From: Botryllus schlosseri
Lineage: Eukaryota
Assembly (NCBI GenBank): GCA_051294905.1
Contig: CM119372.1
Span: forward strand, 35,156,001 to 35,220,000
Length of the DNA: 64,000 bases
Direction: 5' to 3'
In this document: piece by piece, positions 1 to 64,000 of the stretch
Layout of the letters: every line of letters starts with the position of its first letter
Numbering within the stretch: position 1 is the first letter of the stretch
Program-made: the position numbers and the translations under genes
The notes under the pieces: model-generated
The model's input: the letters and a program-made list of their open reading frames with translations, nothing else
What the model was told of the DNA's origin: nothing
Databases searched by the model: none

Positions 1-2204
1 TCATAAATTATCATTTGAATAAGTAATTGTAATCATAAAACCAAACTTGCGAAAGTCATTACCATAACAAAAGAATATTGTAGGTTGCTTGCTAAATGTA
101 TGCCGGAAATATTTGTAGAACGCTCACGACCAAAGAAATCGGAAATCTCCCTATTGTCATTCGTCAAAGTATATGTTGGCACAATACTCATCCCGTAAAA
201 GATCCTACTTGTATCTGATTGAATCGCCGGTAATTAACTCGCTAAATCAAACCATAAGGAAATTTCACTCACTCATCGGATATGAAACAGCGTCGCTTAA
301 TCGGCGTAGATCGTTTTTCTAAATGCAAATCATACCTGACCAACAGAAAACAATTTTCACTCACCTTGTAATGAAACCAAGTGGTGGACCTTCGTTCAAT
401 ATTTTGTTTGTGTCAAATACTTTGCAATAAACACACTGGAGTGGTCGAGCTTTACATCAGCAGACTGCAATCTGTAAATCAAGCTTACATCCGACTTGTA
501 ACTGTATCGTTTACCTAACCAAGTTGTATGCACAGTTTGATATTTTTTGTTATTTGGTAATTGCTGAATATACTACTTCGAAATACTCCCTTGAACGTAA
601 TTTCCATCATCGTAATAATCGAAGTACATTTGTGTCGAATTCGTAACAGCCGACTATGACATGATAAATTTTTGACAAGTTATGCTTGGAAGATTGGTTG
701 TATATCACGAAAAATAATTACCGCTCATATTGATACTGTTATCCATTGTTCGGTATTTTCAAACGAGTAAAATTTATTACTTGAGTTACTCCGCTTAATG
801 CAAATGTAAACACAACCGTCTTTCAACATCACAAAGACATCGATACAAAGTATACAATCAAACGCAGCAAGTTTTACTTTTGTAGGTTGTGTATGATTAT
901 CCTGCATAACTCATTTCTTACCAAAGCCATATGAAATATATTCATGTTACACGAAAATATTCCCATGCTACAAACCTATACAATGATTGGTGGTGCTTTC
1001 AAAATGTTTCGATACCTCAAGAACTTTATTGTCTCAATGGATGTTCATACATCTTAATAATCAAATAGTTCAACACAGAACTAATACGAACAGAAACATC
1101 AGAGTTGTTTACACAAAAGTTTGTATGTGTACAGTATGTGAATACCATGTGTAAGTCCAGCCCAATTGTGGTATCCATCCGGGTTTAGTTAACACAATTT
1201 ACAACACCGAGGTCGCGTCATCTTTCGTAAGACAACAAACCAAGGCTTCAGGATATGTCCATGTCATAGCAATAAATCAGCTACTCCAACAACAGAGTGC
1301 ATATGTTTCTAGTTACGGTGCTTACATCTTACACACAAATCGACCTACTTTGCTAACGAAAAGTGCTGAGTCATCAACCGATTGCCCTAGCAACAAAACA
1401 GCTAAACGTACTATCATACAAAATGGCCGTTATAGTCACCAACGGTACATGGTACAAGTAACAAGTCTCGAGAATTCAGTTATTCAAAAAACGCGAAAGT
1501 GTTTCTATGCCAAGTCGTTATGTTTGACGAAAGCGTATATTGTAGTATTATGATCGATTTGCATTCGTTGGTCACAAAATGTCACTACTCTAAATAATTA
1601 TTTTTCACTCAAACACAAACGCGTACTTGTCACCAATCGTTTTCATCAAGCACGAGTTCAAGAAACCTGCTACGACATGAATTCCGATTTAGTTTTACAA
1701 ATATTTTATAATTGTTTTTATTAACACTATATCAATGTCATCAAGTTGAGTGTTTACGATATTAGTGTGTAGGTGTCTGTGTCATACTTGGAGGATCCGT
1801 ATTACAATTGACTCGAATTGACTAAATGTAAGAAGGGTTGAAATGTTTCGAATCGATTCATAAGTGGTCTTCGTTGTGGTTTTCGTCGGACATACAGCAC
1901 GAACTAACTGTAGACTCCTCTCTGTTGTGCAGCTACTCGGTAATCGAAATGCATTAACATGTAAACAACGATCTTGTTTTCGTCACACCAAAAATATGTT
2001 CACTATCGCGATACTCTGCACAAGACGTGCATAGCCTTTTCACACTCGTAATAGTATACCAACGTCAAGCGATAACGTTTAACAACACCAACGACACTAA
2101 ACCCACGACGTTTACCTATGTAAAATTACCACTTTCACTTGTCAGTCCATCGTTTACCTGACTAAACATATTATTTTCCTTTGGAGATCTGACGTTTACC
2201 CAGA

Positions 2205-2520
2205 GTAAGAAACCATTTTCACTTGTAAATATTTTTTTTTCCTCGGCTAACAAACCTTTTTTCACTTGTAAATATTTTTTTTTTCCTCGGCTAACAAACC
2301 TTTTTTCACTTGGAAATATATTTTTTCTCTGGTTAACAAACCTTTTTCACTTGGAAATCTATTTTTTCTCTGGTTAACAAACCTTTTTCACTTGGAAATC
2401 TATTTTTTCTCTGGTTAACAAACCTTTTTCACTTGGAAATATATTTTTTCTCTAGGTAACAAACCTTTTTCCCCGGGTAACAAACCTTTTTCCCTGAGCA
2501 ACAAACCATTTTCACTTGGT
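2205..2520. repeat. ~41-bp minisatellite, left arm (unit ~AACAAACCTTTTTCACTTGGAAATATATTTTTTCTCTGGTT)
   Basis: Visible tandem copies; mirror of 5260-5710. Confidence 0.9.
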
Positions 2521-5259
2521 GGTCCGTCGTTTACCCGAGTAAAAATATCGTTTTCTTTTGGAGATCCGGTGTTTACCCAGTGTAACAATACATTTTCACT
2601 TGGAAAAATACTTTTACCTAGAGTAGCTAATCATTTTCTCCTGGGTAACAACCCCTTTTCGTCTGGAAACTATCATTTACCTGAGTACCAATACAGTTTT
2701 CACTTGGAAATCTACCTTCTCCCTGGGTAACAATATCATTTTCGTTTTGAAAACTGACAACCACACCGGACAATTCGATATTTTTGTATATTGTTACAAC
2801 GGACAGCGACAAAATATACACCAACAACGACCCCGATACATTTGTCTAATCAAATATTCACTTGCTCTGATGCATCCCATCAAAATCATTGGTTACTCAC
2901 ATGTAATGCACTGTACATCGATGTGAATGTTTTGGAAAATTGGACAATAGACTTCGATAGTTCTGTGATGTCCGGGTTCGTGCTTTGGATTTTCAAGAGT
3001 CAAAATGTCTGAATAAAACACCTCCTCGACGATGGTTGGTATGTGGATAACGGTGTTCGGAAAACGGTTGGATTTATGTCACCCATCGCGATAACAATTC
3101 CAGGTCGAGTTTTCCCCCTGCATGTTTACTATATTGTGTCTTTATTGGTCAATGTATGTCTCGACATTCAGTTTGAAATCGGAAACCCTGATAAAGTATG
3201 TAACCGGATCCGGATATCAACTCTGAATCGATAAACCAATGAACAATATTCAAAGTAAACATGGTACACCCTGTGTTTCCACGAAAAATACCATCCAGAC
3301 ATACGTCGCGCTTGTTTGCCCACACCAGTATACACGCAAATGGAGGTGTGTGACATTGCATGCAATGTGTTGGTATACAAACATCGATCCACAGACATTA
3401 TCATAGCCGGTAGTTTTGATGTAGATCGAATGTCATCACACCCGATAACAATGTCATACCAATAAGCCACATTGCAATGACTCTGAGTCCGCGCTATTAC
3501 ATCGATATTTCGACACCGTTCACTGATTTACTCGATGGTTTTATCGTGTTGTAACATTACAAGATAGTCATGACCCTATCTGCAGACGGACCACCCAGAC
3601 CAATTGGATACATCGGTCAATATCGATCGTGTTGTCGACACCGAAGTTTTCTGCTGTAGCGTTTGACCATGGTGAACTATCGAAGTACGGTGCTCGAAAT
3701 GATTGCGATCAGTCTTTCAGACACGATGCATGGATGTCACTACTCCCACATAACGACTCCAGATAAATATCGTGAACAGTGATTCTGCAAATCTCGGGCT
3801 GATACTGTGATCCAATAAGGTGTGTTTCTGTGGAATGAAGACTGCAATCGTACACCACAATAGAACACTACCTCGCGATTTCACACGCAATCATAAAACA
3901 CATCATCGTAAGGGTCCAGTTCGTCTGGCAACATTTCGAAACGGTCATCGCCACAAGAGATCGAGGTTGCGCTCGCCGTATCGGTAGCATTTTGACACTG
4001 TCATCACCACAAGGCTATTGACGTCGTTTCGGTCGGTCATGTCAATCCGTTTTACAATTTACCGTTTTTCAACTCCCCGCACCATAGTGTTACGACACAG
4101 ACAAGAAGCGTCGGTGGAAATAATAAAACACGGAAAGCATACTTTGGTGTTATTTGACATGGATTTTACACCCGACGAACCTTACATTCGAGCGATGCAT
4201 TGGAATGACGCTTGTATTATTGACGTAGAAGGAACTGAAATGTATCGATTTATTGGTTTCGTACATTGGATATTGACCGATGTATCCAATTGGTCTGGGT
4301 GGTCTGTCCGGAGATAGGGCTATGACTATCTTGTAATGTTACAACACGATAACACCATCGAGTAAATCAGTGAACGGTGTCGAAATATCGATGTAATAGC
4401 GCGGACTCAGAGTCATTGCAATGTGGCTTATTGTTATTGTTATCGGGTGTGATGACATTCGATCTACATCAAAACTACCGGCTATGATAATGTCTGTGGA
4501 TCGATGTTTGTATACCAACACATTGCATGCAATGTCACACACCTCCATTTACGCGTATACTGTTGTGGGCAAACAAGCGCGACGTATGTCTGGATGGTAT
4601 TTTTTCGTGGAATGTAACATGTTTACTTTGAATATTGTTCATTGGTTTATCGATTCAGAGTTGATATCCGGATCCGGTTACATACTTTATCAGGGTTTCC
4701 GATTTCAAACTGAATGTCGAGACATACATTGACCAATAAAGACACAATATAGTAAACATGCGGGGGAAAACTCGACCTGGAATTGTTATCGCGATGGGTG
4801 ACATAAATCCAACCGTCTTCCGAACCCCGTTATCCACATACCAACCATCGTCGAGGAGGTGTTTTATTCAGACATTTTGACTCTGGAAAATCCAAAGCAC
4901 GAACCCGGACATCACAGAACTATCGAAGTCTATTGTCCAATTTTCCAAAACATGCATTTCGGTGTACAAGAGGATATTGTATGTGGGTAACCGATGATAT
5001 TGATGTGATACGACTGAAGGGGGTATACTCTGAAACCGGTAGTCCGTGTATATTTCCGTCACTGTTCGTTGTAATCTATTTCAAACTATCGTCAATACAA
5101 CAAATACCAAATTGTCAGGTGTGTTTGTCAGATTTCAAAATGAAAATGGTTTTGTTACTCTAGGAAAAGCTAGATGACCAAGAGAAAATGTATTGTTACA
5201 CTGGGTAAACGCCAGATCTCCAAAGGAAAATGATATTTTTAGTCAGGTAAACGACGACC

Positions 5260-5710
5260 CGCCAAGTGAAAATGGTTTGTTGCTCAAGGAAAAAATATAT
5301 TTCCAAGCGAAAAAGGTTTGTTACCCAGGGAAAAAAATATATTTCCAAGTGAAAAAGGTTTGTTACCCAAGAAAAAATATATTTGCAAGTGAAAATGGTT
5401 TGTTGCTCAGGGAAAAAGGTTTGTTACCCGGGGAAAAAATATATTTCCAAGTGAAAAAGGTTTGTTAACCAGAGAAAAAATATATTTCCAAGTGAAAAAG
5501 GTTTGTTACCCAGAGAAAAAATATATTTCCAAGTGAAAAAGGATTGTTACCAAGAAGAAAAAAATATTTCCAAGTGAAAAAGGTTTGTTGCCCAGAGAAA
5601 AAATATATTTCCAAGTGAAAAAGGATTGTTGCTCAGGAAAAAATATATTTCCAAGTGAAAAAAGGTTTGTTAGCCGAGGAAAAAATATATTTACAAGTGA
5701 AAATGGTTTC
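5260..5710. repeat. ~41-bp minisatellite, right arm (unit ~CCAAGTGAAAAAGGTTTGTTACCCAGAGAAAAAATATATTT), more copies than left arm
   Basis: Visible tandem copies; produces the repetitive spurious ORFs 5193..5468 and 5585..5803 (KIYFQVKKVC). Confidence 0.9.
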
Positions 5711-8700
5711 TTACTCTGGGTAAACGTCAGATCTCCAAAGGAAAATAATATGTTTAGTCAGGTAAACGATGGACTGGCAAGTGAAAGTGGTAATTTTACA
5801 TAGGTAAACGTCGTGGGTTTAGTGTCGTTGGTGTTGTTAAACGTTATCGCTTGACGTTGGTATACTATTACGAGTGTGAAAAGGCTATGCACGTCTTGTG
5901 CAGAGTATCGCGATAGTGAACATATTTTTGGTGTGACGAAACAAGATCGTTGTTTACATGTTAATGCATTTCGATTACCGAGTAGCTGCACAACAGAGAG
6001 GAGTCTACAGTTAGTTCGTGCTGTATGTCCGACGAAAACCACAACGAAGACCACTTATGAATCGATTCGAAACATTTCAACCCTTCTTACATTTAGTCAA
6101 TTCGAGTCAATTGTAATACGGATCCTCCAAGTATGACACAGACACCTACACACTAATATCGTAAACACTCAACTTGATGACATTGATATAGTGTTAATAA
6201 AAACAATTATAAAATATTTGTAAAACTAAATCGGAATTCATGTCGTAGCAGGTTTCTTGAACTCGTGCTTGATGAAAACGATTGGTGACAAGTACGCGTT
6301 TGTGTTTGAGTGAAAAATAATTATTTAGAGTAGTGACATTTTGTGACCAACGAATGCAAATCGATCATAATACTACAATATACGCTTTCGTCAAACATAA
6401 CGACTTGGCATAGAAACACTTTCGCGTTTTTTGAATAACTGAATTCTCGAGACTTGTTACTTGTACCATGTACCGTTGGTGACTATAACGGCCATTTTGT
6501 ATGATAGTACGTTTAGCTGTTTTGTTGCTAGGGCAATCGGTTGATGACTCAGCACTTTTCGTTAGCAAAGTAGGTCGATTTGTGTGTAAGATGTAAGCAC
6601 CGTAACTAGAAACATATGCACTCTGTTGTTGGAGTAGCTGATTTATTGCTATGACATGGACATATCCTGAAGCCTTGGTTTGTTGTCTTACGAAAGATGA
6701 CGCGACCTCGGTGTTGTAAATTGTGTTAACTAAACCCGGATGGATACCACAATTGGGCTGGACTTACACATGGTATTCACATACTGTACACATACAAACT
6801 TTTGTGTAAACAACTCTGATGTTTCTGTTCGTATTAGTTCTGTGTTGAACTATTTGATTATTAAGATGTATGAACATCCATTGAGACAATAAAGTTCTTG
6901 AGGTATCGAAACATTTTGAAAGCACCACCAATCATTGTATAGGTTTGTAGCATGGGAATATTTTCGTGTAACATGAATATATTTCATATGGCTTTGGTAA
7001 GAAATGAGTTATGCAGGATAATCATACACAACCTACAAAAGTAAAACTTGCTGCGTTTGATTGTATACTTTGTATCGATGTCTTTGTGATGTTGAAAGAC
7101 GGTTGTGTTTACATTTGCATTAAGCGGAGTAACTCAAGTAATAAATTTTACTCGTTTGAAAATACCGAACAATGGATAACAGTATCAATATGAGCGGTAA
7201 TTATTTTTCGTGATATACAACCAATCTTCCAAGCATAACTTGTCAAAAATTTATCATGTCATAGTCGGCTGTTACGAATTCGACACAAATGTACTTCGAT
7301 TATTACGATGATGGAAATTACGTTCAAGGGAGTATTTCGAAGTAGTATATTCAGCAATTACCAAATAACAAAAAATATCAAACTGTGCATACAACTTGGT
7401 TAGGTAAACGATACAGTTACAAGTCGGATGTAAGCTTGATTTACAGATTGCAGTCTGCTGATGTAAAGCTCGACCACTCCAGTGTGTTTATTGCAAAGTA
7501 TTTGACACAAACAAAATATTGAACGAAGGTCCACCACTTGGTTTCATTACAAGGTGAGTGAAAATTGTTTTCTGTTGGTCAGGTATGATTTGCATTTAGA
7601 AAAACGATCTACGCCGATTAAGCGACGCTGTGTCATATCCGATGAGTGAGTGAAATTTCCTTATGGTTTGATTTAGCGAGTTAATTACCGGCGATTCAAT
7701 CAGATACAAGTAGGATCTTTTACGGGATGAGTATTGTGCCAACATATACTTTGACGAATGACAATAGGGAGATTTCCGATTTCTTTGGTCGTGAGCGTTC
7801 TACAAATATTTCCGGCATACATTTAGCAAGCAACCTACAATATTCTTTTGTTATGGTAATGACTTTCGCAAGTTTGGTTTTATGATTACAATTACTTATT
7901 CAAATGATAATTTATGATCACTACTTTGAGCAATACAAACACATTTTTTTAGATTTCAGTGTAGCGCCTATTGCGATTTTGTTAATGCTATGAGTTTTGT
8001 GTATCACTCAAGTCTAGTAGAATAGGATGCGTCCAGTAAAGATATTCCAAATTGCTTCTGTGTTGATCAAAGTCTTGAAGTGTAAATCTGTAGACTTCAC
8101 AACATCTTAGAGAGTGCGAACGGAATTATGTATTGATCGCGCGCTTCAAACGGTACTCGATACCCAAAGTGATATTTTCACACTCTGTAAGTTGTGTATG
8201 TTTCAATGCGCTGTCACAAATCTCGACAATAAATCGTATCAATTGTTGGATTCAATAGTAACGCCGTGTCATTGTGATATACTCTACACTTAGTCGTTTC
8301 AATTACCCGTTGTGAATTAGACCAATAAAGCATTTTGCATCGGGTGTTGAATGTAATAATACCGATATTGTTGTTTCAACTTTAGTCTTGGTTACTGGAA
8401 ATATTTTCTGATATCCGCGATACGCAGAGTGATTTTTACCAAGGTGGAGTAATTTTCCTATCGAGAACATTTCAGACACACATAGTTTTGCAGCTTAATA
8501 TGTTAATAACATTGGTACTGAAAAGTTTGTTGCTGTCATAACATTTACCACAACGCGTGGTCTAATTAACGCAAATAATTTAATAATAAAATAATGATCA
8601 ACTATTATTAGTTTGCGTTTGAAATTTTGTCTAATCAATGTGTCAATCCTTATGTTTACATCATGATAATTTTCGATATAACACCTGCGTTCGATTGTAA

Positions 8701-9825
8701 GAAACTACGATGGTCATACTTTCAAATGTCGTATACTCAAATATATTATGTTAACCTCAAGTCGCCGACACCGAGAAGTAATTACTTTTGTCTTACAAAA
8801 TATACCTCATAGTAATTTCTTTGTCTTGTGGCATAGTAACGACTTTTACAGTTAAACAAAAAAGACGAGTTGGTGGTATATGCCTAAAACCGAACTTGAT
8901 ATGTTTGTGGGTTGTAGTGATTACTTGCGTAGTCTTGTCTACTTTTCGTATGGACACTTTTTGCTTTGGTTCGGTGAGTTACAAACGGATTGACTTGACA
9001 AGGTTTTTGTATTTTACTCTTTTGTTGATGGCAAGATGTTAAAATGTTGAGATGTCATAGTGATGATATTTCTGAAACTCTCTTTGACAAACGTAAAGAC
9101 AGGTCGCGAATAGAGTTGTAATGTTTCATTACTTGTTTCGAATCAATGTGCGTATAATCTCTAAATATGACTGGGTTGAAAGTTGTTAGTCATGTTTGTC
9201 AATCTATTTCAATTCAGACTATGTCAAAGTCCAAATATTTCATTTTGGATTATCTGGATTTACCTTTAGTACATCTCGCGAGTGGATTCCGACGTCGTAC
9301 TATAACATTCTTAAAAATAAAGACTCGAGGATTTTCAATCAACAATACTGGAATTTTTTTGATAATGTTAGAGATGGCGAATGATTAGTTGCGTGTTTTT
9401 GTTAAGAGTTTGATTTCATGTTGATAAAGACAATAACTGTATAATGCACATACTTGCGATTCTTGATTCTTGTAGAGTTATAGTTGGTATTGATTCTATA
9501 GCTATGAAAACGACGGCGCGGAGTGTGCGAATAATTCGATGTGGCTGAAAGTCGGTGTCAGTAATATTCAGGTTGCAGTCGAATCAACAGATCACGAAAA
9601 GATTTCTCAAAATAATTAGAATTGTACCGAATTAACACATTCAGATACGAATCAACTTGAACTGTGTAGTGAGTTTCATTTCGAGTTGACAAATTGACGC
9701 ATTGATTGAATATTCTCATGATTTGTATCACGCAACTAAAGTCAACCACTCTTCTGAAGTGTCAAAACATATAGCGATCGCGGGCAAGTGACAAATTGTT
9801 GGTTTTGAATCACCGTCTGCGACGG

Positions 9826-10357
9826 TTCTGTGACAAACTAATTACCGAAATATTACCTTGTGAGCGGGTATGAGAGAGTGCTATGTCTGCAGCATTATCC
9901 GGTGAGTGGTCGTTGGATTTTAAAATTATATCACAACCTTTTGAATAAGCGTTCACTTCACAAAGGATTAGGGTTAGAGCGGAAATAAGTGACAATTTGT
10001 CGCTATTCAAGTTACCGACACTGGCGGTCTGTTATTCGTTACTTATTAAATCTTACGAGTGAAATCAAGTTCTGCGACAAACTGATTACTAAAATTTCAC
10101 CGCGTGAGCGAGCATGAGAGAGTGCCATGTCTGCAGCATTATCCGGTGAGTGGTCGTTGGATTTTAAAATTATATCACAACCTTTTGAATAAGCGTTCAC
10201 TTCACAAAGGATTAGGCTTAGAGCGGAAATAAGTGACGATTTGTCGCTATTCAAGTTACCGACACTGGCGGTCTGTTATTCGTTACTTATTAAATCTTAT
10301 GAGTGAAATCAAGTTCTGCGACAAACTGATTACTAAAATTTCACCGCGTGAGCGAGC
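9826..10357. repeat. ~244-bp direct tandem duplication (~2.2 copies)
   Basis: Near-identical ORFs 9810..10010 and 10039..10254 (starts offset 244). TTCTG(T/C)GACAAACT(A/G)ATTAC recurs at ~9826, ~10070, ~10314, with a degenerate copy at ~10598. Confidence 0.9.
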
Positions 10358-10849
10358 CAACACGAGTTTCCAATACGACATGCGAGAGATACCTATACTT
10401 GAAAGTACGACGTGCGAGCGCACCCATAAGAACACATGGCGAATCACCACCTCAGCCTATACCTGTAACGTTATCATGTCACCCGAGTCATTATCTTGTC
10501 AGAGATCGCGGGGTTTTGCAAACTATTTCACACATTTTTGAAGTGTTAGTTTGTGAACGCGGTTATTGTTGATATTCGAATCGCCGACTACGCCGGCTCT
10601 GCGGTAAACTAATTACCAAAATATTACCTTGGAAGTGATTCCTAGATTTAGCAAACTATTTCGCACTGACTGGATTAGTGTAATAATCGATACGATAGTA
10701 GCACAAAACAGCTGCACGGGCAACAATTCAGCGCGCAGGTCATTCGAAATATAGGTCGCACTGCTTAATCCTCACAACAAGCCACGTTTCCGTTTGTGTG
10801 GTTATTGTTGGTGACTCGTACATATTCAACACCACGCGAGAGATGGCCG

Positions 10850-11135
10850 AAAGTGCGAATCACGACCCCGCCCATAAGAACACACGGTGAATCACCACAG
10901 AACCCGTAAGAATACATGAAATACGACTCACCGCCACCACCTATAGCAAAAAAGGCGAGTCACCACCCCGGGTTTTCTGGCGCGTCACCGCCGCAGCCTA
11001 TAGCCGAAAAGGCGAATCACGACCGCACCCATAAGAACACATGGCGCATCACCGCCGCAAGGGGGGTCTAAAAAGGCGCATCACCACCCCCGATTTTCAG
11101 GCGCGTCACCACCCCGCCCATAAGAGCCCCATTGC
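10850..11135. repeat. GC-rich subterminal short repeats (GGCG(A/C)(A/G)TCACCACCCC, CCCATAAGAACAC)
   Basis: Motifs recur several times immediately inside the ACTACT terminus; another copy at ~10420-10460. Confidence 0.75.
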
Positions 11136-11162
11136 GTCATGCGAGCGAGCGACTATACTACT

Positions 11163-11819
11163 CACGGGGCCTTTGAAGTCCATACTAATGCGTTCCCATG
11201 GGCGAGTGGCTCTGACAAGTTTATGATGCTCGGTGTTGTTGAAAAACCTAGGCTTCAATTCAGAGCATTGTCTACAGAAACCACAAACCTTTTTGACGTC
11301 TTATATTGAATATGGTAGGTTTTTGGATTTAACAAAATGACTTAACCTGCGGATGCCCGGATGTCCCAAGATGTTGTGAAGTTCGCGTAAATCAGTGGAC
11401 AAAGCCGTTAGACTGCAAATCCGAAAGATAGTGTCAGGCGCAATATTTTCTACTCCTGGCTTGTGAACAATCTCGTAGTCGAAAACATTAAGTTCCAGCT
11501 TCCACAGTGTCAATTTAGTATTTTTTATTTTACTGCGATGCTTTTTTTGAAAAATGAACGACAGGGCCTTTTGGTCAGTTATCAATCGAAATTTAGGACC
11601 ATGTAAAAGGTACCCCCACTTTCTTATAGCATGCATGATTGAGGCTGCTTCTTTTTCGACAGTAGGATAATTTAGTTCACTTTTAGCAAATGTTCGCGAT
11701 GCAAATGCCACAGGTCTACCTCGCTGACTGAGAATAGCAGCAATAGCTTTGTTGGACGCATCACATTCAATTTCAAACGGTTCAGATTCGTCAATATAAC
11801 AAAGGGATGATTTTATCAA
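11163..11819 (-). pseudogene. pol: Gypsy pol: RNase H plus integrase N-terminal HHCC zinc finger and start of core
   Basis: ORF 11301..11819 has ECDAS, EKEA, TDQK, NIAPD and HNILGHPG. Reading through the TAA at 11301-11303 gives DVKKVCGFCRQCSELKPRF...RPWERISMDFKGPV, ending at 11163. Confidence 0.93.
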
Positions 11820-12585
11820 GTCTTTCCTTCAGAACAATGAATGAGGTCAGGGCAGGCCCACTCAGTGGAAAAACTGAATTGCTAAGCATTGGTTTGATTT
11901 TATCAGAAAAGCTTGGAATCCACTTTGAATAATATGCGAACATACCCAAGATCCTTTTCATCTCTTTATCCGATTTAGGGGGTGGCAACTCAATCAACGG
12001 TTTCAGATGATCTGGGTCGGGTTTAATGGATCCGTGCGACACCAGATGGCCCAATAGACGCAGTTCACTGACGGTATAGACGGATTTGTTCTCGTTCAAC
12101 GTTAGTCGACAATCAGATGCGGCTTTGAGGAAAGCTTGAAGTCTCTCGTCGTGTTCCGCGGCATCTTTACCGAATATAGTGATGTTGTCCAAGTAAGCCA
12201 GAGTCCCCTTCAAATTGTAGTCGTCGATGAACGAATCGATAAAACGTTGGAACGCAGCCACTCCATTGGTGATACCGAAAGGCAATCTGCAAAACTGATA
12301 AAGGGAGTCGCAAGCTTCAAAGGCGGTAAACGGCTTGTCAGATGAAGACAGCGGGACTTGGTGATAAGCCGACTTCAAATCAATAGTCGAATATACTTTA
12401 CCTTTCGACACTTCATTTACGATAGTTTCAATTTTTGGCAAGGGATACGCGTCAAGCGGAGTATACCTGTTTACGGTTTGCGAATAATCAATGACAAGTC
12501 CTTTCTTGTGCCTGGAATCCTTCGTAACCAATACTTGAGCACGCCAAGGAGAACGAGAAGGCTCAATTATTCCTCCTTCGAGTAA
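11791..12585 (-). pseudogene. pol: Gypsy pol: reverse transcriptase (frameshifted to RNase H)
   Basis: IIEPSRSPW, IDY..VN, YPLP, IDLKSAYHQ, LPFG..N, YLDN, LGH motifs in ORF 11791..12612. Confidence 0.96.
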
Positions 12586-13404
12586 GGCCCTTTCCATACC
12601 GGATTTACGCACAAGTTCCGAAACAGGCGATGTTCACATAGAGAAAAAATTACCGAAACAGTTCCGAGAAAAGAGCGCGTTCATACCTATTTAGAGTTAC
12701 CGCGAACTTATGTTCATACCGGTCGTTTTTCGGTAAATTCGCGGAAATTATGGCCAGTATGAACGCGATTCTCCGTAAGTGTTGATAGTTACGAAACCAT
12801 GTCTGTGGGGTGTTCCAGTTGCAATATGCTTGTGGAAAACGATGTGGGAGAGGCATATTCGTGAGATGCGGAGAGGTTGGCTCCAACTTTTAGTTATGGG
12901 ATGTTGCGGATATGCTTTCTCGATGTGTATGGAGCTCTATACTCAATATACCTGTATCAGTAATAGAGCCCGAGCATGTTCCTGGCTTGTATATTATCAA
13001 CCGAAGCTGAGATCAGAAACTGAAAGCCAGCAAAGAGGATAGAGTCCTGGAATGAAAAGAACCACCGATCACATCTGCGTACGACAAAGTCAGTTTATCT
13101 TTGTGATTGCTGTATAATGGCTTGGGTAAATCTAATCTTATGTACACTGTATAGAAAAACCAGGGAATTCAAGAAATCCGTAAGAGAAACATTTGGTATA
13201 CTCTGCGACGAGCTTCGAGACCATAACGAAAAGCAGCCAGCAAATTATACGAACTCAATTTCTCTTGCTTGCTGAGTAGCTGTCGCTCTTTTGAGGCTAG
13301 CCAATGAAGCCAATCGTTTGTAGATCCAAGTAAACATCAGATGTATTTTAAGAAGGCAACTATGTCACAAGTTGATTTAAATAAAAATAATTGCTGGTGC
13401 CTGG

Positions 13405-13854
13405 TAGGGCTAGCCACAATGATTGGAGTACTCGAATCTGAATCGAGAAATAACTTTAATGATTCGAGTCGAGTAGTGAAATACTATTTTTCGAGTACTG
13501 AAATTATACTGAAAGTTGATTTACTAACGAGAATATACCGTAGTTTTGATACTATTTTTCACTGAGTAAGCCCTGAAACCTTGATTGGCCGTATCGCAAC
13601 ATACGTGATATAGTACAAAGCTACGAACGTTGCTGGAAATAACACATTTTCGAAGTCATGACCATCCCATAACACTGTCAAGCAGTGCAATGAAAATGGT
13701 ATGGTCGAAAAAACACCAGAGTATTTTTAATGTGACGGAAAATAGGTGTTCTACACATTTGAATTTTGGCATGGTACATTGTGTTGTGATGTCATCATGA
13801 TGATATACTCGACTCGAATCGAATTACTCAGGTACTCGATTTTGCCCAGCCCTA
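13405..13854. mobile_element. hAT-type MITE (TAGGGCT...AGCCCTA)
   Basis: Imperfect TIRs; TSD GTGCCTGG/GTGCATAG (6/8). Confidence 0.55.
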
Positions 13855-14430
13855 GTGCATAGTAATATTTCTATATTTGTCATGGCGGAATGTCAGCCAG
13901 TTTTTGCGTAGCATACCACTACAAAAAGGTCAGACAAATTTGATCTTGAATCTTTATGTTAGAAAAAGAAGTCTGAAAGACCAATTGTTCTTGCCAAGTA
14001 GGCTACTTTCTGTCTCAAAAGTAAGACCCAAATTGATGAAAAATAGACTTAAACTGGAACCTGAGCAGTCAACACAATGACTTGGACTCGAGTCATAAGA
14101 CCATGACTCGAACTCGACGCTCTGCTCAATGAGTTGGACTCGGATTTGACTCGGTGGTAAATTGAAAATGACTCGACTTGTGACTTGATTACAACCCTGC
14201 TCACTTATTAAGACTGAAATTGCTGAAAATGAGGCCTAATTTGTATAGTTTTTGTAGTGTAGTCAGACATGTACATCAACCTACTCATTTAGTTACTTTT
14301 AGTTACTAAAACTAAGTACTTCTAGTTGTGGATTTGAAAAAGTGAATAGTTTCTGGTTCTAGTTGCGGATATTTGAAAGTGAGTAGTTCTAGTTCTAATT
14401 GCAGATTTTGAAAAGTTGATAGTTCTAGTT

Positions 14431-15088
14431 CAGGGCCGGCCAACCGGTGGCCCGCGAGTTAATTTCCGAAATTTAGTAGTATTATCAAAAATGGACTGCA
14501 CAGACTGTGAACTTGCAAGGCCAATCAAAAATTTGATTAGTCTGGCCGCCACACTTGAGATGTGATGACTGAAAATCAGTTCCGACGCATTGGTAGATCT
14601 ATGAGCCAGTCACATTTTGGTAGATATTCGTACACTACAATAAAGCAGAATACTTTGCGATAGATTTATCAAAAATAAAAATTTTCTACACGCGTAGCGC
14701 AACATCTTGTCACTCGATTTCTTGCATTTAATATCGTTACCCCTTCGTGAAAATGAAATAACTCCTAATCTATCAGATTGAGTCTAATTATGTATATATT
14801 CGCGACCTTCCGTTTGCGCTCGCAGAAAGACCGTCGACTATGAAACCTAGGCACAAAGTGATTGCCGCATGTTGGACAAAGCTTTCGATATCGATATGTC
14901 CAGGTGCCGAATCGTCCAGTCCTTGCAAACTGAGCCCAGCGATATACAGCAGGCTTGCAATGTAGTCAAGTGACAATATTCTTAATTTATCAACTTCAGA
15001 AAGTTTTCGCGCTTAACGCGGCTAGTGGCCCGCAGAATAGTTCGTCAATCGAATGTGGCGTTTTGGCTGAATAGGTTGGCCACCCCTG
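14431..15088. mobile_element. hAT (Charlie/Buster-type) MITE inserted in an AGTTCT-rich repeat
   Basis: Ends CAGGGCCGGCCAACC / GGTTGGCCACCCCTG; perfect TSD TTCTAGTT. Confidence 0.85.
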
Positions 15089-16390
15089 TTCTAGTTACTA
15101 GTTTGAAAAATTGAGTAGTTCTAGTAGAAGTTGCGCATTTTGAAATTCAAGTACTTTTGTACAACTGTTGTGGGTGGATAAAAAATTACCACAGCAACAT
15201 TTGTACCAAACATGCATTTGCTGCAAGCTTTTCAGGATGACTTCATGATTGAGAGCCAGAGGGTTCCGTACTTCCCTGAAACACAAATAGAGCATAAGCT
15301 AAAGCTAATTTCAAATATGTAATATAAATTTCCTTTCTGCTGCCCTTAAAATTCACAATTGCTTTTTCAGAAACTTAGCAAAGCACACATGAAGGTTAAA
15401 AGATTTCGGTCGACTGAAGGCTTTACTCAGAAACTGCAATCCGCTAAGGCCAGAATGATACAAAGGATGGTATACGCAATGAAGACAAGACCTGGTGGTG
15501 ATCCAAGTATCGCTGGCCCAGACGTCGGAAATGCCCTGTGTGACTTTCTCAATAAACAATGCTCTTGCTTAACCAGATGTGTTTGTTTTATTCATGAGAA
15601 AAACTATAACTTAATGCACACTTTCACAGTTCCACATTTTTCATCAGTATCCTCCATCTAGACCTGCGAAAAGATCAGATTAAGTTACACTTGCATAACA
15701 TTGCATAACAAAGGAATGACTTGTTTGCAGCAAGAAAATGAAGGCATAGGTAAAAACCAAATTAAGGCTTGGATGATGTACAATGGTTTACCAGCCGTTG
15801 GTACAATTTCGATTTTGGTTGGTGATTTAGAGCGAAGGACATCATTCTCTGCTGTGCTGCCACTATCAAATCAGATGTTACTAAATCCCCTTTTCAGTAG
15901 GCGTATATGACGGTGTAACAAATTTGGTAAGGGTTAAGATCGCCTACCAAATTAGTGTTGAAGTCCTCAAGTTTTCAGGCAACTCACCCAATGCTGCATC
16001 ATTTGGAGATGGTGTTCTACATTTTTAGCCGTGCTCTGTTTACAAAACCACAGAAAAAGAAGCTGACTAGTAGTCAGTGACTACGTATTGTGAGCATACA
16101 TAATAGAAATCCAAGAATAATGAATTCCCAACACCATTACACAGGTAGCTGACCTCGAAATACAAGCAGCCTGAATGAACAGCGCGTTACCGTAACTAAA
16201 ATATTGATTGACAGCGTTCCGGGAACCCAGCTGCGCCATTCGTGTTCAACTGTTCATACTCAGTCGGTCCCGTAAAAATCTCCGAAAATAAGCGCGTTCA
16301 TACCGCCCCGAAAAACCAGCGTTATGTTCACATAGAGAGGTTCCGGTAAACATTTTCGAGAAATGTTATTCCCGGAACCCCGGTAGGGCC

Positions 16391-17740
16391 TAAGCGATTA
16401 ACTTCGTCCTTGATGAACGATTGATCTTCGCGACTATAATTTCTTGATGGGGTGGCGATAGGCTTGCAATTGAAATCTAGGAATCCAAATAGCTGAAGAG
16501 GTTCTGCCTTAGCAGGGGACAAAGCGCACGATCGACTTTGTATTGTCAGCGGTTCTTCGTTTCCGTCAAACTCGAAGATGACTTTCTTGTGCTTCTTCAT
16601 GAAATCATGACCAAGAATTACATCAGCGCACAAATCCTTAACCACCCCGAAAGTGACACCCACAGTTTCGAGATAGCATTTCGAAAGAAACAGTAAAGGT
16701 GCCGGAAACTTCGGCTGCCGCTGTCTTGGATGCGAGTGATATAGTAGTGGACTGACCTCGTGGCAGGAATCCTAGTTCAATGGCTAGCAACTCGTCCATA
16801 TAATTTTCGAAAGAGCCCGAGTCTAATAGAACGCCCACAAGTAATTTATGAATTTTAGCTGTGCATGACGCACGCCAGAGACAATTTGGAACTCCTGCTA
16901 GAAGCATGCTGGCGGTCGCTCGGATGTCATATAAATGAGGGGATCGACATACCTTTGCATAATGCCCCTTTCTTCCGCATTTCAGGCATTCGACGCCCTT
17001 TGCAGGACAATAGCGATTGTCTGCCACATGAGATCCGCCGCAGAAGATGCATTTGCGCAGTAATCTCGGTGCTCCAGGCTTTCCTACAGCGGCGGTAGAA
17101 TCTGTCCCGTGTTCCGGATCGCTTTGCCGAACTGCTGCAATTTCCGTAGAAGCGATTGTATCAGACAAATGAGGGTTGGCATTGTACGAGCTTGCGAACA
17201 ATTGGGCTCTTTCTAACGTGTCCGCAGTCTGGAAGGCTTTTTGCATAGTTAGTTCATCGCATTCCAGTAATCTTTGTCGAATTGCTGGGGACCTCAGCCC
17301 AGTGATGCAAGCGTCTCTTACAGCTTCCTCTTGTCTCTTACAGCTTCCTCTTTATGCTTTTGAGCATTTACGGCCAAGAAGTTACAATCTTTAGACAATG
17401 CCATCAATTTTCTAGAAAATTCTGACACGTTAACTCCGACCTCTTGCGTTGCAGTTGCTAGCAGATGTCGGGCGTAGACTTCGTTTTTCTTCTTTTTGTA
17501 AAGGGACTGCAGCTCGGTGATAGCAGCATCGTAATTATCAATTTCTTCAATAAATGAAAACACTTCAGGTGATAAATAACCTGACAATATAGCGAGCTTG
17601 TTTACATCAGTTGAAGGAGCAGTTATAGCTTCGATTAAACTCTTCAACATCCGCTCCCAATGAGAGAATATCTTCGCACTATCTGCAGAGTCTGGTAAAA
17701 CGTCCAACGTTGGAACTTTAATATACTTCACTCCAGACAT
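16391..17740 (-). pseudogene. gag: Gypsy gag plus aspartic protease (frameshifted)
   Basis: ATG at 17740 (MSGVKYIK). Zinc knuckle CLKCGRKGHYAKVC preceded by CIFCGGSH..C. Protease LLDSGS and ILGHDF. A 20-bp tandem duplication (17313-17352) and a shift near 16650 break the frame. Confidence 0.93.
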
Positions 17741-17776
17741 TACTACAGGCGATCTTTCTCCAAGCAGCGAGATACA

Positions 17777-17792
17777 ATTTAAGTTAGTAAAA
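17777..17792 (-). promoter_or_regulatory. Primer-binding-site position complementary to the element's own LTR (candidate self-priming site)
   Basis: Minus-strand TTTTACTAACTTAAAT lies 1 nt after the LTR end. It is a perfect 16-nt reverse complement of 17832-17847 and does not start with TGG. Confidence 0.65.
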
Positions 17793-17793
17793 T

Positions 17794-17866
17794 TGTCGTA
17801 CCAGTACACAGAAGACTCTTGTTTCGTTGGCTTTTACTAACTTAAATCTCGGCGTCAAATACAACA
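17794..17866 (-). repeat. Candidate 73-bp 5' LTR (TGTTGTA...TACGACA)
   Basis: TG...CA ends with a 6/7 terminal inverted repeat, 53 nt upstream of the gag ATG. The partner LTR is not in the window. Confidence 0.6.
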
Positions 17867-18544
17867 GTAACAGTAGCGATTTAAGTAACGGAGGAATTGG
17901 AAAATAATGATTAGAAAAGCGATGATTACGTGATGCACGATGGCTTGAATACAAAAGACTATACGAATCACCACAAAATGTAATAAGCAGGAAGATGCGG
18001 TTGCAGTTGCGGTCTCCTTAACTGGCATACACGTCGGCCTAGCGCCCGGTGTCGCAGTACTTTCTTCGATGTTTTTCTCTGTTCTGCGGTTCAATTTTTT
18101 GCTCTTTTCATGCCTTGTATATGCGCTCTTTCACGTGTCATTTTTTTTCTCGTTGTAAGAACGGCGACGTTAAGGGAAGAGGAGCCGAAAATAACCTCCG
18201 TCACGGAATTGGTCCCGGGCTGCCCGGGCGGCAGGCGTTTATCGTCGTCACTACGCTTTCTCCTCGCTAGCGATCGCGATAGTGCAAAGATTGTTTAAGT
18301 GCAATAGCATCACAACTAGAAATGAAATTAGAACCGACAGAATATACTCGTTGCGATTGTTCATAACTGACTGAATCGTCTGCGGCGTATTTAACAGTAA
18401 TAAAATTACAAATACAGTACAGTTCCAGAAAGTATAAACATATTCCCTATATTGTTTTCAGAGCGCTAAGACCAGGCACTGTAGATCTACGTGTGATTAA
18501 ATAGGTGTATTATCAGATTTCAACCATAATGTGTGGGTATATAG

Positions 18545-19506
18545 AAGGGATGGTGCGTATCCTGGAAGTTTCTGACTCGTGTGAACGTAAACCTTTTTGA
18601 AGGGGTCTATGTGAACGAAAACGTGAACCTTTGACGTCATGTGATGTCTAATTGCTAATTCTAACCCAACATTTCCGACGACTCCGGCCACAATGCTGAA
18701 GTACAAGCTGATTTTTTATACGTCACCAAACGTATCGACGAGAAGAGTCAAATCTATAGTAATCACATGAAATCAATATCTCCCATCGCATTGCCAACAA
18801 TCTGGACGAGGACTTGCAAGGTAATAAAAGATTACGTCTTGACGGTGTAGGGTAGACCGTAGAATGTATTCCTAAGACGTGGTCAGACTATTGTTACATT
18901 GAGTTATATAAGAGTGAAAAACCGATTTTTTATAGTTCCGACAAAAACAAGTTATGCAGTAGCCAACACCCCAATCCTACGGATTTGGTTTTCATGATAC
19001 AATAACTAAATCAGATCAAGATAGATCCCGCTCGCCCTCTAAGATATTTTATATTAAACAACGATTCATCCTCTATATAAGTTTCGTTGATGTCAATGTC
19101 AATATAAGTCGTTACTACGACTAACTACATGTAGTGTATTTCGTTTTTGCTATTGTTTGATTACGGGGAGAGCTCACAGCAGAGAGTCACTAAATCTGCA
19201 CAATCGGAAAGCTGAACATTTCTAGCAAACAATTTCTAACAGAACAAATAACTTGAGAAATTGGAAAGTTACGAGCTCGTTTAGTGCTGAATTTCTTTTC
19301 ATGCTGTACCTACTTTCTGCGGTGAGTGGTTCGAAGTTGGATTGCAAAGAATTCCAACAAAAAATGTTATAATGACATTGGAAATTGTAATAGATGAAAA
19401 CGGTCCACAGTGCAGAACCTACCAAGATTCGTTGGCGAACGCGACCTCTAAATGTCGGAGGTTCACACAGAACGCGAACGTGAACCTCAATTTCGCGCCA
19501 TCCTTA
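18545..19506. mobile_element. hAT-type MITE family A (TAGGGATGGTGTGAAC ends), diverged copy
   Basis: Degenerate TIRs, GTGAAC subterminal motifs, internal similarity to copies at 37518, 47584 and 58719. Confidence 0.7.
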
Positions 19507-22278
19507 GTAAATATAGTGTGAACGGTACTTTCAGGTACCAAATTATGCTTCCGTACCCATCCCATTGGGTGTAATATAGAGTCAAATACACCATGTTGTG
19601 TTAAAGTCATCTGGACCCATTCGAATACGTTTAAAAGCATAATTTGATTCCTGGCGGGTCCGTTCATTTGATTTACACCTCACGCTATTGTGGGAAGTTT
19701 ATAAGTACACCTATGTTATCACCAATGGATTTACTTGGGCTTGCCGACTATGCGATGCATCGACCATACGGTAGAAATTAAACATTCGATATCCGGCTGT
19801 TTTTCTACAATATACAGGAAGCCGTACTTCTAGTATATACGCAGTTGATGCGTATTTTGTGACAACAAAACACATCTCAATCAAGCATCACATGGTCGCT
19901 GCAGTTCAGTGGTTGCATCGCTAGTTCTACAGAAAGTCATTTTTTGGTATTTGCCCCTAGCTATATTCTCAAAAGCTAGCCACATTCGAGGATACAAGAG
20001 CCGGCTCCACACCAATGTGCATGAGCATTATCCATACGGACAATCCGGAGTCACAGTTTCACAACTCTATCATAATCAACTAGTCAATTATGATCAATTT
20101 ATCACTAAACCCCCTGGTAATCTCATACGTGATGGAATCCGGAAAACGCTTCTTCTCATCAACGGTGAGTTAAGCACAGGTAGAATGTGATATTGAAACG
20201 TGAATCCATGTGCGGCGAATTATTATACGTCAAACATTGGACCGTTACGGCTGTGATGCATTCAATTCAATGAGGATCCGTCATAACTTTATGATTTCGC
20301 AATGCAAGAGTTCTTTGCTTCTCACTGAACCTTGTAGACTTCATTCTTATTGACTCTTTACTGATTTCGGGTACGGAAACAAACTGAATACACTTAACAC
20401 ACTTCGATTGGATAAAGATTTGAAATCTCAATTCGTACCAGCTGTGTTTCAATATTGCTCACCGCAAGGATAGCATACCTTACCTATATCATAAGTAACG
20501 ATTTCAAATTCATGTTAGCCTTGTGATGTGCGAGAGCGAGGAACCTGTAGTCGGTTTTATTGACAATATCTCGACTGGCGCTGACAATATAAACGGATCG
20601 CCCTGCCACGGTGAGTCGTAGGGCTGGCGGTGCACCAGATTTAAGGTACTTTTCACTGGAAAGCAAACGTCCACTTTCTGTGTGAAGAGGTCAAAGCTTA
20701 TCAAGAAACTTACAAAGGTTTTGCCTAATCACTTCAATGGTTGTGTTTAAGAGTAGGCTACTTCCTTCCATCTCCACTTGGCAGCTTTATTCCTCCTTGT
20801 GAGGGAAATTAACATGACCTATTCGCACCAATTTGTAATGTCATTGGTTATTCTGTGTTACTGAAAAACATGTACGATGTAAAAGTAAACTGTATTCGGT
20901 GAAGTGACCACCTCCGATTAACTGATCAAATTATGCCACACCAAGGCCAAATCTACTTTTTCAAACTAACTACTTGGGTACTGTTCGTATCTCCATTATT
21001 CTGCTCCTGCTTGCTGTAGTTTTGACATGTCTTTGAAATTTTTAGAAATTAGTGGAAATTTATGGCCTTGCGCAACTTCATCTTGAACAGCAAGACTGAC
21101 TACGTTGAACACCTATGGCCTATGCGAGCCTGCCAGTGCTGACGTAATATGCTGTAGCGGATTACGGACCTGCTGAAGTATCAAATTCTATGCATGAGTT
21201 CATGAGAAGCGTCTCGCGCACGGGTATTCTCCGTTAGTGTTCTCTCGGTTTTCGTGTTGACACTTCCTGGAGTGTTGAGTAAGAGACGTTCTGCAACCTG
21301 GCAAATGGGTATAAAATTACGTTTGGCTAATGCTAATTATAGTATAGAAGCACATATCTAGTGCTGACGAATGACGTAACGTACCTTTGCTGAATTCTTT
21401 CCGGAAACCGTTTAACAAGGTAATACAGTATGTGGATGTCTTTCATTTGTACGTACTTGATTCGATGTGAGTTTATTCCAACTCAATTAAGCGGTCATTC
21501 CACGTACATCGAGGTATGCGCTCGGTTAAGACTGTCGTGTCGTATATAAATCAGTACAAGCGCATACATAATACCGGTTATTGTGTCACATTATTGTAAA
21601 ATGCGAATGCTACGGGACACGTTGCTGGTTTATTTAGTGGGAAGAGGTCCAACACTTTTCTGCTTATACAATCAAGTCGTTTTTTCGTGAGATGGAGGAT
21701 TGAGGCAATACCGTTCGCCAGACGAGTCGTCACCTGTTTTAAATAACAGACTCTATGGGTTATTGACAATACCTTTATTGGTAACAGTGAAATACGTTCA
21801 ATGCAGTAGTGTTCTAGAGGTTCCGTGGTGTTCAAGAAACACAGTCAACTCATTCATATGATTTGTGATGATACGCCGGTCTTGGCCCCCATTTGTTGTA
21901 GATAATTAGGCCCGATCAGTATGGTCAAGTTGCGACTTTTTCGGTGGTACGTCATGAGCAGTGCCGCACGCATGGGGGTTGGGGGGTTCTAAATCGAAAC
22001 TTCGTCCTTCTGAAATGATAATTCGAGCCCCATTATTTATAAGCCCATTTATAATTAGGCAATGGGTATCACGCTGTTGTGCTCCTGCCGAACAATACCA
22101 CGACAGTTTTAAAGATGAAGCCTCGCATTTCTGAACTGGTGTCTAAGAAGGAACAGCTGAAGTCACATTGATTTGCAATATTCATTGTAATGTGTTTGTT
22201 TTGTTTGGGAATTATATTTTATTGCATTTGTTCTAGTATGTTGATGCATATATCTTTTAGACCTTCAGTAATCTATGG

Positions 22279-24001
22279 CAGTGCACTTCAACCGGGGTTT
22301 TCGTACACCCTAGGGTGTACCAGAATTTGCAAAGGGTGTACCACTCGGATGGGGTGTACAGGGGTGTACAGGGGTGTACCAGATCCGAATTAAATTGAGC
22401 CGATGGCTAGCTATCACAAAGGCGGGTTTATGCGTCAGTACAGGTTGTCGCACAGGTTAATGTGCAATATGGCAGTGCGCTTCAACCAGGTGTTTCGTAC
22501 ACCCCAGGGTGTACAGGAGTGTACCAGATCCTCATGATGATGAACCGATGATACGATGATTACAGCTATCACAATAAATACGCCAGTTTATGCTTCAAAA
22601 CAGATTGACTGGATGTGTAATATCGTACAATGTGATATCATAAGCAAATGTTTCTCATCATTTTAACCTTTGGTAATGGACTTATTACTTCCTTTTCGAG
22701 TAGAACAGGGTGGAGTTAGCATGTGTTCAGCTTGCGATATCTGTCTGATGATTCTCGAGGAAACCACCGCTACAGGTCGGACATTTTGAATCGGTACTTC
22801 CTGCGGCAAGCTTATGAATAGCGCAGAATGCATGCTTGCGCTGCCAGGGGGTCGAGTTTTCAAACCACTGCGTTGGATAGTGGTCCAGAAACGTCGAGCC
22901 CTGATTCGTATCTAGCATTTACAATACGTTGCAGCTTGCTCAAATGTCCATCCGTATTTCGGCTAGGCCAGGGGTGCTCAACCTAAGGACGTACGGCCTC
23001 ATTCAGCCGCAAAACCATAATTTTGCGACATTCTACACATATTTGAATTAGCGTGTGTTGGCAGCCGTCATTATGCAACCAATTGGTGCTGGTTCAAGTC
23101 TCGGCTCTGCCATGTTTCTATGTGTCGGAGGTTTATCTAGGCTCCTCGTCACCGAACCCCTGTTCACGTAACGTCTTGAAAAGCCTAGAAGAAGAGTGAG
23201 CCGAGAGCTCCAAAGTCAGCAGCAGAGTCCTGAAAGTGGACGCACGTGAGAGAGAGAGAATGAAGAATGAGAGAGAGTGCTGCGCGTGCAAGCGAAAGTC
23301 GTCCTCATTACCCAAAGCAAAGACACTAAACTTTAAGAAATGCACTGTCATGGCGCACACATTCAAAAGTCGCGAATATCGCGACTCTCATTGATGTGAC
23401 ATAAAAATATTAATAATAATAATACAAACAATCCTGGTGGGAGGCCAAGAAATAACAACATGCAACCAAGTGATTAATAAGAACCGGAAGATGCATCATC
23501 ATTAAAATTGTATCCAATATTTTCGAAGACACCCTTCATCAGCTCTACGGGTTAATCTGATCACGTGATCTGAGAATGAATAAATTTTTGACAATAATAT
23601 GTGAAACTACCAACATTTTCGATGAAATCCATCCAAGGGGTGAAATTTCATACACACGTATTTCTAATGTCTTTTCGTGGACATTTATTCTAGCGATTTT
23701 GGTACATAAATTATATATTGTAAGCTTGCTGGGATGTAATTGCATTTGCGCATTGCATATCTCAAGAAATAAGTGAAGGCTCCACAAGGGGTCTCCGCGG
23801 TGTTAAGTTCCTAGTATCAAATTTCATATGAGTATTTGTCGTCCATGCGCCATGGCGACTCCTCGCTGGAATCCGAACGTATTGTTTATGTAATCAAAAT
23901 GTGACTTTCTGCGTTATCGGTGTATTATACGGTCAGGGGTGTAGGAGTTTTGAGAAAATGTTGAAAGGGTGTACCACGACGAAAAAGGTTGAAAAGCACT
24001 G
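22279..24001. mobile_element. hAT (Charlie/Buster-type) non-autonomous element 320 bp upstream of the opsin-1 ATG
   Basis: CAGTGCACTTCAACC...GGTTGAAAAGCACTG; perfect TSD ATCTATGG; left end duplicated internally at ~22473; GGGTGTAC repeats. Confidence 0.85.
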
Positions 24002-24321
24002 ATCTATGGTATTGTATCAGATGTCTAGTTAGATGTGCATTGTTGTGGACATTTGTTTTTATGACGTTTGGGGTTCAGCGAAGGTTTGAAGATTAATGTG
24101 AGTGTTTAGCGGGTTTTTACTATGGTCTCATAAATAATGATTTATCTTTTGCCCAGCTGGGCCCCAAATCAACACCTTTTCAGGAATGTAGGTTGCGCCC
24201 TTAGGCATGTCGCACTAGTCACTGGGATCTTAATGATGATTTTCAAGGAAACTTAGCAGTCAGCACTGTATTTCATTTATCCATATCGCACTTCTTCACC
24301 CTTATTTGTACAGTTGTGTTA

Positions 24322-27300
24322 ATGAATACCATGAATCTAACTCTGGCCGGAACTGTGGATTATCAAGTTCCTTTTTGGTTGCGAATCGTTATCATCATCT
24401 ATATATCTCTAGTCACGTCTTCGGGAATTGTGATGAATGGGATTGTTATAACTGCCTTTTGGCAAAACAAGGTTAGTTCTGGTAGCACAGCGTTTAATCA
24501 AATTCATGGATTGAAATCTCTATCTTTACTGCATATCATGGGCGTGTACTTCGGTATTATTAAGTTCATTTAGATTTTACGTTGTGCTAGTTTGATCAGA
24601 TATGTGTAAGGCGTTGCATATTAATGCTTTTGCAGAATTAATATCCCGCATTCCAGTATTCCCTGCTCCGATAGGATTCCCGCATTAACCTGGTTATAAA
24701 GGCTGCAGAAATTACGCGGGTTATTGAGCTGTTCATCTGGTCGGCTAAATATCCTCTAGGCTTATGGCAACACTTACTGATCGGAGGTATTAGTTTTAAG
24801 TTCTGATCGGCTACTTGTTCTTGGGATTCGAAGATTTGCAGATAAAGACTGACTTTACTACTGTCCTCACCTATAACATAATATTATGACGAATGAAGTA
24901 CTCGATTTTGATTGATTTAGAAACTACGAACGCCGGTGAACTATTTGATTTTGAATCTATGCGTGTCCAACCTTCTCAGCGCTACCGCCAGCGCATCTTT
25001 AATCATACCAATAAATACGATTGGGAAGCAGTTTTTTGGCAACGAGGGCTGCATGATGTACGTTCTCGTCTGTGGAATATTCGGTACGTATCCTCAGGTG
25101 GCTATACTTTTCAATTCACACTGGTTCACTGGCGACTAGGGCTTGGGCGCTATAGGGTTGTTCAAATATATCTTTTTTTCAGGATTCCGAGGATTCACTG
25201 ATTACATTGTTGGTTGCATAAAAAAGTGCTTCACCTTCACACCACATTTGGCTCAATTCCGACCAGTAAAAGCCGAAGCAGATCCAATTTTAGATTTTGA
25301 GTTATCTACGAAAACGACGCAAAACAAATTTGACGGAATTCCAACCACTAGAAGCGAAGTTATTCGAGTTTTTTTATTAATTATTAAATTTATTGATCAA
25401 AGCTATTATTGCAAGTCCAAAACTTTCAGCCGCAATAACTGCGGTTCTACAGGTTGGAATTTGACAGAAATTGTGCTGCGTCGTTATTTTAGGAAGCTCA
25501 ACAATTTCTTGGGGTTGACAGTAAAATTTGGAGAATAAAATTCTTCGCGAAAATGACTTGACGTGACGTGACATTATTCCGGATTTGAATTTGATTTGAT
25601 TGACTAGCTAGAGAGTAAAAGCAAATTTTTCGAGTCAAGTCCAAATTATCCTGTAATTGGTGTGGCTGCACCTGTACGTACATGATCAAGACACAATGAT
25701 ATGTCATGGGTGAGCACTGAGCAAGCAGTCATGTAACGATTGCAAAGTCTTCTATTACTGAGCCTGAGTCGATATGTCATATCGATATGCATGAGTTTAG
25801 CTTTAGATCGACTGGAAAATGAGGGAATCTCATTCTCCTGCCAGCTAATTTGATTGAAACATGCCAATGGCGTTCATTACAGGCACAAGTAATTCAACTT
25901 CATTCCACTTAATTTAAAGTTGAGTGACGGCTCATTTCAGTGAGGTTAGGTATGGTGGTCAATCTGGTCATTTTAGTGAAGAATATTCCAAGTTATTGTT
26001 AGTGTTACCGCCGTTAGGGTTAGAGGTCAAACTTCTTGATTCAAATGTAATGTGACAATTTATCATCCGAAACAACTATGTTTCCTTAAGCCAAACGATT
26101 AAAACGGTGCTTTTCAAGTGCTACTAAAAGTTGTTCTATCATTCAAGCGATTTGTCATTCAAACTATTAATGCAGACATCCCAGTGTGTCACACAACACA
26201 CTTTTATCGTACTCAAATGATTTTTCGTTCATTGTTTTACTCCCTCGTGCCACATTCATCTCAATCAAATGAGATTTCGCTCAGTTTATAGGAACTCTCA
26301 GCTTCGTCATATTAGGTTCTATACGGGTACTTGATAATGTTGTAGCCTGCTTGCTCGAACGTATATAATTACAATAACACATCCGTCAAGTTGATATGTG
26401 ATGATTGCAAGGACAGACAACATCCGATTAACAGGAGTCTTTACGTTTCATCGATAGATTAGTTTCCGTTTGGAAAGTGATTTGCATGTATGAAGTTATC
26501 GCAGATACACCAACTCCAACTATATTAGTTTCAACGTATAGGAATAGGAACTAACTCGCTGATTTTCGTTAAGGTGTGACAAATTTATGTACGATTGTGG
26601 TTCTCTCTATCGCGCATTTCATCGTGATATGCAAGTCCAAGCGTTTCACTCTGTGTCGCCGTCATGTTATCGCAGGTTAGCGTTGAACAAGTATTGTGTT
26701 ATTTTCTGGCTAATATGTATTTCAAAAACAGAACGGGATTCGCCCAGACTTGAGTTGAGCAACTTCGCTAGTATTAGGAAAAATGACATAAGCCTGTTGA
26801 CTAGCATTCGCCTATGTTTCAACTGAAATCATTTTCCTTATTGGTAGTTGTATAAGAGGTACATATTTGAATTTACTAAGTGAATAGGTTATGATGATAA
26901 TTCTTCTTATGTATTTCAAGGAATCGTATTCGTCTGGATATGGTCGTCTCTGTGGAACGGGGTGCTCGTTGGTAGCGGGGGCTATGGTACAGACACCATC
27001 CAATCTGTTTGCGGGATAGTGTGGAATTCGGTCGATGAGAATATAGTCCAATATACCTTGTATATGACGTGTTGCTTCGTATTGCCACTGTCCATTCTCA
27101 CGTACTGTTACGGATCCATTATATACGAAATCCGACAGGTAATACTGTAACAGGTAACAAGTAGGCTATCTCAGCAACTGTCTTTCCACTGCATACACAA
27201 GTTGGAAATAATAGATCTACGTCCAATGTTAACGAATTTTACACAGTTACAAAACTTAAGGTGAAATTTCATCTCCTCTGCCGAACTGACATTGAAGTAT

Positions 27301-30300
27301 TGACCTTGTGCATTTTACAAAAAACATTAGGCAATAATTACTTATTAACCAACATTGAAAGGTGAATAGATATGTTATAGAAGCACAACATTATGTACAG
27401 GAAGCTAAGCTATCGATATATTTCACTAAATGAGAATCCAGATCAAACGGGACATACGTAAAATGTATTTATAGCTGACGGTACAACTTGCAAGCTGTGA
27501 GAGTATAATAAGCTCCGTGGCACACTGATCTCGCGCTTGATGCGTTCAAATCCGACAGTGTCTCAATCGAACCGATGGATAAGGTAACGTAGCCTGGACA
27601 CTGGACAGTGACGACAATCTGTTTCACAACGTACAAAGGTATCTCGTTTCTCGTCGACATCAAGAGCTGCCCTGCCAGAAGCTGCGAAAATGGTTTTTGT
27701 AATCATGGTCGCGTTTTTGATTTGCTGGTGCCCGTACGGCTGCGTCGCCCTGCTAAGAATGATCAGACCATCTCACAAGGTCAGCGCTATCAGACGTGAT
27801 CTAACTTCTGTACGGAGATCGCATGTTTGTTGAATTACAGATTCCTATTTTCGTGGAAAGTGCCCTGTCATTTTTCGCGAAATCGTCTTACGTTACGAGC
27901 CCGATCATCTACGTGGCCATGAATAGTCAGGTACGAATAACAGGAATATATAATTGAGATTGAGTTTGTCGTTGAGTTGAACACACCTTTGCTGACGTGG
28001 ATGACTGACGATCGATATATTTTAAAACTCGTTAATGAAAGTGGAGTCTACGTTAAAAGATGTAAAAACAAAATAATCATCTAAATCACATTTCTGACTA
28101 GAAGGTCAAAGAATTTATCCTCAATAGTTAAGGTCACTCTCTTTGCCATTATATAGTCACTTTATAGCAGTCTCGTCCGTGCATAGGATATTAGCGCTAG
28201 CGAGACCACAATATATTGTTATTGTGTGATAGATCATTAGATCTCCTGTGAATATATTACATCCGTTTACATCTGTTATTACATCTGTTTATTCGTGGAT
28301 GCCCTAATTTCTCTACCGCATTTCTGTAGTGCGTTCGTTGATGTTGTTTTCCAAATCTGAAATCTCGAGGTTGAAAATTGAACAGTATTTCTTCACCTTA
28401 TAATCATGCCCCACTGTCGGCTTTTTAATTTTTCATTGTGCTGCCCTGTTTTCAATGCTCTGTTCTATAAGTCGTCTTGGGGATATGTAAAAAGTATTTG
28501 AACAGCAATGGACCTGCGTGAACATAGGGAAAATAGGAACGGCAGAAGTTGGAGTTTTGTTTCTGCGATAAATTGATAGGTACAAACATAAGTACAACAT
28601 TTTATTAATCGAGTGTTGACCTCGGATTATTGTTTATTCGAATATCTAATGCTGTTGTGTCAACTGTGGGTCGGAACGTGTTATTACCGAATCCAAGCGC
28701 CAGCACATCAGAGATGATGAGCTAAAACAGGTGTGTTAATTATTCGGTGGGCTTCGATCTAGTTTTGCATGTCACCTACCGAACCGCTGATTAAAATTAA
28801 GCTCAAGACATATCTCAGACCTAAATACGATATATTCGCTATGAGTCTGTGTTGGACTTCGACCAAAATATAGTAAACTTGATGTAAGGATCGGCAAAGT
28901 TAATGTTTAGTAAGGATTCACAGTCGCAAGCGTTCTTACAAACTACCGAAATAGCCAAGCGATATTCCTTAAATGACACTGAGTTCCACCGTAGTGTCCT
29001 ATCGCTCAGGGGGAAGTCAGTAGCGACACAAAGCACATGCGTATTGCCTATTGTTACCATGACGATTTAGCATTCTCACTCTCACCGATCCGCTGCTTGC
29101 TCCTGCCACATTCTCCTGAGGTGCTGCATCGTTCCCCCAGACGGCATTACCACGTCGTTACGAAAAACTTTTTCATGATGCAACATTTGGGACTGATTTC
29201 AAAGGGTTCCAGGGCCACGAGCAGAGTAAAATGTCTATGTTACCAATGAGTATACCGCGGTAGCTTTCGATTGACAACCGCTTTATTAAATTTTGCTATC
29301 GTTAAGCCAGTCTAAATATCTCCGAAATTGCCTTTGGTCAAATGGAGCGAATGACGTAGCCCAAACCCAGTGAGCCGTTAGACTTGGTCGTATCCACACC
29401 ACTGTAAGATACTGTCAGAGCCGTAACTGCCGCATCTCAAACCTCCAATTGGGCGCGGGCTCGAAGGGGGCACTAAATTATTCCGCAAATCAACATAAAT
29501 TACAAAGTACTTTGTGAAAGATTTCAAGACTTCAAAATTTTTTACTTTTAATATTGGTACTGGCAGTGCCCCAAGGAAAAAATTGCGCATGATTTTTACA
29601 ATGAATTGGCAATGCAGCCCCACCATTAAGTCTCCACGACGCACCAAGACTTCTGGAGTCTCGGCCCACATGCGACTTCGCGAAGTGTGCCTAACAAAAC
29701 CTCGGCCTAAAATGACATCCGCACGTTGGCCATGAGAACAATCAACATATATAATCTATTATAGCCTAGTGCTAATTGTCCGGATGCAAGGAATAGTTTT
29801 GCGCTTGATATCGGAAATAACCGCCTCAAAGACCTCTACTATTAAATCTGATCACAAAAACTGGGAGACGATGAAAAATTATTTGCAACATATGCAATCA
29901 CTTATAGAGAAAATCGGATCCGTACTTTGAAATGTTTTCGCGCGTGGCGTGACTACGCCCACGCATAGATATGTGCACTGAGACAGAAAAACGTACTTTT
30001 CTGTTAGTGGTAAAGAAGGAGTGTGTAAGGCACCCCCACCCCCAGAAGTTTGGCGTATGATCATATGGGGCTTGGGGTCCACGACAAACGTTTGGGGGCT
30101 GACGAAGTACCTGGACAATGCATCCTGATCGAGGTCATCGCAATGAGCGAACCAGCTCTCGATACCAGAATGAGAATAGCTAATAAGTAGCTGCTAATTC
30201 ATATGTACGTTGTGAGTTGGGTTATCCCCATCGTATATGCCTGATTAGTATTGTTGACATCGGTACAATGGGAATCTCTGATAACAGAATCTCTAGACCA

Positions 30301-31890
30301 GTGGTTCTCAACCTTTTTGGATTCGCGGACCCCTTTTGACCGTCACGGCCCCTCGCGGACCCCCTCTAGTTTTAGTTCAATTTGAGCTCTATTATGGTGC
30401 AACCTTCATCTGTCTTGTGCAAATATGAACTGTAGGCTTGTGACAAACAGCAAAATACTGATTTTTCCTGAAGATAACATCATACAATTTATCTAGAAAT
30501 TGGTGGACTTTTATTATCTCAAAGCTAATTTTGCTGCTGTATTTCTTGAAGTAGGCTACGTGGTCGTGTCTTGATAATCCGCGTCTTCGTTTTGATATGA
30601 ACGAGGAGTGCCGAAAACCATTTCCGCAAAGATAGATGGAGGCTAATGCAATATTAACGCATAACGCTTCCGACGATACTTTTGGTGCGATCGCAACATT
30701 TATGGCACCAAAATGAAGAAACACATATTTTATAAACATATCACGTCCAGCATCTAGCGCAGGGATGGGCAACATACGGACCGCGGGCCGGATTCAGCCC
30801 GCGACGGCATTTTGATCGGCCCGCAGAGAGTTTCTACCGTCAAAGTGAAATCCTAATCTAAAAGTATTATAGAGAAATTTTATGCTCCAAAGAATGGATC
30901 CAAGTTTTCCTACCAGAGAAAGACTGTCATGAAACGACTTGTTCTGTACACGAGCAAACATTTTCGACCATGAACAATTGAACATTAACAAGACAAGGCT
31001 GCATACCAATAAAACTGGTGATATGAATTTCAGGGTTGGAGCGTAATGCTTTGGTAGCAACGAAACACTCCTTGTTCATCAAAACATCACCCTTGTCGAT
31101 AGGACATCATCAATAAGAATGAGCCAAATCTGATAGCCGAGCTTTAAGAGCAGGTATATGATAATCCGATTTATGACGAGTGACTGCCGAAAATATTCGG
31201 GTACATTTCAATATGAATATACTATGCAATTGTATATTAAAGTTCTGTACCTCCAAGAAGCAGTTTCCTGCATTGGGATAAATTATGGAAATACTTCAGA
31301 ATTTTTTATTTCAAACGACTGTTCACTAATTTGATGAGACTGACAACTTCAAATCGAGAAGATTTCGCAAACATTACGAAGTCACCCTGATTGACGTTGC
31401 TATCTCCATGTTTTTATTTTTTCCACAAACCCCAACAAAACGTCTCTAAACAGCAATATGTTTGTATCAGCAGGTTATTGGAAAATTGGCAATGAAAATG
31501 AGTTTCCACACTACGATAGTCCATGTCAGACGATTATTATGATGATATGAGTCATGAGGTTTTAGCAGTTGTGGTGCGAAACTGCCTCATGCTTTCTCAA
31601 ATTGAAAAATAAAATAAAAATTAGGTTATCAACCATTTTAAAAAATTAGAGGTCTTGCGGACCCCCTGAAATTGCTTCGCGGACCACCGGTTGAGAACCG
31701 CTGCTCTAGACATCAAACTGACAAACTGAATGCAACTTTTATACACTGGCTGCATAACTGCATTTTGCAGATGAAACAAAGCGTATTGAAGGTATTTCGA
31801 CTGCCCTCATCGAGGCGGAATCGATCGTCAATTTCAACGAAAGCAACGCATCTCACAGTCGAAAAATGTGGGGACGGCATTCGTACCTAA
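24322..31890 (+). CDS. Ciliary-type opsin, paralog 1, 7 exons, 327 aa predicted
   Basis: Exons 24322-24471, 24921-25083, 26574-26675, 26921-27138, 27639-27779, 27841-27930, 31771-31890; all GT-AG and phase-consistent (984 nt). Motifs KLRTPVNYLILNL, C110/C187, CFVLPL..YCY, FLICWCPYG, FFAKSS (Lys296), SPIIYVAMNSQ. Introns at G121 (phase 1), ~232 and Q312 match conserved c-opsin positions. The last exon (MKQSVLKVFRL...) is the least certain. Confidence 0.9.
30299..31703. mobile_element. hAT (Charlie/Buster-type) non-autonomous element in opsin-1 last intron
   Basis: CAGTGGTTCTCAACC...GGTTGAGAACCGCTG; perfect TSD CTCTAGAC; a second hAT-like end (CAGGGATGGGCAAC) lies inside at ~30759. Confidence 0.88.
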
Positions 31891-32182
31891 CCAGACAAGG
31901 AAGATGATTAACGATTTCCGGGTTTCGAAAAGAAGAAATTTGGATGCTATCTAAAGGGACTATTTTTAAATGGGCGCCAAGTACGAGCACCATTTGGATG
32001 TGGTCACCATACCGGCCGAATCGTCCGACAATCGTATATCGTGCATTTATGTATGAAGGAGGCAGAATAGCATTCTCCGATAATCGTGTATACGCATCTT
32101 GAGAATTCGGAAGTTGTAAACTTTGGTTATGGTGCGCCACATACCGATCCGGAAATATAACCAATTACCTGAATATCTAAAC

Positions 32183-32479
32183 CAGCGGTTCTCAACCGTT
32201 GGTCTGCGGACCTCTAGGGGTCTGCAAAGCATTTTCAAGGAGTCCGACAAGCCTCTAAATTTGCAAAATGGTTAATACCTTAATTTGTATTTCTTTAAAT
32301 TAAGGAAATAATGGGGCAGTTTCACTTCATCGCTGCTAAAACTTGAGGACTCACATCAACAGAATGGACGTTTTGTTGGGATATGTGGTAAAATATAAAG
32401 GTCACAGTCGTGCAGGTCAATCAGAGTGACTTCGAAACGTTTGCAAAACCCAAAAAGACAAAAAGGTTGAGAACCACTG
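32183..32479. mobile_element. hAT MITE
   Basis: CAGCGGTTCTCAACC...GGTTGAGAACCACTG; TSD ATCTAAAC/ATCCAAAC. Confidence 0.8.
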
Positions 32480-32623
32480 ATCCAAACGCTTACATCCATT
32501 AAGAAAAATGGGAATATTGCTGCTTCTATTTCTCTTTGTTAGCATCAACAGCAGTTTCAACATATATTTTTGAAGCGAAAATCTGCAAATGGAAACGGAA
32601 AATCCTTTACTGTGTGTGTACAC

Positions 32624-33285
32624 TAGGGCTCTTCAAAAATGACTTTTTTTCTCAAATCGCACTGGCTACTTGATAAAATTGTTAGGTTACCTAATTTAAG
32701 GCTACACACAAAATTTGGTTCAATTCCAGCCAGTAACCACTTTGCTACAGTAGAAGAAAGTTTCTATTTATTATATAAAAATAAATGATAAAAGATTTGA
32801 AGATTTTCTGTTCACCCCATGAAAGTGTTAGGCTGTCTATAGAAACGATGCTCACCAAATTTGGTTCAATTCCAATCAGTGAAGCGGAATTATTGCCGCC
32901 GAAAAATTTGGATTTGAATAAAATAGTATTTACGGTGAGCACAACTATAATAAATAAACAAAGATTCGGTCACCGTAAATACTATTTTTTCCAAATCCAA
33001 ATTTTTCGACGGCAATAACTCCGCTTCCACAGGTTGGAATTGAACTAAATTTGGTGAGCGTCGTTTCTATACACAGCGTAACACTTTTATGGAGTGAACA
33101 GAAAATTTCCAAATTTTTTATTATTCATTTTTATATAATAAATAGAAACTTTCTTGTCCTGTAGCAAAGCGGTTACTGGCTGGAATTGAACCAAATTTTG
33201 TGTGTAGGCCTAAATTAGGTAACCTAACAATTTTATCAAGTAGCCAGTACGATTTGAGAAAAAAAGTCATTTTTGAAGAGCCCTA
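32624..33285. mobile_element. Fold-back MITE with ~300-bp inverted arms and ~70-bp loop
   Basis: TAGGGCTCTTCAAAAATGAC...GTCATTTTTGAAGAGCCCTA; perfect TSD GTGTACAC. Confidence 0.92.
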
Positions 33286-33562
33286 GTGTACACGTTTTGA
33301 GATGAACAATGTTTAATTAGCAGCACATCTATGAATGTGGCGCTTGTTAATGCCAGAAACGTTTCTTCGCCCGCGTATCGACGTTATTCCGGATCTAAAG
33401 TGCGTTTTATGTAATATATATTACCTCTTTACACAGTGATCGGAACTCCGTGTGTTTTGTCTAACATTTTCTTCTATAAATGCGGGTAGCTGTGTTCAAA
33501 TGTATCGCAAGTGGTAAAAGTGATAACGTGATATTATTTTATCGCAAGCTTTGCCTCTACTA

Positions 33563-35291
33563 CAGAGGTGGCCAACCTGCGGTCGTAGAAGGAAATTTGT
33601 GCGGCCGTGGACACGTTATTCAATTTGTATGTGTTGGCGGCCATCGACACGCAATTTTAGTTTACGAATAGACTCCCGATTTCTTGAGAGATTTTAACTG
33701 ATCTAGAAATTTTTTTCGCGCCTGGCGCGATTCAATGCGACTTCATTTTTTGATTTTGATATATGGTAGCGCTATTTCCAATCATCAGCACAGATTTCAA
33801 TTTCCAATCATCAGCACAGATTCGAACAGCAGAAGAAAATGCTGCGCCCCATTTTGAAATACAAACTCGCAATCGTGTGCTCCTCACTATACCGAAAATC
33901 CTGATGGGAGGTCAAGAAATAACGGCATGCAACAAAGTGACCAATAACAATTTATAACTTGCCTTAAATTTTAGAAAACACCTCCCTCCATCAACTTTAC
34001 CAGTGATACCAGTGAATCTGATCACATGGGCTAAGGAAGGATAAATTTTTGATAGCAATCAGTGTTAGGATCAAGTCACTACCTTCGAGTCACGAGTCAT
34101 TGGACATTTTGACTCGAGTCAAGTCAAGTCAATAAATTTTCGAAGGTGACTCGAGTCAAGTCAAGACTCGCGAATTTTGGAGATGACTCGAGTCAAGTCG
34201 ACTCAAGTCAAGTCAACTCACGAGTCAAGTCACAATCCAAGTCAAGTTGCCTTTTGGAAGTATGAGGCATGATTAGCCTACGTCATTGCATTTTGATACG
34301 TGTCTGAAATACAGATTGAGTGGTCATTGATATTTCGAGCCAATGAACGAATATAGAGTAAAATATACACGAAAGAAGGCGCTGTATCGCTCACATATAC
34401 GCATAATTGCTAACCTACGTGAGTAATTGCATAGCCTCAGTTTAAAGTTACCAGTCAATCTAGAGAATAGAGAAACTTATTGATAAGATGCAATACATTT
34501 TCCATTTACAAATAGATATGATACAATTCGAGCCTGTGCCAATGGTTGAGGACTGTAATAAATAATATTCGAATTCAATTTCAATAAAATAATAGGTTTG
34601 GTTAAGGTAAGAACAGAGTACCGAAATAGACATTTTCCTATTGAATTACTTTACTATACTAGTTTACGACAACGTAAGCTGTAAGCTTCGATAAGTTCGT
34701 TTACGGTCAATTTATTCGTGAGAGAACAATGGAGGCTGACTAAAACGCACGATCATTGAGTGATTGGTCGCTCTCACGGATTGCACCAGGGTTTCGCGAA
34801 CAATCCGAACATAAGCAAGAAACAGTGATTTTTATAGACACGGATTACTTGATGACTTGAAATTGACTCGTGAATTTTGCTCCGAGTCACGAGTCAATCC
34901 ACATTTCTTATACGCCGAGTCAAGTCAAGTCAAGTCATTTTAGCAAAGTGACTCGAGTCAAGTCAAGTCATACGAAAAAGGTGACTCGAGTCATCCCAAC
35001 ACTGATAGTAATATATAAAACTACCAATAATAATGACGAAATTCATTTGTGAAACTGAAAAATATTTCGCGCTTCTCGCAATTGTGACCAGTATGCTACA
35101 TGACCACGCAGTCGCCACTCTCGATTTGTTTCGTATAGTAAGCCTGTATGATTAAATAGCTTAGTTCAGAGTTCCCCGGAAATGGCCACAGACATATAGC
35201 TAGTTCATGACGACTATCTCCTGGATTGCGGCCGTAGGCTACATCAGTAGACAAAATGCAGCCGTGAATCGCAAAAAAGTCGGCACCCCTG
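33563..35291. mobile_element. Old hAT MITE hosting a nested insertion
   Basis: CAGAGGTGGCCAACC...GTCGGCACCCCTG; TSD degraded. Confidence 0.55.
34060..35004. mobile_element. hAT MITE with GACTCGAGTCAAGTC subterminal arrays
   Basis: CAGTGTTAGGAT...ATCCCAACACTG; TSD ATAGCAAT/ATAGTAAT. Confidence 0.82.
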
Positions 35292-37517
35292 GTCTATTCG
35301 AAAGCATGTGGACTGATGAAGCAATTCATTATCGCTAAAATTTATTTTGGCATGTAAATGTTAACTCGTCGTTTTATGTGGAGCGCTTTGACGGTACAAG
35401 TATTTACAGCCCGCCTGGGTTCGTAGTAGTTATGCAAATTGTCGTTCAATTATACGCCAGACCCATGAACAATATATAATTCTATGACATTCCCACAGTT
35501 CGCTGGAATAATGATACAAGCAAAACTAAGCGTTTAACCACAGTCATATTTTCCCAAATAGCTCTAAAGATTTTGCAAACCCCCGGTTCAAAACTTGTTA
35601 ATTTATTCACAGCTGCTGATTGGACAATTGGACATGCATTGATGGATGTTTTATATTACTATTCATTTTCAATTGCTACCAAGATTTTGTATATAGCTCT
35701 AGCCGTTCTTTCATAACCTTGTCGGCTGGAATTTTCGGAATTAGCTCTATTTTCACGAACAGGAAGTTCAGCACCATCTTCCTATGTTTTTCTTGGTTAC
35801 CGTTAATGATTATGTTATATCACCTGAGCTCAATTACGTAGCGTCATTGCGACCATGAGGTTAAATGGGGGTACCCGCAATGATTGTTGCCCAATTTATC
35901 GTATTTGTTGCACACTTTCCATGAAGTATTTGAAAATAGAGTGAAAAATTGCTTTTGGTGTTAAGGAACGGCATTTCGTATAATATACGACGTATGTTAT
36001 TATTAATTTGCATGAATAAAAAAGAATAAATAATATACCCAATGTACTGCAACCGTTTCGTATAGGCATGCCAAGTAAGTATAGTCAAGCTATATGTAAA
36101 CATACATCTATACATCTATTCCAAGGCGAGTGAGCCTGCGACTTGCTTTATTAATTTGGCTTCAGTGACTATCTTACTCAAGTCTATAGCAAAGCAATAA
36201 CTTCGAATGTTGGGCGATTTATTTATAATAAACAGACCTGAGCTCAAGTTTATAATTTAGTCACACTACTTATAACATGGATACAATAGATGTCGGGTTA
36301 TTAAAGGTATCATCGTAATGAGTAGACAGAAATATCCGGAACCAGCGTCGTATGTATTTTACTAGTGTATCACGATACTCAAAATTATCCCGAAACCATT
36401 TTGTATAATATGAAATCTATAATGTAAAAAGGAATTTATTTTATTCAGAAACAGCAAAGTAAAGAATAATCGAAAATAGATTCCGTAACTATCAGCGACA
36501 AGAATGTTGTTTGCGGTTGCGCAAGTTTTAGTTGTTCTCTATTTGATGTTTTTAAAGGAATCAGTTTCCAATTCAACTGTCTTTTATTTCCATCTCGCTT
36601 TTCTAATCATTCTAATTGACTGATTTTGATCCTGAATATTTAATTATTACTGTTCTACTTTCCTGTTCTCTTGCCTTTATATTTTCCTCGTGGCCGTTGC
36701 ATCATTCTCCATTCCATCGAGCAACGGACGAGAAAGCACTATTGCGAATTGTTTCGACGCGGCACTGTTGTCAATTGCCAATTTACCAGGCGTCGAATCC
36801 TGTCTGCTCAGCTAAATCTGCTTCCCAGACTCAGCAAACCTTGCGTATCAGTCTTGTATTTTGCAGCGCGACTAGTAGGAATAACTCTGTAAATAAGTAG
36901 TTGCTTTCCACAATGATGCGTATCATGCATACCTATATATATTTGTAGCAGTTATCATGTTATTGCATAAACTAGCATACATATACTATTATTACTGATG
37001 TTGCCGTTTTGAAATCACACAGCAAAGAATTGTTTTCTCGGAAAGAAAATCGTTAAAAACGAATTTGCATGTTCGTCGTTGCCTATATACCGCTGTCACT
37101 AGCACCAAAGCCATTTGATAGGATGCGTGACTGTCATAATTTCTTTTTTATTTCCTCGCTACGAGACATATTACCGGACTTGGTTTTGGTGAATGATAGG
37201 GAGGGAATTGAGATTGAAAGTAATTAATGACTAATGTGCTACCAAGACATGAGACTCAGTCACAGTTTGTTACGAAAAAGTCAGTTTTAGGCACAGAAAG
37301 TGATATATGTTGCCTTATTGTTGTCGGAAACGCATATTTTATCGCGGAATAGAGTAGTATTTCAAGCCAATTATATCATCAGTTACTTTGCTATATGCCC
37401 AAAGTTTTCGGGTGTTATGTCATTTTCATTTCCTAAGAAAAACCCTAAAATACAATAATTCACTAAAGATATACCAGATTCGTTATGAACGGGCGATGTA
37501 TCGGTTTTGTTAATCAT

Positions 37518-39071
37518 TAGGGATGGTGCGAACCAGGGTTGTAACCAAGTCACAAGGCTCCTAGTCCCATGTCAATCTCACTTCTATAGTTTTGACTCGA
37601 GTCTAGTCGAGTCATTTTCAATTCACCTTTGAGTCAAGTCCGAGTCCAAGTCATCAAGCAGAGGGTCGAGTCCGACTTATGGTATTATGACTCGAGTCCG
37701 ATCACAAGTCATTATGTTGACTGCTCAGTTTCGAGTTAAAGTATTGGTAAACCCACTTTATATAACTTTGTTAGGCGATATTGAATGGTTCGCATTTATA
37801 ATATACTAATTTTCCTCATTTTTCGCAATTTTGGTGGCGTTTTCAAGTACCATTACCAATAGACGAATTCCCAATAGGGTGGTTACTTTACTAATCTTCG
37901 AAATTACAATGAAATGTCGGTCTTGACCATCTGAGTCTCGAGTCATATGACTTGGTTTGAGTCCGAGTCGAGTCAATACACAGATTGACTCGAGTCAAGT
38001 CGAGTCATCAGAAAACCGTGACTCGAGTCGAGTCATGACTCGAGTCATGACAACCCCGGTGCGAACCCCTGAAGGTTCAGGTTCGTTTGAACACGAACCT
38101 TTTTGAAGGGTTCTGTGTGAACGCGAACGTGAACTTTGTGACGTCATATTGCTAATTCCAACCCTACATGTCAGCGAAGTGATATATTATCAACTGAAGC
38201 AATCAAATGCTATAATAAACCCATAAAATTTATAACTTCTGCCGCTTTGTCAACAATTTGGACGAGGACCTGCGAGGGAATATGAGCTTACGCCTTGACG
38301 CTTCATTCCAGACCGGACAATGTATTCGGCATCTGACTATTACGACATTGGTATTGAGCAGAGTGAAAAACGGGTTTCTATACTTAAGTGATATTACCCC
38401 ATAAACGAGTTACACAGTAGCCAACACCCTAATCGCACTGATTTGGTTTTTATGATGCTGCAAACATATCAAATCAAGATAGATCCCGTATACCTGCTGG
38501 ATTTTCCACATTAGACAACGACGTATTCTTTATATCAATTTCAATGATTGGTTGAATGAAAAAGCATCATTTGCTGACTACCTACATGTCCAGTATTTCG
38601 ATATTGATATTGTGTGATTGCGGGTCATGCTCCCGGCAGAGACTCACTAAATATTCACAATAGGAAGGCTGAATATTTCGAGCGAACCTTAATAACAATG
38701 CAAGTAAAATTTCTGAGATTGGCAAGATGTATGCTCGTTTAGTGTTGATGTTTTTATTCTGCCAGCGCCTTGCATAGAGTGGTCTGAAGTTGAAATTCAA
38801 AGAATTTAAACCAAAGATGTAATATTCATGTGATAAATTGTAATCCATGAAAAAGGTTCACATGCAATGCAGAACCTACCGAATACTGTGCACGCATATT
38901 TTCTGTACCACCATCACTGCCGTTTGTTATGTATTTTTGTTCGATGAAAATAAAGACTCTCTCTCTCTCTCTCTACCAAGGTTCGTTTGTGAACGCGAAC
39001 CTCTAAATATCTGAATATCTTAGGTTAACATACATAGCGCGAACGTGAACCTCACGTTCACACCATCCCTA
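37518..39071. mobile_element. hAT MITE family A copy with a nested MITE in its TIR
   Basis: TAGGGATGGTGCGAAC...GTTCACACCATCCCTA; TSD TTAATCAT/GTAATCAT. Confidence 0.85.
37534..38058. mobile_element. hAT MITE (CAGGGTTGT ends, GAGTC arrays)
   Basis: Perfect TSD GTGCGAAC at 37526-33 and 38059-66; a related partial copy ends at ~14199. Confidence 0.88.
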
Positions 39072-40364
39072 GTAATCATCACACATATAGTGCTAAATGT
39101 TCATGAGACGGATTAGCCGACAATTTCTATTCAGTATTCATATTGCATTCGCGACAAACTGGGTGTTTCGGTTCGTGTAGCGATCCCACCGTTACCAATG
39201 TCGCGACTTGGGTTCGGTAAATGTAGCGGGCTGAAGAAATGTGGTCGTTAGCAATGGATGGGTTCCTCCATATATCGCCAAAGATTTATTCGAATAATTC
39301 GAAGTATAATGAGATGATTGCTAAAACTTTGGGCTGTGAAGATGTATAACGCTGGATGGAACTAAATGCAGGATTTGGAAACGATAAACAGATTAAAATG
39401 AATGAAGCAAGCAATAAACAATAAAGCAAGCATCTTGAATGGTAATACCGATAATACCGATAGATCTAACGCCAAACTCTTGCGGAAAAATAGTGCATTA
39501 TACTTGTGTCTCGCTATCCGCATAATTTTTAAACTGCCCTATCCAACGAGGATGACACGGAACTGGGATACCTGCTGGCTAAACCCGTTGTCGTGTCAAT
39601 GGAATTTGGTTTTACAATGAGTTTGAGATTAGTAGTAGTCCTATTATTATGAGGATTCATATCGTATATAATGAATGCATTCACCAGTCAAAATGTAAAT
39701 TGAAGTGATAACTATATGTAGCCTACCTATCAATATGTAGCTATATCGGAATGATATAATCGATATCCCTACGGCCTACACACTGTATTATGGATATTGT
39801 TGATTGCAATCACAGTGTGCGGTGTTTATACGGTCAGCGGCACCTCTTCCTCATTAGCAAACATGTTTGATCACTGAGAAGATTGAATTATTCGGTTACT
39901 AACCGTTGAACTAATGATTGAATCATGTTATGATCGTAGTATTCCATTGGCAACTTATAATCTCTTATTGTAACTTGGACTATTAGCCTGCTGTGCTCTA
40001 TACTCTGCGATCGCATATCATATTTTCCTATAATTATTATATGTAATGGGCACGTTGATTAATTTCCGAGGCATTTTCTTACAGGTGGTAATGCAGACTG
40101 TCGTACACCAAACCATTCTGGTGCTTATAAGCGCCACTAGACTTTTATACAATAGCACCAATAATTATACCCGAGTACGCGAGAGCTAACCTAGCTGAAA
40201 GATATTTGCTTGTTGTGTGAGTTTTTATAACACTACGATTCCCATGCAGACTAGCTTGCACTGATCATACCCGATTTTAATTGTAAGCTATGATTTTCAG
40301 CAAACATATATATATCGGGCATAACACAGCCCCTTGACCATAACACAATTTATACGGTGCGTAT

Positions 40365-43300
40365 ATGTCGGATCAATGCTTTGCCAGCACTATGAACGAA
40401 AGCTTCCACGAGTACGAGGAATATCAAGCTCCTGTTTGGATGCGAGCTGGAATCATAGCTTACATATCGCTGGTTACAATTTCTGGTACACTAATGAATG
40501 GTGTTGTTATTATTGCCTTCTACAAAAATAAGGTAAGTAAAGTGTTTGTGCCTGGCGTTACTAAAATTATATCTACAAACAATTTTCAAACTGCATAAAA
40601 CAGTAATACTTGAGATTCTCCTATTAGAAAAGTGGATGGTATTATCGGATTTCAGCCTCTGTAACCACGCGATTAGGAAAACGGAAGTAGTTGGCCTATG
40701 AACCGTCAAACGTTAGACACCAACATCACGCAATGTCATAATAAGATTGAAACCGTGGTCGGTGCCAGGCTCAGTATAGTTTAAATCGTGGTTCCTAAGA
40801 TATTCTGGTATTTGAAGACGATAAAACAAATATTCAGCGGGAATTTTAAAGCCTGCAGTTTTCGGCCATCATCCGGTGGTAAGGCAACAGTATTTTGGCA
40901 ATAGGTATGAAGTAATACTTTTATATCAATGTGGCATCGCCATACCTCAATTGCTCAGAATCAATTGTGTTCGAGAACCTGGATGATAAAATGAACGACT
41001 AAGATGTGACGTGCTGACAACAATTTGTCAGTGTTACTGATCAATGATCAAATTCGTCGGTGGTACCACAACGCTGCGCTACAACCCTACATTTTATTAG
41101 GGCTATCTTAGCAAGTTATCTAACAACCGGGAATAAGGATGCCTCTGTTCCGAAATTTGAATTTTGAAATGTGAATTAGGGTTGTCCAAAATTTGGAAAA
41201 TTTTACAAATCCTCCGTTGTAATGTCTTATTTTATAGATTATTGATAAAAAACGACACTGGGCCTAAAAGAAGCTCAGAGGAAGGCCGTTAAGATTTCGT
41301 GCAAAGCGTTAGAAAGTAGCTGCCGAAGAATGGGCGTGCCACCGACCATGGAACGGCGAGAATACTAGTAATCACGAAGCCACGGCTCTTGATTAGCTAA
41401 TCGGCTATGCTTCAATGACCACGACAGCAGCAGCTTGCTGATTAGGTGATCAAGGAGTCTGCTAACGGCGGCGATTGTGAAAGCGCATTGTATGTAGGTT
41501 GACAGATAATGATTTAGGATTGATTCAGAGTATGTTGAGGTACGAGATACATGATGAACAAACAACAGCTGCTTCACAAAAACGTCTGAAGCATGACCGC
41601 TTTATTGTGAAGGATACCGCCGTAGCCTATATGCCTTGTTTTCAACGAGGGAATGCATAGGCGCTTATGCAAGTGGCGACAGATTCCTAGTTTCAGAAAG
41701 GATATATCATTTTTGAATACATATATAAAGCTTAACAACGACACTATAATTTCTGTGATCTTATTGGGCTCAGGTTGTAGTACATGGTTGAAGTTTTGAA
41801 TGCTCTAAGGATCGGCTGAATCAGCGGGTTTTGCTTGGCACTTATCAGATGCTCATATCAAAATGTATTCACCTGCAAGTGTTGTCAAGGTCCTTAATGA
41901 TGACGCAGAAAAGAGGTGTAAAAGTAAGCACATACTATGCTGGATATGATATGTCAATGATATGGCAATTAAGTCCTTAATAATCGTGCAGAAAAGGGGT
42001 GTAAAGGTAAGCACAGAAAATGCTGCATAGTGCATAGTATCCAGCATAGTTGGTATATTATATCAAACATATTATGTGCTTACATTTACACTTCTTTTCT
42101 TTTACACTTGCAAGTGAATACAATTTGATGTGAGCATCTGATAAGTGCCAAGCATAACCCGCTGATTCAAGCAATCCTTACAGCATTCAAAACTTCAACT
42201 ATGTACTACAACCTGAGCCCAATAAGATCACAGAAATGATAGTGTCGTTGTTAAGCTTTATATTTGTATTCAATAATGATATACCAATGCTCAAACTGGG
42301 AATCCGTCGCCACTTGCATAAGCGTCTATGCTTTCCCTAGTTGAAAACAAGGCGTATAGGCTACGGTAATGCTTTTAGACGTTTTTGTGAAGCAGCTGTT
42401 GTTTGTTCGTCATGTATTTCGTACCTCAACATACCCTGAATCAATCCTAAATCATTATCTGTCAACCTACATACAATGCGCTTTCACAATCGCCGCCGTT
42501 AGCAGACTCCTTGATCACCTAATCATCAAGCAGCTACTGTCGTGGTCATTGGAGCATAGCCGATTAGCCAATCAGGAGTCGTGGCTTCGTGATTACTAGT
42601 ATTCTCGCCGTTCCATGGTCGGTGGCACGCCCATTATTCGGCAGCTACTTTCAAACGCTTTGCACGAAATCTTAACGGCCTTCCTGTGAGCTTCTTTTAG
42701 GCCTAGTGTCGTTTTTTATCAATAATCTATAGAATAAGACATTACAACGGAGGATTTGTAAGATTTTCCAAATTTTGGACAACCTTAACGTGAATGTCTC
42801 TTCCAAAGTGGTTAATTTACCGCCCATGATAATGAAGACAGTTCATATTTTAAAACTCGGCTGTTAAACAGAATCTTGTCTGTTTTAACTTCGGTAAATC
42901 AACCAAAAGCTTTTTCCTTAATATTTCGATGCGAGCAGTATGTCTGTAACACAGAATTCACAGATTATCGTCCATTGCCGGGATGAAAGAAACTATGTTT
43001 TCTGCAATTCTTGCAATTTATCATTGAACCTGATGGATTCGATTTTTCCGCCGTTATAGAACCCGAAGTGCTTCTCTCACTTTTGCAAGACGAGAGATAT
43101 ATCGATGAAGAAAAATAGTTTTAGTCATTTGCTTTGTGTCAGCGACAACAACTCTCTGTATTAGATTCAAGATTTGTGACTGGTTTTTGAACTACATAAA
43201 AAACACTTTATAATCCACATACAGCCTACCCCAATCGAAGTGAATCTGTACTGACTAAAAAATGCTTAATTATTACCATCCAATATTTGACGTAGAGATT

Positions 43301-46300
43301 TGGGTATTTTGAAAATGTGAGGTCTGAACCACAACCACTACAGGATAATCAATAGGGTGGAGTGAAAATGACTTTTTTTTTCCAATCGAGAAAAGGGCTT
43401 CCTCAATCCTGACAAATGACCTAAAACTTCAATAAAAAGTGACTTTCTTTGAAATCCCGTAACTTGTGCTGATGCTTCTGTTACAAGCTTTACATGTTGT
43501 TCCACTGTTTGATTGTGGCATGGATAAAACAACATCAGAGGCTTCTCGCGGCATTCTTCCAACTCTGCATCAGTTAGGTGCTGAATCGCTGGGGGAAGTT
43601 GTTGATAAGGTTCAATATCAACCAACTCGTGGTATGCCTTGGCTTCCAAGTTCAACTTTGGGACACAGAATAAACGAACAGGACCGCAGTTCAATTGGTT
43701 GGAACTGCTATGACTTTCAATGTCCACAAGTGAATTTTATTCAGCGGCATGCTTTCGAAACGCAAGCACCATGGTCACACCCTTATTTCGTATGTCTTCA
43801 TTATCATCTACCAGCATTGCAATCATAATATTTTCGGGGTATGCGAAATAACCGTTTCTTATCACCACATTCAAAGCAATTTTCCGAACGTTTCCGTAAG
43901 AGAAATTCAAAACCTGTTGAATCAAGTTGAAGAAGTTTATTCAGGATCCATGTGTTATATGTTTGTTTCGCTTGATCTCAAACCAAGTCGGAAAATATAC
44001 TTCAAGACAAAAACGAACCAGAATCTCCAGGTTCAAAGGCGGTTCATCAACTGTTACATATTACCGTAAAACTCTACACTGCATCCTAAAGTTAGCCATC
44101 TTGAATGCGAAACTGGTCCAACCTCCAAGTAAGCCAGATCATCATCAGCATTTCCTTGAATAATTGCCCAGCACATTCATAAGCATATAACTGGTCTTTA
44201 CTTAAGTCATTAACAATTTCCGATGGGAGCTTTGGCAAGGCCCTACGTGGTAGCGAGAGCTTTTTGAATTGAGTAACTGGCCAACAAGATACACTTCCAA
44301 GTAGTTTTTTTCAATTGGGTGTGACCATAAGGTCCTGGTGATTCGAAAACATGCCGCTGAACAAAATTCAATTATGGACATTGAGAGTCATAGCAGTTCC
44401 AACCAATTGAACTGCGGTCCTGTTCGTTTATTCTGTGTCCCATAGTTGAACTTGGAAGCAAAGGCATACCACGAGTTGGTTGATATTGAACCTTATATCA
44501 ACAACTTCCTCCAGCGATTGAGCACTTAACTGATGCACAGTTGGAAGAATGCCGCGAGAAGCCTCTGATTTTGGTTCATCCATGCCACAATCAAACAGTG
44601 GAACAACATGTAAAGCTCGTAACAGAAGCATCAGCACAAGTTTCGGGATTTCAAAGACGAGATGGCTTCGTTCGCCGAAAAATTAAGTCTCGTAAACTGA
44701 TGAAAAAACTTGACAAAAGAATGCATTTTCAATGAGTCGTTAAATGTGAGTGTTTCATTATGATGTTTTAAACCGATCTTAAAAGGACTGTGTTGTGAAT
44801 ATATTTGTAATATGGGCCCAGTATTCGGTATTGTCAGTGTGTTACTTTTCTTTAAAAAAAACTGATGACAGATCACAATTCGTCAGAATAAATGCTGAAT
44901 TTCAACAAAAATGTGCGTATATATTGTTTTTTGGCTATAACTCATTTTGTGTTCACAATAGAGAAAACTTTCTTCTGAAGACAGATAGAAACATGATGCT
45001 TCCACAGATTTTGAGCTATATATCATGACGCTACGACCAGCGGTTGCCGAGATGGGCCATTTTACCCCCCCACGTGCAGAAATTGGGGGGTTGCCGGCTG
45101 GAAAATGGGGGCAACATCCTGAAGTCACTTTTTATTGAAGTTTTAGGTCATTTATCAGGATTGAGGAAGCCCTTTTTTCGATTTGAAAAAAAAAGTCATT
45201 TTCACTCCACTCTAATAATCAACTGCCTCAATCACGGCGCGTGAATATGTTGTCGAAGTCACATGGGGTCATATCAGCACATTCATTTCATACCTTCGTC
45301 TGAACCTCATACCTTCGTCTGAACCTAACTCATAATTATATAGCGATCATAAATCCTTCGTGACTACGTACATACCTCCGTACTTCCGTACCTGCATGTA
45401 TATAATTTGGATTAAAATGTTTTACTCGATTTATACCGCAGTATAATTTGTGGTTTCGTGTAGAATGGGTGTATATTCACATCCGCATATTAGGAGTGGT
45501 ACACGGGTGGAAATACGCTCTATTCGAAAAGAGTTTACCTATTGGAAACCCATACCTCCATTTCGACCAGAGTAGCGAAGCTGACAATAATTTGACCACT
45601 TATGCGTCATTAATGCGCGACATGCCCAAATGTCGACACCCATTCTACTCGCCATTATCCTCACCATTACAGAGCCTTCGCACACCGCTGAACTACCTCA
45701 TCTTAAACCTGTGCGTATCGAACCTACTCGGCACGACTGCGAGCGCGTGCTTGGTCATCCCGGTAAACGCGCTCGGGGAGCAGATTTTCGGAAATTTGGG
45801 TTGTATGATTTACGTTTTCACCTGTGGAATGTTAGGTGGGTGTTATCGATATATATATGGACAGATAAACCCTTAAGGCAGGGGACGCAAACTCAAAGCG
45901 GGTTGTGGTTCACTTTTCCAATTTCGCAATGGCCGCGGGGCGCAAGAATGCAATATTGAGAAAAAAGCAACAAGTTTAGCAACCACGTTTTTAAAACTTT
46001 ACGCCAATACAGCGCTGTGCTCCTCAACATTGGCGACTGTAGTACATTTATAAAAGTAGTACAAATACAACAAGAAACATCGTGATAATCACTATCGTTT
46101 TATTTTGAAATAAGAGCTGCGCACGATACCTGACAACAGTTTTCATCGAATAAACACTATGGAATCAATATTGGGGCTGGCGAGATACGTTACTATAGCT
46201 GTATAGCAGAAAGACTGCCTCCTCCTAAAGCTTTATCATATGTGGGAAAGCCCTATACCGTTTTCTTTGCGTCTTGGTCTTGGCATTGTCTGGGTCATTA

Positions 46301-49300
46301 AACTTCGAGGCAATATGCCAATTGATATCGGCAGATCCTCCCTCGATGGCATGCCGTTGGCAGCGTCGAAGCCGTTTCAGCTAGTGAGGAATAATGATAT
46401 TTGGCTCAGACGAATAGCTTATTTTGGGACAACAACAACAATTTTTTGGAACAAAAATAAAATTTCGTATTTCAAAATACTTTACTTGTCGTTCTTCCGA
46501 ATTTCTAAATCAGCTGGCGGGTGACAAAATATGACCTCGCCGGCCGCGTGTGGGTGACTCCTGCCATAAGGAAATATTTAGTAGTAGCGATGCTACGCAC
46601 GTTCGGTTCATGCTCGTCTTCGGTATGCTGACATCTTCAATTCCAAGGTTGGCATTTTCAATAAAACTCCCATAACTCATCTTACCCGGTGAATAAGTTG
46701 GTGAAATATTATAATTATACAATGATGGTAACATTTTTATAGAAAATTCTTGTACTTCAACTTAATACCGCTCCATGCACGTCGATGACAGAGAAAAAGA
46801 ACATTAGACAAAAAAGTGAGCCCTAATTAGCAAAACACCCTAATATTCTCGAGAATTTTGCTTGCAATAGCACACCTGATTTTGGTTGTAAATGATAGAA
46901 TTAGTTCCCTTCCGTCACGGCTATACGTGCTTTGCACATAAAATATATGCAACCGAAAATGATCGCTGCAACAATGAAAATTCAACGACTGTCCCCGGAA
47001 TGTTATTTCGTGACGCGGAGTCGTTCTGTCGTGTGTCAGATATTTGTCAATCTGTACTGGCCCGCATTGTGTGTCAATAGTAGCGGTCTTCCGATCGGTA
47101 AATTCTCTAAATTACTTATTGCAAAAGTAATTGTCGATAATTTTGTATACCGCTCGCATCTTCTAGTCCGTGTAGCACCTGGCGTTACTGGCGAAATGCG
47201 TCACTCTCTTCAGCAATAACAATAATAATAATAACATGCAGTAAAACGATCTGTGTTTCAATTGGCATTGTGACGCCGTGCGTTGAAGTTCACACAAATC
47301 CACACATTTAGGTGGTTGCATCATTGCTACTTGGTAGCATTGAATACCTACGGACTATGTATGTTCAATGACTTTTCTCGACAACCAATAGCTGTCCAAA
47401 TATTATTTTTCTATAATTTTATTGGTGTTCTACATCTTTGCTTTTCAAACTGTTGGATGATACGGACGTGCATGGAACAAAAATTACAGCGAGGATGAAA
47501 AACGTGGTGCTGATGAAATCGTGCATATATTTCGTAATTTTTCTGACGTGGAATGATCTAAATAAACTTAATAGCATATTTAGTAGGGATGGTGTGAACG
47601 TGAGGTTCACGTTCGCGTTCTGTGTGTGAACCTCGGGAATTTAGAGGTTCGCGTTCACAACAGAACCTTGGTAGGTTCTGCACTGTGAACCTTTCTCATA
47701 TATTACAATTTTCACTTCAATATAACATCTTTGGTTCAAATTTATTTCATTTCAACTGCGGGCCACTCTATGCATGGCTCTGACAGCATTCAAAATCAAC
47801 ACTAAACGAGCACTTTGGCAATCGCAAAAGTTTTACTTGCTTTGTTACAAAAGTTTGCTCGAAATATCCAGCTTTCCGTTTGTGAATATTTAGTGACCCT
47901 CTGCTGTGAGCTAGACCCGCAATCACACAACATCACGAGCGACATACGTAGTCAGCAGCGAATGATGCTTATTCAACCAATCAATGAGATTGATATCGTT
48001 TTTGATGTAAAAATGTAGCAGGCGTCAATTTTGACTTCATATCTTTACTGCATCATTAATACCAAATCCGTGCGATTGAGGTGTTGGCTACGGCTATATA
48101 ATTTGTCGATGGGGTAATATCGGTAGCAAGTATAGGATCCCATTTTACACTCTGCTCAATATCAATGTAGCAATACTCAGACGCCGAATAGGCCTACCTT
48201 GTCCGGTCTGGCCTAGACCGTTAAGGCGAAGGCTTTTATTCCCTGGTAAGTCTTCGTCGAAATTGTTGGCAAAGCGACGAAAGATATTGATTTTATGGGA
48301 GTATTATATCCTTTGATTGCCTTAGTTGATACTTTTAGCTACGTTTAAAACGCCAATATGTACTTCAGCATTGTGGCATTATGTGGCCCGAGTCATCGCT
48401 AGGTATCGCGTACATTAATATAGGCTATCACTTCATTGAAAGACAGGGTTAGAATTAGCAATATGACGTCACGTGACGTCATGAAGTTCACGTTCGCGTT
48501 CGCACAGAACCTTTTAAAAAGGTTCGCGTTCACACGAACCTGAACCTTTCAGAGGTTCACACCATCCCTAATATTTAGGTACAGTCAATCCCAAAGTTTT
48601 TCTTTGCGACACGAAGACTATAATTTTGGGTCGCGACGGCACCAGAGCGATATTTTAACATGCATGTAATACTTCTTTAATTTCCTGCAAAAAATACTTC
48701 TTCGCGTGATTTCGTGTGACATGAAGGTATGTCGTTTACGCCGACATGCGGATGTGCAAAGCGCGGTACCAGAATGATCGGTGATGATAAAACTTAAGCC
48801 ATTATTGACCGTCGCTGGTGGGTCAAAACCTTCGATATTGATATGCCTAGTTGCCGAAATGGTTGCCACCGATGTATAGCGCCAGCCTTGCAATCCGAAT
48901 AGACGGTAGGGTCTACACATGCAACCTTAGAGGAAAATGATGAACCCAATTTTTAGGGCGGAGATAATAAAGTTGGATTAGCAATGAAATCGATCATCCC
49001 GTTCGTCAGGATTTATCAACCCAGGATTAAGGAAATCGGTAGATCGCAGCGCATAAAGTTGGTGTTAATCTCATGATTTAACAAACCGGATTAAACTATC
49101 GATAACTGCGTACCGTTCCTACGCAAAAATATTTCCGATAATGACCTACCGATTGTCAACTAGGTAATGGCTTCACCAAACAATCAACGAATTAAGTACC
49201 CGCGATTGCAGAGCGATATCAATATTCTATAATCCGTTTCTTAGCTGTACGGTACTAATTTGACACGACTTTCGTTTGGCGATGATGATAATTGTTCCTA

Positions 49301-51960
49301 TTACAGTGGCAGTATGGTTATCAGCAGGATGCTGTTTCATTCAACAAATCGACAACTGACAGCCTATTACGCGTTTTCGCATTATGATGTAACGGATAAC
49401 GCCACTTGATTGAAAACTCGGGACATATCGATTAGACCAGTGGTTCTCAACCGCCGGTCCGCGGACCGGTGCCGGTCCGCGACGACATTCCTGCCGGTCC
49501 GGCAGGTATATTACAATTCTATACCATATTTTCAAGATGCAATGTTGAATGCTTGTCCATTGATAAAATAAATAAAACATCAGATTTTAAACTGATTCAG
49601 GATTTCGCGAGGTAAAAGTAGGGCTGGAAACATGTTCGATTTGACTTAAAGTTCAAGACGTGTGCTTTGACGACATCCGAGCGACAAGTACAGAACAGAT
49701 ACGAGCTGCCTCATCGCAAAACAGCACAGTTCGCGCAATTTTCGATTAATTCATTTTGTGCCAGACCGCAACCGTAGGGTTGTGGGTGAAAGATATTAGG
49801 GTTAGGGGATGGCAGATAATAGGGTTGCGTGACTGACGTATTTTAGGATTTCGCGTGAAGGATATGAGGATTAGATGTGATAAAATCCTCGAACTAACGT
49901 CCGAAACCCCCTACCCTAATATATTTTATCCCCCAACCCTAACATCCGTCATATGCCAACCCTAATATCTCCCACTCGCAACCCTAATATTGGGATGCCC
50001 TGACCAAAACCATAACCCTAACCCACTTCCAACCCTAATCTCCAGCACCCACAACTCAAATCCCATTCCAATACCAAACAAGAAAAAAAAATTTTCCGTT
50101 TATAAATCTTGACCTCGGGGGTATACTGAAGAAGCGCCAAAATTTTCGCTATGGGCGCGATTAAGCTACATGAACTCTCTACGTACACCGAGTAGAATGA
50201 ATGTGCTCGCAAGTACAGGTACAGTACAGGTACAGTACATCCACCCAACTGCGGGGTCAGGGGCCGAAGCCCCCGGAAACTTGGCTTATCGCACTGTGGA
50301 GGCCCAAGACTACCGTTTTTGGGGGTGGATTGACGAAGTGCTTTTGCGGCCCGGATTTACGGATGACCGGTATAGCTGCTGTAAGGTGTTTTCTTGCGAC
50401 ACGCATTGTATTCGTATTTGCCAGAGTAGCCTGCGTATGGTGGCAGTGGGCAATGAGCAAGCCGTAGCTCGACAGGGTGCTTGGTTAGACTCCGAAACGC
50501 TTCTTCTCGCGATATTGTCAAAGATATAAATATTATTCGAGTTGGCGTGATCGGTTTAACCCACGGCCTTTGGCGCGAAAGACTGCAAACGACTATCGGC
50601 GGTAGCACGTTTATCTGGACAAGGCAATTTTAACGCGACTAAGCAGACTCACTACCATAAAATCACATGGATGTGATCATGAAGATAATTAATTACGATC
50701 AAACCCTCAAAATGTCACTTTCTAGCATCATAAAATTGCAAAAAACGGTTGCATACTTTACATTTGGGCTTCATTTCAATTTTGAAAGTTCACCGGTCCT
50801 CCAGGCATTTTTTGAAATTTTACCGGTCCGCGAGGTGAAAAAGATTGAGAACCACTGGATTAGACGACTAACCATCGCGCGTAACCTTTTCCAACTTCTT
50901 GGCGTCGCGATTAGCAGTATTTATTCACGCGATTAGCATTTTTCCGGATCAGCCAACTTCATTATCTCCGCCTAAAATGCGACCCGATTAGCAGTGTACA
51001 ATCACATAATTAGCATTCTCCCGGATCAGCTAACTTTATTATCTCGGCTCTTAATAATGCCCTTCATTTATGTTCCCTTGAGCTGCTATTGGCTTGCAGT
51101 TAATCATTTTCGGTAGGTTATAGTGCGGATGATGTTTTTTGCATAAAAAGTACGCATAGTGCTCAAAAAGGACTGTTCTATCTCATGCTATCCAACGATT
51201 GTTTACGGTGGCGAAAAACAATTTTTGCTCGCCGTGGTCTCAATCTCATTTTTATTGCAGAAAATCACATCTCCCAAGCCCACCACAGAAATTTTATGTA
51301 GTCTTTAATTGCGAACCGTTACTTTAACTCGTTTGTGCGCGCACGAACTTATGAATTTTTGTGTCATGAAAGCATGGGAAAGCTATAAATTATTTTCGGA
51401 GTTTTAATTTGGGATGTATATCTAGTGAATCAGTGGCTAATATCGAGTAATAAGATTTAAATCATTTTGCGCAACGCTGAATCACATATTCGCCATTTTT
51501 AGTGTTGAAGCGATTATATGCTAAGTAAGTTGAGTTGAAGCCTTTTCTAGTTTTATGCGTGCCAAGACAATGTGCCTCTTGGGTCGTAAATTGACACCCT
51601 GTGTTTATGCCAATGCATGCATGTCGGCGCTATAGGGTTGTAAATGTAAATTGATCGTACAAGGTAATAGAAACGTGAAATAGTAAATAGCAATATCATA
51701 CGAAGATCTTGGATGAAAGGACGATTCGAGATTCAGATGAGTTATACTTATTCTCTCATCCAATTTCGTCACTCATCACCAATTCGATCTGGTATGGATT
51801 GACGCTATAAACTTTGTCTTACCAGCATACCAAACTAAACCATCCAAAATATTTATAGGGGTCGCAAATCTATGGACGATTACGGTGCTGTCCATTGCAC
51901 ATTATATCGTCATATGCAAGTCGAGGCATTTCTCTCTTCGGCGACGTCACGTGATCTCAG
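40365..51960 (+). CDS. Ciliary-type opsin, paralog 2, exons 1-3 only (later exons not found in window)
   Basis: Exons 40365-40532 (alternative start 40392), 45673-45835 and 51859-51960. Exon 2 and 3 lengths (163, 102 nt) and phases are identical to paralog 1. Reads SLRTPLNYLILNLCVSNL, GCMIYVFTCGMLG|VANLWTITVLSIAHYIVICKS. Confidence 0.9.
41177..42787. mobile_element. Fold-back hAT-type element, ~700-bp inverted arms and ~220-bp spacer, in opsin-2 intron 1
   Basis: Mirror ORFs 41365..41577- / 42369..42599+; ends TAGGGTTGTCC / GGACAACCTTA; TSD ATGTGAAT/ACGTGAAT. Confidence 0.9.
43353..45214. mobile_element. Rearranged hAT-superfamily (hATm/hAT-19-like) transposon with inverted transposase remnants
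   Basis: ~90-bp TIRs TAG(G/A)GTGGAGTGAAAATGAC; perfect TSD ATAATCAA. Transposase fragments GPVSHSRWLT, RNGYFAYPENIMIAML, PCHNQTVEQHVKLVTEAS..RDGF on - (43450-44350) and again on + (44375-44735). Subfamily label is from motif recall. Confidence 0.8.
45879..46563. mobile_element. hAT MITE
   Basis: CAGGGGACGC...GTGACTCCTG; TSD CCTTAAGG/CCATAAGG. Confidence 0.65.
47584..48570. mobile_element. hAT MITE family A
   Basis: Perfect TIR TAGGGATGGTGTGAAC; perfect TSD ATATTTAG; highly similar to 58719-59704. Confidence 0.93.
49438..50857. mobile_element. hAT (Charlie/Buster-type) non-autonomous element
   Basis: CAGTGGTTCTCAA...TTGAGAACCACTG; perfect TSD GATTAGAC; internal TTAGGG-rich inverted segment 49775-50050. 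Confidence 0.88.
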
Positions 51961-53687
51961 GTGAGCAGCATAACATCGATTACGTAACCATGAAGACTAT
52001 AGATTATCGATATAAACCATTGGAAGTAGTGTGCAACTGGGTAAGTTGATTCCAGTAAACATGATTGTTGCATTTCGAGTCCCTGTCGCTGACCTCAAGA
52101 TAGCATGATGACTCGGGTAAGCTGCACTGGTGTATAGCCTACTGTGTTGAGTTCTGCTTTTGTAGCGGCCTTCGGAAAGTAAATAGGTCATATTAGCAAA
52201 GTGACAATCGATTACTTCGTCTTCGGGATGCTGTCAAGAATCATAAGTCATGCAAATAAACTTGGCGTTGTTCCAATTCCTAAAAATAGCACAATTAAAC
52301 CAGAAGTATATACTGCATTTTTCGAAAGTAGGTGACTCCCCTACTAAGCAAGCCAACTTGCTGTCACTCGGAAGTTGAAATAGCTGTTATGTTGAGAAAT
52401 TCGTGACGAGCCGATTGACAATTTTCAGTTTCAGATATAAATCCTCTCTACACTGTAAATCTAAAAGGTGGAAAAAATGGTAGGAAAATGGAGGAAGATA
52501 CTTTTCCTCCTTTTATCCACCGTATCTCCACCACATATGGAGGAATTTAGAGGGTGGAAAGAGGGAGGAATCAATAGTCTACCCTATTTGGTGGAAAACA
52601 ATTATTGACATGGTGGAAATCAGAAATGACTGTTCGCAAACTGTCGTATTGCCTAATTAAAACATGACAGTCGATACTGGCTTCTAGTTAATAACGTCAT
52701 CAAACATGAATTTCGAGTCGAGTGTTGTTTTTTCACTCAATATAAAGTCACAGTCGCGTGCGTTTGGGAATATTGATAAAATTTTAAACATTTTTTGTTC
52801 AAGTGGTTAAACCAGTAAAGGGATTAGTAAATTTGAAAATATCTGAATATTAATAATGGATTGTGATGATTATTTCAATGTCCTTCACGACTGTAGCATA
52901 TCCAAAACCTTTAACGTATATTATTATTGCCAACATTCTCACCAATGAACCGTGACCGGCGCTAATTCAGCATCCGGGACTCTGGCAATTTCGAATGTAC
53001 GCGATGCGCGCTCTCCGCCGTCAGTCAGTCATTCAGTCGACAGAAAAAGATATTTATATTCATTGATTTTGAGTTAATCACAATTATGAGTATTGTTGAT
53101 TTTAGTTCATAAGTTATGCCATCTGTTTAATCGATTTCGTATTAAGTACCGGTATCGCTCGTGACTAAAAATACAATGAACTTGCCATAAGCAGTTAGCA
53201 GTACCTGAGAGATGAGAATGATGCATCTGATGACCCGATACTGTTTTTCTGCTGATATCTTGTTTGGTGGGAAGGTAATTCAAGTAAGCCAACTGGTGAT
53301 TATAATGCAAGAAATAATCTAGGAAGAGTACATTTTTATATTCATGCATACCATAGGTATAGAGCTATTGGGTATTCAAACTGGTTCTGTATTTATAGTT
53401 TTACCATCATGCAGTAGCTGCATATTTACAATTTGGATTTTCATTGTTTGAATGAAAGGAACTCTTCTGATATCTTTCTGGCGTCACAATTTTCTTTTCT
53501 AGACAAATTCACAGTCACATTGTGGAAAACTCTGAAGTGAAATATTTGCTTTACTCCGACGATGAAAAATCATTTGTACCTTTAGATGCCTACGCAGTCG
53601 ATGACCACCATCATGTCCGTTTAGATCACTTGGTGTGAGATGTAATTGAAAACTAATTGTAATTTGTAATTTCAGTCCTAAATAATT

Positions 53688-56600
53688 ATGAGACTTTTAG
53701 TTACATTCAATACCAACAACAAGATCATTAATGTGTGCACAAAAGAGGATATACCATCATCTGTTGCACTGAAATTTGATTTGGCGCCGGAACTCTTGAA
53801 TATTCAGTGTTATGATACGGAGTTTACTGATTGGGTTGATCTGTCTGATGCTGATGTAAAAGACAATGATCGGATTAGAGTCCTTGTTACGGGTGAGTTT
53901 AGGCTTGACTTCAATTATCAATTTTTTCACCTCTATACCCAATTTTCCAAGAAAAAGTACAAAGCGTTTGCGACAGCTGCATCGCTAACGACTCCCTAAC
54001 TGTGGATTCATCTGAACGTGATGTGATGGATGATTCAGTTGAATCATTACTGGATTCATCTGAATCTATTGTGACGAATGATCCAGTTGAATCATCACTT
54101 TCACGTTCATACCAACGATGGCCTGTGGTCTACAACATCCCAACTTTTCCTCAATACTTGGTGCAACGCATCAAACACCTAGTACCTGGTAGCGCTGGCA
54201 ATATTGTAATTCCATCAAGACTGAGAAAAGAGATCAGGACAATTCTCTTTCAAGATCTTTTACAATATACTTAGTAAGTATAATTCTATTCTATTCAATT
54301 CATCCATCGTATTTTGTTTTGAAACTCGTGCATGCATTTCGTTAGTTTGGATAGATATCAGGTAACTATATGCCGATCTATCTAACAGGTACCCCACTGC
54401 GCGTCAGTATCAAGAAGTATGCTCGGCATTATTAAGAAACTATCCAGTTTTGAAAGACAATAACGAAAAAAATTCCAGCTATGTAAGTCAGCTGCATGTA
54501 CCTGTAGTCCTGGGCAAATATCCATAGTAAACTGTCCTCGCCCATTACAGGTGAATTCCGGACTAATGTATGTTTTCATATCAGCGTATTATACGCACCA
54601 ATATCGACGGCCGCCAACACATACTAATTGAATTACGTGTTGACGCCCAAACAAATTTCTGCACATTGCCCATGCCTGATATAATCTATTCTTGTTGACG
54701 ATTTTTGGCGTATGATAAGCTTGCCTAAGAGTCCGGAAACGCTTTCAATTAGCGAGTCACTGATGTCTGGTGAACAATTAAATACGCGCTGGTATTACGC
54801 AGCCTCGGCGACAGTTTTCGCTAATCAAAATGTCCGAACCTGCGCCACCTCGTAACCTCGTAAGTCGGCGCCTATGGTCTCTTTTGTCATGACTATACCT
54901 GTACACTGTACGCTGCTTCAATGTATTTCTGAAGGCAATAACCACAATTCCAGAATATAACTACAAGATAAGCCGAGTCCAAGTCGTTACGTTCAATGTT
55001 AGGTTTTCAGTTCAATCCACTTTTTGTCAATTCTGCTAAAGTGATTGGCTCCCATCCAGAATACAGTAATTTTCCTCAGTCTTAACAGTTTCTGGCCCTA
55101 TTTTGCCAAGTATCAGGACTCATACTCGAAATAACTATTCTTCGAAGTTGCAATGAAAAATTGATTCGAGTCGAGTCATTTAACGTATTTTTTTTCAAAA
55201 AAGAATTAAGTCAAGTCGAGTCACCCAAAAATCGCGACTTGAGTCCATGCAATGAAACCACCTCAAAACAGCCCTCAAAGTCTGAAAATCGGCATTGTTC
55301 CCAACAATCGCTCAACAAAATTGACCATTGTTATGTTCATTGTGTCGTGGCACTGCCACTGTTGAAACAATGCCGATTTTCAGACTTTGCGGGCTGTTTA
55401 GGTTTTTTTTCTTGGTTTTGGTATTAGTGCCCTCTACAGAGTCGAGTGTAACAATAATTGCAATTTCTTCAGGGCTCGTGGCATATTGCCTTAAAGCAGA
55501 AGTTCAATGAATATCGAAGACCGTTACAAGCTAAATTGGTGAATCAGATGAAGCAGAAGTATGGTACAAAACGAAGGAATGTTATTGAGGAAGAAGAAAC
55601 CAGCAGCTCAAGATGCAAAAGAGCCAGGGTTGTAAGTCCAGTTAATTTTTATCTTGGTTTTGAGATGAGCTAGTTAAATTCTAATTTTTCAGGATAATTT
55701 CTGTCCGGATCTTGTCGGAGCACAGCAACACAGCATTGATAATCACATAAAAGATATACAACAAGAAGTTCAAAAGAGGGAGCCAAACCAAGTCACGCTC
55801 CTAGACCGAATGAAGAGGACCCACCAACACCGCAGAAATCAGGTTTTAGAAGGGGCTCAGTTATCGGAGATACTCCTGACCTATCCATCACTATGGGATG
55901 CTCAATGGGTAAGTACAGTAGTCTATAGTATGAATTGTCATTGCTACAGGTGTATCATATTTTATGTATATTAAGATGTTGAAAGAGGCTGAAACCTTGA
56001 TTGGGTTTGATATTTTGAAGCACACAACACAGAGCTGCTACAATATAGCTCAAGGCAAGATAAAGTGGCCTAAAGTTCCCGAGACTATTCAAGGATTACT
56101 TGGTGAGAATATTATTTCATGAAATTGTGTGGCATTGCAAATTTTCCGCTAACAACTTTTTTCGAATGAACTCAAGTGCAGTGGCTCTCTAACTTCTGCC
56201 GTTGCGAGGCAATTGTAGAAACTTGTTTGACTTGCGCCGCACCAATAATCGTGGCTTTCACAATAACATTGTCTCGTACCAGCCGGTTACAGTTGGATTC
56301 ATTTCCGAAAATTATACGCGTTCAAAATAAATATCGGAACACTAGAAGTAATCATCGATGGTTCTAATAACCTGCGTCTGCTTTATAGGTGATGGAGTGG
56401 TGGATTGGCGTGTTGGTATACCATCCATGTTTGGAGAAGGATATGACAATTTTCTTCATATTGGAGAGGTAAGCTGTTCGTAGATAGATGATGTATTATG
56501 TATAATACACGTTGTTAAAACTAAACAGTTAGTTAGTTGATGGTAAACTAACTAAGGTTTTTTTTATTTGATTTTGAAAATTCAGTAGTTGTAGTTCTAG

Positions 56601-57525
56601 TTCAGTGGTTCTCAACCGGGGGTCCAGAAAAGTCATTTTTTGCACGCTCCCGTGGGGTCCGTAACGGTCCAAAAGGGGTCCGAGAAGACAAAAAGGTTGA
56701 TAACCACTGTTGTAGTTGCTGATTTTGAAAATTCAGTAGTTGTAGTTCTAGTCTGGTTTCTACCTCGACATCTCATCCGTGTAAGCGGTGTCTTACAAAA
56801 TTCCTAGAAGTGGCCCGTGCTACAAGTCGGCAAATACGGAATGAAAAATAAATAATTCCGGCCCGGTGTAAATGACCATAGTGGTAGACCAGTGTTTCAT
56901 AACCGAGTCACGAGTCAATTCATATTTCTGATATGCCCCAACAACTTCTACCAATAGAAAGTGTCAAAATTGCTCAATTAAATAGTTTCATAGACCTGGT
57001 ACAGGCGTCGCATAGCTTTAGTAATGGATTGGAGCTCATGAGATTGAAATATATACTTCATCGTGACTGAAATATATACTTCATTGCGACCAAAGCAGAC
57101 TGACTTGACAAGATTATTTTTAAAAGTGTAAATCAAATGAGCAACACTATGTGACACAAAGTCATGTTAATAACTTGTGCATTGGTAATATAAATTGTCC
57201 CATGTACTAAACCTATCTCGATATCATAATGATCTGAAGTCCGAAGATTTCATAGTAATATATCTTTCAGGTTTCTATCTCTCCATATCCAACGATGGTC
57301 TACAATTTGCAATGGAGCCTGCACTTGGATGGACTCATCTTCTCAAAAAACATTGAAAGTTTTGATGAAGCACTTGCTCTTCTGATCGCAGCTCATTGGA
57401 TATTTAACATCAAGTTTCAGAAGACTATCAAGCACACCCTCACCTTCATTTCGTCATACCTGCTAAAGCTGCCTGGCGTAGAGCTGACAAATTCCGTTGT
57501 GAGGACTACCAATATGTTGCCATAA
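53688..57525 (+). pseudogene. EnSpm accessory (ORF2, SAMD3-like) gene, 8 exons, with a TAG formed at the exon 2/3 junction
   Basis: Exons 53688-53892, 53952-54273, 54389-54482, 55473-55631, 55693-55908, 55976-56102, 56389-56468, 57271-57525; all GT-AG and in phase. Motifs YDTEFTDWVDL, YPT..QY..V...L...YP.L, W...LK.KF..YR, AHWIFNIKF....TLTFI recall animal EnSpm ORF2 / SAMD3-like proteins. Confidence 0.75.
56603..56709. mobile_element. 107-bp hAT micro-MITE inside an AGTT(C/G)T-rich repeat
   Basis: CAGTGGTTCTCAACC...GGTTGATAACCACTG; TSD TTCTAGTT/TTGTAGTT. Confidence 0.8.
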
Positions 57526-57914
57526 ACAATGGAACTGTCATCATAGTTATGTAGGGTTACCATACGGAGGTTCGAGCGGGTCATTCGGAAGTTGATTGTA
57601 AGTGCCTACTTTTAATTTTAGTCAACACCACTAAATTTAAGTGAAAAGATGGTAATTCTGGAGTCATCACTCCCATTCAACACCAAAAGTTTTCCAGCAA
57701 AAAATAGCAAAATCTGCTGTCATTCTTGATCAACTAACTTTCCTGCATTGGTAAAATTGTCCTCATTTTTCGATTCTGTAATATGGTAACCCTATAGTAA
57801 TGACTGTTCGAATACGCCTAATAAAATGCATGAAATGCCATACTTGTATGTTTTTAATTGGATTTGTATTCTGCAGTATTGCATAAAGCAAAGATGTGTG
57901 GCAGCTGACAGCTA

Positions 57915-58100
57915 GGTTGGGGTGGAAGGTATGTCCCCCATATAGGGTGGGGGGTATTACCCCATATAGGGCGGAAGGTAGTCCCCCATATAGGGTGGAG
58001 GGTATTCCTCCATATAGGGTGGAAGGTAATCCTCATATAGGGGGACGGTATTCCCCCATATAGGGTGGAAAGTATTTCCACCATGATGGGGGGTGGAGTT
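57915..58100. repeat. ~24-bp tandem repeat (CCCCCATATAGGGTGGA(A/G)GGTATT), EnSpm subterminal
   Basis: About 6-7 visible copies; gives the repetitive ORF 57854..58186 (HPIWG). Confidence 0.9.
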
Positions 58101-58718
58101 GCATTCCACCAGAAATGGTCAGAATGGTGAACCAGTTTTAATGTAGGAAATCTCCACCTTTTAGATTTACAGTGTATAAGATTCAATTTAACTATAGTGC
58201 AGTGATTTGTTAGTAAATTGTCATCACAACCAAATAATTATTCTCGTGGCAATACAAACATGTCTGTGAGAGGCCAAGACGGACGTATTCAGGTATAGGG
58301 GCTCCGACTCCCTCTTCAAAATCCTAAACTTTAAGTTGCTGTCGCGCAGACAACCAATATCACTTCCTAATTCGTGTACCCGCCTCGAAATCTCGGATTG
58401 CACGATACCTTGATTGATCAAAGAGAATAACAGACATGGTGACGCCTGTATGACAATGCAGCCGTGGAAGTGACATTCACATTTACAAATTCAAATTACA
58501 AACAACGCAATAGCTATCCTCGTTTTTGATTGGTTACAACTATGCAAATTGCGTGATTTTGGGAATAAAAATGTTCAAGCTCTAGTCATTCATAATTGAA
58601 CATCGATGGAAAATTTTTGTTTATTCATCCTTACGACAGGTGAAGCATTGCCTCACTTGCCTCTCCTGACCCCACGTAATGGACGTATCACACCTTACGG
58701 TGGGTAATGGGTATGTAC

Positions 58719-59704
58719 TAGGGATGGTGTGAACTTGAGGTTCACGTTCGCGTTCTGTGTGTGAACCTCGGAAATTTAGAGGTTCGCGTTCACAACAGAA
58801 CCTTGGTAGGTTCTGCACTGTGAACCTTTTTCATATATTACAATTATAACATTATAACATCTTTGGTTCAAATTTATTGCATTTCAACTGCGGGCCACTC
58901 TATGCATGGCGCTGGCAGCATTAAAAATCAACACTAAACGAGCATGCACCTTGACAATCTCAAAAGTTTTACTTGCTTTGTTACAAAAGTTTGCTCGAAA
59001 TATCCAGCTTTCCGTTTGTGAATATTTAGTGACTCTCTGCTGTGAGCTTGACCCGCAATCACAAAACATCACGAGCGAAATACGTAGTCAGCGAATGATC
59101 CTTATTCAACCAATCAATAAGATTGATATCGTTTTCTGATGTAAAAATTCGAGAAGGCGTACGGGGTCAATCATGACTCAATATCTTTACTACATCATTA
59201 AAACCAAATCCGTGTGATTGAGGGGTTGACTACTGCTGTATAACTTCTTAATGGGGTGATATCGGTAGCAAGTATAGAAACCCATTATACATTCTGCTCA
59301 ATATCAATGTAGCAATACCCAGACGCCGAATACGTTGTCCGGTCTGGCCTAGACCGTTAAGGGGTAAGTGTATATTCCCTGATAAGTCCTTGTCGAAATT
59401 GTTGCCAAAGCGACGGAAGATATTGATTTTATAGGAGTATTATATCAATTGATTGCCCCAGTTGATACATTTAGCGACGTTTAAAACGCATCGGCATTGT
59501 TGCATTATGTGATCCGAGTCGTCGCTAGGTATCGTGTACAACTGTACAATAATATAGGATATCACTTCATTGAAAGAGAGGGTTGGAATTAGCAATATGA
59601 CGTCACGTGACGTCATGAGGTTCACGTTCGCGTTCACACAGAACCTTTCAAAAAGGTTCACGTTCACCCGAACCTGAACCTTTCAGAGGTTCACACCATC
59701 CCTA
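58719..59704. mobile_element. hAT MITE family A
   Basis: Perfect TIR; perfect TSD GTATGTAC. Confidence 0.93.
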
Positions 59705-60593
59705 GTATGTACTACTGTAGTGACCATGTATGAACATGACCATGTATCGCATGCGATCATGGATACTCGCATTTAAAATGAGCAACAATGCCAGAGTTGG
59801 CCTACCTGAGGCCGTAGAACAGGGGTCGGCAAACTCCGGCACGCGATTTTTCATGGCACGCCAAATGATTACACGCAAACGACATATTAATACCATGTTT
59901 TTGCAAAAAGTGAAATAGAAGTTTTCAAAATGTACAAAGCTCGTGGGTGATCCAAAATTATTTCGTAAATCAACATAAAGTATAGTCTTTTGAGGCAGAT
60001 TTTACTTATCTTGAAAATTTTCCGCGCTTGGCGCGATTTATTGGTACCTAATGTCTTGATTATAATGTGGGAACCCACAATGAATAAATACATGTATATA
60101 TAGAAAGTGTTTTCGAAAGCTATGCATAATATACAGAAATGAGTCAACCACGTTTAGCAGTCATGACAGAACGTCAACCGAATATCGTATGAAACCATTT
60201 GGCTACTTTAGTCTAGCAGTGTTCACTGTGCAGCCTACGAGAGCGCAACTTATAAACCGGTATTCAGCGATGGGTATTTTCACGCTATAGAAGACACGAC
60301 CTAGAAATTAAGTTCCGGACAAAACGCGGCCACGCGACTCCTGTGATGAAATGATTGGCGGCGATAAAACCTTGAAACAGAATAACTGCCGCATGCTGGC
60401 CAAAACGTTCGACATTGATATGTCCCCTGTCCAGGCACCGAAGTAACCAGCGCCGATAGTCGAGAGCCGGCAGATTGAGTCGCACGTATCCCTGCCCAGG
60501 AAAATAATGGAGCCCCGTGTTGTCTGGTGTGCAAGCGATTCCAATATATCTGGAGCAACGACAATCTTTACCGCCTCACCGCAACCTTTGCAG

Positions 60594-62607
60594 CAGGGCT
60601 GTGGAGTCGGTGAATTTTACCACCGATTTCAACTCCGATTCCGATCCCACACATTTTCAATGGACCGACTTTGACTCCGACTCCGACTCTTGCATCTTTA
60701 AACGTACCGACTCCGACTCCGGCTCCGACTGCGACTCCTGAGTCTTTAAAACTACCGACTCCGACTCCAACCCCGACTCCAACAGTATTACCAATTTACT
60801 TCGAAAATTAAATGCCTCAGTGACGGTTAAATGACTATCATATAACCATTAAACATATGCAAACATATGATTACCGATGGCATGCAAAATTGTTTCATTG
60901 TGGCGCAGCTCGAATTATTGACTATGTTTGAAAGATTGCCTTTCTAAATATTTTTGCTTTTTTCATATTTTATCAGTTTTTAGAACATGGACTTTCTAAT
61001 AACCTAATATGTATGAATCATTCAAATACGACATATATCCCATCCTGTATAATTAAAATGTAGATAAGACAATCGAAGTGTGGCTCTTGTGTATGAGTCA
61101 GCAACTAATACAGAGATACATCTTACTAATTTTCTCATTACACACTGTACTGATTACGAGCACACACACTCTCAGTCTCTCACACTACTATAAACGAAAT
61201 TTAGGATCTAGTCAAATGGCAAATGCCTAGTCCACATCCACTTGATCAACTATTCGAGGACTAGAACTTGCAGTTTTTCATAATTATTTGTTCGACCCAA
61301 GCAGCTAAGCTACACTACAAATATTTTTAGTTTTTTCAAGTGGTTATATTTACATCAATTTTACAACCAGGCGATGTATTTGCTCTGTCACATTATCATG
61401 TTATAATTCCGAAAATTGCATCAATTTGTGACTGCATCGCGAAGATGCATATTGCTTTTTTCTTCCTCTGTGCAGCTGAATTGTAATTTACAAATAGTTT
61501 CCAATTTTATCTATGTCAGGGCTCAGGGGTGGCCAACCAGTTCGGCCAAAGGGCCACATGAGATTTACGAACCATTGCGTTGGGCAACTTGAATGTTGAT
61601 AAGCTTTTTTTAGTCGTCCGATAGGAACGAACCGAATTGGGTAACATTGAAAACAAGACTTATATGACTACGCTTTAAAATTGATAACAATTATGTCGTG
61701 AAAACTTCGTGTGCAACTGTACAGTGTGCAGTCATGCCATGATCGCGCGAAGTACGAAATTATTTCTAAGTAAACGAATGAAATCGATCAATAAATATAT
61801 TACTTGTAGATATTGGGGGTGCCTCTGTATAGCAATGGGCTCATTTGGCAAGGACAGGATTATTTGGCGTTTTAGACATAGCAGATATCAACGGTTTCGG
61901 TGAACATGCCTCTGTCATTTTGTGCAAATGTTTCATCGCCGACGATCTCGCATCGTGCGCACAAGCGAAGTCGCATGTTGGACGACATGTTATCTCCTAA
62001 TTGCGAGTATAGTTGGACTCAATTCTGTAAATGACGCGTATTTATAATTTCAAGGAGGGTTTCCAATATTAAATGCAAGAAATGTGACAATAAATCATGC
62101 GAAGTGCTAAGAAACATTTCCAGTCAAATAAATCTGGTACGATGAATGTGGCTGGCCCCTGGTTACGTCAATGCGTCGAAACTGATGTTTTAGTCATCAC
62201 CAAATTTCGCGGTCAGGCTAATCAAATTTTGGTTGGCCTTGCAAATTTACCTGATGTGATATATAATTTCGAGAATTACGCCGCAGACCACACAAAACCT
62301 TCTCGCGTGCCGCATTTGGCCTGCGGGGCACAATTTGGCCGCTCCTGATCTGTATCGTTACTAATAACAGTGATTGATGGTACATAAAAATCCGATTATA
62401 GATTAGTAATTTAAAGATACCTTTGAAAGCAATTGTTTTCATGATAAAAATGTTGGAGTCGAAGTCAGGGTCATTTTCACAAACTCTGACTTCGACTCCA
62501 GTAGGGATTTTTTCCACGACTCCGACTCCGACTCCAGCAACCACAGTTTTCACGACTCCGACTCAAGCGAATATTACCAAAACTCCGACTCCAACTCCAC
62601 CACCCCG
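60594..62607. mobile_element. hAT MITE with (GACTCC)n subterminal arrays, containing a nested MITE
   Basis: CAGGGCTGTGGAGTC...ACTCCACCACCCCG; perfect TSD CTTTGCAG. Confidence 0.85.
61524..62347. mobile_element. Nested hAT (Charlie-like) MITE
   Basis: CAGGGGTGGCCAAC...TTTGGCCGCTCCTG; TSD unclear. Confidence 0.6.
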
Positions 62608-64000
62608 CTTTGCAGACAAATCTAGTGTCACACTAACCTTAATGTGACACCAGGCCGACTTAAATGATACAGGGGTGGGCACATTTTTCATCATCATCAG
62701 ACCATGTCATCGTAACAACACTGTTTGGCTGTCACTTATTGGATATGGTACCGAACACAGTGGACTTGGAAACGACCAAATCAACCACAGAAGACCGATC
62801 ATCGCGCAACTAAAAATATATTACGTACATGTAAGCGATAGGTCGAGTACGGTAGCAACCAAACTTTATTACCTTCGCAACCAATAATTCAAGAATCACT
62901 GGCGTAACGCATGTCGTTGCCAGCGGCAGAAAAACGGTTGGTCGTATTCCTTTCTTGAAACGTTAAATAATAATAAATTGAATGTTTGGCACGCACGCTG
63001 GTAGATAATTGACAATTTTTGACATTTTGGCACGCTGCACACAAAATGTTGCCGGCTTCTGCCGTAGAACTATAATTGTGCGTTGATTTGCGTGAGTCGG
63101 CGGCGGTCAACATGCAATTTGAATTTAGGAATTTCAAGTCAACTTCGAAATTTTCTTCGCGCAATGCGCGATTTTGAGTGGCTTGATTTTTCATTTAAAA
63201 ACATAGTAGTGTTCTTGTAATCTGACCACTGCACTGTACAAATGCGAACCACCGAGTGCAATTATGCGCCTTGTCAAGAAATACCAATTCGGAATCGTGT
63301 ACGTCTCACGGATGAAGATTTTTCTGGTACGTTTGCGTGATTCCAATATATATTTTGGCTATTCCGAAAATCCTGATGGGAAGTCAAGATATAAAAATAT
63401 GCAACAAAGTGATTAAGTACAATCCGAATGTGCATCATCATTAAATATGTGCCCAAAACTTTCGAAGACACCCCTCCAGCAGATCCAGCTGAAAAGCTGA
63501 TCATGGCTAAGAGGGAATAAATGTTCTCTAGAAATTGTGCAACTACTAATATTATCGACGAAATTCATCATAGAGACTAGTCGTCTATTTCCGGTAACTT
63601 TTCACATCCCTAATATTTGCGATTTCGTTGCGCATATAAAGCCTGCTGGAGCGTTCTGCTTCTATAATTTCAATATATCTTGCTCAAGGTATTTCACAAG
63701 AAAACTGTGATAACACAGAACACCAAAAGGGCCGCCGGCGATTCGAAGTCACCAAGCAGCCAATTTAACATTGATATTTGGTGTTTCGTTACGACTGGAT
63801 TCTATATATGTAATCGAAATGCGGCCGTGAATAGCAAAAAGGTTAAACAGCCACGATCAAGACAAACCTACTATCTCGTATAACCGACGACAGTCTCAAA
63901 TTTTGTATGAAGCTTGACCTCATTCATCAACCAGACTACACAGCCACCAATAATATCGTGCAACACTAAGAGACGCATTAACTGCAAAACGCGTGTAAAT

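Follow-up and report, generated by a model that had tools for sequence, protein, structure and literature searches.

The 64,000-nucleotide window analysed here, from the Botryllus schlosseri assembly GCA_051294905.1 (contig CM119372.1, positions 35,156,001 to 35,220,000), begins inside a long inverted repeat whose left arm runs off its edge, which raises the question of what kind of mobile element the repeat belongs to and how its two arms came to mirror each other. The original prediction was that the symmetry continues for about 3.25 kb to the left of base 1, giving a ~14.4-kb element with ~7-kb arms and a ~0.65-kb loop. When 9 kb upstream of the window were retrieved to complete the element, its left end, AGTAGTATAGTC, was located exactly 3,245 bp before base 1 and its right end, ...GACTATACTACT, at window position 11162. 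The element (C2:35152756-35167162, hereafter element A or copy A) measures 14,407 bp, contains no N and comprises arms of 6,869 and 6,894 bp around a loop of 644 bp, in full agreement with the predicted layout. Self-comparison places the centre of symmetry at ~3959 in the window, with 1-1979 and 5939-7917 being 100% complementary and further arm blocks extending inward as far as 3624/4269. In element positions, the outer arms (1-5761 and 8654-14407) are 99.3% identical with gaps counted and 99.98% identical over ungapped aligned columns, and the inner arms (6119-6869 and 7514-8254) are 94.3% identical. For an inverted repeat of 7 kb, a chance origin is of no concern. An Rfam scan of window positions 1-11200 gave no matches. 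The coordinates of the features are collected in Table 1.

Table 1. Features of element A and its right flank (window coordinates; empty cells, nothing to report)
Feature	Position	Strand	Remarks
Left arm, inner 3.6 kb	1..3624		whole arm is element 1-6869, from C2:35152756; self-comparison
41-bp tandem repeat array, left arm, 7.5 units	2206..2519		mirror is 5262-5714
Unique loop, 644 bp	3625..4268		self-comparison
55-bp patch	3733..3787	+	91% identical to diverged copy C; precedes the loop frame by ~250-300 bp in either copy
Loop reading frame, 92 aa in element A	4039..4314	+	residues 1-76 match the family frame of 91-93 aa
Private rearrangement junction	4266..4267		right of it, the loop is replaced by its own left part plus the inner arm, both inverted
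Right arm, 6,894 bp	4269..11162		element 7514-14407; self-comparison
41-bp tandem repeat array, right arm	5262..5714
Subterminal tandem repeat, 244-bp unit, 2.2 units	9825..10357
Terminal ~511 bp, common to coding Mavericks	10652..11162		identity: copy G 85%, copy D 91%
ACTACT terminus	11157..11162		mirror AGTAGT ends the left arm, beyond the window edge
Right target-site duplication copy CACGGG, 6 bp	11163..11168
Gypsy-like host retroelement	11301..12633	-	RNase H 11301-11828, reverse transcriptase 11791-12633; integrase continues left of element A

The hexanucleotide CACGGG lies directly outside element A at both ends, as had been anticipated for the left one, and when the interrupted retroelement was compared at five other loci, the sequences flanking element A were joined directly in 5 of 5 cases, overlapping by exactly one CACGGG, so that element A represents an insertion accompanied by a 6-bp target duplication. 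The expected remainder of the Gypsy integrase was likewise recovered upstream: on the minus strand, the translated left flank matches, from its residue 6 onward, rve profile positions 23-102 of 102, which means that the insertion splits the integrase core domain. The 14.4-kb mirror-image mobile element is genuine, and the inverted repeat first noticed in the window is confirmed.

Element A is one of a family of palindromes that measure 13.3-15.2 kb, end in AGTAGT...ACTACT and are flanked by 6-bp target duplications. Additional palindromic copies had been expected; copies B, C and E, like A, are full palindromes, and 34 of the best 40 mid-arm matches form 17 convergent pairs spaced 7.7-12.3 kb apart. 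The family counts rest on the best 40 scored matches per search, with first-look candidates numbering, as loose counts, 900-2,000 per probe. The AGTAGT...ACTACT arrangement was found in all ten end pairs examined, nine of which are bounded by a perfect 6-bp duplication and one by a duplication matching at 5 of 6 positions. The arms evolve in concert within each copy: arm-to-arm identity within a copy is 99.74-99.98%, whereas A, B and E are only about 92% identical to C, and of the 295 variable columns among 3,505 ungapped ones, all but 15 (280) show the same state in both arms of each copy. Such mirroring of the differences between copies at 280 of 295 sites indicates that the palindrome is inherited and kept symmetric. 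The symmetry extends to the inner arms, which are at least 99.0% identical in 10 of 13 copies, with lower values of 98.0% in copy L053 and 90.2% in copy L055. Arms and loop are the same at many loci that differ in their target duplications; the palindrome was not formed at this locus, and many copies have inherited it together with its loop.

The ends of the palindromes point to the Maverick/Polinton elements of the same genome. In vertebrates, Mavericks carry 5'-(AGT)2//(ACT)2-3' ends and generate 6-bp duplications, according to PMC8097293, and element A has both this motif, in terminal inverted repeats (TIRs) homologous to those of a coding element of the same genome, and the 6-bp target-site duplication characteristic of Maverick-type elements. 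A terminus shared with a polymerase-encoding element, which had been proposed as a check, was found in copy G; the identity is only 85% over ~500 bp, and copy G, with its 1,222-aa polymerase frame, was the sole polymerase-bearing copy compared. Closer in its ends to element A is copy D, an internally deleted Maverick without the polymerase, whose terminal 509 bp are 96-97% identical to those of palindromes C and E. The CCCATAAGA motif occurs four times in the right arm, with the positions 10871, 11028 and 11117 falling inside the shared terminal block and 10423 lying just interior of it. Measured from the tip, the TCTTATGGG motif is located at 38/127/284 in A, C and D, and at 37/280 in G.

The coding Mavericks provide plausible helpers. 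Copy G is 16,922 bp long, with a 635-bp TIR and the duplication CAAGTT. Both D and G encode an integrase consisting of rve and chromo domains (E 1.3e-15), a P-loop packaging ATPase and a double jelly-roll capsid protein. The predicted fold of the 432-aa capsid protein of copy G (pLDDT 88.6) is a double jelly-roll resembling the capsid proteins of iridovirus, PBCV-1, Sputnik and mavirus (Foldseek E about 6e-16). By definition, all Polintons encode a protein-primed polymerase, as stated in PMC5499653. The 1,222-aa frame of copy G gave no match in a Pfam search; it is related to PF03175-carrying proteins with E values down to 1e-160 (5 of 24 matches carry PF03175) and has an atlas score of 0.96. 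Judged by eye, its third catalytic motif looks atypical. A PF03175 profile search of the genome returned no matches, but since it found none in any control genome either, it is uninformative; PDB sequence searches with the capsid and polymerase frames yielded nothing useful. The helper family looks recently expanded, since 79 of the 113 scored integrase matches are at least 95% identical and 74 of these 79 are stop-free.

Element A thus resembles Mavericks (polintoviruses) in its end motif, 6-bp duplication and subterminal repeats (PMC8097293), and has ~0.5 kb of terminal sequence in common with the coding Mavericks of its own genome. The same source gives Maverick TIRs of 46-1,447 bp in 12.7-24.6-kb elements with eight core genes, and elsewhere Polinton/Maverick TIRs are given as 100-1,500 bp. 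Unlike these, element A has inverted repeats of ~6.9 kb each that make up 96% of its length, and no core genes. This absence had been predicted, and it held in both searches applied: none of the 37 frames of at least 60 aa has a Pfam match, and tblastn with the frames of copy G detected matches in the terminal repeat only, with none to the polymerase frame. Neither Pfam nor tblastn revealed a double jelly-roll capsid protein, a packaging ATPase or an rve integrase frame in element A, which consequently cannot be classed as an autonomous Polinton, and Pfam detected no transposase among the 37 frames. Interior to the terminal ~0.5 kb, neither DNA nor translated comparison detected any likeness between the arms and the helper copies examined.

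The family is nevertheless not gene-less. A small frame in the loop is open in 13 of 13 loops and additionally in copy C, and its dN/dS values (0.15-0.20 against copy C and 0.26-0.58 within the family) indicate purifying selection. Tblastn did not find this frame in helper copies G and D, a Pfam search gave no match, and the structure model was unusable (pLDDT 47.8). A word-index search retrieved a single protein, 99% identical, and a profile search one more variant of 91 aa, along with two WD40-repeat proteins (E about 1e-4) matched via 5-6 repeated stretches, the latter being a weak lead at most. In single-cell RNA run X23, of which ~3% was covered, 37 reads show at least 90% likeness, and there is a minor peak over the loop frame in sense orientation, a signal too thin, for a high-copy family, to claim expression. 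Run X21 yielded 0 reads and is uninformative, and nothing is concluded from runs labelled as two other organisms that contain ~0.4 of the sequence words. The 55-bp patch upstream may have a regulatory role or belong to the 5' part of a transcript, and a contig of sequencing run X9 begins at 3733, its first base. The studied copy is itself aberrant, with a loop of 644 bp as opposed to ~935 bp in other copies. Junction 4266/4267 is spanned by a match at this locus only, among the best 40 of 869 candidates, and an X9 contig diverges there into the usual loop form. Because this private junction changes the tail of the loop frame relative to the family, element A is probably a dead-end insertion.

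Collectively, these comparisons make it probable that element A depends, as a non-autonomous palindromic satellite, on the Maverick/Polinton elements of its own genome, with integration in trans by a Maverick/Polinton integrase as the best reading. Three other accounts of its identity were weighed. That faulty assembly, or else repeat DNA duplicated locally in inverted orientation, produced the structure is barely credible: locus F (C16:1578701-1600900), which has a 100-N gap and three 100%-identical arm blocks and was therefore left out of all counts, does indicate that the assembler struggles with such elements, but precise ends with target duplications at ten loci, the paralogous empty sites in 5 of 5 cases, differences between copies that are mirrored in both arms and the lack of any N in copy A argue against it. 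Scarcely better placed is membership among foldback transposons of another superfamily, such as Drosophila FB or Galileo, with coincidental Maverick-like ends. Very long inverted repeats containing internal arrays, here of 41-bp and 244-bp units, are found in FB and Galileo, according to PMC3573991. Yet ~500 bp of terminal sequence is 85-97% identical to the ends of elements encoding integrase, ATPase and capsid protein, the 6-bp duplication and (AGT)2 ends are of Maverick type, and no transposase frame was found; the ends, duplication and coding relatives all place the palindromes with Mavericks. The original prediction favoured a snap-back or copy-back defective genome, that is, a polymerase copying one helper end and turning back, with the product integrated here. 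The palindromic build with two identical virus-type ends is compatible with such a process, and the turn-around point was re-formed once in element A, where the private junction extends the palindrome inward, so that turn-around events do happen in the family. In its literal form, however, this account is very improbable. The arms are not one helper end in mirror image, because their match to the helper copies examined ends after ~0.5 kb; identical arms and loops recur at loci with differing target duplications; and the loop frame is under purifying selection. These observations show an inherited lineage rather than a fresh accident and largely refute a copy-back origin for the family, leaving the first reading, taken as a whole, partly supported.

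For the satellite, we propose that the helper integrase, probably together with the protein-primed replication machinery, recognises the palindrome ends and would mobilise the complete element in trans. Indirect support comes from the many copies with different target duplications and from the apparently recent expansion of the helper family. An intermediate of replication or transposition, in single-stranded form, could then snap back as a 7-kb hairpin, and repair of mismatches, or copying across the arms, would be the likeliest cause of their concerted evolution. The competing explanation concerns this step alone and not the identity of the element: gene conversion between the arms of a resident copy might maintain the symmetry, as in the large palindromes of sex chromosomes. 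We regard this as somewhat unlikely, even if mirrored differences are equally expected under it and the symmetry is not absolute, as the inner arms of copies L055 and L053 illustrate. Each of the lineages that are 6-8% apart in the loop, or ~8% in the arms, has almost perfect symmetry, so conversion would have to be fast in all of them; moreover, in a 29.7-kb copy with the decayed duplication (5 of 6), the arm ends are 98.5% alike, as expected if arms drift once the element is immobile.

The hairpin proposed for the satellite would take to an extreme the panhandle or racket intermediates put forward for protein-primed replicons and Polintons (PMC11886824, PMC4196379), for which direct evidence is said to be lacking (PMC11886824). 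In those models, a displaced strand pairs its inverted ends, offering a route for making both ends alike again; they were proposed for short terminal repeats, whereas in element A pairing would span nearly the whole molecule. The long, internally repetitive inverted repeats with mostly little or no coding capacity also recall FB and Galileo (P superfamily; PMC3573991). A further parallel comes from adenoviruses. Incomplete adenovirus particles contain snap-back, inverted-repeat DNA, and short helper-dependent adenovirus vectors undergo size-driven rearrangement. There too the helper is a protein-primed linear-DNA replicon, one end is present twice in mirror image, and the length is near that of the helper genome. 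Adenovirus snap-back DNA differs, however, in that its arms are helper sequence and it is not known to be inherited in the host genome; the palindromes are heritable, multi-copy and unrelated to the helper past their ends, and have a small gene of their own. FB and Galileo, for their part, differ from element A in transposases, ends and duplication lengths, and are not known to have inverted repeats that approach 7 kb.

Mavericks/Polintons are regarded as viruses with a second existence as transposons; to our knowledge, their replication and movement have never been demonstrated. Given the narrow size range of the eight measured copies, the non-coding arms may act as stuffer that holds the element at 79-90% of helper length, with the loop protein of 91-93 aa as the family's own cargo. 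A fuller scenario, which we put forward tentatively and consider rather unlikely as a whole, is that the satellites exploit the Maverick protein-primed machinery via a whole-genome snap-back hairpin, are packaged in Maverick capsids and encode a 92-aa protein that serves the satellite or hampers the helper. If so, the hairpin would keep both 7-kb arms identical, packaging would explain why unrelated non-coding arms are maintained at that length in diverged lineages, and the family would be a natural, germline-inherited equivalent of the snap-back defective genomes of adenoviruses and would represent a way of life new among the mobile elements of eukaryotes. We found no published description of such a palindromic family in the literature, although the supplement of PMC8097293 may hold TIR outliers. 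A gene-poor, size-constant hairpin family could serve as a natural reporter for the single-strand panhandle intermediate and for the packaging size limit, and it suggests that animal virus-like transposons can carry satellites having a gene of their own. By the loose candidate counts, perfect palindromes of this family may account for several megabases of the genome, which would affect both its assembly and its stability.

The searches, which covered the genome of 495 Mb in 219 contigs, give good support to the conclusion that element A, the palindrome under study, is a real, precisely bounded, gene-poor Maverick satellite. Within the window, positions 1-1979 are a perfect complementary match of 5939-7917 in the repeat search, the arm blocks extend inward as far as 3624/4269, and the right side runs on for 3,245 bp past the mirror of base 1 to the terminus ...GCGAGCGACTATACTACT at 11162. 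The original prediction of a hidden left continuation of 3,245 bp was borne out by the genome search and the fetched upstream DNA: the last 313 bp of the element match at 100% in the opposite orientation at C2:35152756-35153068 (C2 being the contig of the window, which spans C2:35156001-35220000), and this match begins exactly 3,245 bp before base 1. The far left end carries both the expected start, AGTAGTATAGTC, and the expected target-site duplication, with CACGGG abutting the two ends from outside. With the upstream DNA added, the element measures 14,407 bp with no N, and its arms, ~6.9 kb each, account for 96% of it. Arrays of a 41-bp repeat, ~5.5 kb from each end, separate the outer arms (99.98% alike) from the inner ones (94% alike), and their unit count varies from arm to arm and from copy to copy.

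Element A is an insertion. Both flanks belong to one Gypsy-like retroelement on the minus strand, and in five of five other copies of this retroelement (94-96% identical) the flanks join directly, with an overlap of exactly one CACGGG. The rest of the Gypsy integrase, anticipated beyond the left end, was found there on the minus strand. The interrupted retroelement (window 11163-12633 plus L031:4913-5755 of the upstream flank DNA) has at least 16 copies with 93-96% identity over a 400-bp probe.

Features of element A, its flanks and the related copies
Feature	Position	Size	Strand	Duplication	Remarks
Outer arms, element A	element 1-5761 and 8654-14407				identity 99.3% when gaps are counted, 99.98% in ungapped columns
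Inner arms, element A	element 6119-6869 and 7514-8254				94.3% identical
Loop, element A	window 3625-4268	644 bp			~935 bp in 12 other copies
Loop frame, element A	window 4039-4314				residues 1-76 kept, tail altered
41-bp tandem repeat arrays, element A	window 2206-2519 and 5262-5714				inside arms
RT + RNase H of interrupted retroelement	right of element A		-		
rve profile positions 23-102	left of element A, from residue 6 of flank frame		-		
Element A				CACGGG	
Copy B		13,841 bp		AACATA	palindrome
Copy C		15,154 bp		CTAGTA	palindrome
Copy D	C7:25714911-25724237	9,327 bp		AGCGAC	inverted ends 653 bp only
Copy E		13,927 bp		TGCGTC	palindrome
Copy G	C14:21243661-21260582	16,922 bp		CAAGTT	AGTAGT ends; 635-bp TIR
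End pair H				AACGTG	
End pair J				AACGTA	
End pair K				GTGGTC	
End pair M				ATCGTT	
Copy I		29.7 kb		matches at 5/6	

Other palindromic copies, looked for with the 313-bp end (window 10850-11162) as originally proposed, do exist: the search gave 1,898 first-look candidates in the genome, and convergent pairs made up most of the 40 scored. With a mid-arm probe (window 8200-8999; 40 scored of 2,031 candidates), 34 of the 40 main matches formed 17 convergent pairs, 7.7-12.3 kb apart, and the other six had no partner inside the scored set. Copies B, C, D and E were compared over their full length, the ends of H, J, K, M and I were read from the outer 1.1-2.6 kb per arm, and boundaries were set by eye at AGTAGT where the script ran on into complementary flank bases. 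All 10 end pairs have AGTAGT...ACTACT termini, with a perfect 6-bp duplication in nine. Palindromes B, C and E are built like element A, with outer arms 99.4-99.97% identical, and the sizes of eight palindromes are 13,285, 13,566, 13,841, 13,927, 14,313, 14,407, 15,137 and 15,154 bp. Locus F (L040-L042, C16:1578701-1600900), 21 kb long, is probably a mis-assembled palindrome and was excluded from every count because it contains a gap of 100 N and an arm block present three times at 100% identity.

Adenovirus snap-back DNA, adenovirus vector size and sex-chromosome palindromes offer parallels to this architecture. In contrast to arms of ~6.9 kb, the terminal inverted repeats reported for Mavericks/Polintons reach at most 1,500 bp (46-1,447 bp in an excerpt of PMC8097293; 100-1,500 bp in part of another published report). 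Palindromic Maverick derivatives were not described in the portions of the full-text literature searched, a scope outside which lie subscription journals and Repbase, and a tunicate-directed search had no Polinton paper among the matches listed. The palindromic Maverick satellite is a variant form new to the known Maverick/Polinton kind.

The coding elements represented by copy G are Polintons/Mavericks because polymerase, integrase, virion module, 6-bp duplication and (AGT)2 ends are all present, Polintons being defined by polymerase plus integrase (PMC5499653, excerpt) and Mavericks having the 6-bp duplication and (AGT)2 ends (PMC8097293, excerpt). Copy D, an internally deleted relative, has tightly packed minus-strand frames that include an integrase (rve, E 1.3e-15; chromo, E 2.2e-9) and a P-loop ATPase with weak A32-like matches. 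This integrase recurs at ≥95% identity over nearly its full length in 79 of 113 scored genome matches, 74 of them stop-free. Copy G has the gene set of D plus a 1,222-aa frame, and the two are collinear except that most of G 7,398-15,579 is missing from D. The 1,222-aa frame itself has no Pfam match; a search with its residues 430-1222 gave 24 relatives at E ≤1e-5 (best 7.5e-160), five of which carry PF03175, and the atlas groups it with PF03175 clusters (score 0.96). A 432-aa frame has 97 scored genome matches, and the relatives of its protein are spread across animals. The predicted fold (pLDDT 88.6) resembles the double jelly-roll capsid proteins of Singapore grouper iridovirus, PBCV-1, Sputnik and mavirus (E ~6e-16 to 4e-12), with many viral capsid protein matches in BFVD. 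The polymerase-bearing frame of G (L044:570-4235, minus strand) has a DNLCAFRC stretch in its N-terminal third, which is reminiscent of OTU-like cysteine proteases.

Palindromes and coding elements have their ends in common: the terminal 511 bp of A are 91% identical to D and the terminal ~500 bp 85% identical to G, and, counted from the tip, A, C and D have TCTTATGGG at 38, 127 and 284, and G has it at 37 and 280. Over its terminal 509 bp, D matches palindromes C and E at 96-97% identity, against only ~85% for other coding copies, which means that coding elements and palindromes have swapped ends; judging from these sequences, the end modules appear to have been exchanged and then copied onto both ends. 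In copy D (L007/L008), the outer 509 bp are palindrome-type on both sides and the remainder of the 653-bp repeat is of coding-element type. The idea that the palindrome is a snap-back copy of a helper genome end is not supported in its simple form, as past the terminal ~0.5 kb the arms lack sequence of the helper copies examined. Beyond that stretch, blastn gave one more weak patch (166 bp at 75%), and tblastn matches of all G frames of ≥60 aa to A and C were confined to the terminal repeat, bar two at chance level (E ~0.01). None of the 37 frames of ≥60 aa in window 3527-10959 of element A has a Pfam match. The arms do not reproduce the helper genome end in mirror image.

For A, B, C and E, an alignment of eight half-elements was built from the outer 5.3 kb of each arm. 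Arm identity within a copy is 99.74-99.98%, whereas A, B and E differ from one another by 0.5-1.0% and each from C by ~8%. Among 3,505 ungapped columns, 295 are variable, and in 280 of these the copies differ while both arms of every copy share the same base; the 15 asymmetric columns fall in B (13), A (1) and C (1), against 41 symmetric differences even among the closely related A, B and E. Symmetric differences dominate, and therefore the palindrome is inherited as such and a change in one arm reaches the other. Towards the loop, too, arm identity is high: over the inner ~195 bp it is ≥99.0% in 10 of the 13 copies compared, whose loops differ by up to 6-8%, the exceptions being A (rearranged) and the further family copies L053 (98.0%) and L055 (90.2%). 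The arms may be made symmetrical through a hairpin intermediate, and panhandle/racket models have been published for protein-primed replicons and Polintons (PMC11886824 and PMC4196379, excerpts), direct evidence being lacking according to the former; alternatively, they may be made so by conversion at the resident locus. The 29.7-kb copy I, with its decayed duplication and arm ends 98.5% alike, leans slightly towards arm drift after insertion.

Each of the 13 loops examined contains an uninterrupted reading frame that begins MSIRFTI and encodes 91-93 aa. The loop of copy C is unalignable to that of A save for a 55-bp upstream patch, and it encodes a 92-aa homolog with 60% identity. By the Nei-Gojobori method, dN/dS of the frame is 0.15-0.20 against C, where dS is saturated at 1.4-1.7, and 0.26-0.58 inside the family. 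The protein has no Pfam family and no confident structure model, its matches outside the palindrome family are marginal and to WD40-repeat proteins only, and the frame was not found in copies G or D. RNA support for the frame is sparse: a single-cell RNA run, of which ~3% was read, gave 37 reads, among which there is a small sense-strand peak over the frame. Runs labelled as two other organisms contained ~0.4 of the sampled 31-letter loop-region words, which is as yet no evidence of the family in other species, and one RNA run so labelled gave 0 reads.

At window junction 4266/4267 of A, the loop lacks its usual right part and continues instead into an inverted copy of its left part plus inner arm. 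Among 40 scored of 869 candidates, the A locus alone matched across this junction, and a contig from sequencing run X9 departs from the window sequence exactly there and goes on with the usual tail. The right inner-arm patch of A (window 4266-5009) comes from another subfamily, being 97.4% identical to a copy resembling L052, compared with 95.7% to its own left side; joined on at a private junction, it shows that family members have recombined or switched template.

Follow-up and report, generated by a model that had tools for sequence, protein, structure and literature searches.

In the available literature, reverse transcription is known to be self-primed in Tf1, and the same has been predicted for the Tf1/sushi group, the Tcn1 clade and the Copia lineage TAR (PMC6317226, PMC4600332, PMC6934838). 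The primer site of Tf1 is paired with bases 1–11, and RNase H cleavage falls between bases 11 and 12 (PMC7175516). The corresponding text on Tj1 of S. japonicus proposes self-priming from sequence (PMC4600332), and extracts on the plant TAR lineage (Houba and Osr-1) and the moss Tcn1 clade predict it from complementarity between the LTR and the primer site (PMC6317226). Since TAR belongs to Copia, self-priming has already been predicted outside the Tf1/sushi group. In Tf1, a neighboring stem was reportedly also found to be needed (Lin and Levin, 1998), and the self primer is said not to be removed.

Culex Mag elements, as described in the available sections of their survey, have LTRs of 119–304 bp, mostly 5-bp target duplications, and primer sites for tRNA-Leu, -Ser or -Arg (PMC3286476). 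No description of self-priming in a non-chromoviral animal Gypsy clade was found in the open-access literature, as far as it was covered by listings, abstract openings and the papers cited here. To our knowledge, animal LTR elements other than those of the Tf1/sushi group are generally taken to be primed by tRNA. The accessible text of the mollusc and polychaete clade surveys (PMC6238403, PMC8556966) contained no passage with the term "PBS", and no primer-site analysis for MolGy, PolGy or LGF was found there.

The 64-kb stretch of Botryllus schlosseri DNA analyzed here (hereafter the window) carries a broken Gypsy element, which consists of a 5′ LTR, gag-protease, a 3.8-kb insert, RT-RNase H and a truncated integrase, without a 3′ LTR.

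17975..17794, minus strand: 5′ LTR of 182 bp, TGTGG...CGACA (TG...CA), as delimited by the termini of contigs and reads at 17975/6 and 17793/4, with blastn against the window
17832..17847, minus strand: pairing arm, LTR positions 129–144, predicted to be the self-primer and the 5′ end of the RNA, complement of 17777–17792, with covariation in relatives
17833..17838, minus strand: AGTAAA, a poly(A)-signal-like hexamer at the 3′ end of the arm, from the sequence, its function putative
17800..17831, minus strand: second short stem of the fold, GCCA (17831–17828) with TGGT (17803–17800), directly 3′ of the arm
17777..17792, minus strand: primer-binding-site position, 1 nt (A, 17793) past the LTR CA, without TGG and complementary to the element's own LTR
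16376..17740, minus strand: gag, containing two Cys/His arrays, and protease, split across three frames, with the start ATG at 17740, from ORFs, tblastn with P0001 and homologues
12586..16390, no strand assigned: 3.8-kb secondary insertion in pol, TTA on both sides, ends GGCCCT...AGGGCC, contig loose ends at 16385 and 16391
11163..12585, minus strand: RT (YLDN motif), RNase H and integrase start, truncated, 3′ LTR missing, from Pfam RVT_1 and RT_RNaseH and tblastn

A 73-nt segment of the minus strand extends from TGTTGTA at 17866 to TACGACA ending at 17794. It is followed by one A (17793), and direct sequence comparison shows that positions 17792–17777 are the perfect 16-nt complement of 17847–17832, as the first-pass annotation of this DNA had described. 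Perfect 16-nt inverted repeats with 20–80 nt spacing occur at two further sites in the 64 kb, near 32.9 and 55.3 kb. The predicted fold of the 81-nt segment has a z-score of −3.18, and none of 200 shuffled sequences was equally stable. Beyond the 16-nt duplex, 17776–17768 and 17851–17847 could add a 5-nt complement with a 5-nt bulge. The L007 family has a similar bulged extension. Such additional pairing may be fortuitous or a remnant of a primer that was slightly longer.

The limits of the LTR were taken from contigs of four public runs of the same organism (X1, X4, X5 and X11). Among the loose contig ends listed, divergence from the reference at 17975/17976 leads into a polypurine tract in seven contigs of X5, four of X4 and nine of X11, and into unrelated flank in one contig of X1. 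Two other X1 contigs in the same list leave the reference at the opposite side of the LTR, one departing at 17793 into unrelated flank and the other, with its loose end at 17818, passing from a variant form of the LTR end into flank that is likewise unrelated. The polypurine-tract junction is also present in RNA reads (seven in X21 and four in X23). Since both contigs and reads enter the polypurine tract at 17975/17976, this position represents the 3′-LTR junction of other copies, and with the ends at 17793/4 it delimits an LTR of 182 bp (17975–17794). The 73-bp LTR of the first-pass annotation is thus the 3′ 40% of the actual LTR, and the arm, which had been placed at LTR positions 20–35, occupies positions 129–144. 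The accompanying idea of an extremely short LTR with transcription starting 20 nt into it gives way to an LTR with an ordinary U3 of about 128 bp, which is a better fit to the self-priming model. A boundary at 17866 was rejected, since the lone loose end listed there, from X1, proved by eye to be upstream LTR sequence joined through an internal deletion within the LTR. Summed contig depth over 17775–17945 is several-fold above that of the gag interior, a depth that does not represent a copy number, and blastn found no second copy of the LTR in the window. Contig ends also cluster at 17996 and 18042–18048, where a short piece of another repeat lies just upstream of the LTR.

The element body shows the gag-protease-RT-RNase H-integrase order, the TG...CA LTR and the polypurine tract of Ty3/Gypsy elements, with target duplications seen in relatives only. 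The two Cys/His arrays lie in the ORF at 16638–17351. In P0001, the closest full-length relative, identity to the element is 59% in gag and 72% in RT. At 11163 the element gives way to other repeats. The insert at 16390–12586 presumably resembles a PIF/Harbinger-type non-autonomous element and itself contains nested repeats. ARAGORN predicted no tRNA genes in the window, and an Rfam scan over 17600–18100 gave one sub-threshold chance match and nothing else.

A gag profile search recovered 80 metagenome loci and 3 loci from the genome collection. Of 84 loci, 4 without a gag start and 10 with less than 200 nt of upstream sequence were left out before counting, and L084, a weak bacterial match, was kept in the count of 71 loci and left out of the family count. 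Scans of viral contigs gave one weak, irrelevant locus and otherwise no relatives. Perfect complements of 14–17 nt, located 1 nt past the CA, were found in the relatives with paired LTRs: L003, L004 and L005 (152 bp), L018, L026 and L031 (about 310 bp), and L042 (about 300 bp). Since both LTRs are present in these four families, the LTR end is set independently of the complement. Duplications of 5 bp at the target site are readable in L003, L004, L005, L026 and L042. L002, L008 and L060 are mismatched, with a complement of just 6–9 nt, and the other loci are cut by contig ends.

A fixed rule (CA near gag, an offset of 0–3 nt, and the complement upstream within the LTR end region) was then applied to all loci. 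A perfect complement of at least 11 nt just past the LTR CA was present in 45 of the 71 loci, the window included, and at 11 of 2275 control anchors, while many single copies score lower, the complement being shorter than 11 nt in the remaining 26 loci. When 70 loci were grouped at 80% gag identity into 24 families, whose diversity owes much to a small number of metagenome datasets, at least 11 of 12 positions paired in 21 families, in 1 of 321 control anchors and in 16 of 420 swapped site/LTR pairs; the family score is that of the best member, which favors the test set, and 12 positions were scored, with 20 used only for tie-breaks. The three families that failed are represented by L023, L041 and L056. 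Across families, the arm-site duplex lies 32–71 nt from the LTR end, and the paired fraction falls from 1.0 at position 13 to 0.86 at 14, 0.76 at 15 and 0.48 at 16, reaching a background of 0.24–0.33 from position 17. This drop beyond positions 15–16 indicates a duplex of defined length.

The compensatory changes that the first-pass annotation had proposed to look for were found. In an alignment of 14 families, hand-picked from the 21 positive ones, 96% of cells pair and 11 of 15 pairs have changed on both sides, a result matched by none of 500 shuffles in a control that ignores relatedness; slid registers of the same alignment pair at 30–48%. The 3′ end of the arm is ATTAAA in 10 of the 21 families; the others have related, AT-rich hexamers there. 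G is near-invariant at arm position −10, being present in 20 of 21 families. The arm is followed by (A/G)CC, from which a second stem of at least 4 pairs can form in 15 of 21 families, where 4.9 would be expected, under a rule set post hoc. The primer-site position is complementary to the element's own LTR in the window and most related families, and a TGG tRNA-type site is absent. A self-priming signature that holds across related families is therefore strongly supported at the sequence level. The tRNA-independent self-priming suggested by the first-pass annotation stands as far as a position-fixed, covarying complement in 21 of 24 families is concerned, and the mechanism itself is a proposal built on it.

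We consider that the clade probably primes reverse transcription with a piece of its own RNA in the manner of Tf1, instead of with a host tRNA. Transcription would start near the 5′ end of the arm (about 17847), so that the arm would form the first 13–16 nt or so of the RNA. The arm would then fold back on the primer-binding site over a 38-nt loop, whose first bases would form the second short stem. A cut between the last AAA of the arm and the next GCC, at the junction of the two helices, would probably be made by the element's RNase H. From the new 3′ end, reverse transcriptase would synthesize DNA across U5 and the remaining R (about 39 nt) and jump to the 3′ copy of R, where the arm would be restored. 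If the primer is copied in plus-strand synthesis, the binding site would be rewritten with every cycle, and the near-perfect covariation would follow from this. A likely poly(A) signal also lies in the arm, and the same pairing may hide this signal at the 5′ end. An 11-nt Tf1-like primer, suggested by the conserved (A/T)G at arm positions −11/−10, is disfavored relative to a longer one, since pairing reaches positions 13–15 in most families. All 16 nt are accounted for by the genomic LTR, so that no spliced leader has to be invoked as the source of the primer.

None of the runs listed as carrying the element is annotated as RNA. RNA reads were taken from four raw runs (3–6% of reads each) and gave 18–43 element reads per run, with no pile-up of starts at numbers too few to map starts or poly(A) sites. 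In three single-cell runs, the LTR reads are mostly in element-sense orientation, as judged from the library type, and sense reads pass from the polypurine tract into the LTR. Sense depth in X21, based on few reads, fades across 17828–17807. Visual inspection of the region upstream of the arm revealed no TATA-like motif shared consistently among relatives.

The source of the primer and the function of the duplex allow other readings. The duplex might be regulatory, hiding the 5′ poly(A) signal or aiding packaging, while a host RNA primes at an unrecognized site. A poly(A)-like hexamer does lie within the paired arm in most families, and the occlusion of the 5′ poly(A) signal by a hairpin in HIV-1 counts in favor of such a role. 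However, the partner strand lies 1 nt past the LTR CA in nearly all positive loci, which is the position that defines a primer site; site and LTR covary, which would not be possible if the site had to match a conserved host RNA; and a TGG site is absent. We therefore regard a purely regulatory duplex as unlikely. It is rather improbable, too, that the primer is self-derived from the 3′ R copy of the arm on the same or a partner RNA, cut just past the AAA of the poly(A) signal, and not from the capped 5′ end. The arm always terminates at a poly(A)-like hexamer and is covered by sense reads from the 3′-LTR side, pairing extends over 13–18 nt with ragged ends, and the upstream promoter motif is not clear, all of which such an origin would accommodate. 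On the other hand, it needs long-range or intermolecular pairing although a stable local fold is available, it would probably consume the 3′ R required for strand transfer, and the drop in pairing past positions 15–16 fits a natural RNA 5′ end.

Conventional tRNA priming at a TGG at 17803, with an LTR that ends earlier and an incidental inverted repeat, could draw on the sequence TGGTACGAC at 17803–17795 and is very improbable. No CA precedes this TGG, and contigs in the list of loose ends carry the stretch on to 17794/3 before unrelated flank, which places the TGG inside the LTR; the relatives with paired LTRs end at the CA preceding the complement. These contig ends and paired-LTR relatives contradict an LTR end before 17803. 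The chance that the complement is a fortuitous inverted repeat in AT-rich DNA is negligible, even though both arms are AT-rich and inverted repeats abound in the window, in view of the control rates of 11/2275 and 1/321 and the covariation.

An RT-RNase H search with P0001 returned 1165 proteins at E ≤ 1e-20, of which the best 120, query aside, are 52–69% identical. Named relatives among these best 120 of 1165 come from Styela, Ciona, Trichuris, Trichinella, Papilio and Apostichopus, an invertebrate-rich set, and the full-length relatives are mostly single polyproteins of about 1200 aa. The chromodomain family, PF00385, was detected neither in four scanned polyproteins nor in the best 120 of 1165, and the integrase end of the window's own copy is missing; two outgroup proteins do carry a chromodomain. 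Since no chromodomain family was seen in these relatives, the clade is not assigned to the chromoviruses. The RT tree comprised 45 rows (the window, 11 signature loci, 19 protein rows and 14 outgroup rows) and no Tf1, sushi or Mag references. Its 31 clade rows are monophyletic (100/100) on a stem of 1.33, apart from the outgroup rows, two of which bear a chromodomain. In a smaller tree, a grouping of the clade with the chromodomain-bearing P0136 and P0140 was not rejected (AU test, p = 0.283). An origin of self-priming independent of Tf1/sushi is plausible but unproven.

Two Cys/His arrays in gag are typical of Mag, and they are present in 92 of 134 proteins, a set that includes 11 outgroups and partial proteins. 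The earlier description of gag as "Mag-like rather than chromoviral" is matched, for the non-chromoviral character of the element, by the lack of a chromodomain in the proteins examined and by the separate RT clade, and the two arrays are a Mag-like trait. Compactness, LTRs of 150–310 bp and the 5-bp duplication are also shared with the Mag lineage (clades A, B and C, with MolGy3, MolGy11 and PolGy1 as neighbors), whereas the tRNA-Leu, -Ser or -Arg site given for Culex Mag in the available text is not present in the clade. The clade may be one of the MolGy, PolGy or LGF clades.

Tf1/Tf2 of S. pombe, Tj1 and the Tf1/sushi chromoviruses resemble the clade in their Gypsy pol order, the lack of a tRNA site and a site complementary to their own LTR. 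Unlike Tf1/sushi, the clade has no chromodomain family among the four scanned polyproteins and the best 120 of 1165 proteins, forms its own long-stemmed RT clade, and has an invertebrate-rich host range, with self-priming predicted from sequence. Its duplex differs from that of Tf1 in spanning 13–16 nt instead of 11, ending in a poly(A)-like hexamer and lying 32–71 nt from the LTR end. TAR and Tcn1, in turn, are Copia and chromoviral lineages, respectively, both in plants, whereas the present clade is animal Gypsy. We tentatively put forward, as a possibility more than an expectation, that a very large animal-wide non-chromoviral Gypsy clade (tunicates, nematodes, butterfly and sea cucumber) evolved self-priming independently, with one 13–16-nt element acting at once as the 5′ end of the RNA, as primer and as poly(A) signal, and a two-helix junction placing the cut.

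If true, such a widespread clade would widen the known range of self-priming, explain why annotation tools relying on a tRNA site overlook these elements or rank them lower, and presumably let the clade escape tRNA-fragment silencing. Since the leader is just about 70 nt long and covaries across families, the mechanism would be cheap to test in vitro. Clade members also occur in records labelled as bacterial MAGs (L082, P0090 and P0092), most likely as host contamination, and L082 retains the self-complementary site.

Elsewhere in the window, a giant palindrome spans 1–7917, with arms at 1–1979 and 5939–7917 that are 100% complementary and near-perfect symmetry further inward; it may reflect either a fold-back in the assembly or a genuine inverted duplication. 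Two MITE-like copies of about 1 kb, 87–95% alike and with terminal inverted repeats, lie at about 47580–48570 and 58715–59704, with inverted partial copies near 38190–38750 and 18755. The segment at 45406–45876 on the plus strand gives a weak match to the rhodopsin family 7tm_1 (E = 4e-5, under the curated cut-off) and is probably a host GPCR exon.

Follow-up and report, generated by a model that had tools for sequence, protein, structure and literature searches.

What does an opsin become once it lacks Arg3.50, a residue held to be close to indispensable in this family? The question is raised by a stretch of 64,000 nucleotides of Botryllus schlosseri DNA (hereafter the window; contig CM119372.1, positions 35,156,001 to 35,220,000). 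Here, the original prediction described two tandem ciliary-type opsins, gene 1 and paralog 2, with AH[FY] in place of E/DRY. Both genes proved to be members of a tandem opsin array in this tunicate genome. The finding is wider than the prediction, covering the whole array and further altered switch residues.

The AH[FY] motif and the two genes of the window

Exon 3 of gene 1 (AG/GT, 102 nt, phase 1-1) contains ...VLSIAHFIVICK and that of paralog 2 contains ...VLSIAHYIVICK (AH[FY] matches at 26612 and 51897); rhodopsin residues 134–136 are AHF in the former and AHY in the latter. A gapless alignment of exon 2 with rhodopsin residues 67–112 places the cysteine at C110, the split glycine at G121 and A-H-F at 134–136. 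Alignment with coelacanth RH1 gives the same numbering, and E134A and R135H therefore stand as predicted. Ala-His is present in all nine exon-3 copies read across the array, spread over three or more deeply split subgroups, whereas the reference opsins have Arg135 in 87/87 and Glu/Asp134 in 87/87; the motif is thus not a chance occurrence. The canonical E/DRY with Arg3.50, a trait of Gt/Gi-activating c-opsins, is absent from the array copies. Use of a different exon 3 with E/DRY would have overturned the prediction, and no hydrophobic-preceded [ED]R[YFWC] frame was found in gene 1 introns 2–3, paralog 2 intron 2 or 51961–64000. In simulations, Ala and His are both invariant with a probability of 1.4e-6 if evolution is neutral and of 0.02 if omega is the clade mean; since 33% of clade columns (78/233) are invariant, two invariant sites are not in themselves exceptional (chance about 0.11). 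That His is fixed, with no drift at the site, suggests that it has a job.

Gene 1 is intact and comprises seven exons with a spliced frame of 327 amino acids, in which seven helices were placed by alignment and K296 and D181 are present (Table 1). Pfam 7tm_1 matches exons 2, 4 and 5, each as a fragment below the whole-protein cut-off, and the best PDB matches are rhodopsins. Exon 7 has no Pfam match; a homologue of it is present in both other complete copies checked.

Table 1. Opsin exons and the locus break, in window positions
Feature	Position	Strand	Content
Gene 1 exon 1	24322..24471	+	ATG to TM1; N55 kept; GT donor, open frame
Gene 1 exon 2	24921..25083	+	ICL1, TM2, TM3 start; N83, S90, I94, C110, Y113, V114; AG/GT; Pfam 7tm_1 E 2.4e-4
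Gene 1 exon 3	26574..26675	+	TM3 end, ICL2; Ala134-His135-Phe136 at 26612-26620; ICL2 Pro142 to Ser
Gene 1 exon 4	26921..27138	+	TM4, ECL2 (D181 at 26992-26994, C187), TM5 (P215, Y223)
Gene 1 exon 5	27639..27779	+	ICL3, TM6; L247, P248, I257; F261, W265, P267, Y268 kept
Gene 1 exon 6	27841..27930	+	TM7; K296 at 27880-27882; NPxxY to SPxxY; NKQ to NSQ
Gene 1 exon 7	31771..31890	+	Helix 8, Phe313 to Met at start; 39-aa tail, 10 Ser/Thr; TAA stop
Paralog 2 exon 1	40365..40532	+	Candidate start codons 40365 or 40392
Paralog 2 exon 2	45673..45835	+	V94, C110, Y113
Paralog 2 exon 3	51859..51960	+	Ala-His-Tyr at 51897-51905; final opsin exon of this copy
Paralog 2 intron 3 break	52456..64000	.	Twin similarity stops at 52456; unrelated repeat-rich DNA after

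By contrast with the two intact paralogs that had been predicted, paralog 2 of the window is limited to exons 1–3, and its complete twin is found ~350 kb off. Exons 4–6 were found neither in the window (tblastn) nor before the next paralog (genome search), and because exon 6 is missing, K296 is not encoded at this locus. The break is followed by ~15.7 kb of unrelated repeat-rich DNA and then by the 3′ half of a different paralog (beyond the window, from C2:35224170, with exons 3–6 and without exons 1–2).

Evidence of transcription is indirect. In two sequencing runs presumed to be RNA (X1 and X3), contig pieces stop at 27138 and start at 26919, at gene 1 exon 4, and stop at 40532, at paralog 2 exon 1; at gene 1 exon 7, one contig of X1 starts at 31768. 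In the two true RNA-seq runs, depth over exons 3–6 was below 1, and the joints listed (15 of 169), all from repeats, included no opsin exon junctions. A-to-I editing that restores Arg135 was rejected on the lack of a long duplex in six copies, where the stretch of 25 bases with the His codon finds a reverse-complement match of 14–16/25 at best; the variant rows listed do not cover the site.

Selection, turnover and descent of the array

Purifying selection acts on the AH[FY] opsins. dN/dS is 0.074 between gene 1 and the complete twin of paralog 2 and 0.128 between gene 1 and the fragment in the window. Across nine copies the clade omega is 0.20, and neutrality is rejected (lnL −3720 versus −3841 with omega fixed at 1; 2ΔlnL 242); by subgroup, omega is 0.12 in the gene 1/2 group (2ΔlnL 168) and 0.35 in the other group (2ΔlnL 46). 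Selection rather than decay is thus borne out, although the argument from two intact paralogs fails at this locus, where paralog 2 is a half gene, and holds through the rest of the array. Tandem birth-and-death is evident from half genes and one stop-bearing copy, gD, for which exon 3 was not found, and there are near-identical blocks (gene 1 versus its twin, dS 0.05). Array gaps, including most of C2:35.27–35.43 Mb, were covered by exon-query search only.

The clade falls inside VVNVO, the vertebrate visual and non-visual opsins (PMC11893379), with support of 100/99 in a first tree (7 partial or near-duplicate rows left out) and 100/100 in a second (19 rows left out, other long rows removed), both built without invertebrate c-opsins, xenopsins, RGR or retinochrome and with one peropsin as outgroup. 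Tunicate opsins are its sister group (support 88/77 and 89/80) and parapinopsin is the next sister in both trees. The stem branch of the clade measures 2.58 changes per column, and the first tree flagged long branches meeting. Boundaries and phases of exons 1–6 match those of an ERY/E113 opsin on C14 of the same genome, and the introns at G121, about 232 and Q312 coincide with those of vertebrate rhodopsin. The VVNVO placement and the shared intron positions bear out the c-type assignment; the clade groups apart from the peropsin outgroup, and not as a chromopsin or tetraopsin.

The tunicate c-opsins of the sister group (Ciona P0147, pinopsin-like P0150, Styela P0069, Clavelina P0149/P0151-P0153) have K296, C110/C187, W265 and Y268 in common with the array. 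However, all 8 named proteins keep ER[YF] and N302, identity between gene 1 and the Styela protein is only about 31%, and Tyr/Phe113, Asp181, AH[FY], S/CPxxY and Leu247 are peculiar to the array clade. Parapinopsin, a bistable vertebrate pineal opsin, scored best among three references compared with gene 1 by blastp (32%, E 1e-44) but differs in keeping [ED]R at 134–135, E113, E181, E247, M257, NPxxY and N[KR]Q. Within the genome, SRY is found in 6/6 sister exon-3 copies read, and 6/6 exon-6 copies at SRY loci keep K296 and NPxxY. These six sister genes suggest the order ERY, SRY, AH[FY], a likely path on which every codon is one base from the preceding state.

Searches for AH[FY] opsins in related genomes, which the original prediction had proposed, found none by exon 4, profile or Styela queries; as these queries were exon-sized or indirect, absence outside this genome is weakly shown. 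Exon 4 retrieved nothing among 17 candidates from other species and 40 matches (29–38% identity) from a library of 1.84 billion sequences, the top one an unrelated repeat protein; the 10 looked up were five Opn3, one peropsin, one generic GPCR and three nameless clusters. A seven-exon profile gave 78 matches, a Styela opsin first and the other 77 mostly named parapinopsin, and the Styela query gave 8 tunicate proteins, all ER[YF]. Neither the clade nor a natural His135 animal opsin is described in the titles and abstract openings of the papers listed by literature searches, although large opsin phylogenies may include such sequences without comment. Nor is the clade mentioned in passages of PMC13170672, PMC12584886, PMC10733189 and bioRxiv 10.64898/2026.04.15.718617. 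The His135 of PMC9923458 is microbial and no animal precedent.

Switch residues and the retinal pocket

All three ionic-lock partners are lost jointly (E134A, R135H and E247L). The D83/N302 pair is also lost, and M257 and the ICL2 proline are altered. Ala134 occurs in 9/9 copies, Ile/Val94 in 8/8 copies covering the site (commonest in the references: Ser 57/87, Thr 18/87), and Leu247 and Ile257 in 7/7 each. Residue 302 is Ser or Cys in 7/7 copies, with P303 and Y306 kept, in place of the NPxxY of canonical c-opsins; residues 310–312 read NSQ in gene 1 as in its twin, NTK in the twin of paralog 2 and NRN in four others. Positions facing Gα are altered together (R135, P142, V250, N302 and F313, with M253 in one subgroup), among which P142 is conserved in 83/87 references and V250 and N302 in 87/87. 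No copy that covers them has lost Y223, Y306, P215, F261, W265, P267, P303 or N310.

K296 is present in 7/7 array copies with exon 6 read, the C110–C187 pair is kept, and an acid at 181 accompanies Tyr/Phe113. K296, D181, C110/C187, Y178, F212, F261, W265 and Y268 persist across subgroups with saturated dS; copy gE shows the exceptions W161Y and G188V. Within the pocket, G114 (87/87 references) is replaced by Val, G90S, T/S118G and W175S are found, and P170/171 and F208 are also changed. D181 is a candidate counterion of a retinal Schiff-base pigment; formation of such a pigment is not assured, G114V and G90S being unusual.

Conserved residues are lost at 12/29 cytoplasmic versus 10/24 extracellular positions in gene 1 (Fisher p=1.0), and four other copies give p 0.26–0.78; specific loss of the G-protein face was thus not supported in any of the five (p 0.26–1.0). 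The absence of canonical G-protein signalling that had been proposed is not established, since losses are equal on both faces and active-state residues are kept.

Weighing the possible functions

Signalling by the array opsins is probably weak or takes an unusual route. We favour, at a probability of roughly 40%, a low-gain, His-coupled and probably bistable pigment for the gene 1 family. Retinal would be bound with D181 as counterion, a role that Glu181 has in bistable, low-efficiency opsins (PMC9923458), and light would shift TM6 in the usual way; standard NPxxY is not needed for signalling (PMC9368030). By analogy with GPR1, His135 would take the place of Arg and contact the Gα C terminus more weakly. 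Signalling through Gi/o/t would then be of low gain, with a lean to GRK/arrestin conferred by the tail rich in Ser/Thr. The weaker coupling would be compensated by the lost dark-state restraints at 134, 247, 257 and 94.

GPR1 (CMKLR2; DHY) is a natural class A receptor with His3.50 and may serve as a model of weak Gi coupling with arrestin binding or scavenging (PMC11515964, PMC8429170); as an unrelated peptide receptor that retains Asp3.49, it resembles the array by analogy only. Its H3.50 is reported to touch Gi G352, H3.50A to abolish signalling, and its coupling to be weaker (PMC11515964). That coupling is itself disputed, PMC8429170 treating GPR1 as a non-coupling scavenger, and many Gα-facing sites are altered at once in the array, not all of which are lost in GPR1. 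Retinal binding, also assumed by the His-coupled model, is not assured given the changes at G114V, G90, W175, P170/171 and F208.

Somewhat less probable is a retinal pigment uncoupled from G proteins, an arrestin-only receptor, retinal buffer or photoisomerase convergent with RGR/retinochrome or scavengers. R135, E134, P142, E247, V250, D83, N302 and F313 are lost while K296, D181, W265 and Y268 are kept, and the tail has 10 Ser/Thr. R135 is described as central to G-protein recognition in rhodopsin, where R135W is hyperphosphorylated and strongly arrestin-bound (PMC6147235). GPR1, C5aR2 and the ACKRs, with altered DRY, are scavengers, but in C5aR2 and ACKR2 the uncoupling does not stem from the altered DRY (PMC8429170). 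RGR and retinochrome likewise combine K296 with derived NPxxY motifs (NAxxY, VPxxY, YPxxY; PMC9368030), yet they belong to another opsin clade, whereas the array has c-opsin exon structure and nests with c-opsins in trees with the peropsin outgroup only. Against uncoupling also stand the lack of cytoplasmic enrichment among the losses, the retention of Y223, Y306 and N310, and a His that is fixed and not drifting.

A naturally unlocked receptor, with high dark activity modulated or turned off by retinal or light and output limited by His135, is unlikely. In bovine rhodopsin, T94I/E134Q/M257Y gives full dark activation, at 122% of wild-type light activity, and any substitution of M257 but Leu raises dark activity (PMC13076888); sites 94, 134 and 257 are all changed in the array, as is 247. 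However, T94I in rhodopsin works via a salt bridge to E113, which the array proteins lack, the bovine dark-active mutants retain R135, and I257 is also present in the SRY sister on C8. Equally doubtful is the bolder version, in which removal of all dark-state locks (I/V94, A134, L247, I257, N83, S/C302), with His3.50 as throttle, would yield a constitutively active or arrestin-only photopigment, light-tuned or light-silenced, whose ERY and SRY intermediates survive in the same genome.

It is improbable that the array encodes light-independent receptors (chemo-, thermo-, mechanosensory or scaffolding) that no longer usefully hold retinal: birth-and-death recalls a chemoreceptor expansion, and the long stem and the G114V, G90S, T/S118G and W175S changes fit, but K296, D181 and the further residues kept at saturated dS do not. 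Least probable of all is the absence of functional novelty, through decaying duplicates (paralog 2 is truncated), two haplotypes assembled serially (the near-identical blocks) or editing (one A-to-G turns CAT/CAC into CGT/CGC, and the variant rows listed are 40 of 1036), given omega far below 1 across deep splits, Ala-His in deeply diverged subgroups, and E134, E247 and N302 not restorable by editing.

Alongside the His-coupled reading, and as tentatively, we regard the array as a lineage-specific, tandemly expanded tunicate subfamily of vertebrate-type c-opsins whose cytoplasmic switch may have been rebuilt, not abandoned. In this genome a single vertebrate-type lineage includes ERY, SRY and AH[FY] opsins, a natural series for the roles of the ionic lock and Arg135. 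The series could show whether a photopigment evolved GPR1-like His3.50 coupling anew, and whether arrestin bias or retinal handling is within reach of a c-opsin; a working low-gain or arrestin-biased pigment could serve as an optogenetic tool. Ascidian opsin repertoires can far exceed the Ciona-type handful.

Gene 1, paralog 2 and the array

The spliced open frame of gene 1 encodes 327 amino acids in seven exons, the last of which was recognized through homology to two other copies of the array (the tandem AH[FY] opsins at C2:35.10–35.56 Mb, C2 being contig CM119372.1). Gene 1 exon 2 aligns to rhodopsin residues 67–112 with no gap, which identifies C110, Y113 and the split codon of G121 and places Ala-His-Phe at 134–136 (bovine numbering); alignment to coelacanth RH1 gives the same numbering. 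The noted E134A and R135H are thus present exactly as claimed in both third exons of the window. The original prediction allowed that a different, E/DRY-type exon 3 might be used; the introns checked in gene 1 and paralog 2 contain none. AH[FY] was read in 9/9 exon-3 copies of the array; exon 3 of gD, a stop-bearing copy, was searched for and not found.

Features of the window and related loci (window positions unless a contig is given)
Feature	Coordinates	Strand	Remarks
Gene 1 exons 1–7	24322-24471, 24921-25083, 26574-26675, 26921-27138, 27639-27779, 27841-27930, 31771-31890	+	all GT-AG
Gene 1 exon 3	26574-26675	+	102 nt, AG/GT bounds, reads ...SIAHFIVICK
Paralog 2 exon 3	51859-51960	+	102 nt, AG/GT bounds, reads ...SIAHYIVICK
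Opsin loci with SRY at 134–136	C16:14.42-14.49 Mb, C2:37.13-37.22 Mb, C8:19.05 Mb		
Inverted repeat	1-3624 / 4269-7917		3.7 kb, 93% identity, tandem repeats inside
Dispersed repeat	18537-19514, 38058-39075, 47577-48577, 58712-59711		~1 kb, four window copies; further copies at two other loci of the same genome

The premise of two intact genes was half wrong at this locus: gene 1 is intact, and the window holds only exons 1–3 of paralog 2. No later paralog 2 exons were found in the window by tblastn, and exons 4 and 6 as genome queries gave no match between paralog 2 and the next paralog. Similarity of paralog 2 to its complete twin (C2:35.551–35.565 Mb) ends at window position 52456; some 15.7 kb further on, a different paralog starts within its intron 2, with exons 3–6 and without exon 2. 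The 5′ half (window 40365–52456) and this 3′ half (C2:35224170–35226318, open frames) lie on the same strand and look like the flanks left by a single deletion within the tandem array. Both may be dead fragments, or together they may form a chimeric gene. Because exon 3 is symmetric, skipping either copy of it would leave the frame intact and yield a chimeric AHY opsin.

In the 495-Mb genome, exon 4 is matched nine times at C2:35.10–35.56 Mb, one match containing a stop. The stop lies in a probably dead array copy at C2:35.436 Mb (1469–1704 of the locus read), and a degenerate exon-2-like piece at C2:35.6725 Mb (1504–1635 of the locus read) is probably another. Long blocks of 83–99% identity pair window 24000–36300 with C2:35.534–35.546 Mb and window 42400–52456 with C2:35.553–35.559 Mb, reflecting either a segmental duplication of recent date or two haplotypes that the assembly placed end to end.

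Descent and residue pattern

Both trees place the clade, on a long stem, inside the vertebrate visual and non-visual opsins (VVNVO, following the available text of PMC11893379; support 100/99 and 100/100) and sister to tunicate opsins (88/77 and 89/80), in agreement with the expected c-opsin placement. Judged by sequence, the array is an opsin and a VVNVO member by descent, not RGR/retinochrome, in trees with a peropsin as outgroup. Of the named tunicate proteins retrieved, 8/8 carry ER[YF]. Exon-sized queries found no close relatives in protein libraries, sequence look-up found no look-alike in other genomes, and searches of freely available articles listed none that describes the clade. In the Clavelina pinopsin-like protein P0153, residue 90 is Glu, 113 is Leu and 306 is Asn, so this tunicate protein combines Glu90 with a non-acidic residue 113.

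We surveyed each site in the array copies covering it against 87 reference opsins. All covering copies keep N55, N78, C110, L125, C140, Y178, C187, F212, P215, Y223, F261, W265, P267, Y268, K296, P303, Y306 and N310. Changed in all copies are D83N, G90S, 94 (to I/V), 113 (to Y/F), G114V, E134A, R135H, P142, E181D, E247L, V250, M257I and N302S/C; the first residue of helix 8 is Met in all three copies for which it was read. The ionic lock (134, 135, 247) and the 83/302 pair are lost together, and both E/DRY and NPxxY fail, so that by motif the array does not belong to the canonical G-protein-activating c-opsins. Among 55 conserved positions from 37 thinned references, gene 1 has lost 12/29 cytoplasmic versus 10/24 extracellular ones (p = 1.0), with p of 0.26–0.78 for the other copies. 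Losses are even on both faces, and the data do not show that the G-protein face was lost selectively; divergence of the clade runs throughout the protein.

At six other opsin loci of the genome, residues 134–136 are SRY, and K296 and NPxxY are retained; a stop interrupts exon 4 of the C2:37.135 Mb locus. Three opsins carry ERY, namely a tandem pair at C14:11.52–11.55 Mb, with E113 and in one member Glu for Asp at 83, and one at C6:13.59 Mb. The C14 copy included in the tree groups with a Styela opsin (100/100), and the genome's ERY/E113 opsin is 61% identical to a Styela opsin; the genome also carries a cellulose synthase match above the Pfam cut-off. The opsin identity and the cellulose synthase match point to a tunicate, probably an ascidian. 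Codons are GAG-AGG (ERY), TCN-CGT/AGA (SRY) and GCN-CAY (AH[FY]), Ser to Ala and Arg (CGY) to His being possible single-base steps, and in one tree, which carries a long-branch warning, two SRY genes cluster with the array (91/97). From these codon steps and this grouping we infer the order ERY, SRY, AH[FY], in which the SRY loci look like an intermediate step.

Selection and expression

The claim of selection rather than decay holds. Gene 1 and the complete twin of paralog 2 differ by dN 0.169 and dS 2.28 (ratio 0.074, 236 codons), gene 1 and the window fragment of paralog 2 give 0.128 (137 codons), and ratios inside the other array subgroup are 0.2–0.4. Codon-model omega is 0.20 for nine copies and 0.12 and 0.35 for subgroups, with omega = 1 fitting far worse (2dlnL 242, 168 and 46, respectively). 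In simulation, Ala and His are both invariant with P = 1.4e-6 under neutrality and 0.02 at mean omega. In six near-complete copies, however, 78 of 233 columns do not vary at all, so Ala134/His135 are constrained, yet not uniquely so.

 In X1 and X3, two runs taken as RNA by guess, contig pieces break off at exon boundaries, each leaving an overhang without a placement (27138, 78 letters; 26919, 128; 40532, 167 and 128), and one contig begins at 31768, near gene 1 exon 7. Depth is 3.5–9.4 on exon bins in the two presumed RNA runs and zero on intron bins 25904–26504 and 28308–28908 in all four runs. Contig ends and depth are as expected if gene 1 (or its twin) and paralog 2 (or its twin) both give rise to spliced transcripts. 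However, the two true RNA-seq runs, of which 6% and 13% were read, have depth <1 on exons 3–6. The joints listed (15 of 169) include no exon junction, and the variant rows listed (40 of 1036) do not include the His codon. Expression of array genes is likely on this indirect evidence. X1 contigs also cover window 24569–25006, running from within intron 1 to exon 2, and derive from either DNA or unspliced RNA. In run X21, ~15 read starts with variant letters fall on exon 2 (25007–25061), 4/6 listed variants matching the twin copy, and almost none on exons 3–6.

Possible signalling roles

Literature statements here follow the available portions of the cited papers. Our tentative reading, at a probability of roughly 40%, is a low-gain, His-coupled pigment. 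His135 would stand in for Arg3.50 and permit weak G-protein coupling, by analogy with the natural His3.50 of GPR1, and the acid at 181 without E113 would make the pigment bistable and of low efficiency, as described for that combination (PMC9923458). An uncoupled pigment with an arrestin or retinal-handling role is possible, if somewhat doubtful: R135 is central to G-protein recognition, R135W rhodopsin holds arrestin tightly (PMC6147235) and receptors with altered DRY, including GPR1, are described as scavengers (PMC8429170), but the His3.50 of GPR1 contacts Gi G352 and is needed for signalling, with weaker activation (PMC11515964), and NPxxY variants can signal (PMC9368030). The proposed absence of canonical signalling is a plausible reading, yet it does not outrank weak coupling through the His. 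Constitutive activity is unlikely; joint changes at 94, 134 and 257, all altered here, fully activate bovine rhodopsin in the dark, but T94I acts there via E113 (PMC13076888). A light-independent receptor is quite improbable, and decay, artefact or editing the least probable.

The array is a real, selected variant subfamily among the tunicate c-opsins: His is fixed at 3.50 and the ionic lock has been dismantled. Indirect evidence suggests that the subfamily is probably expressed.
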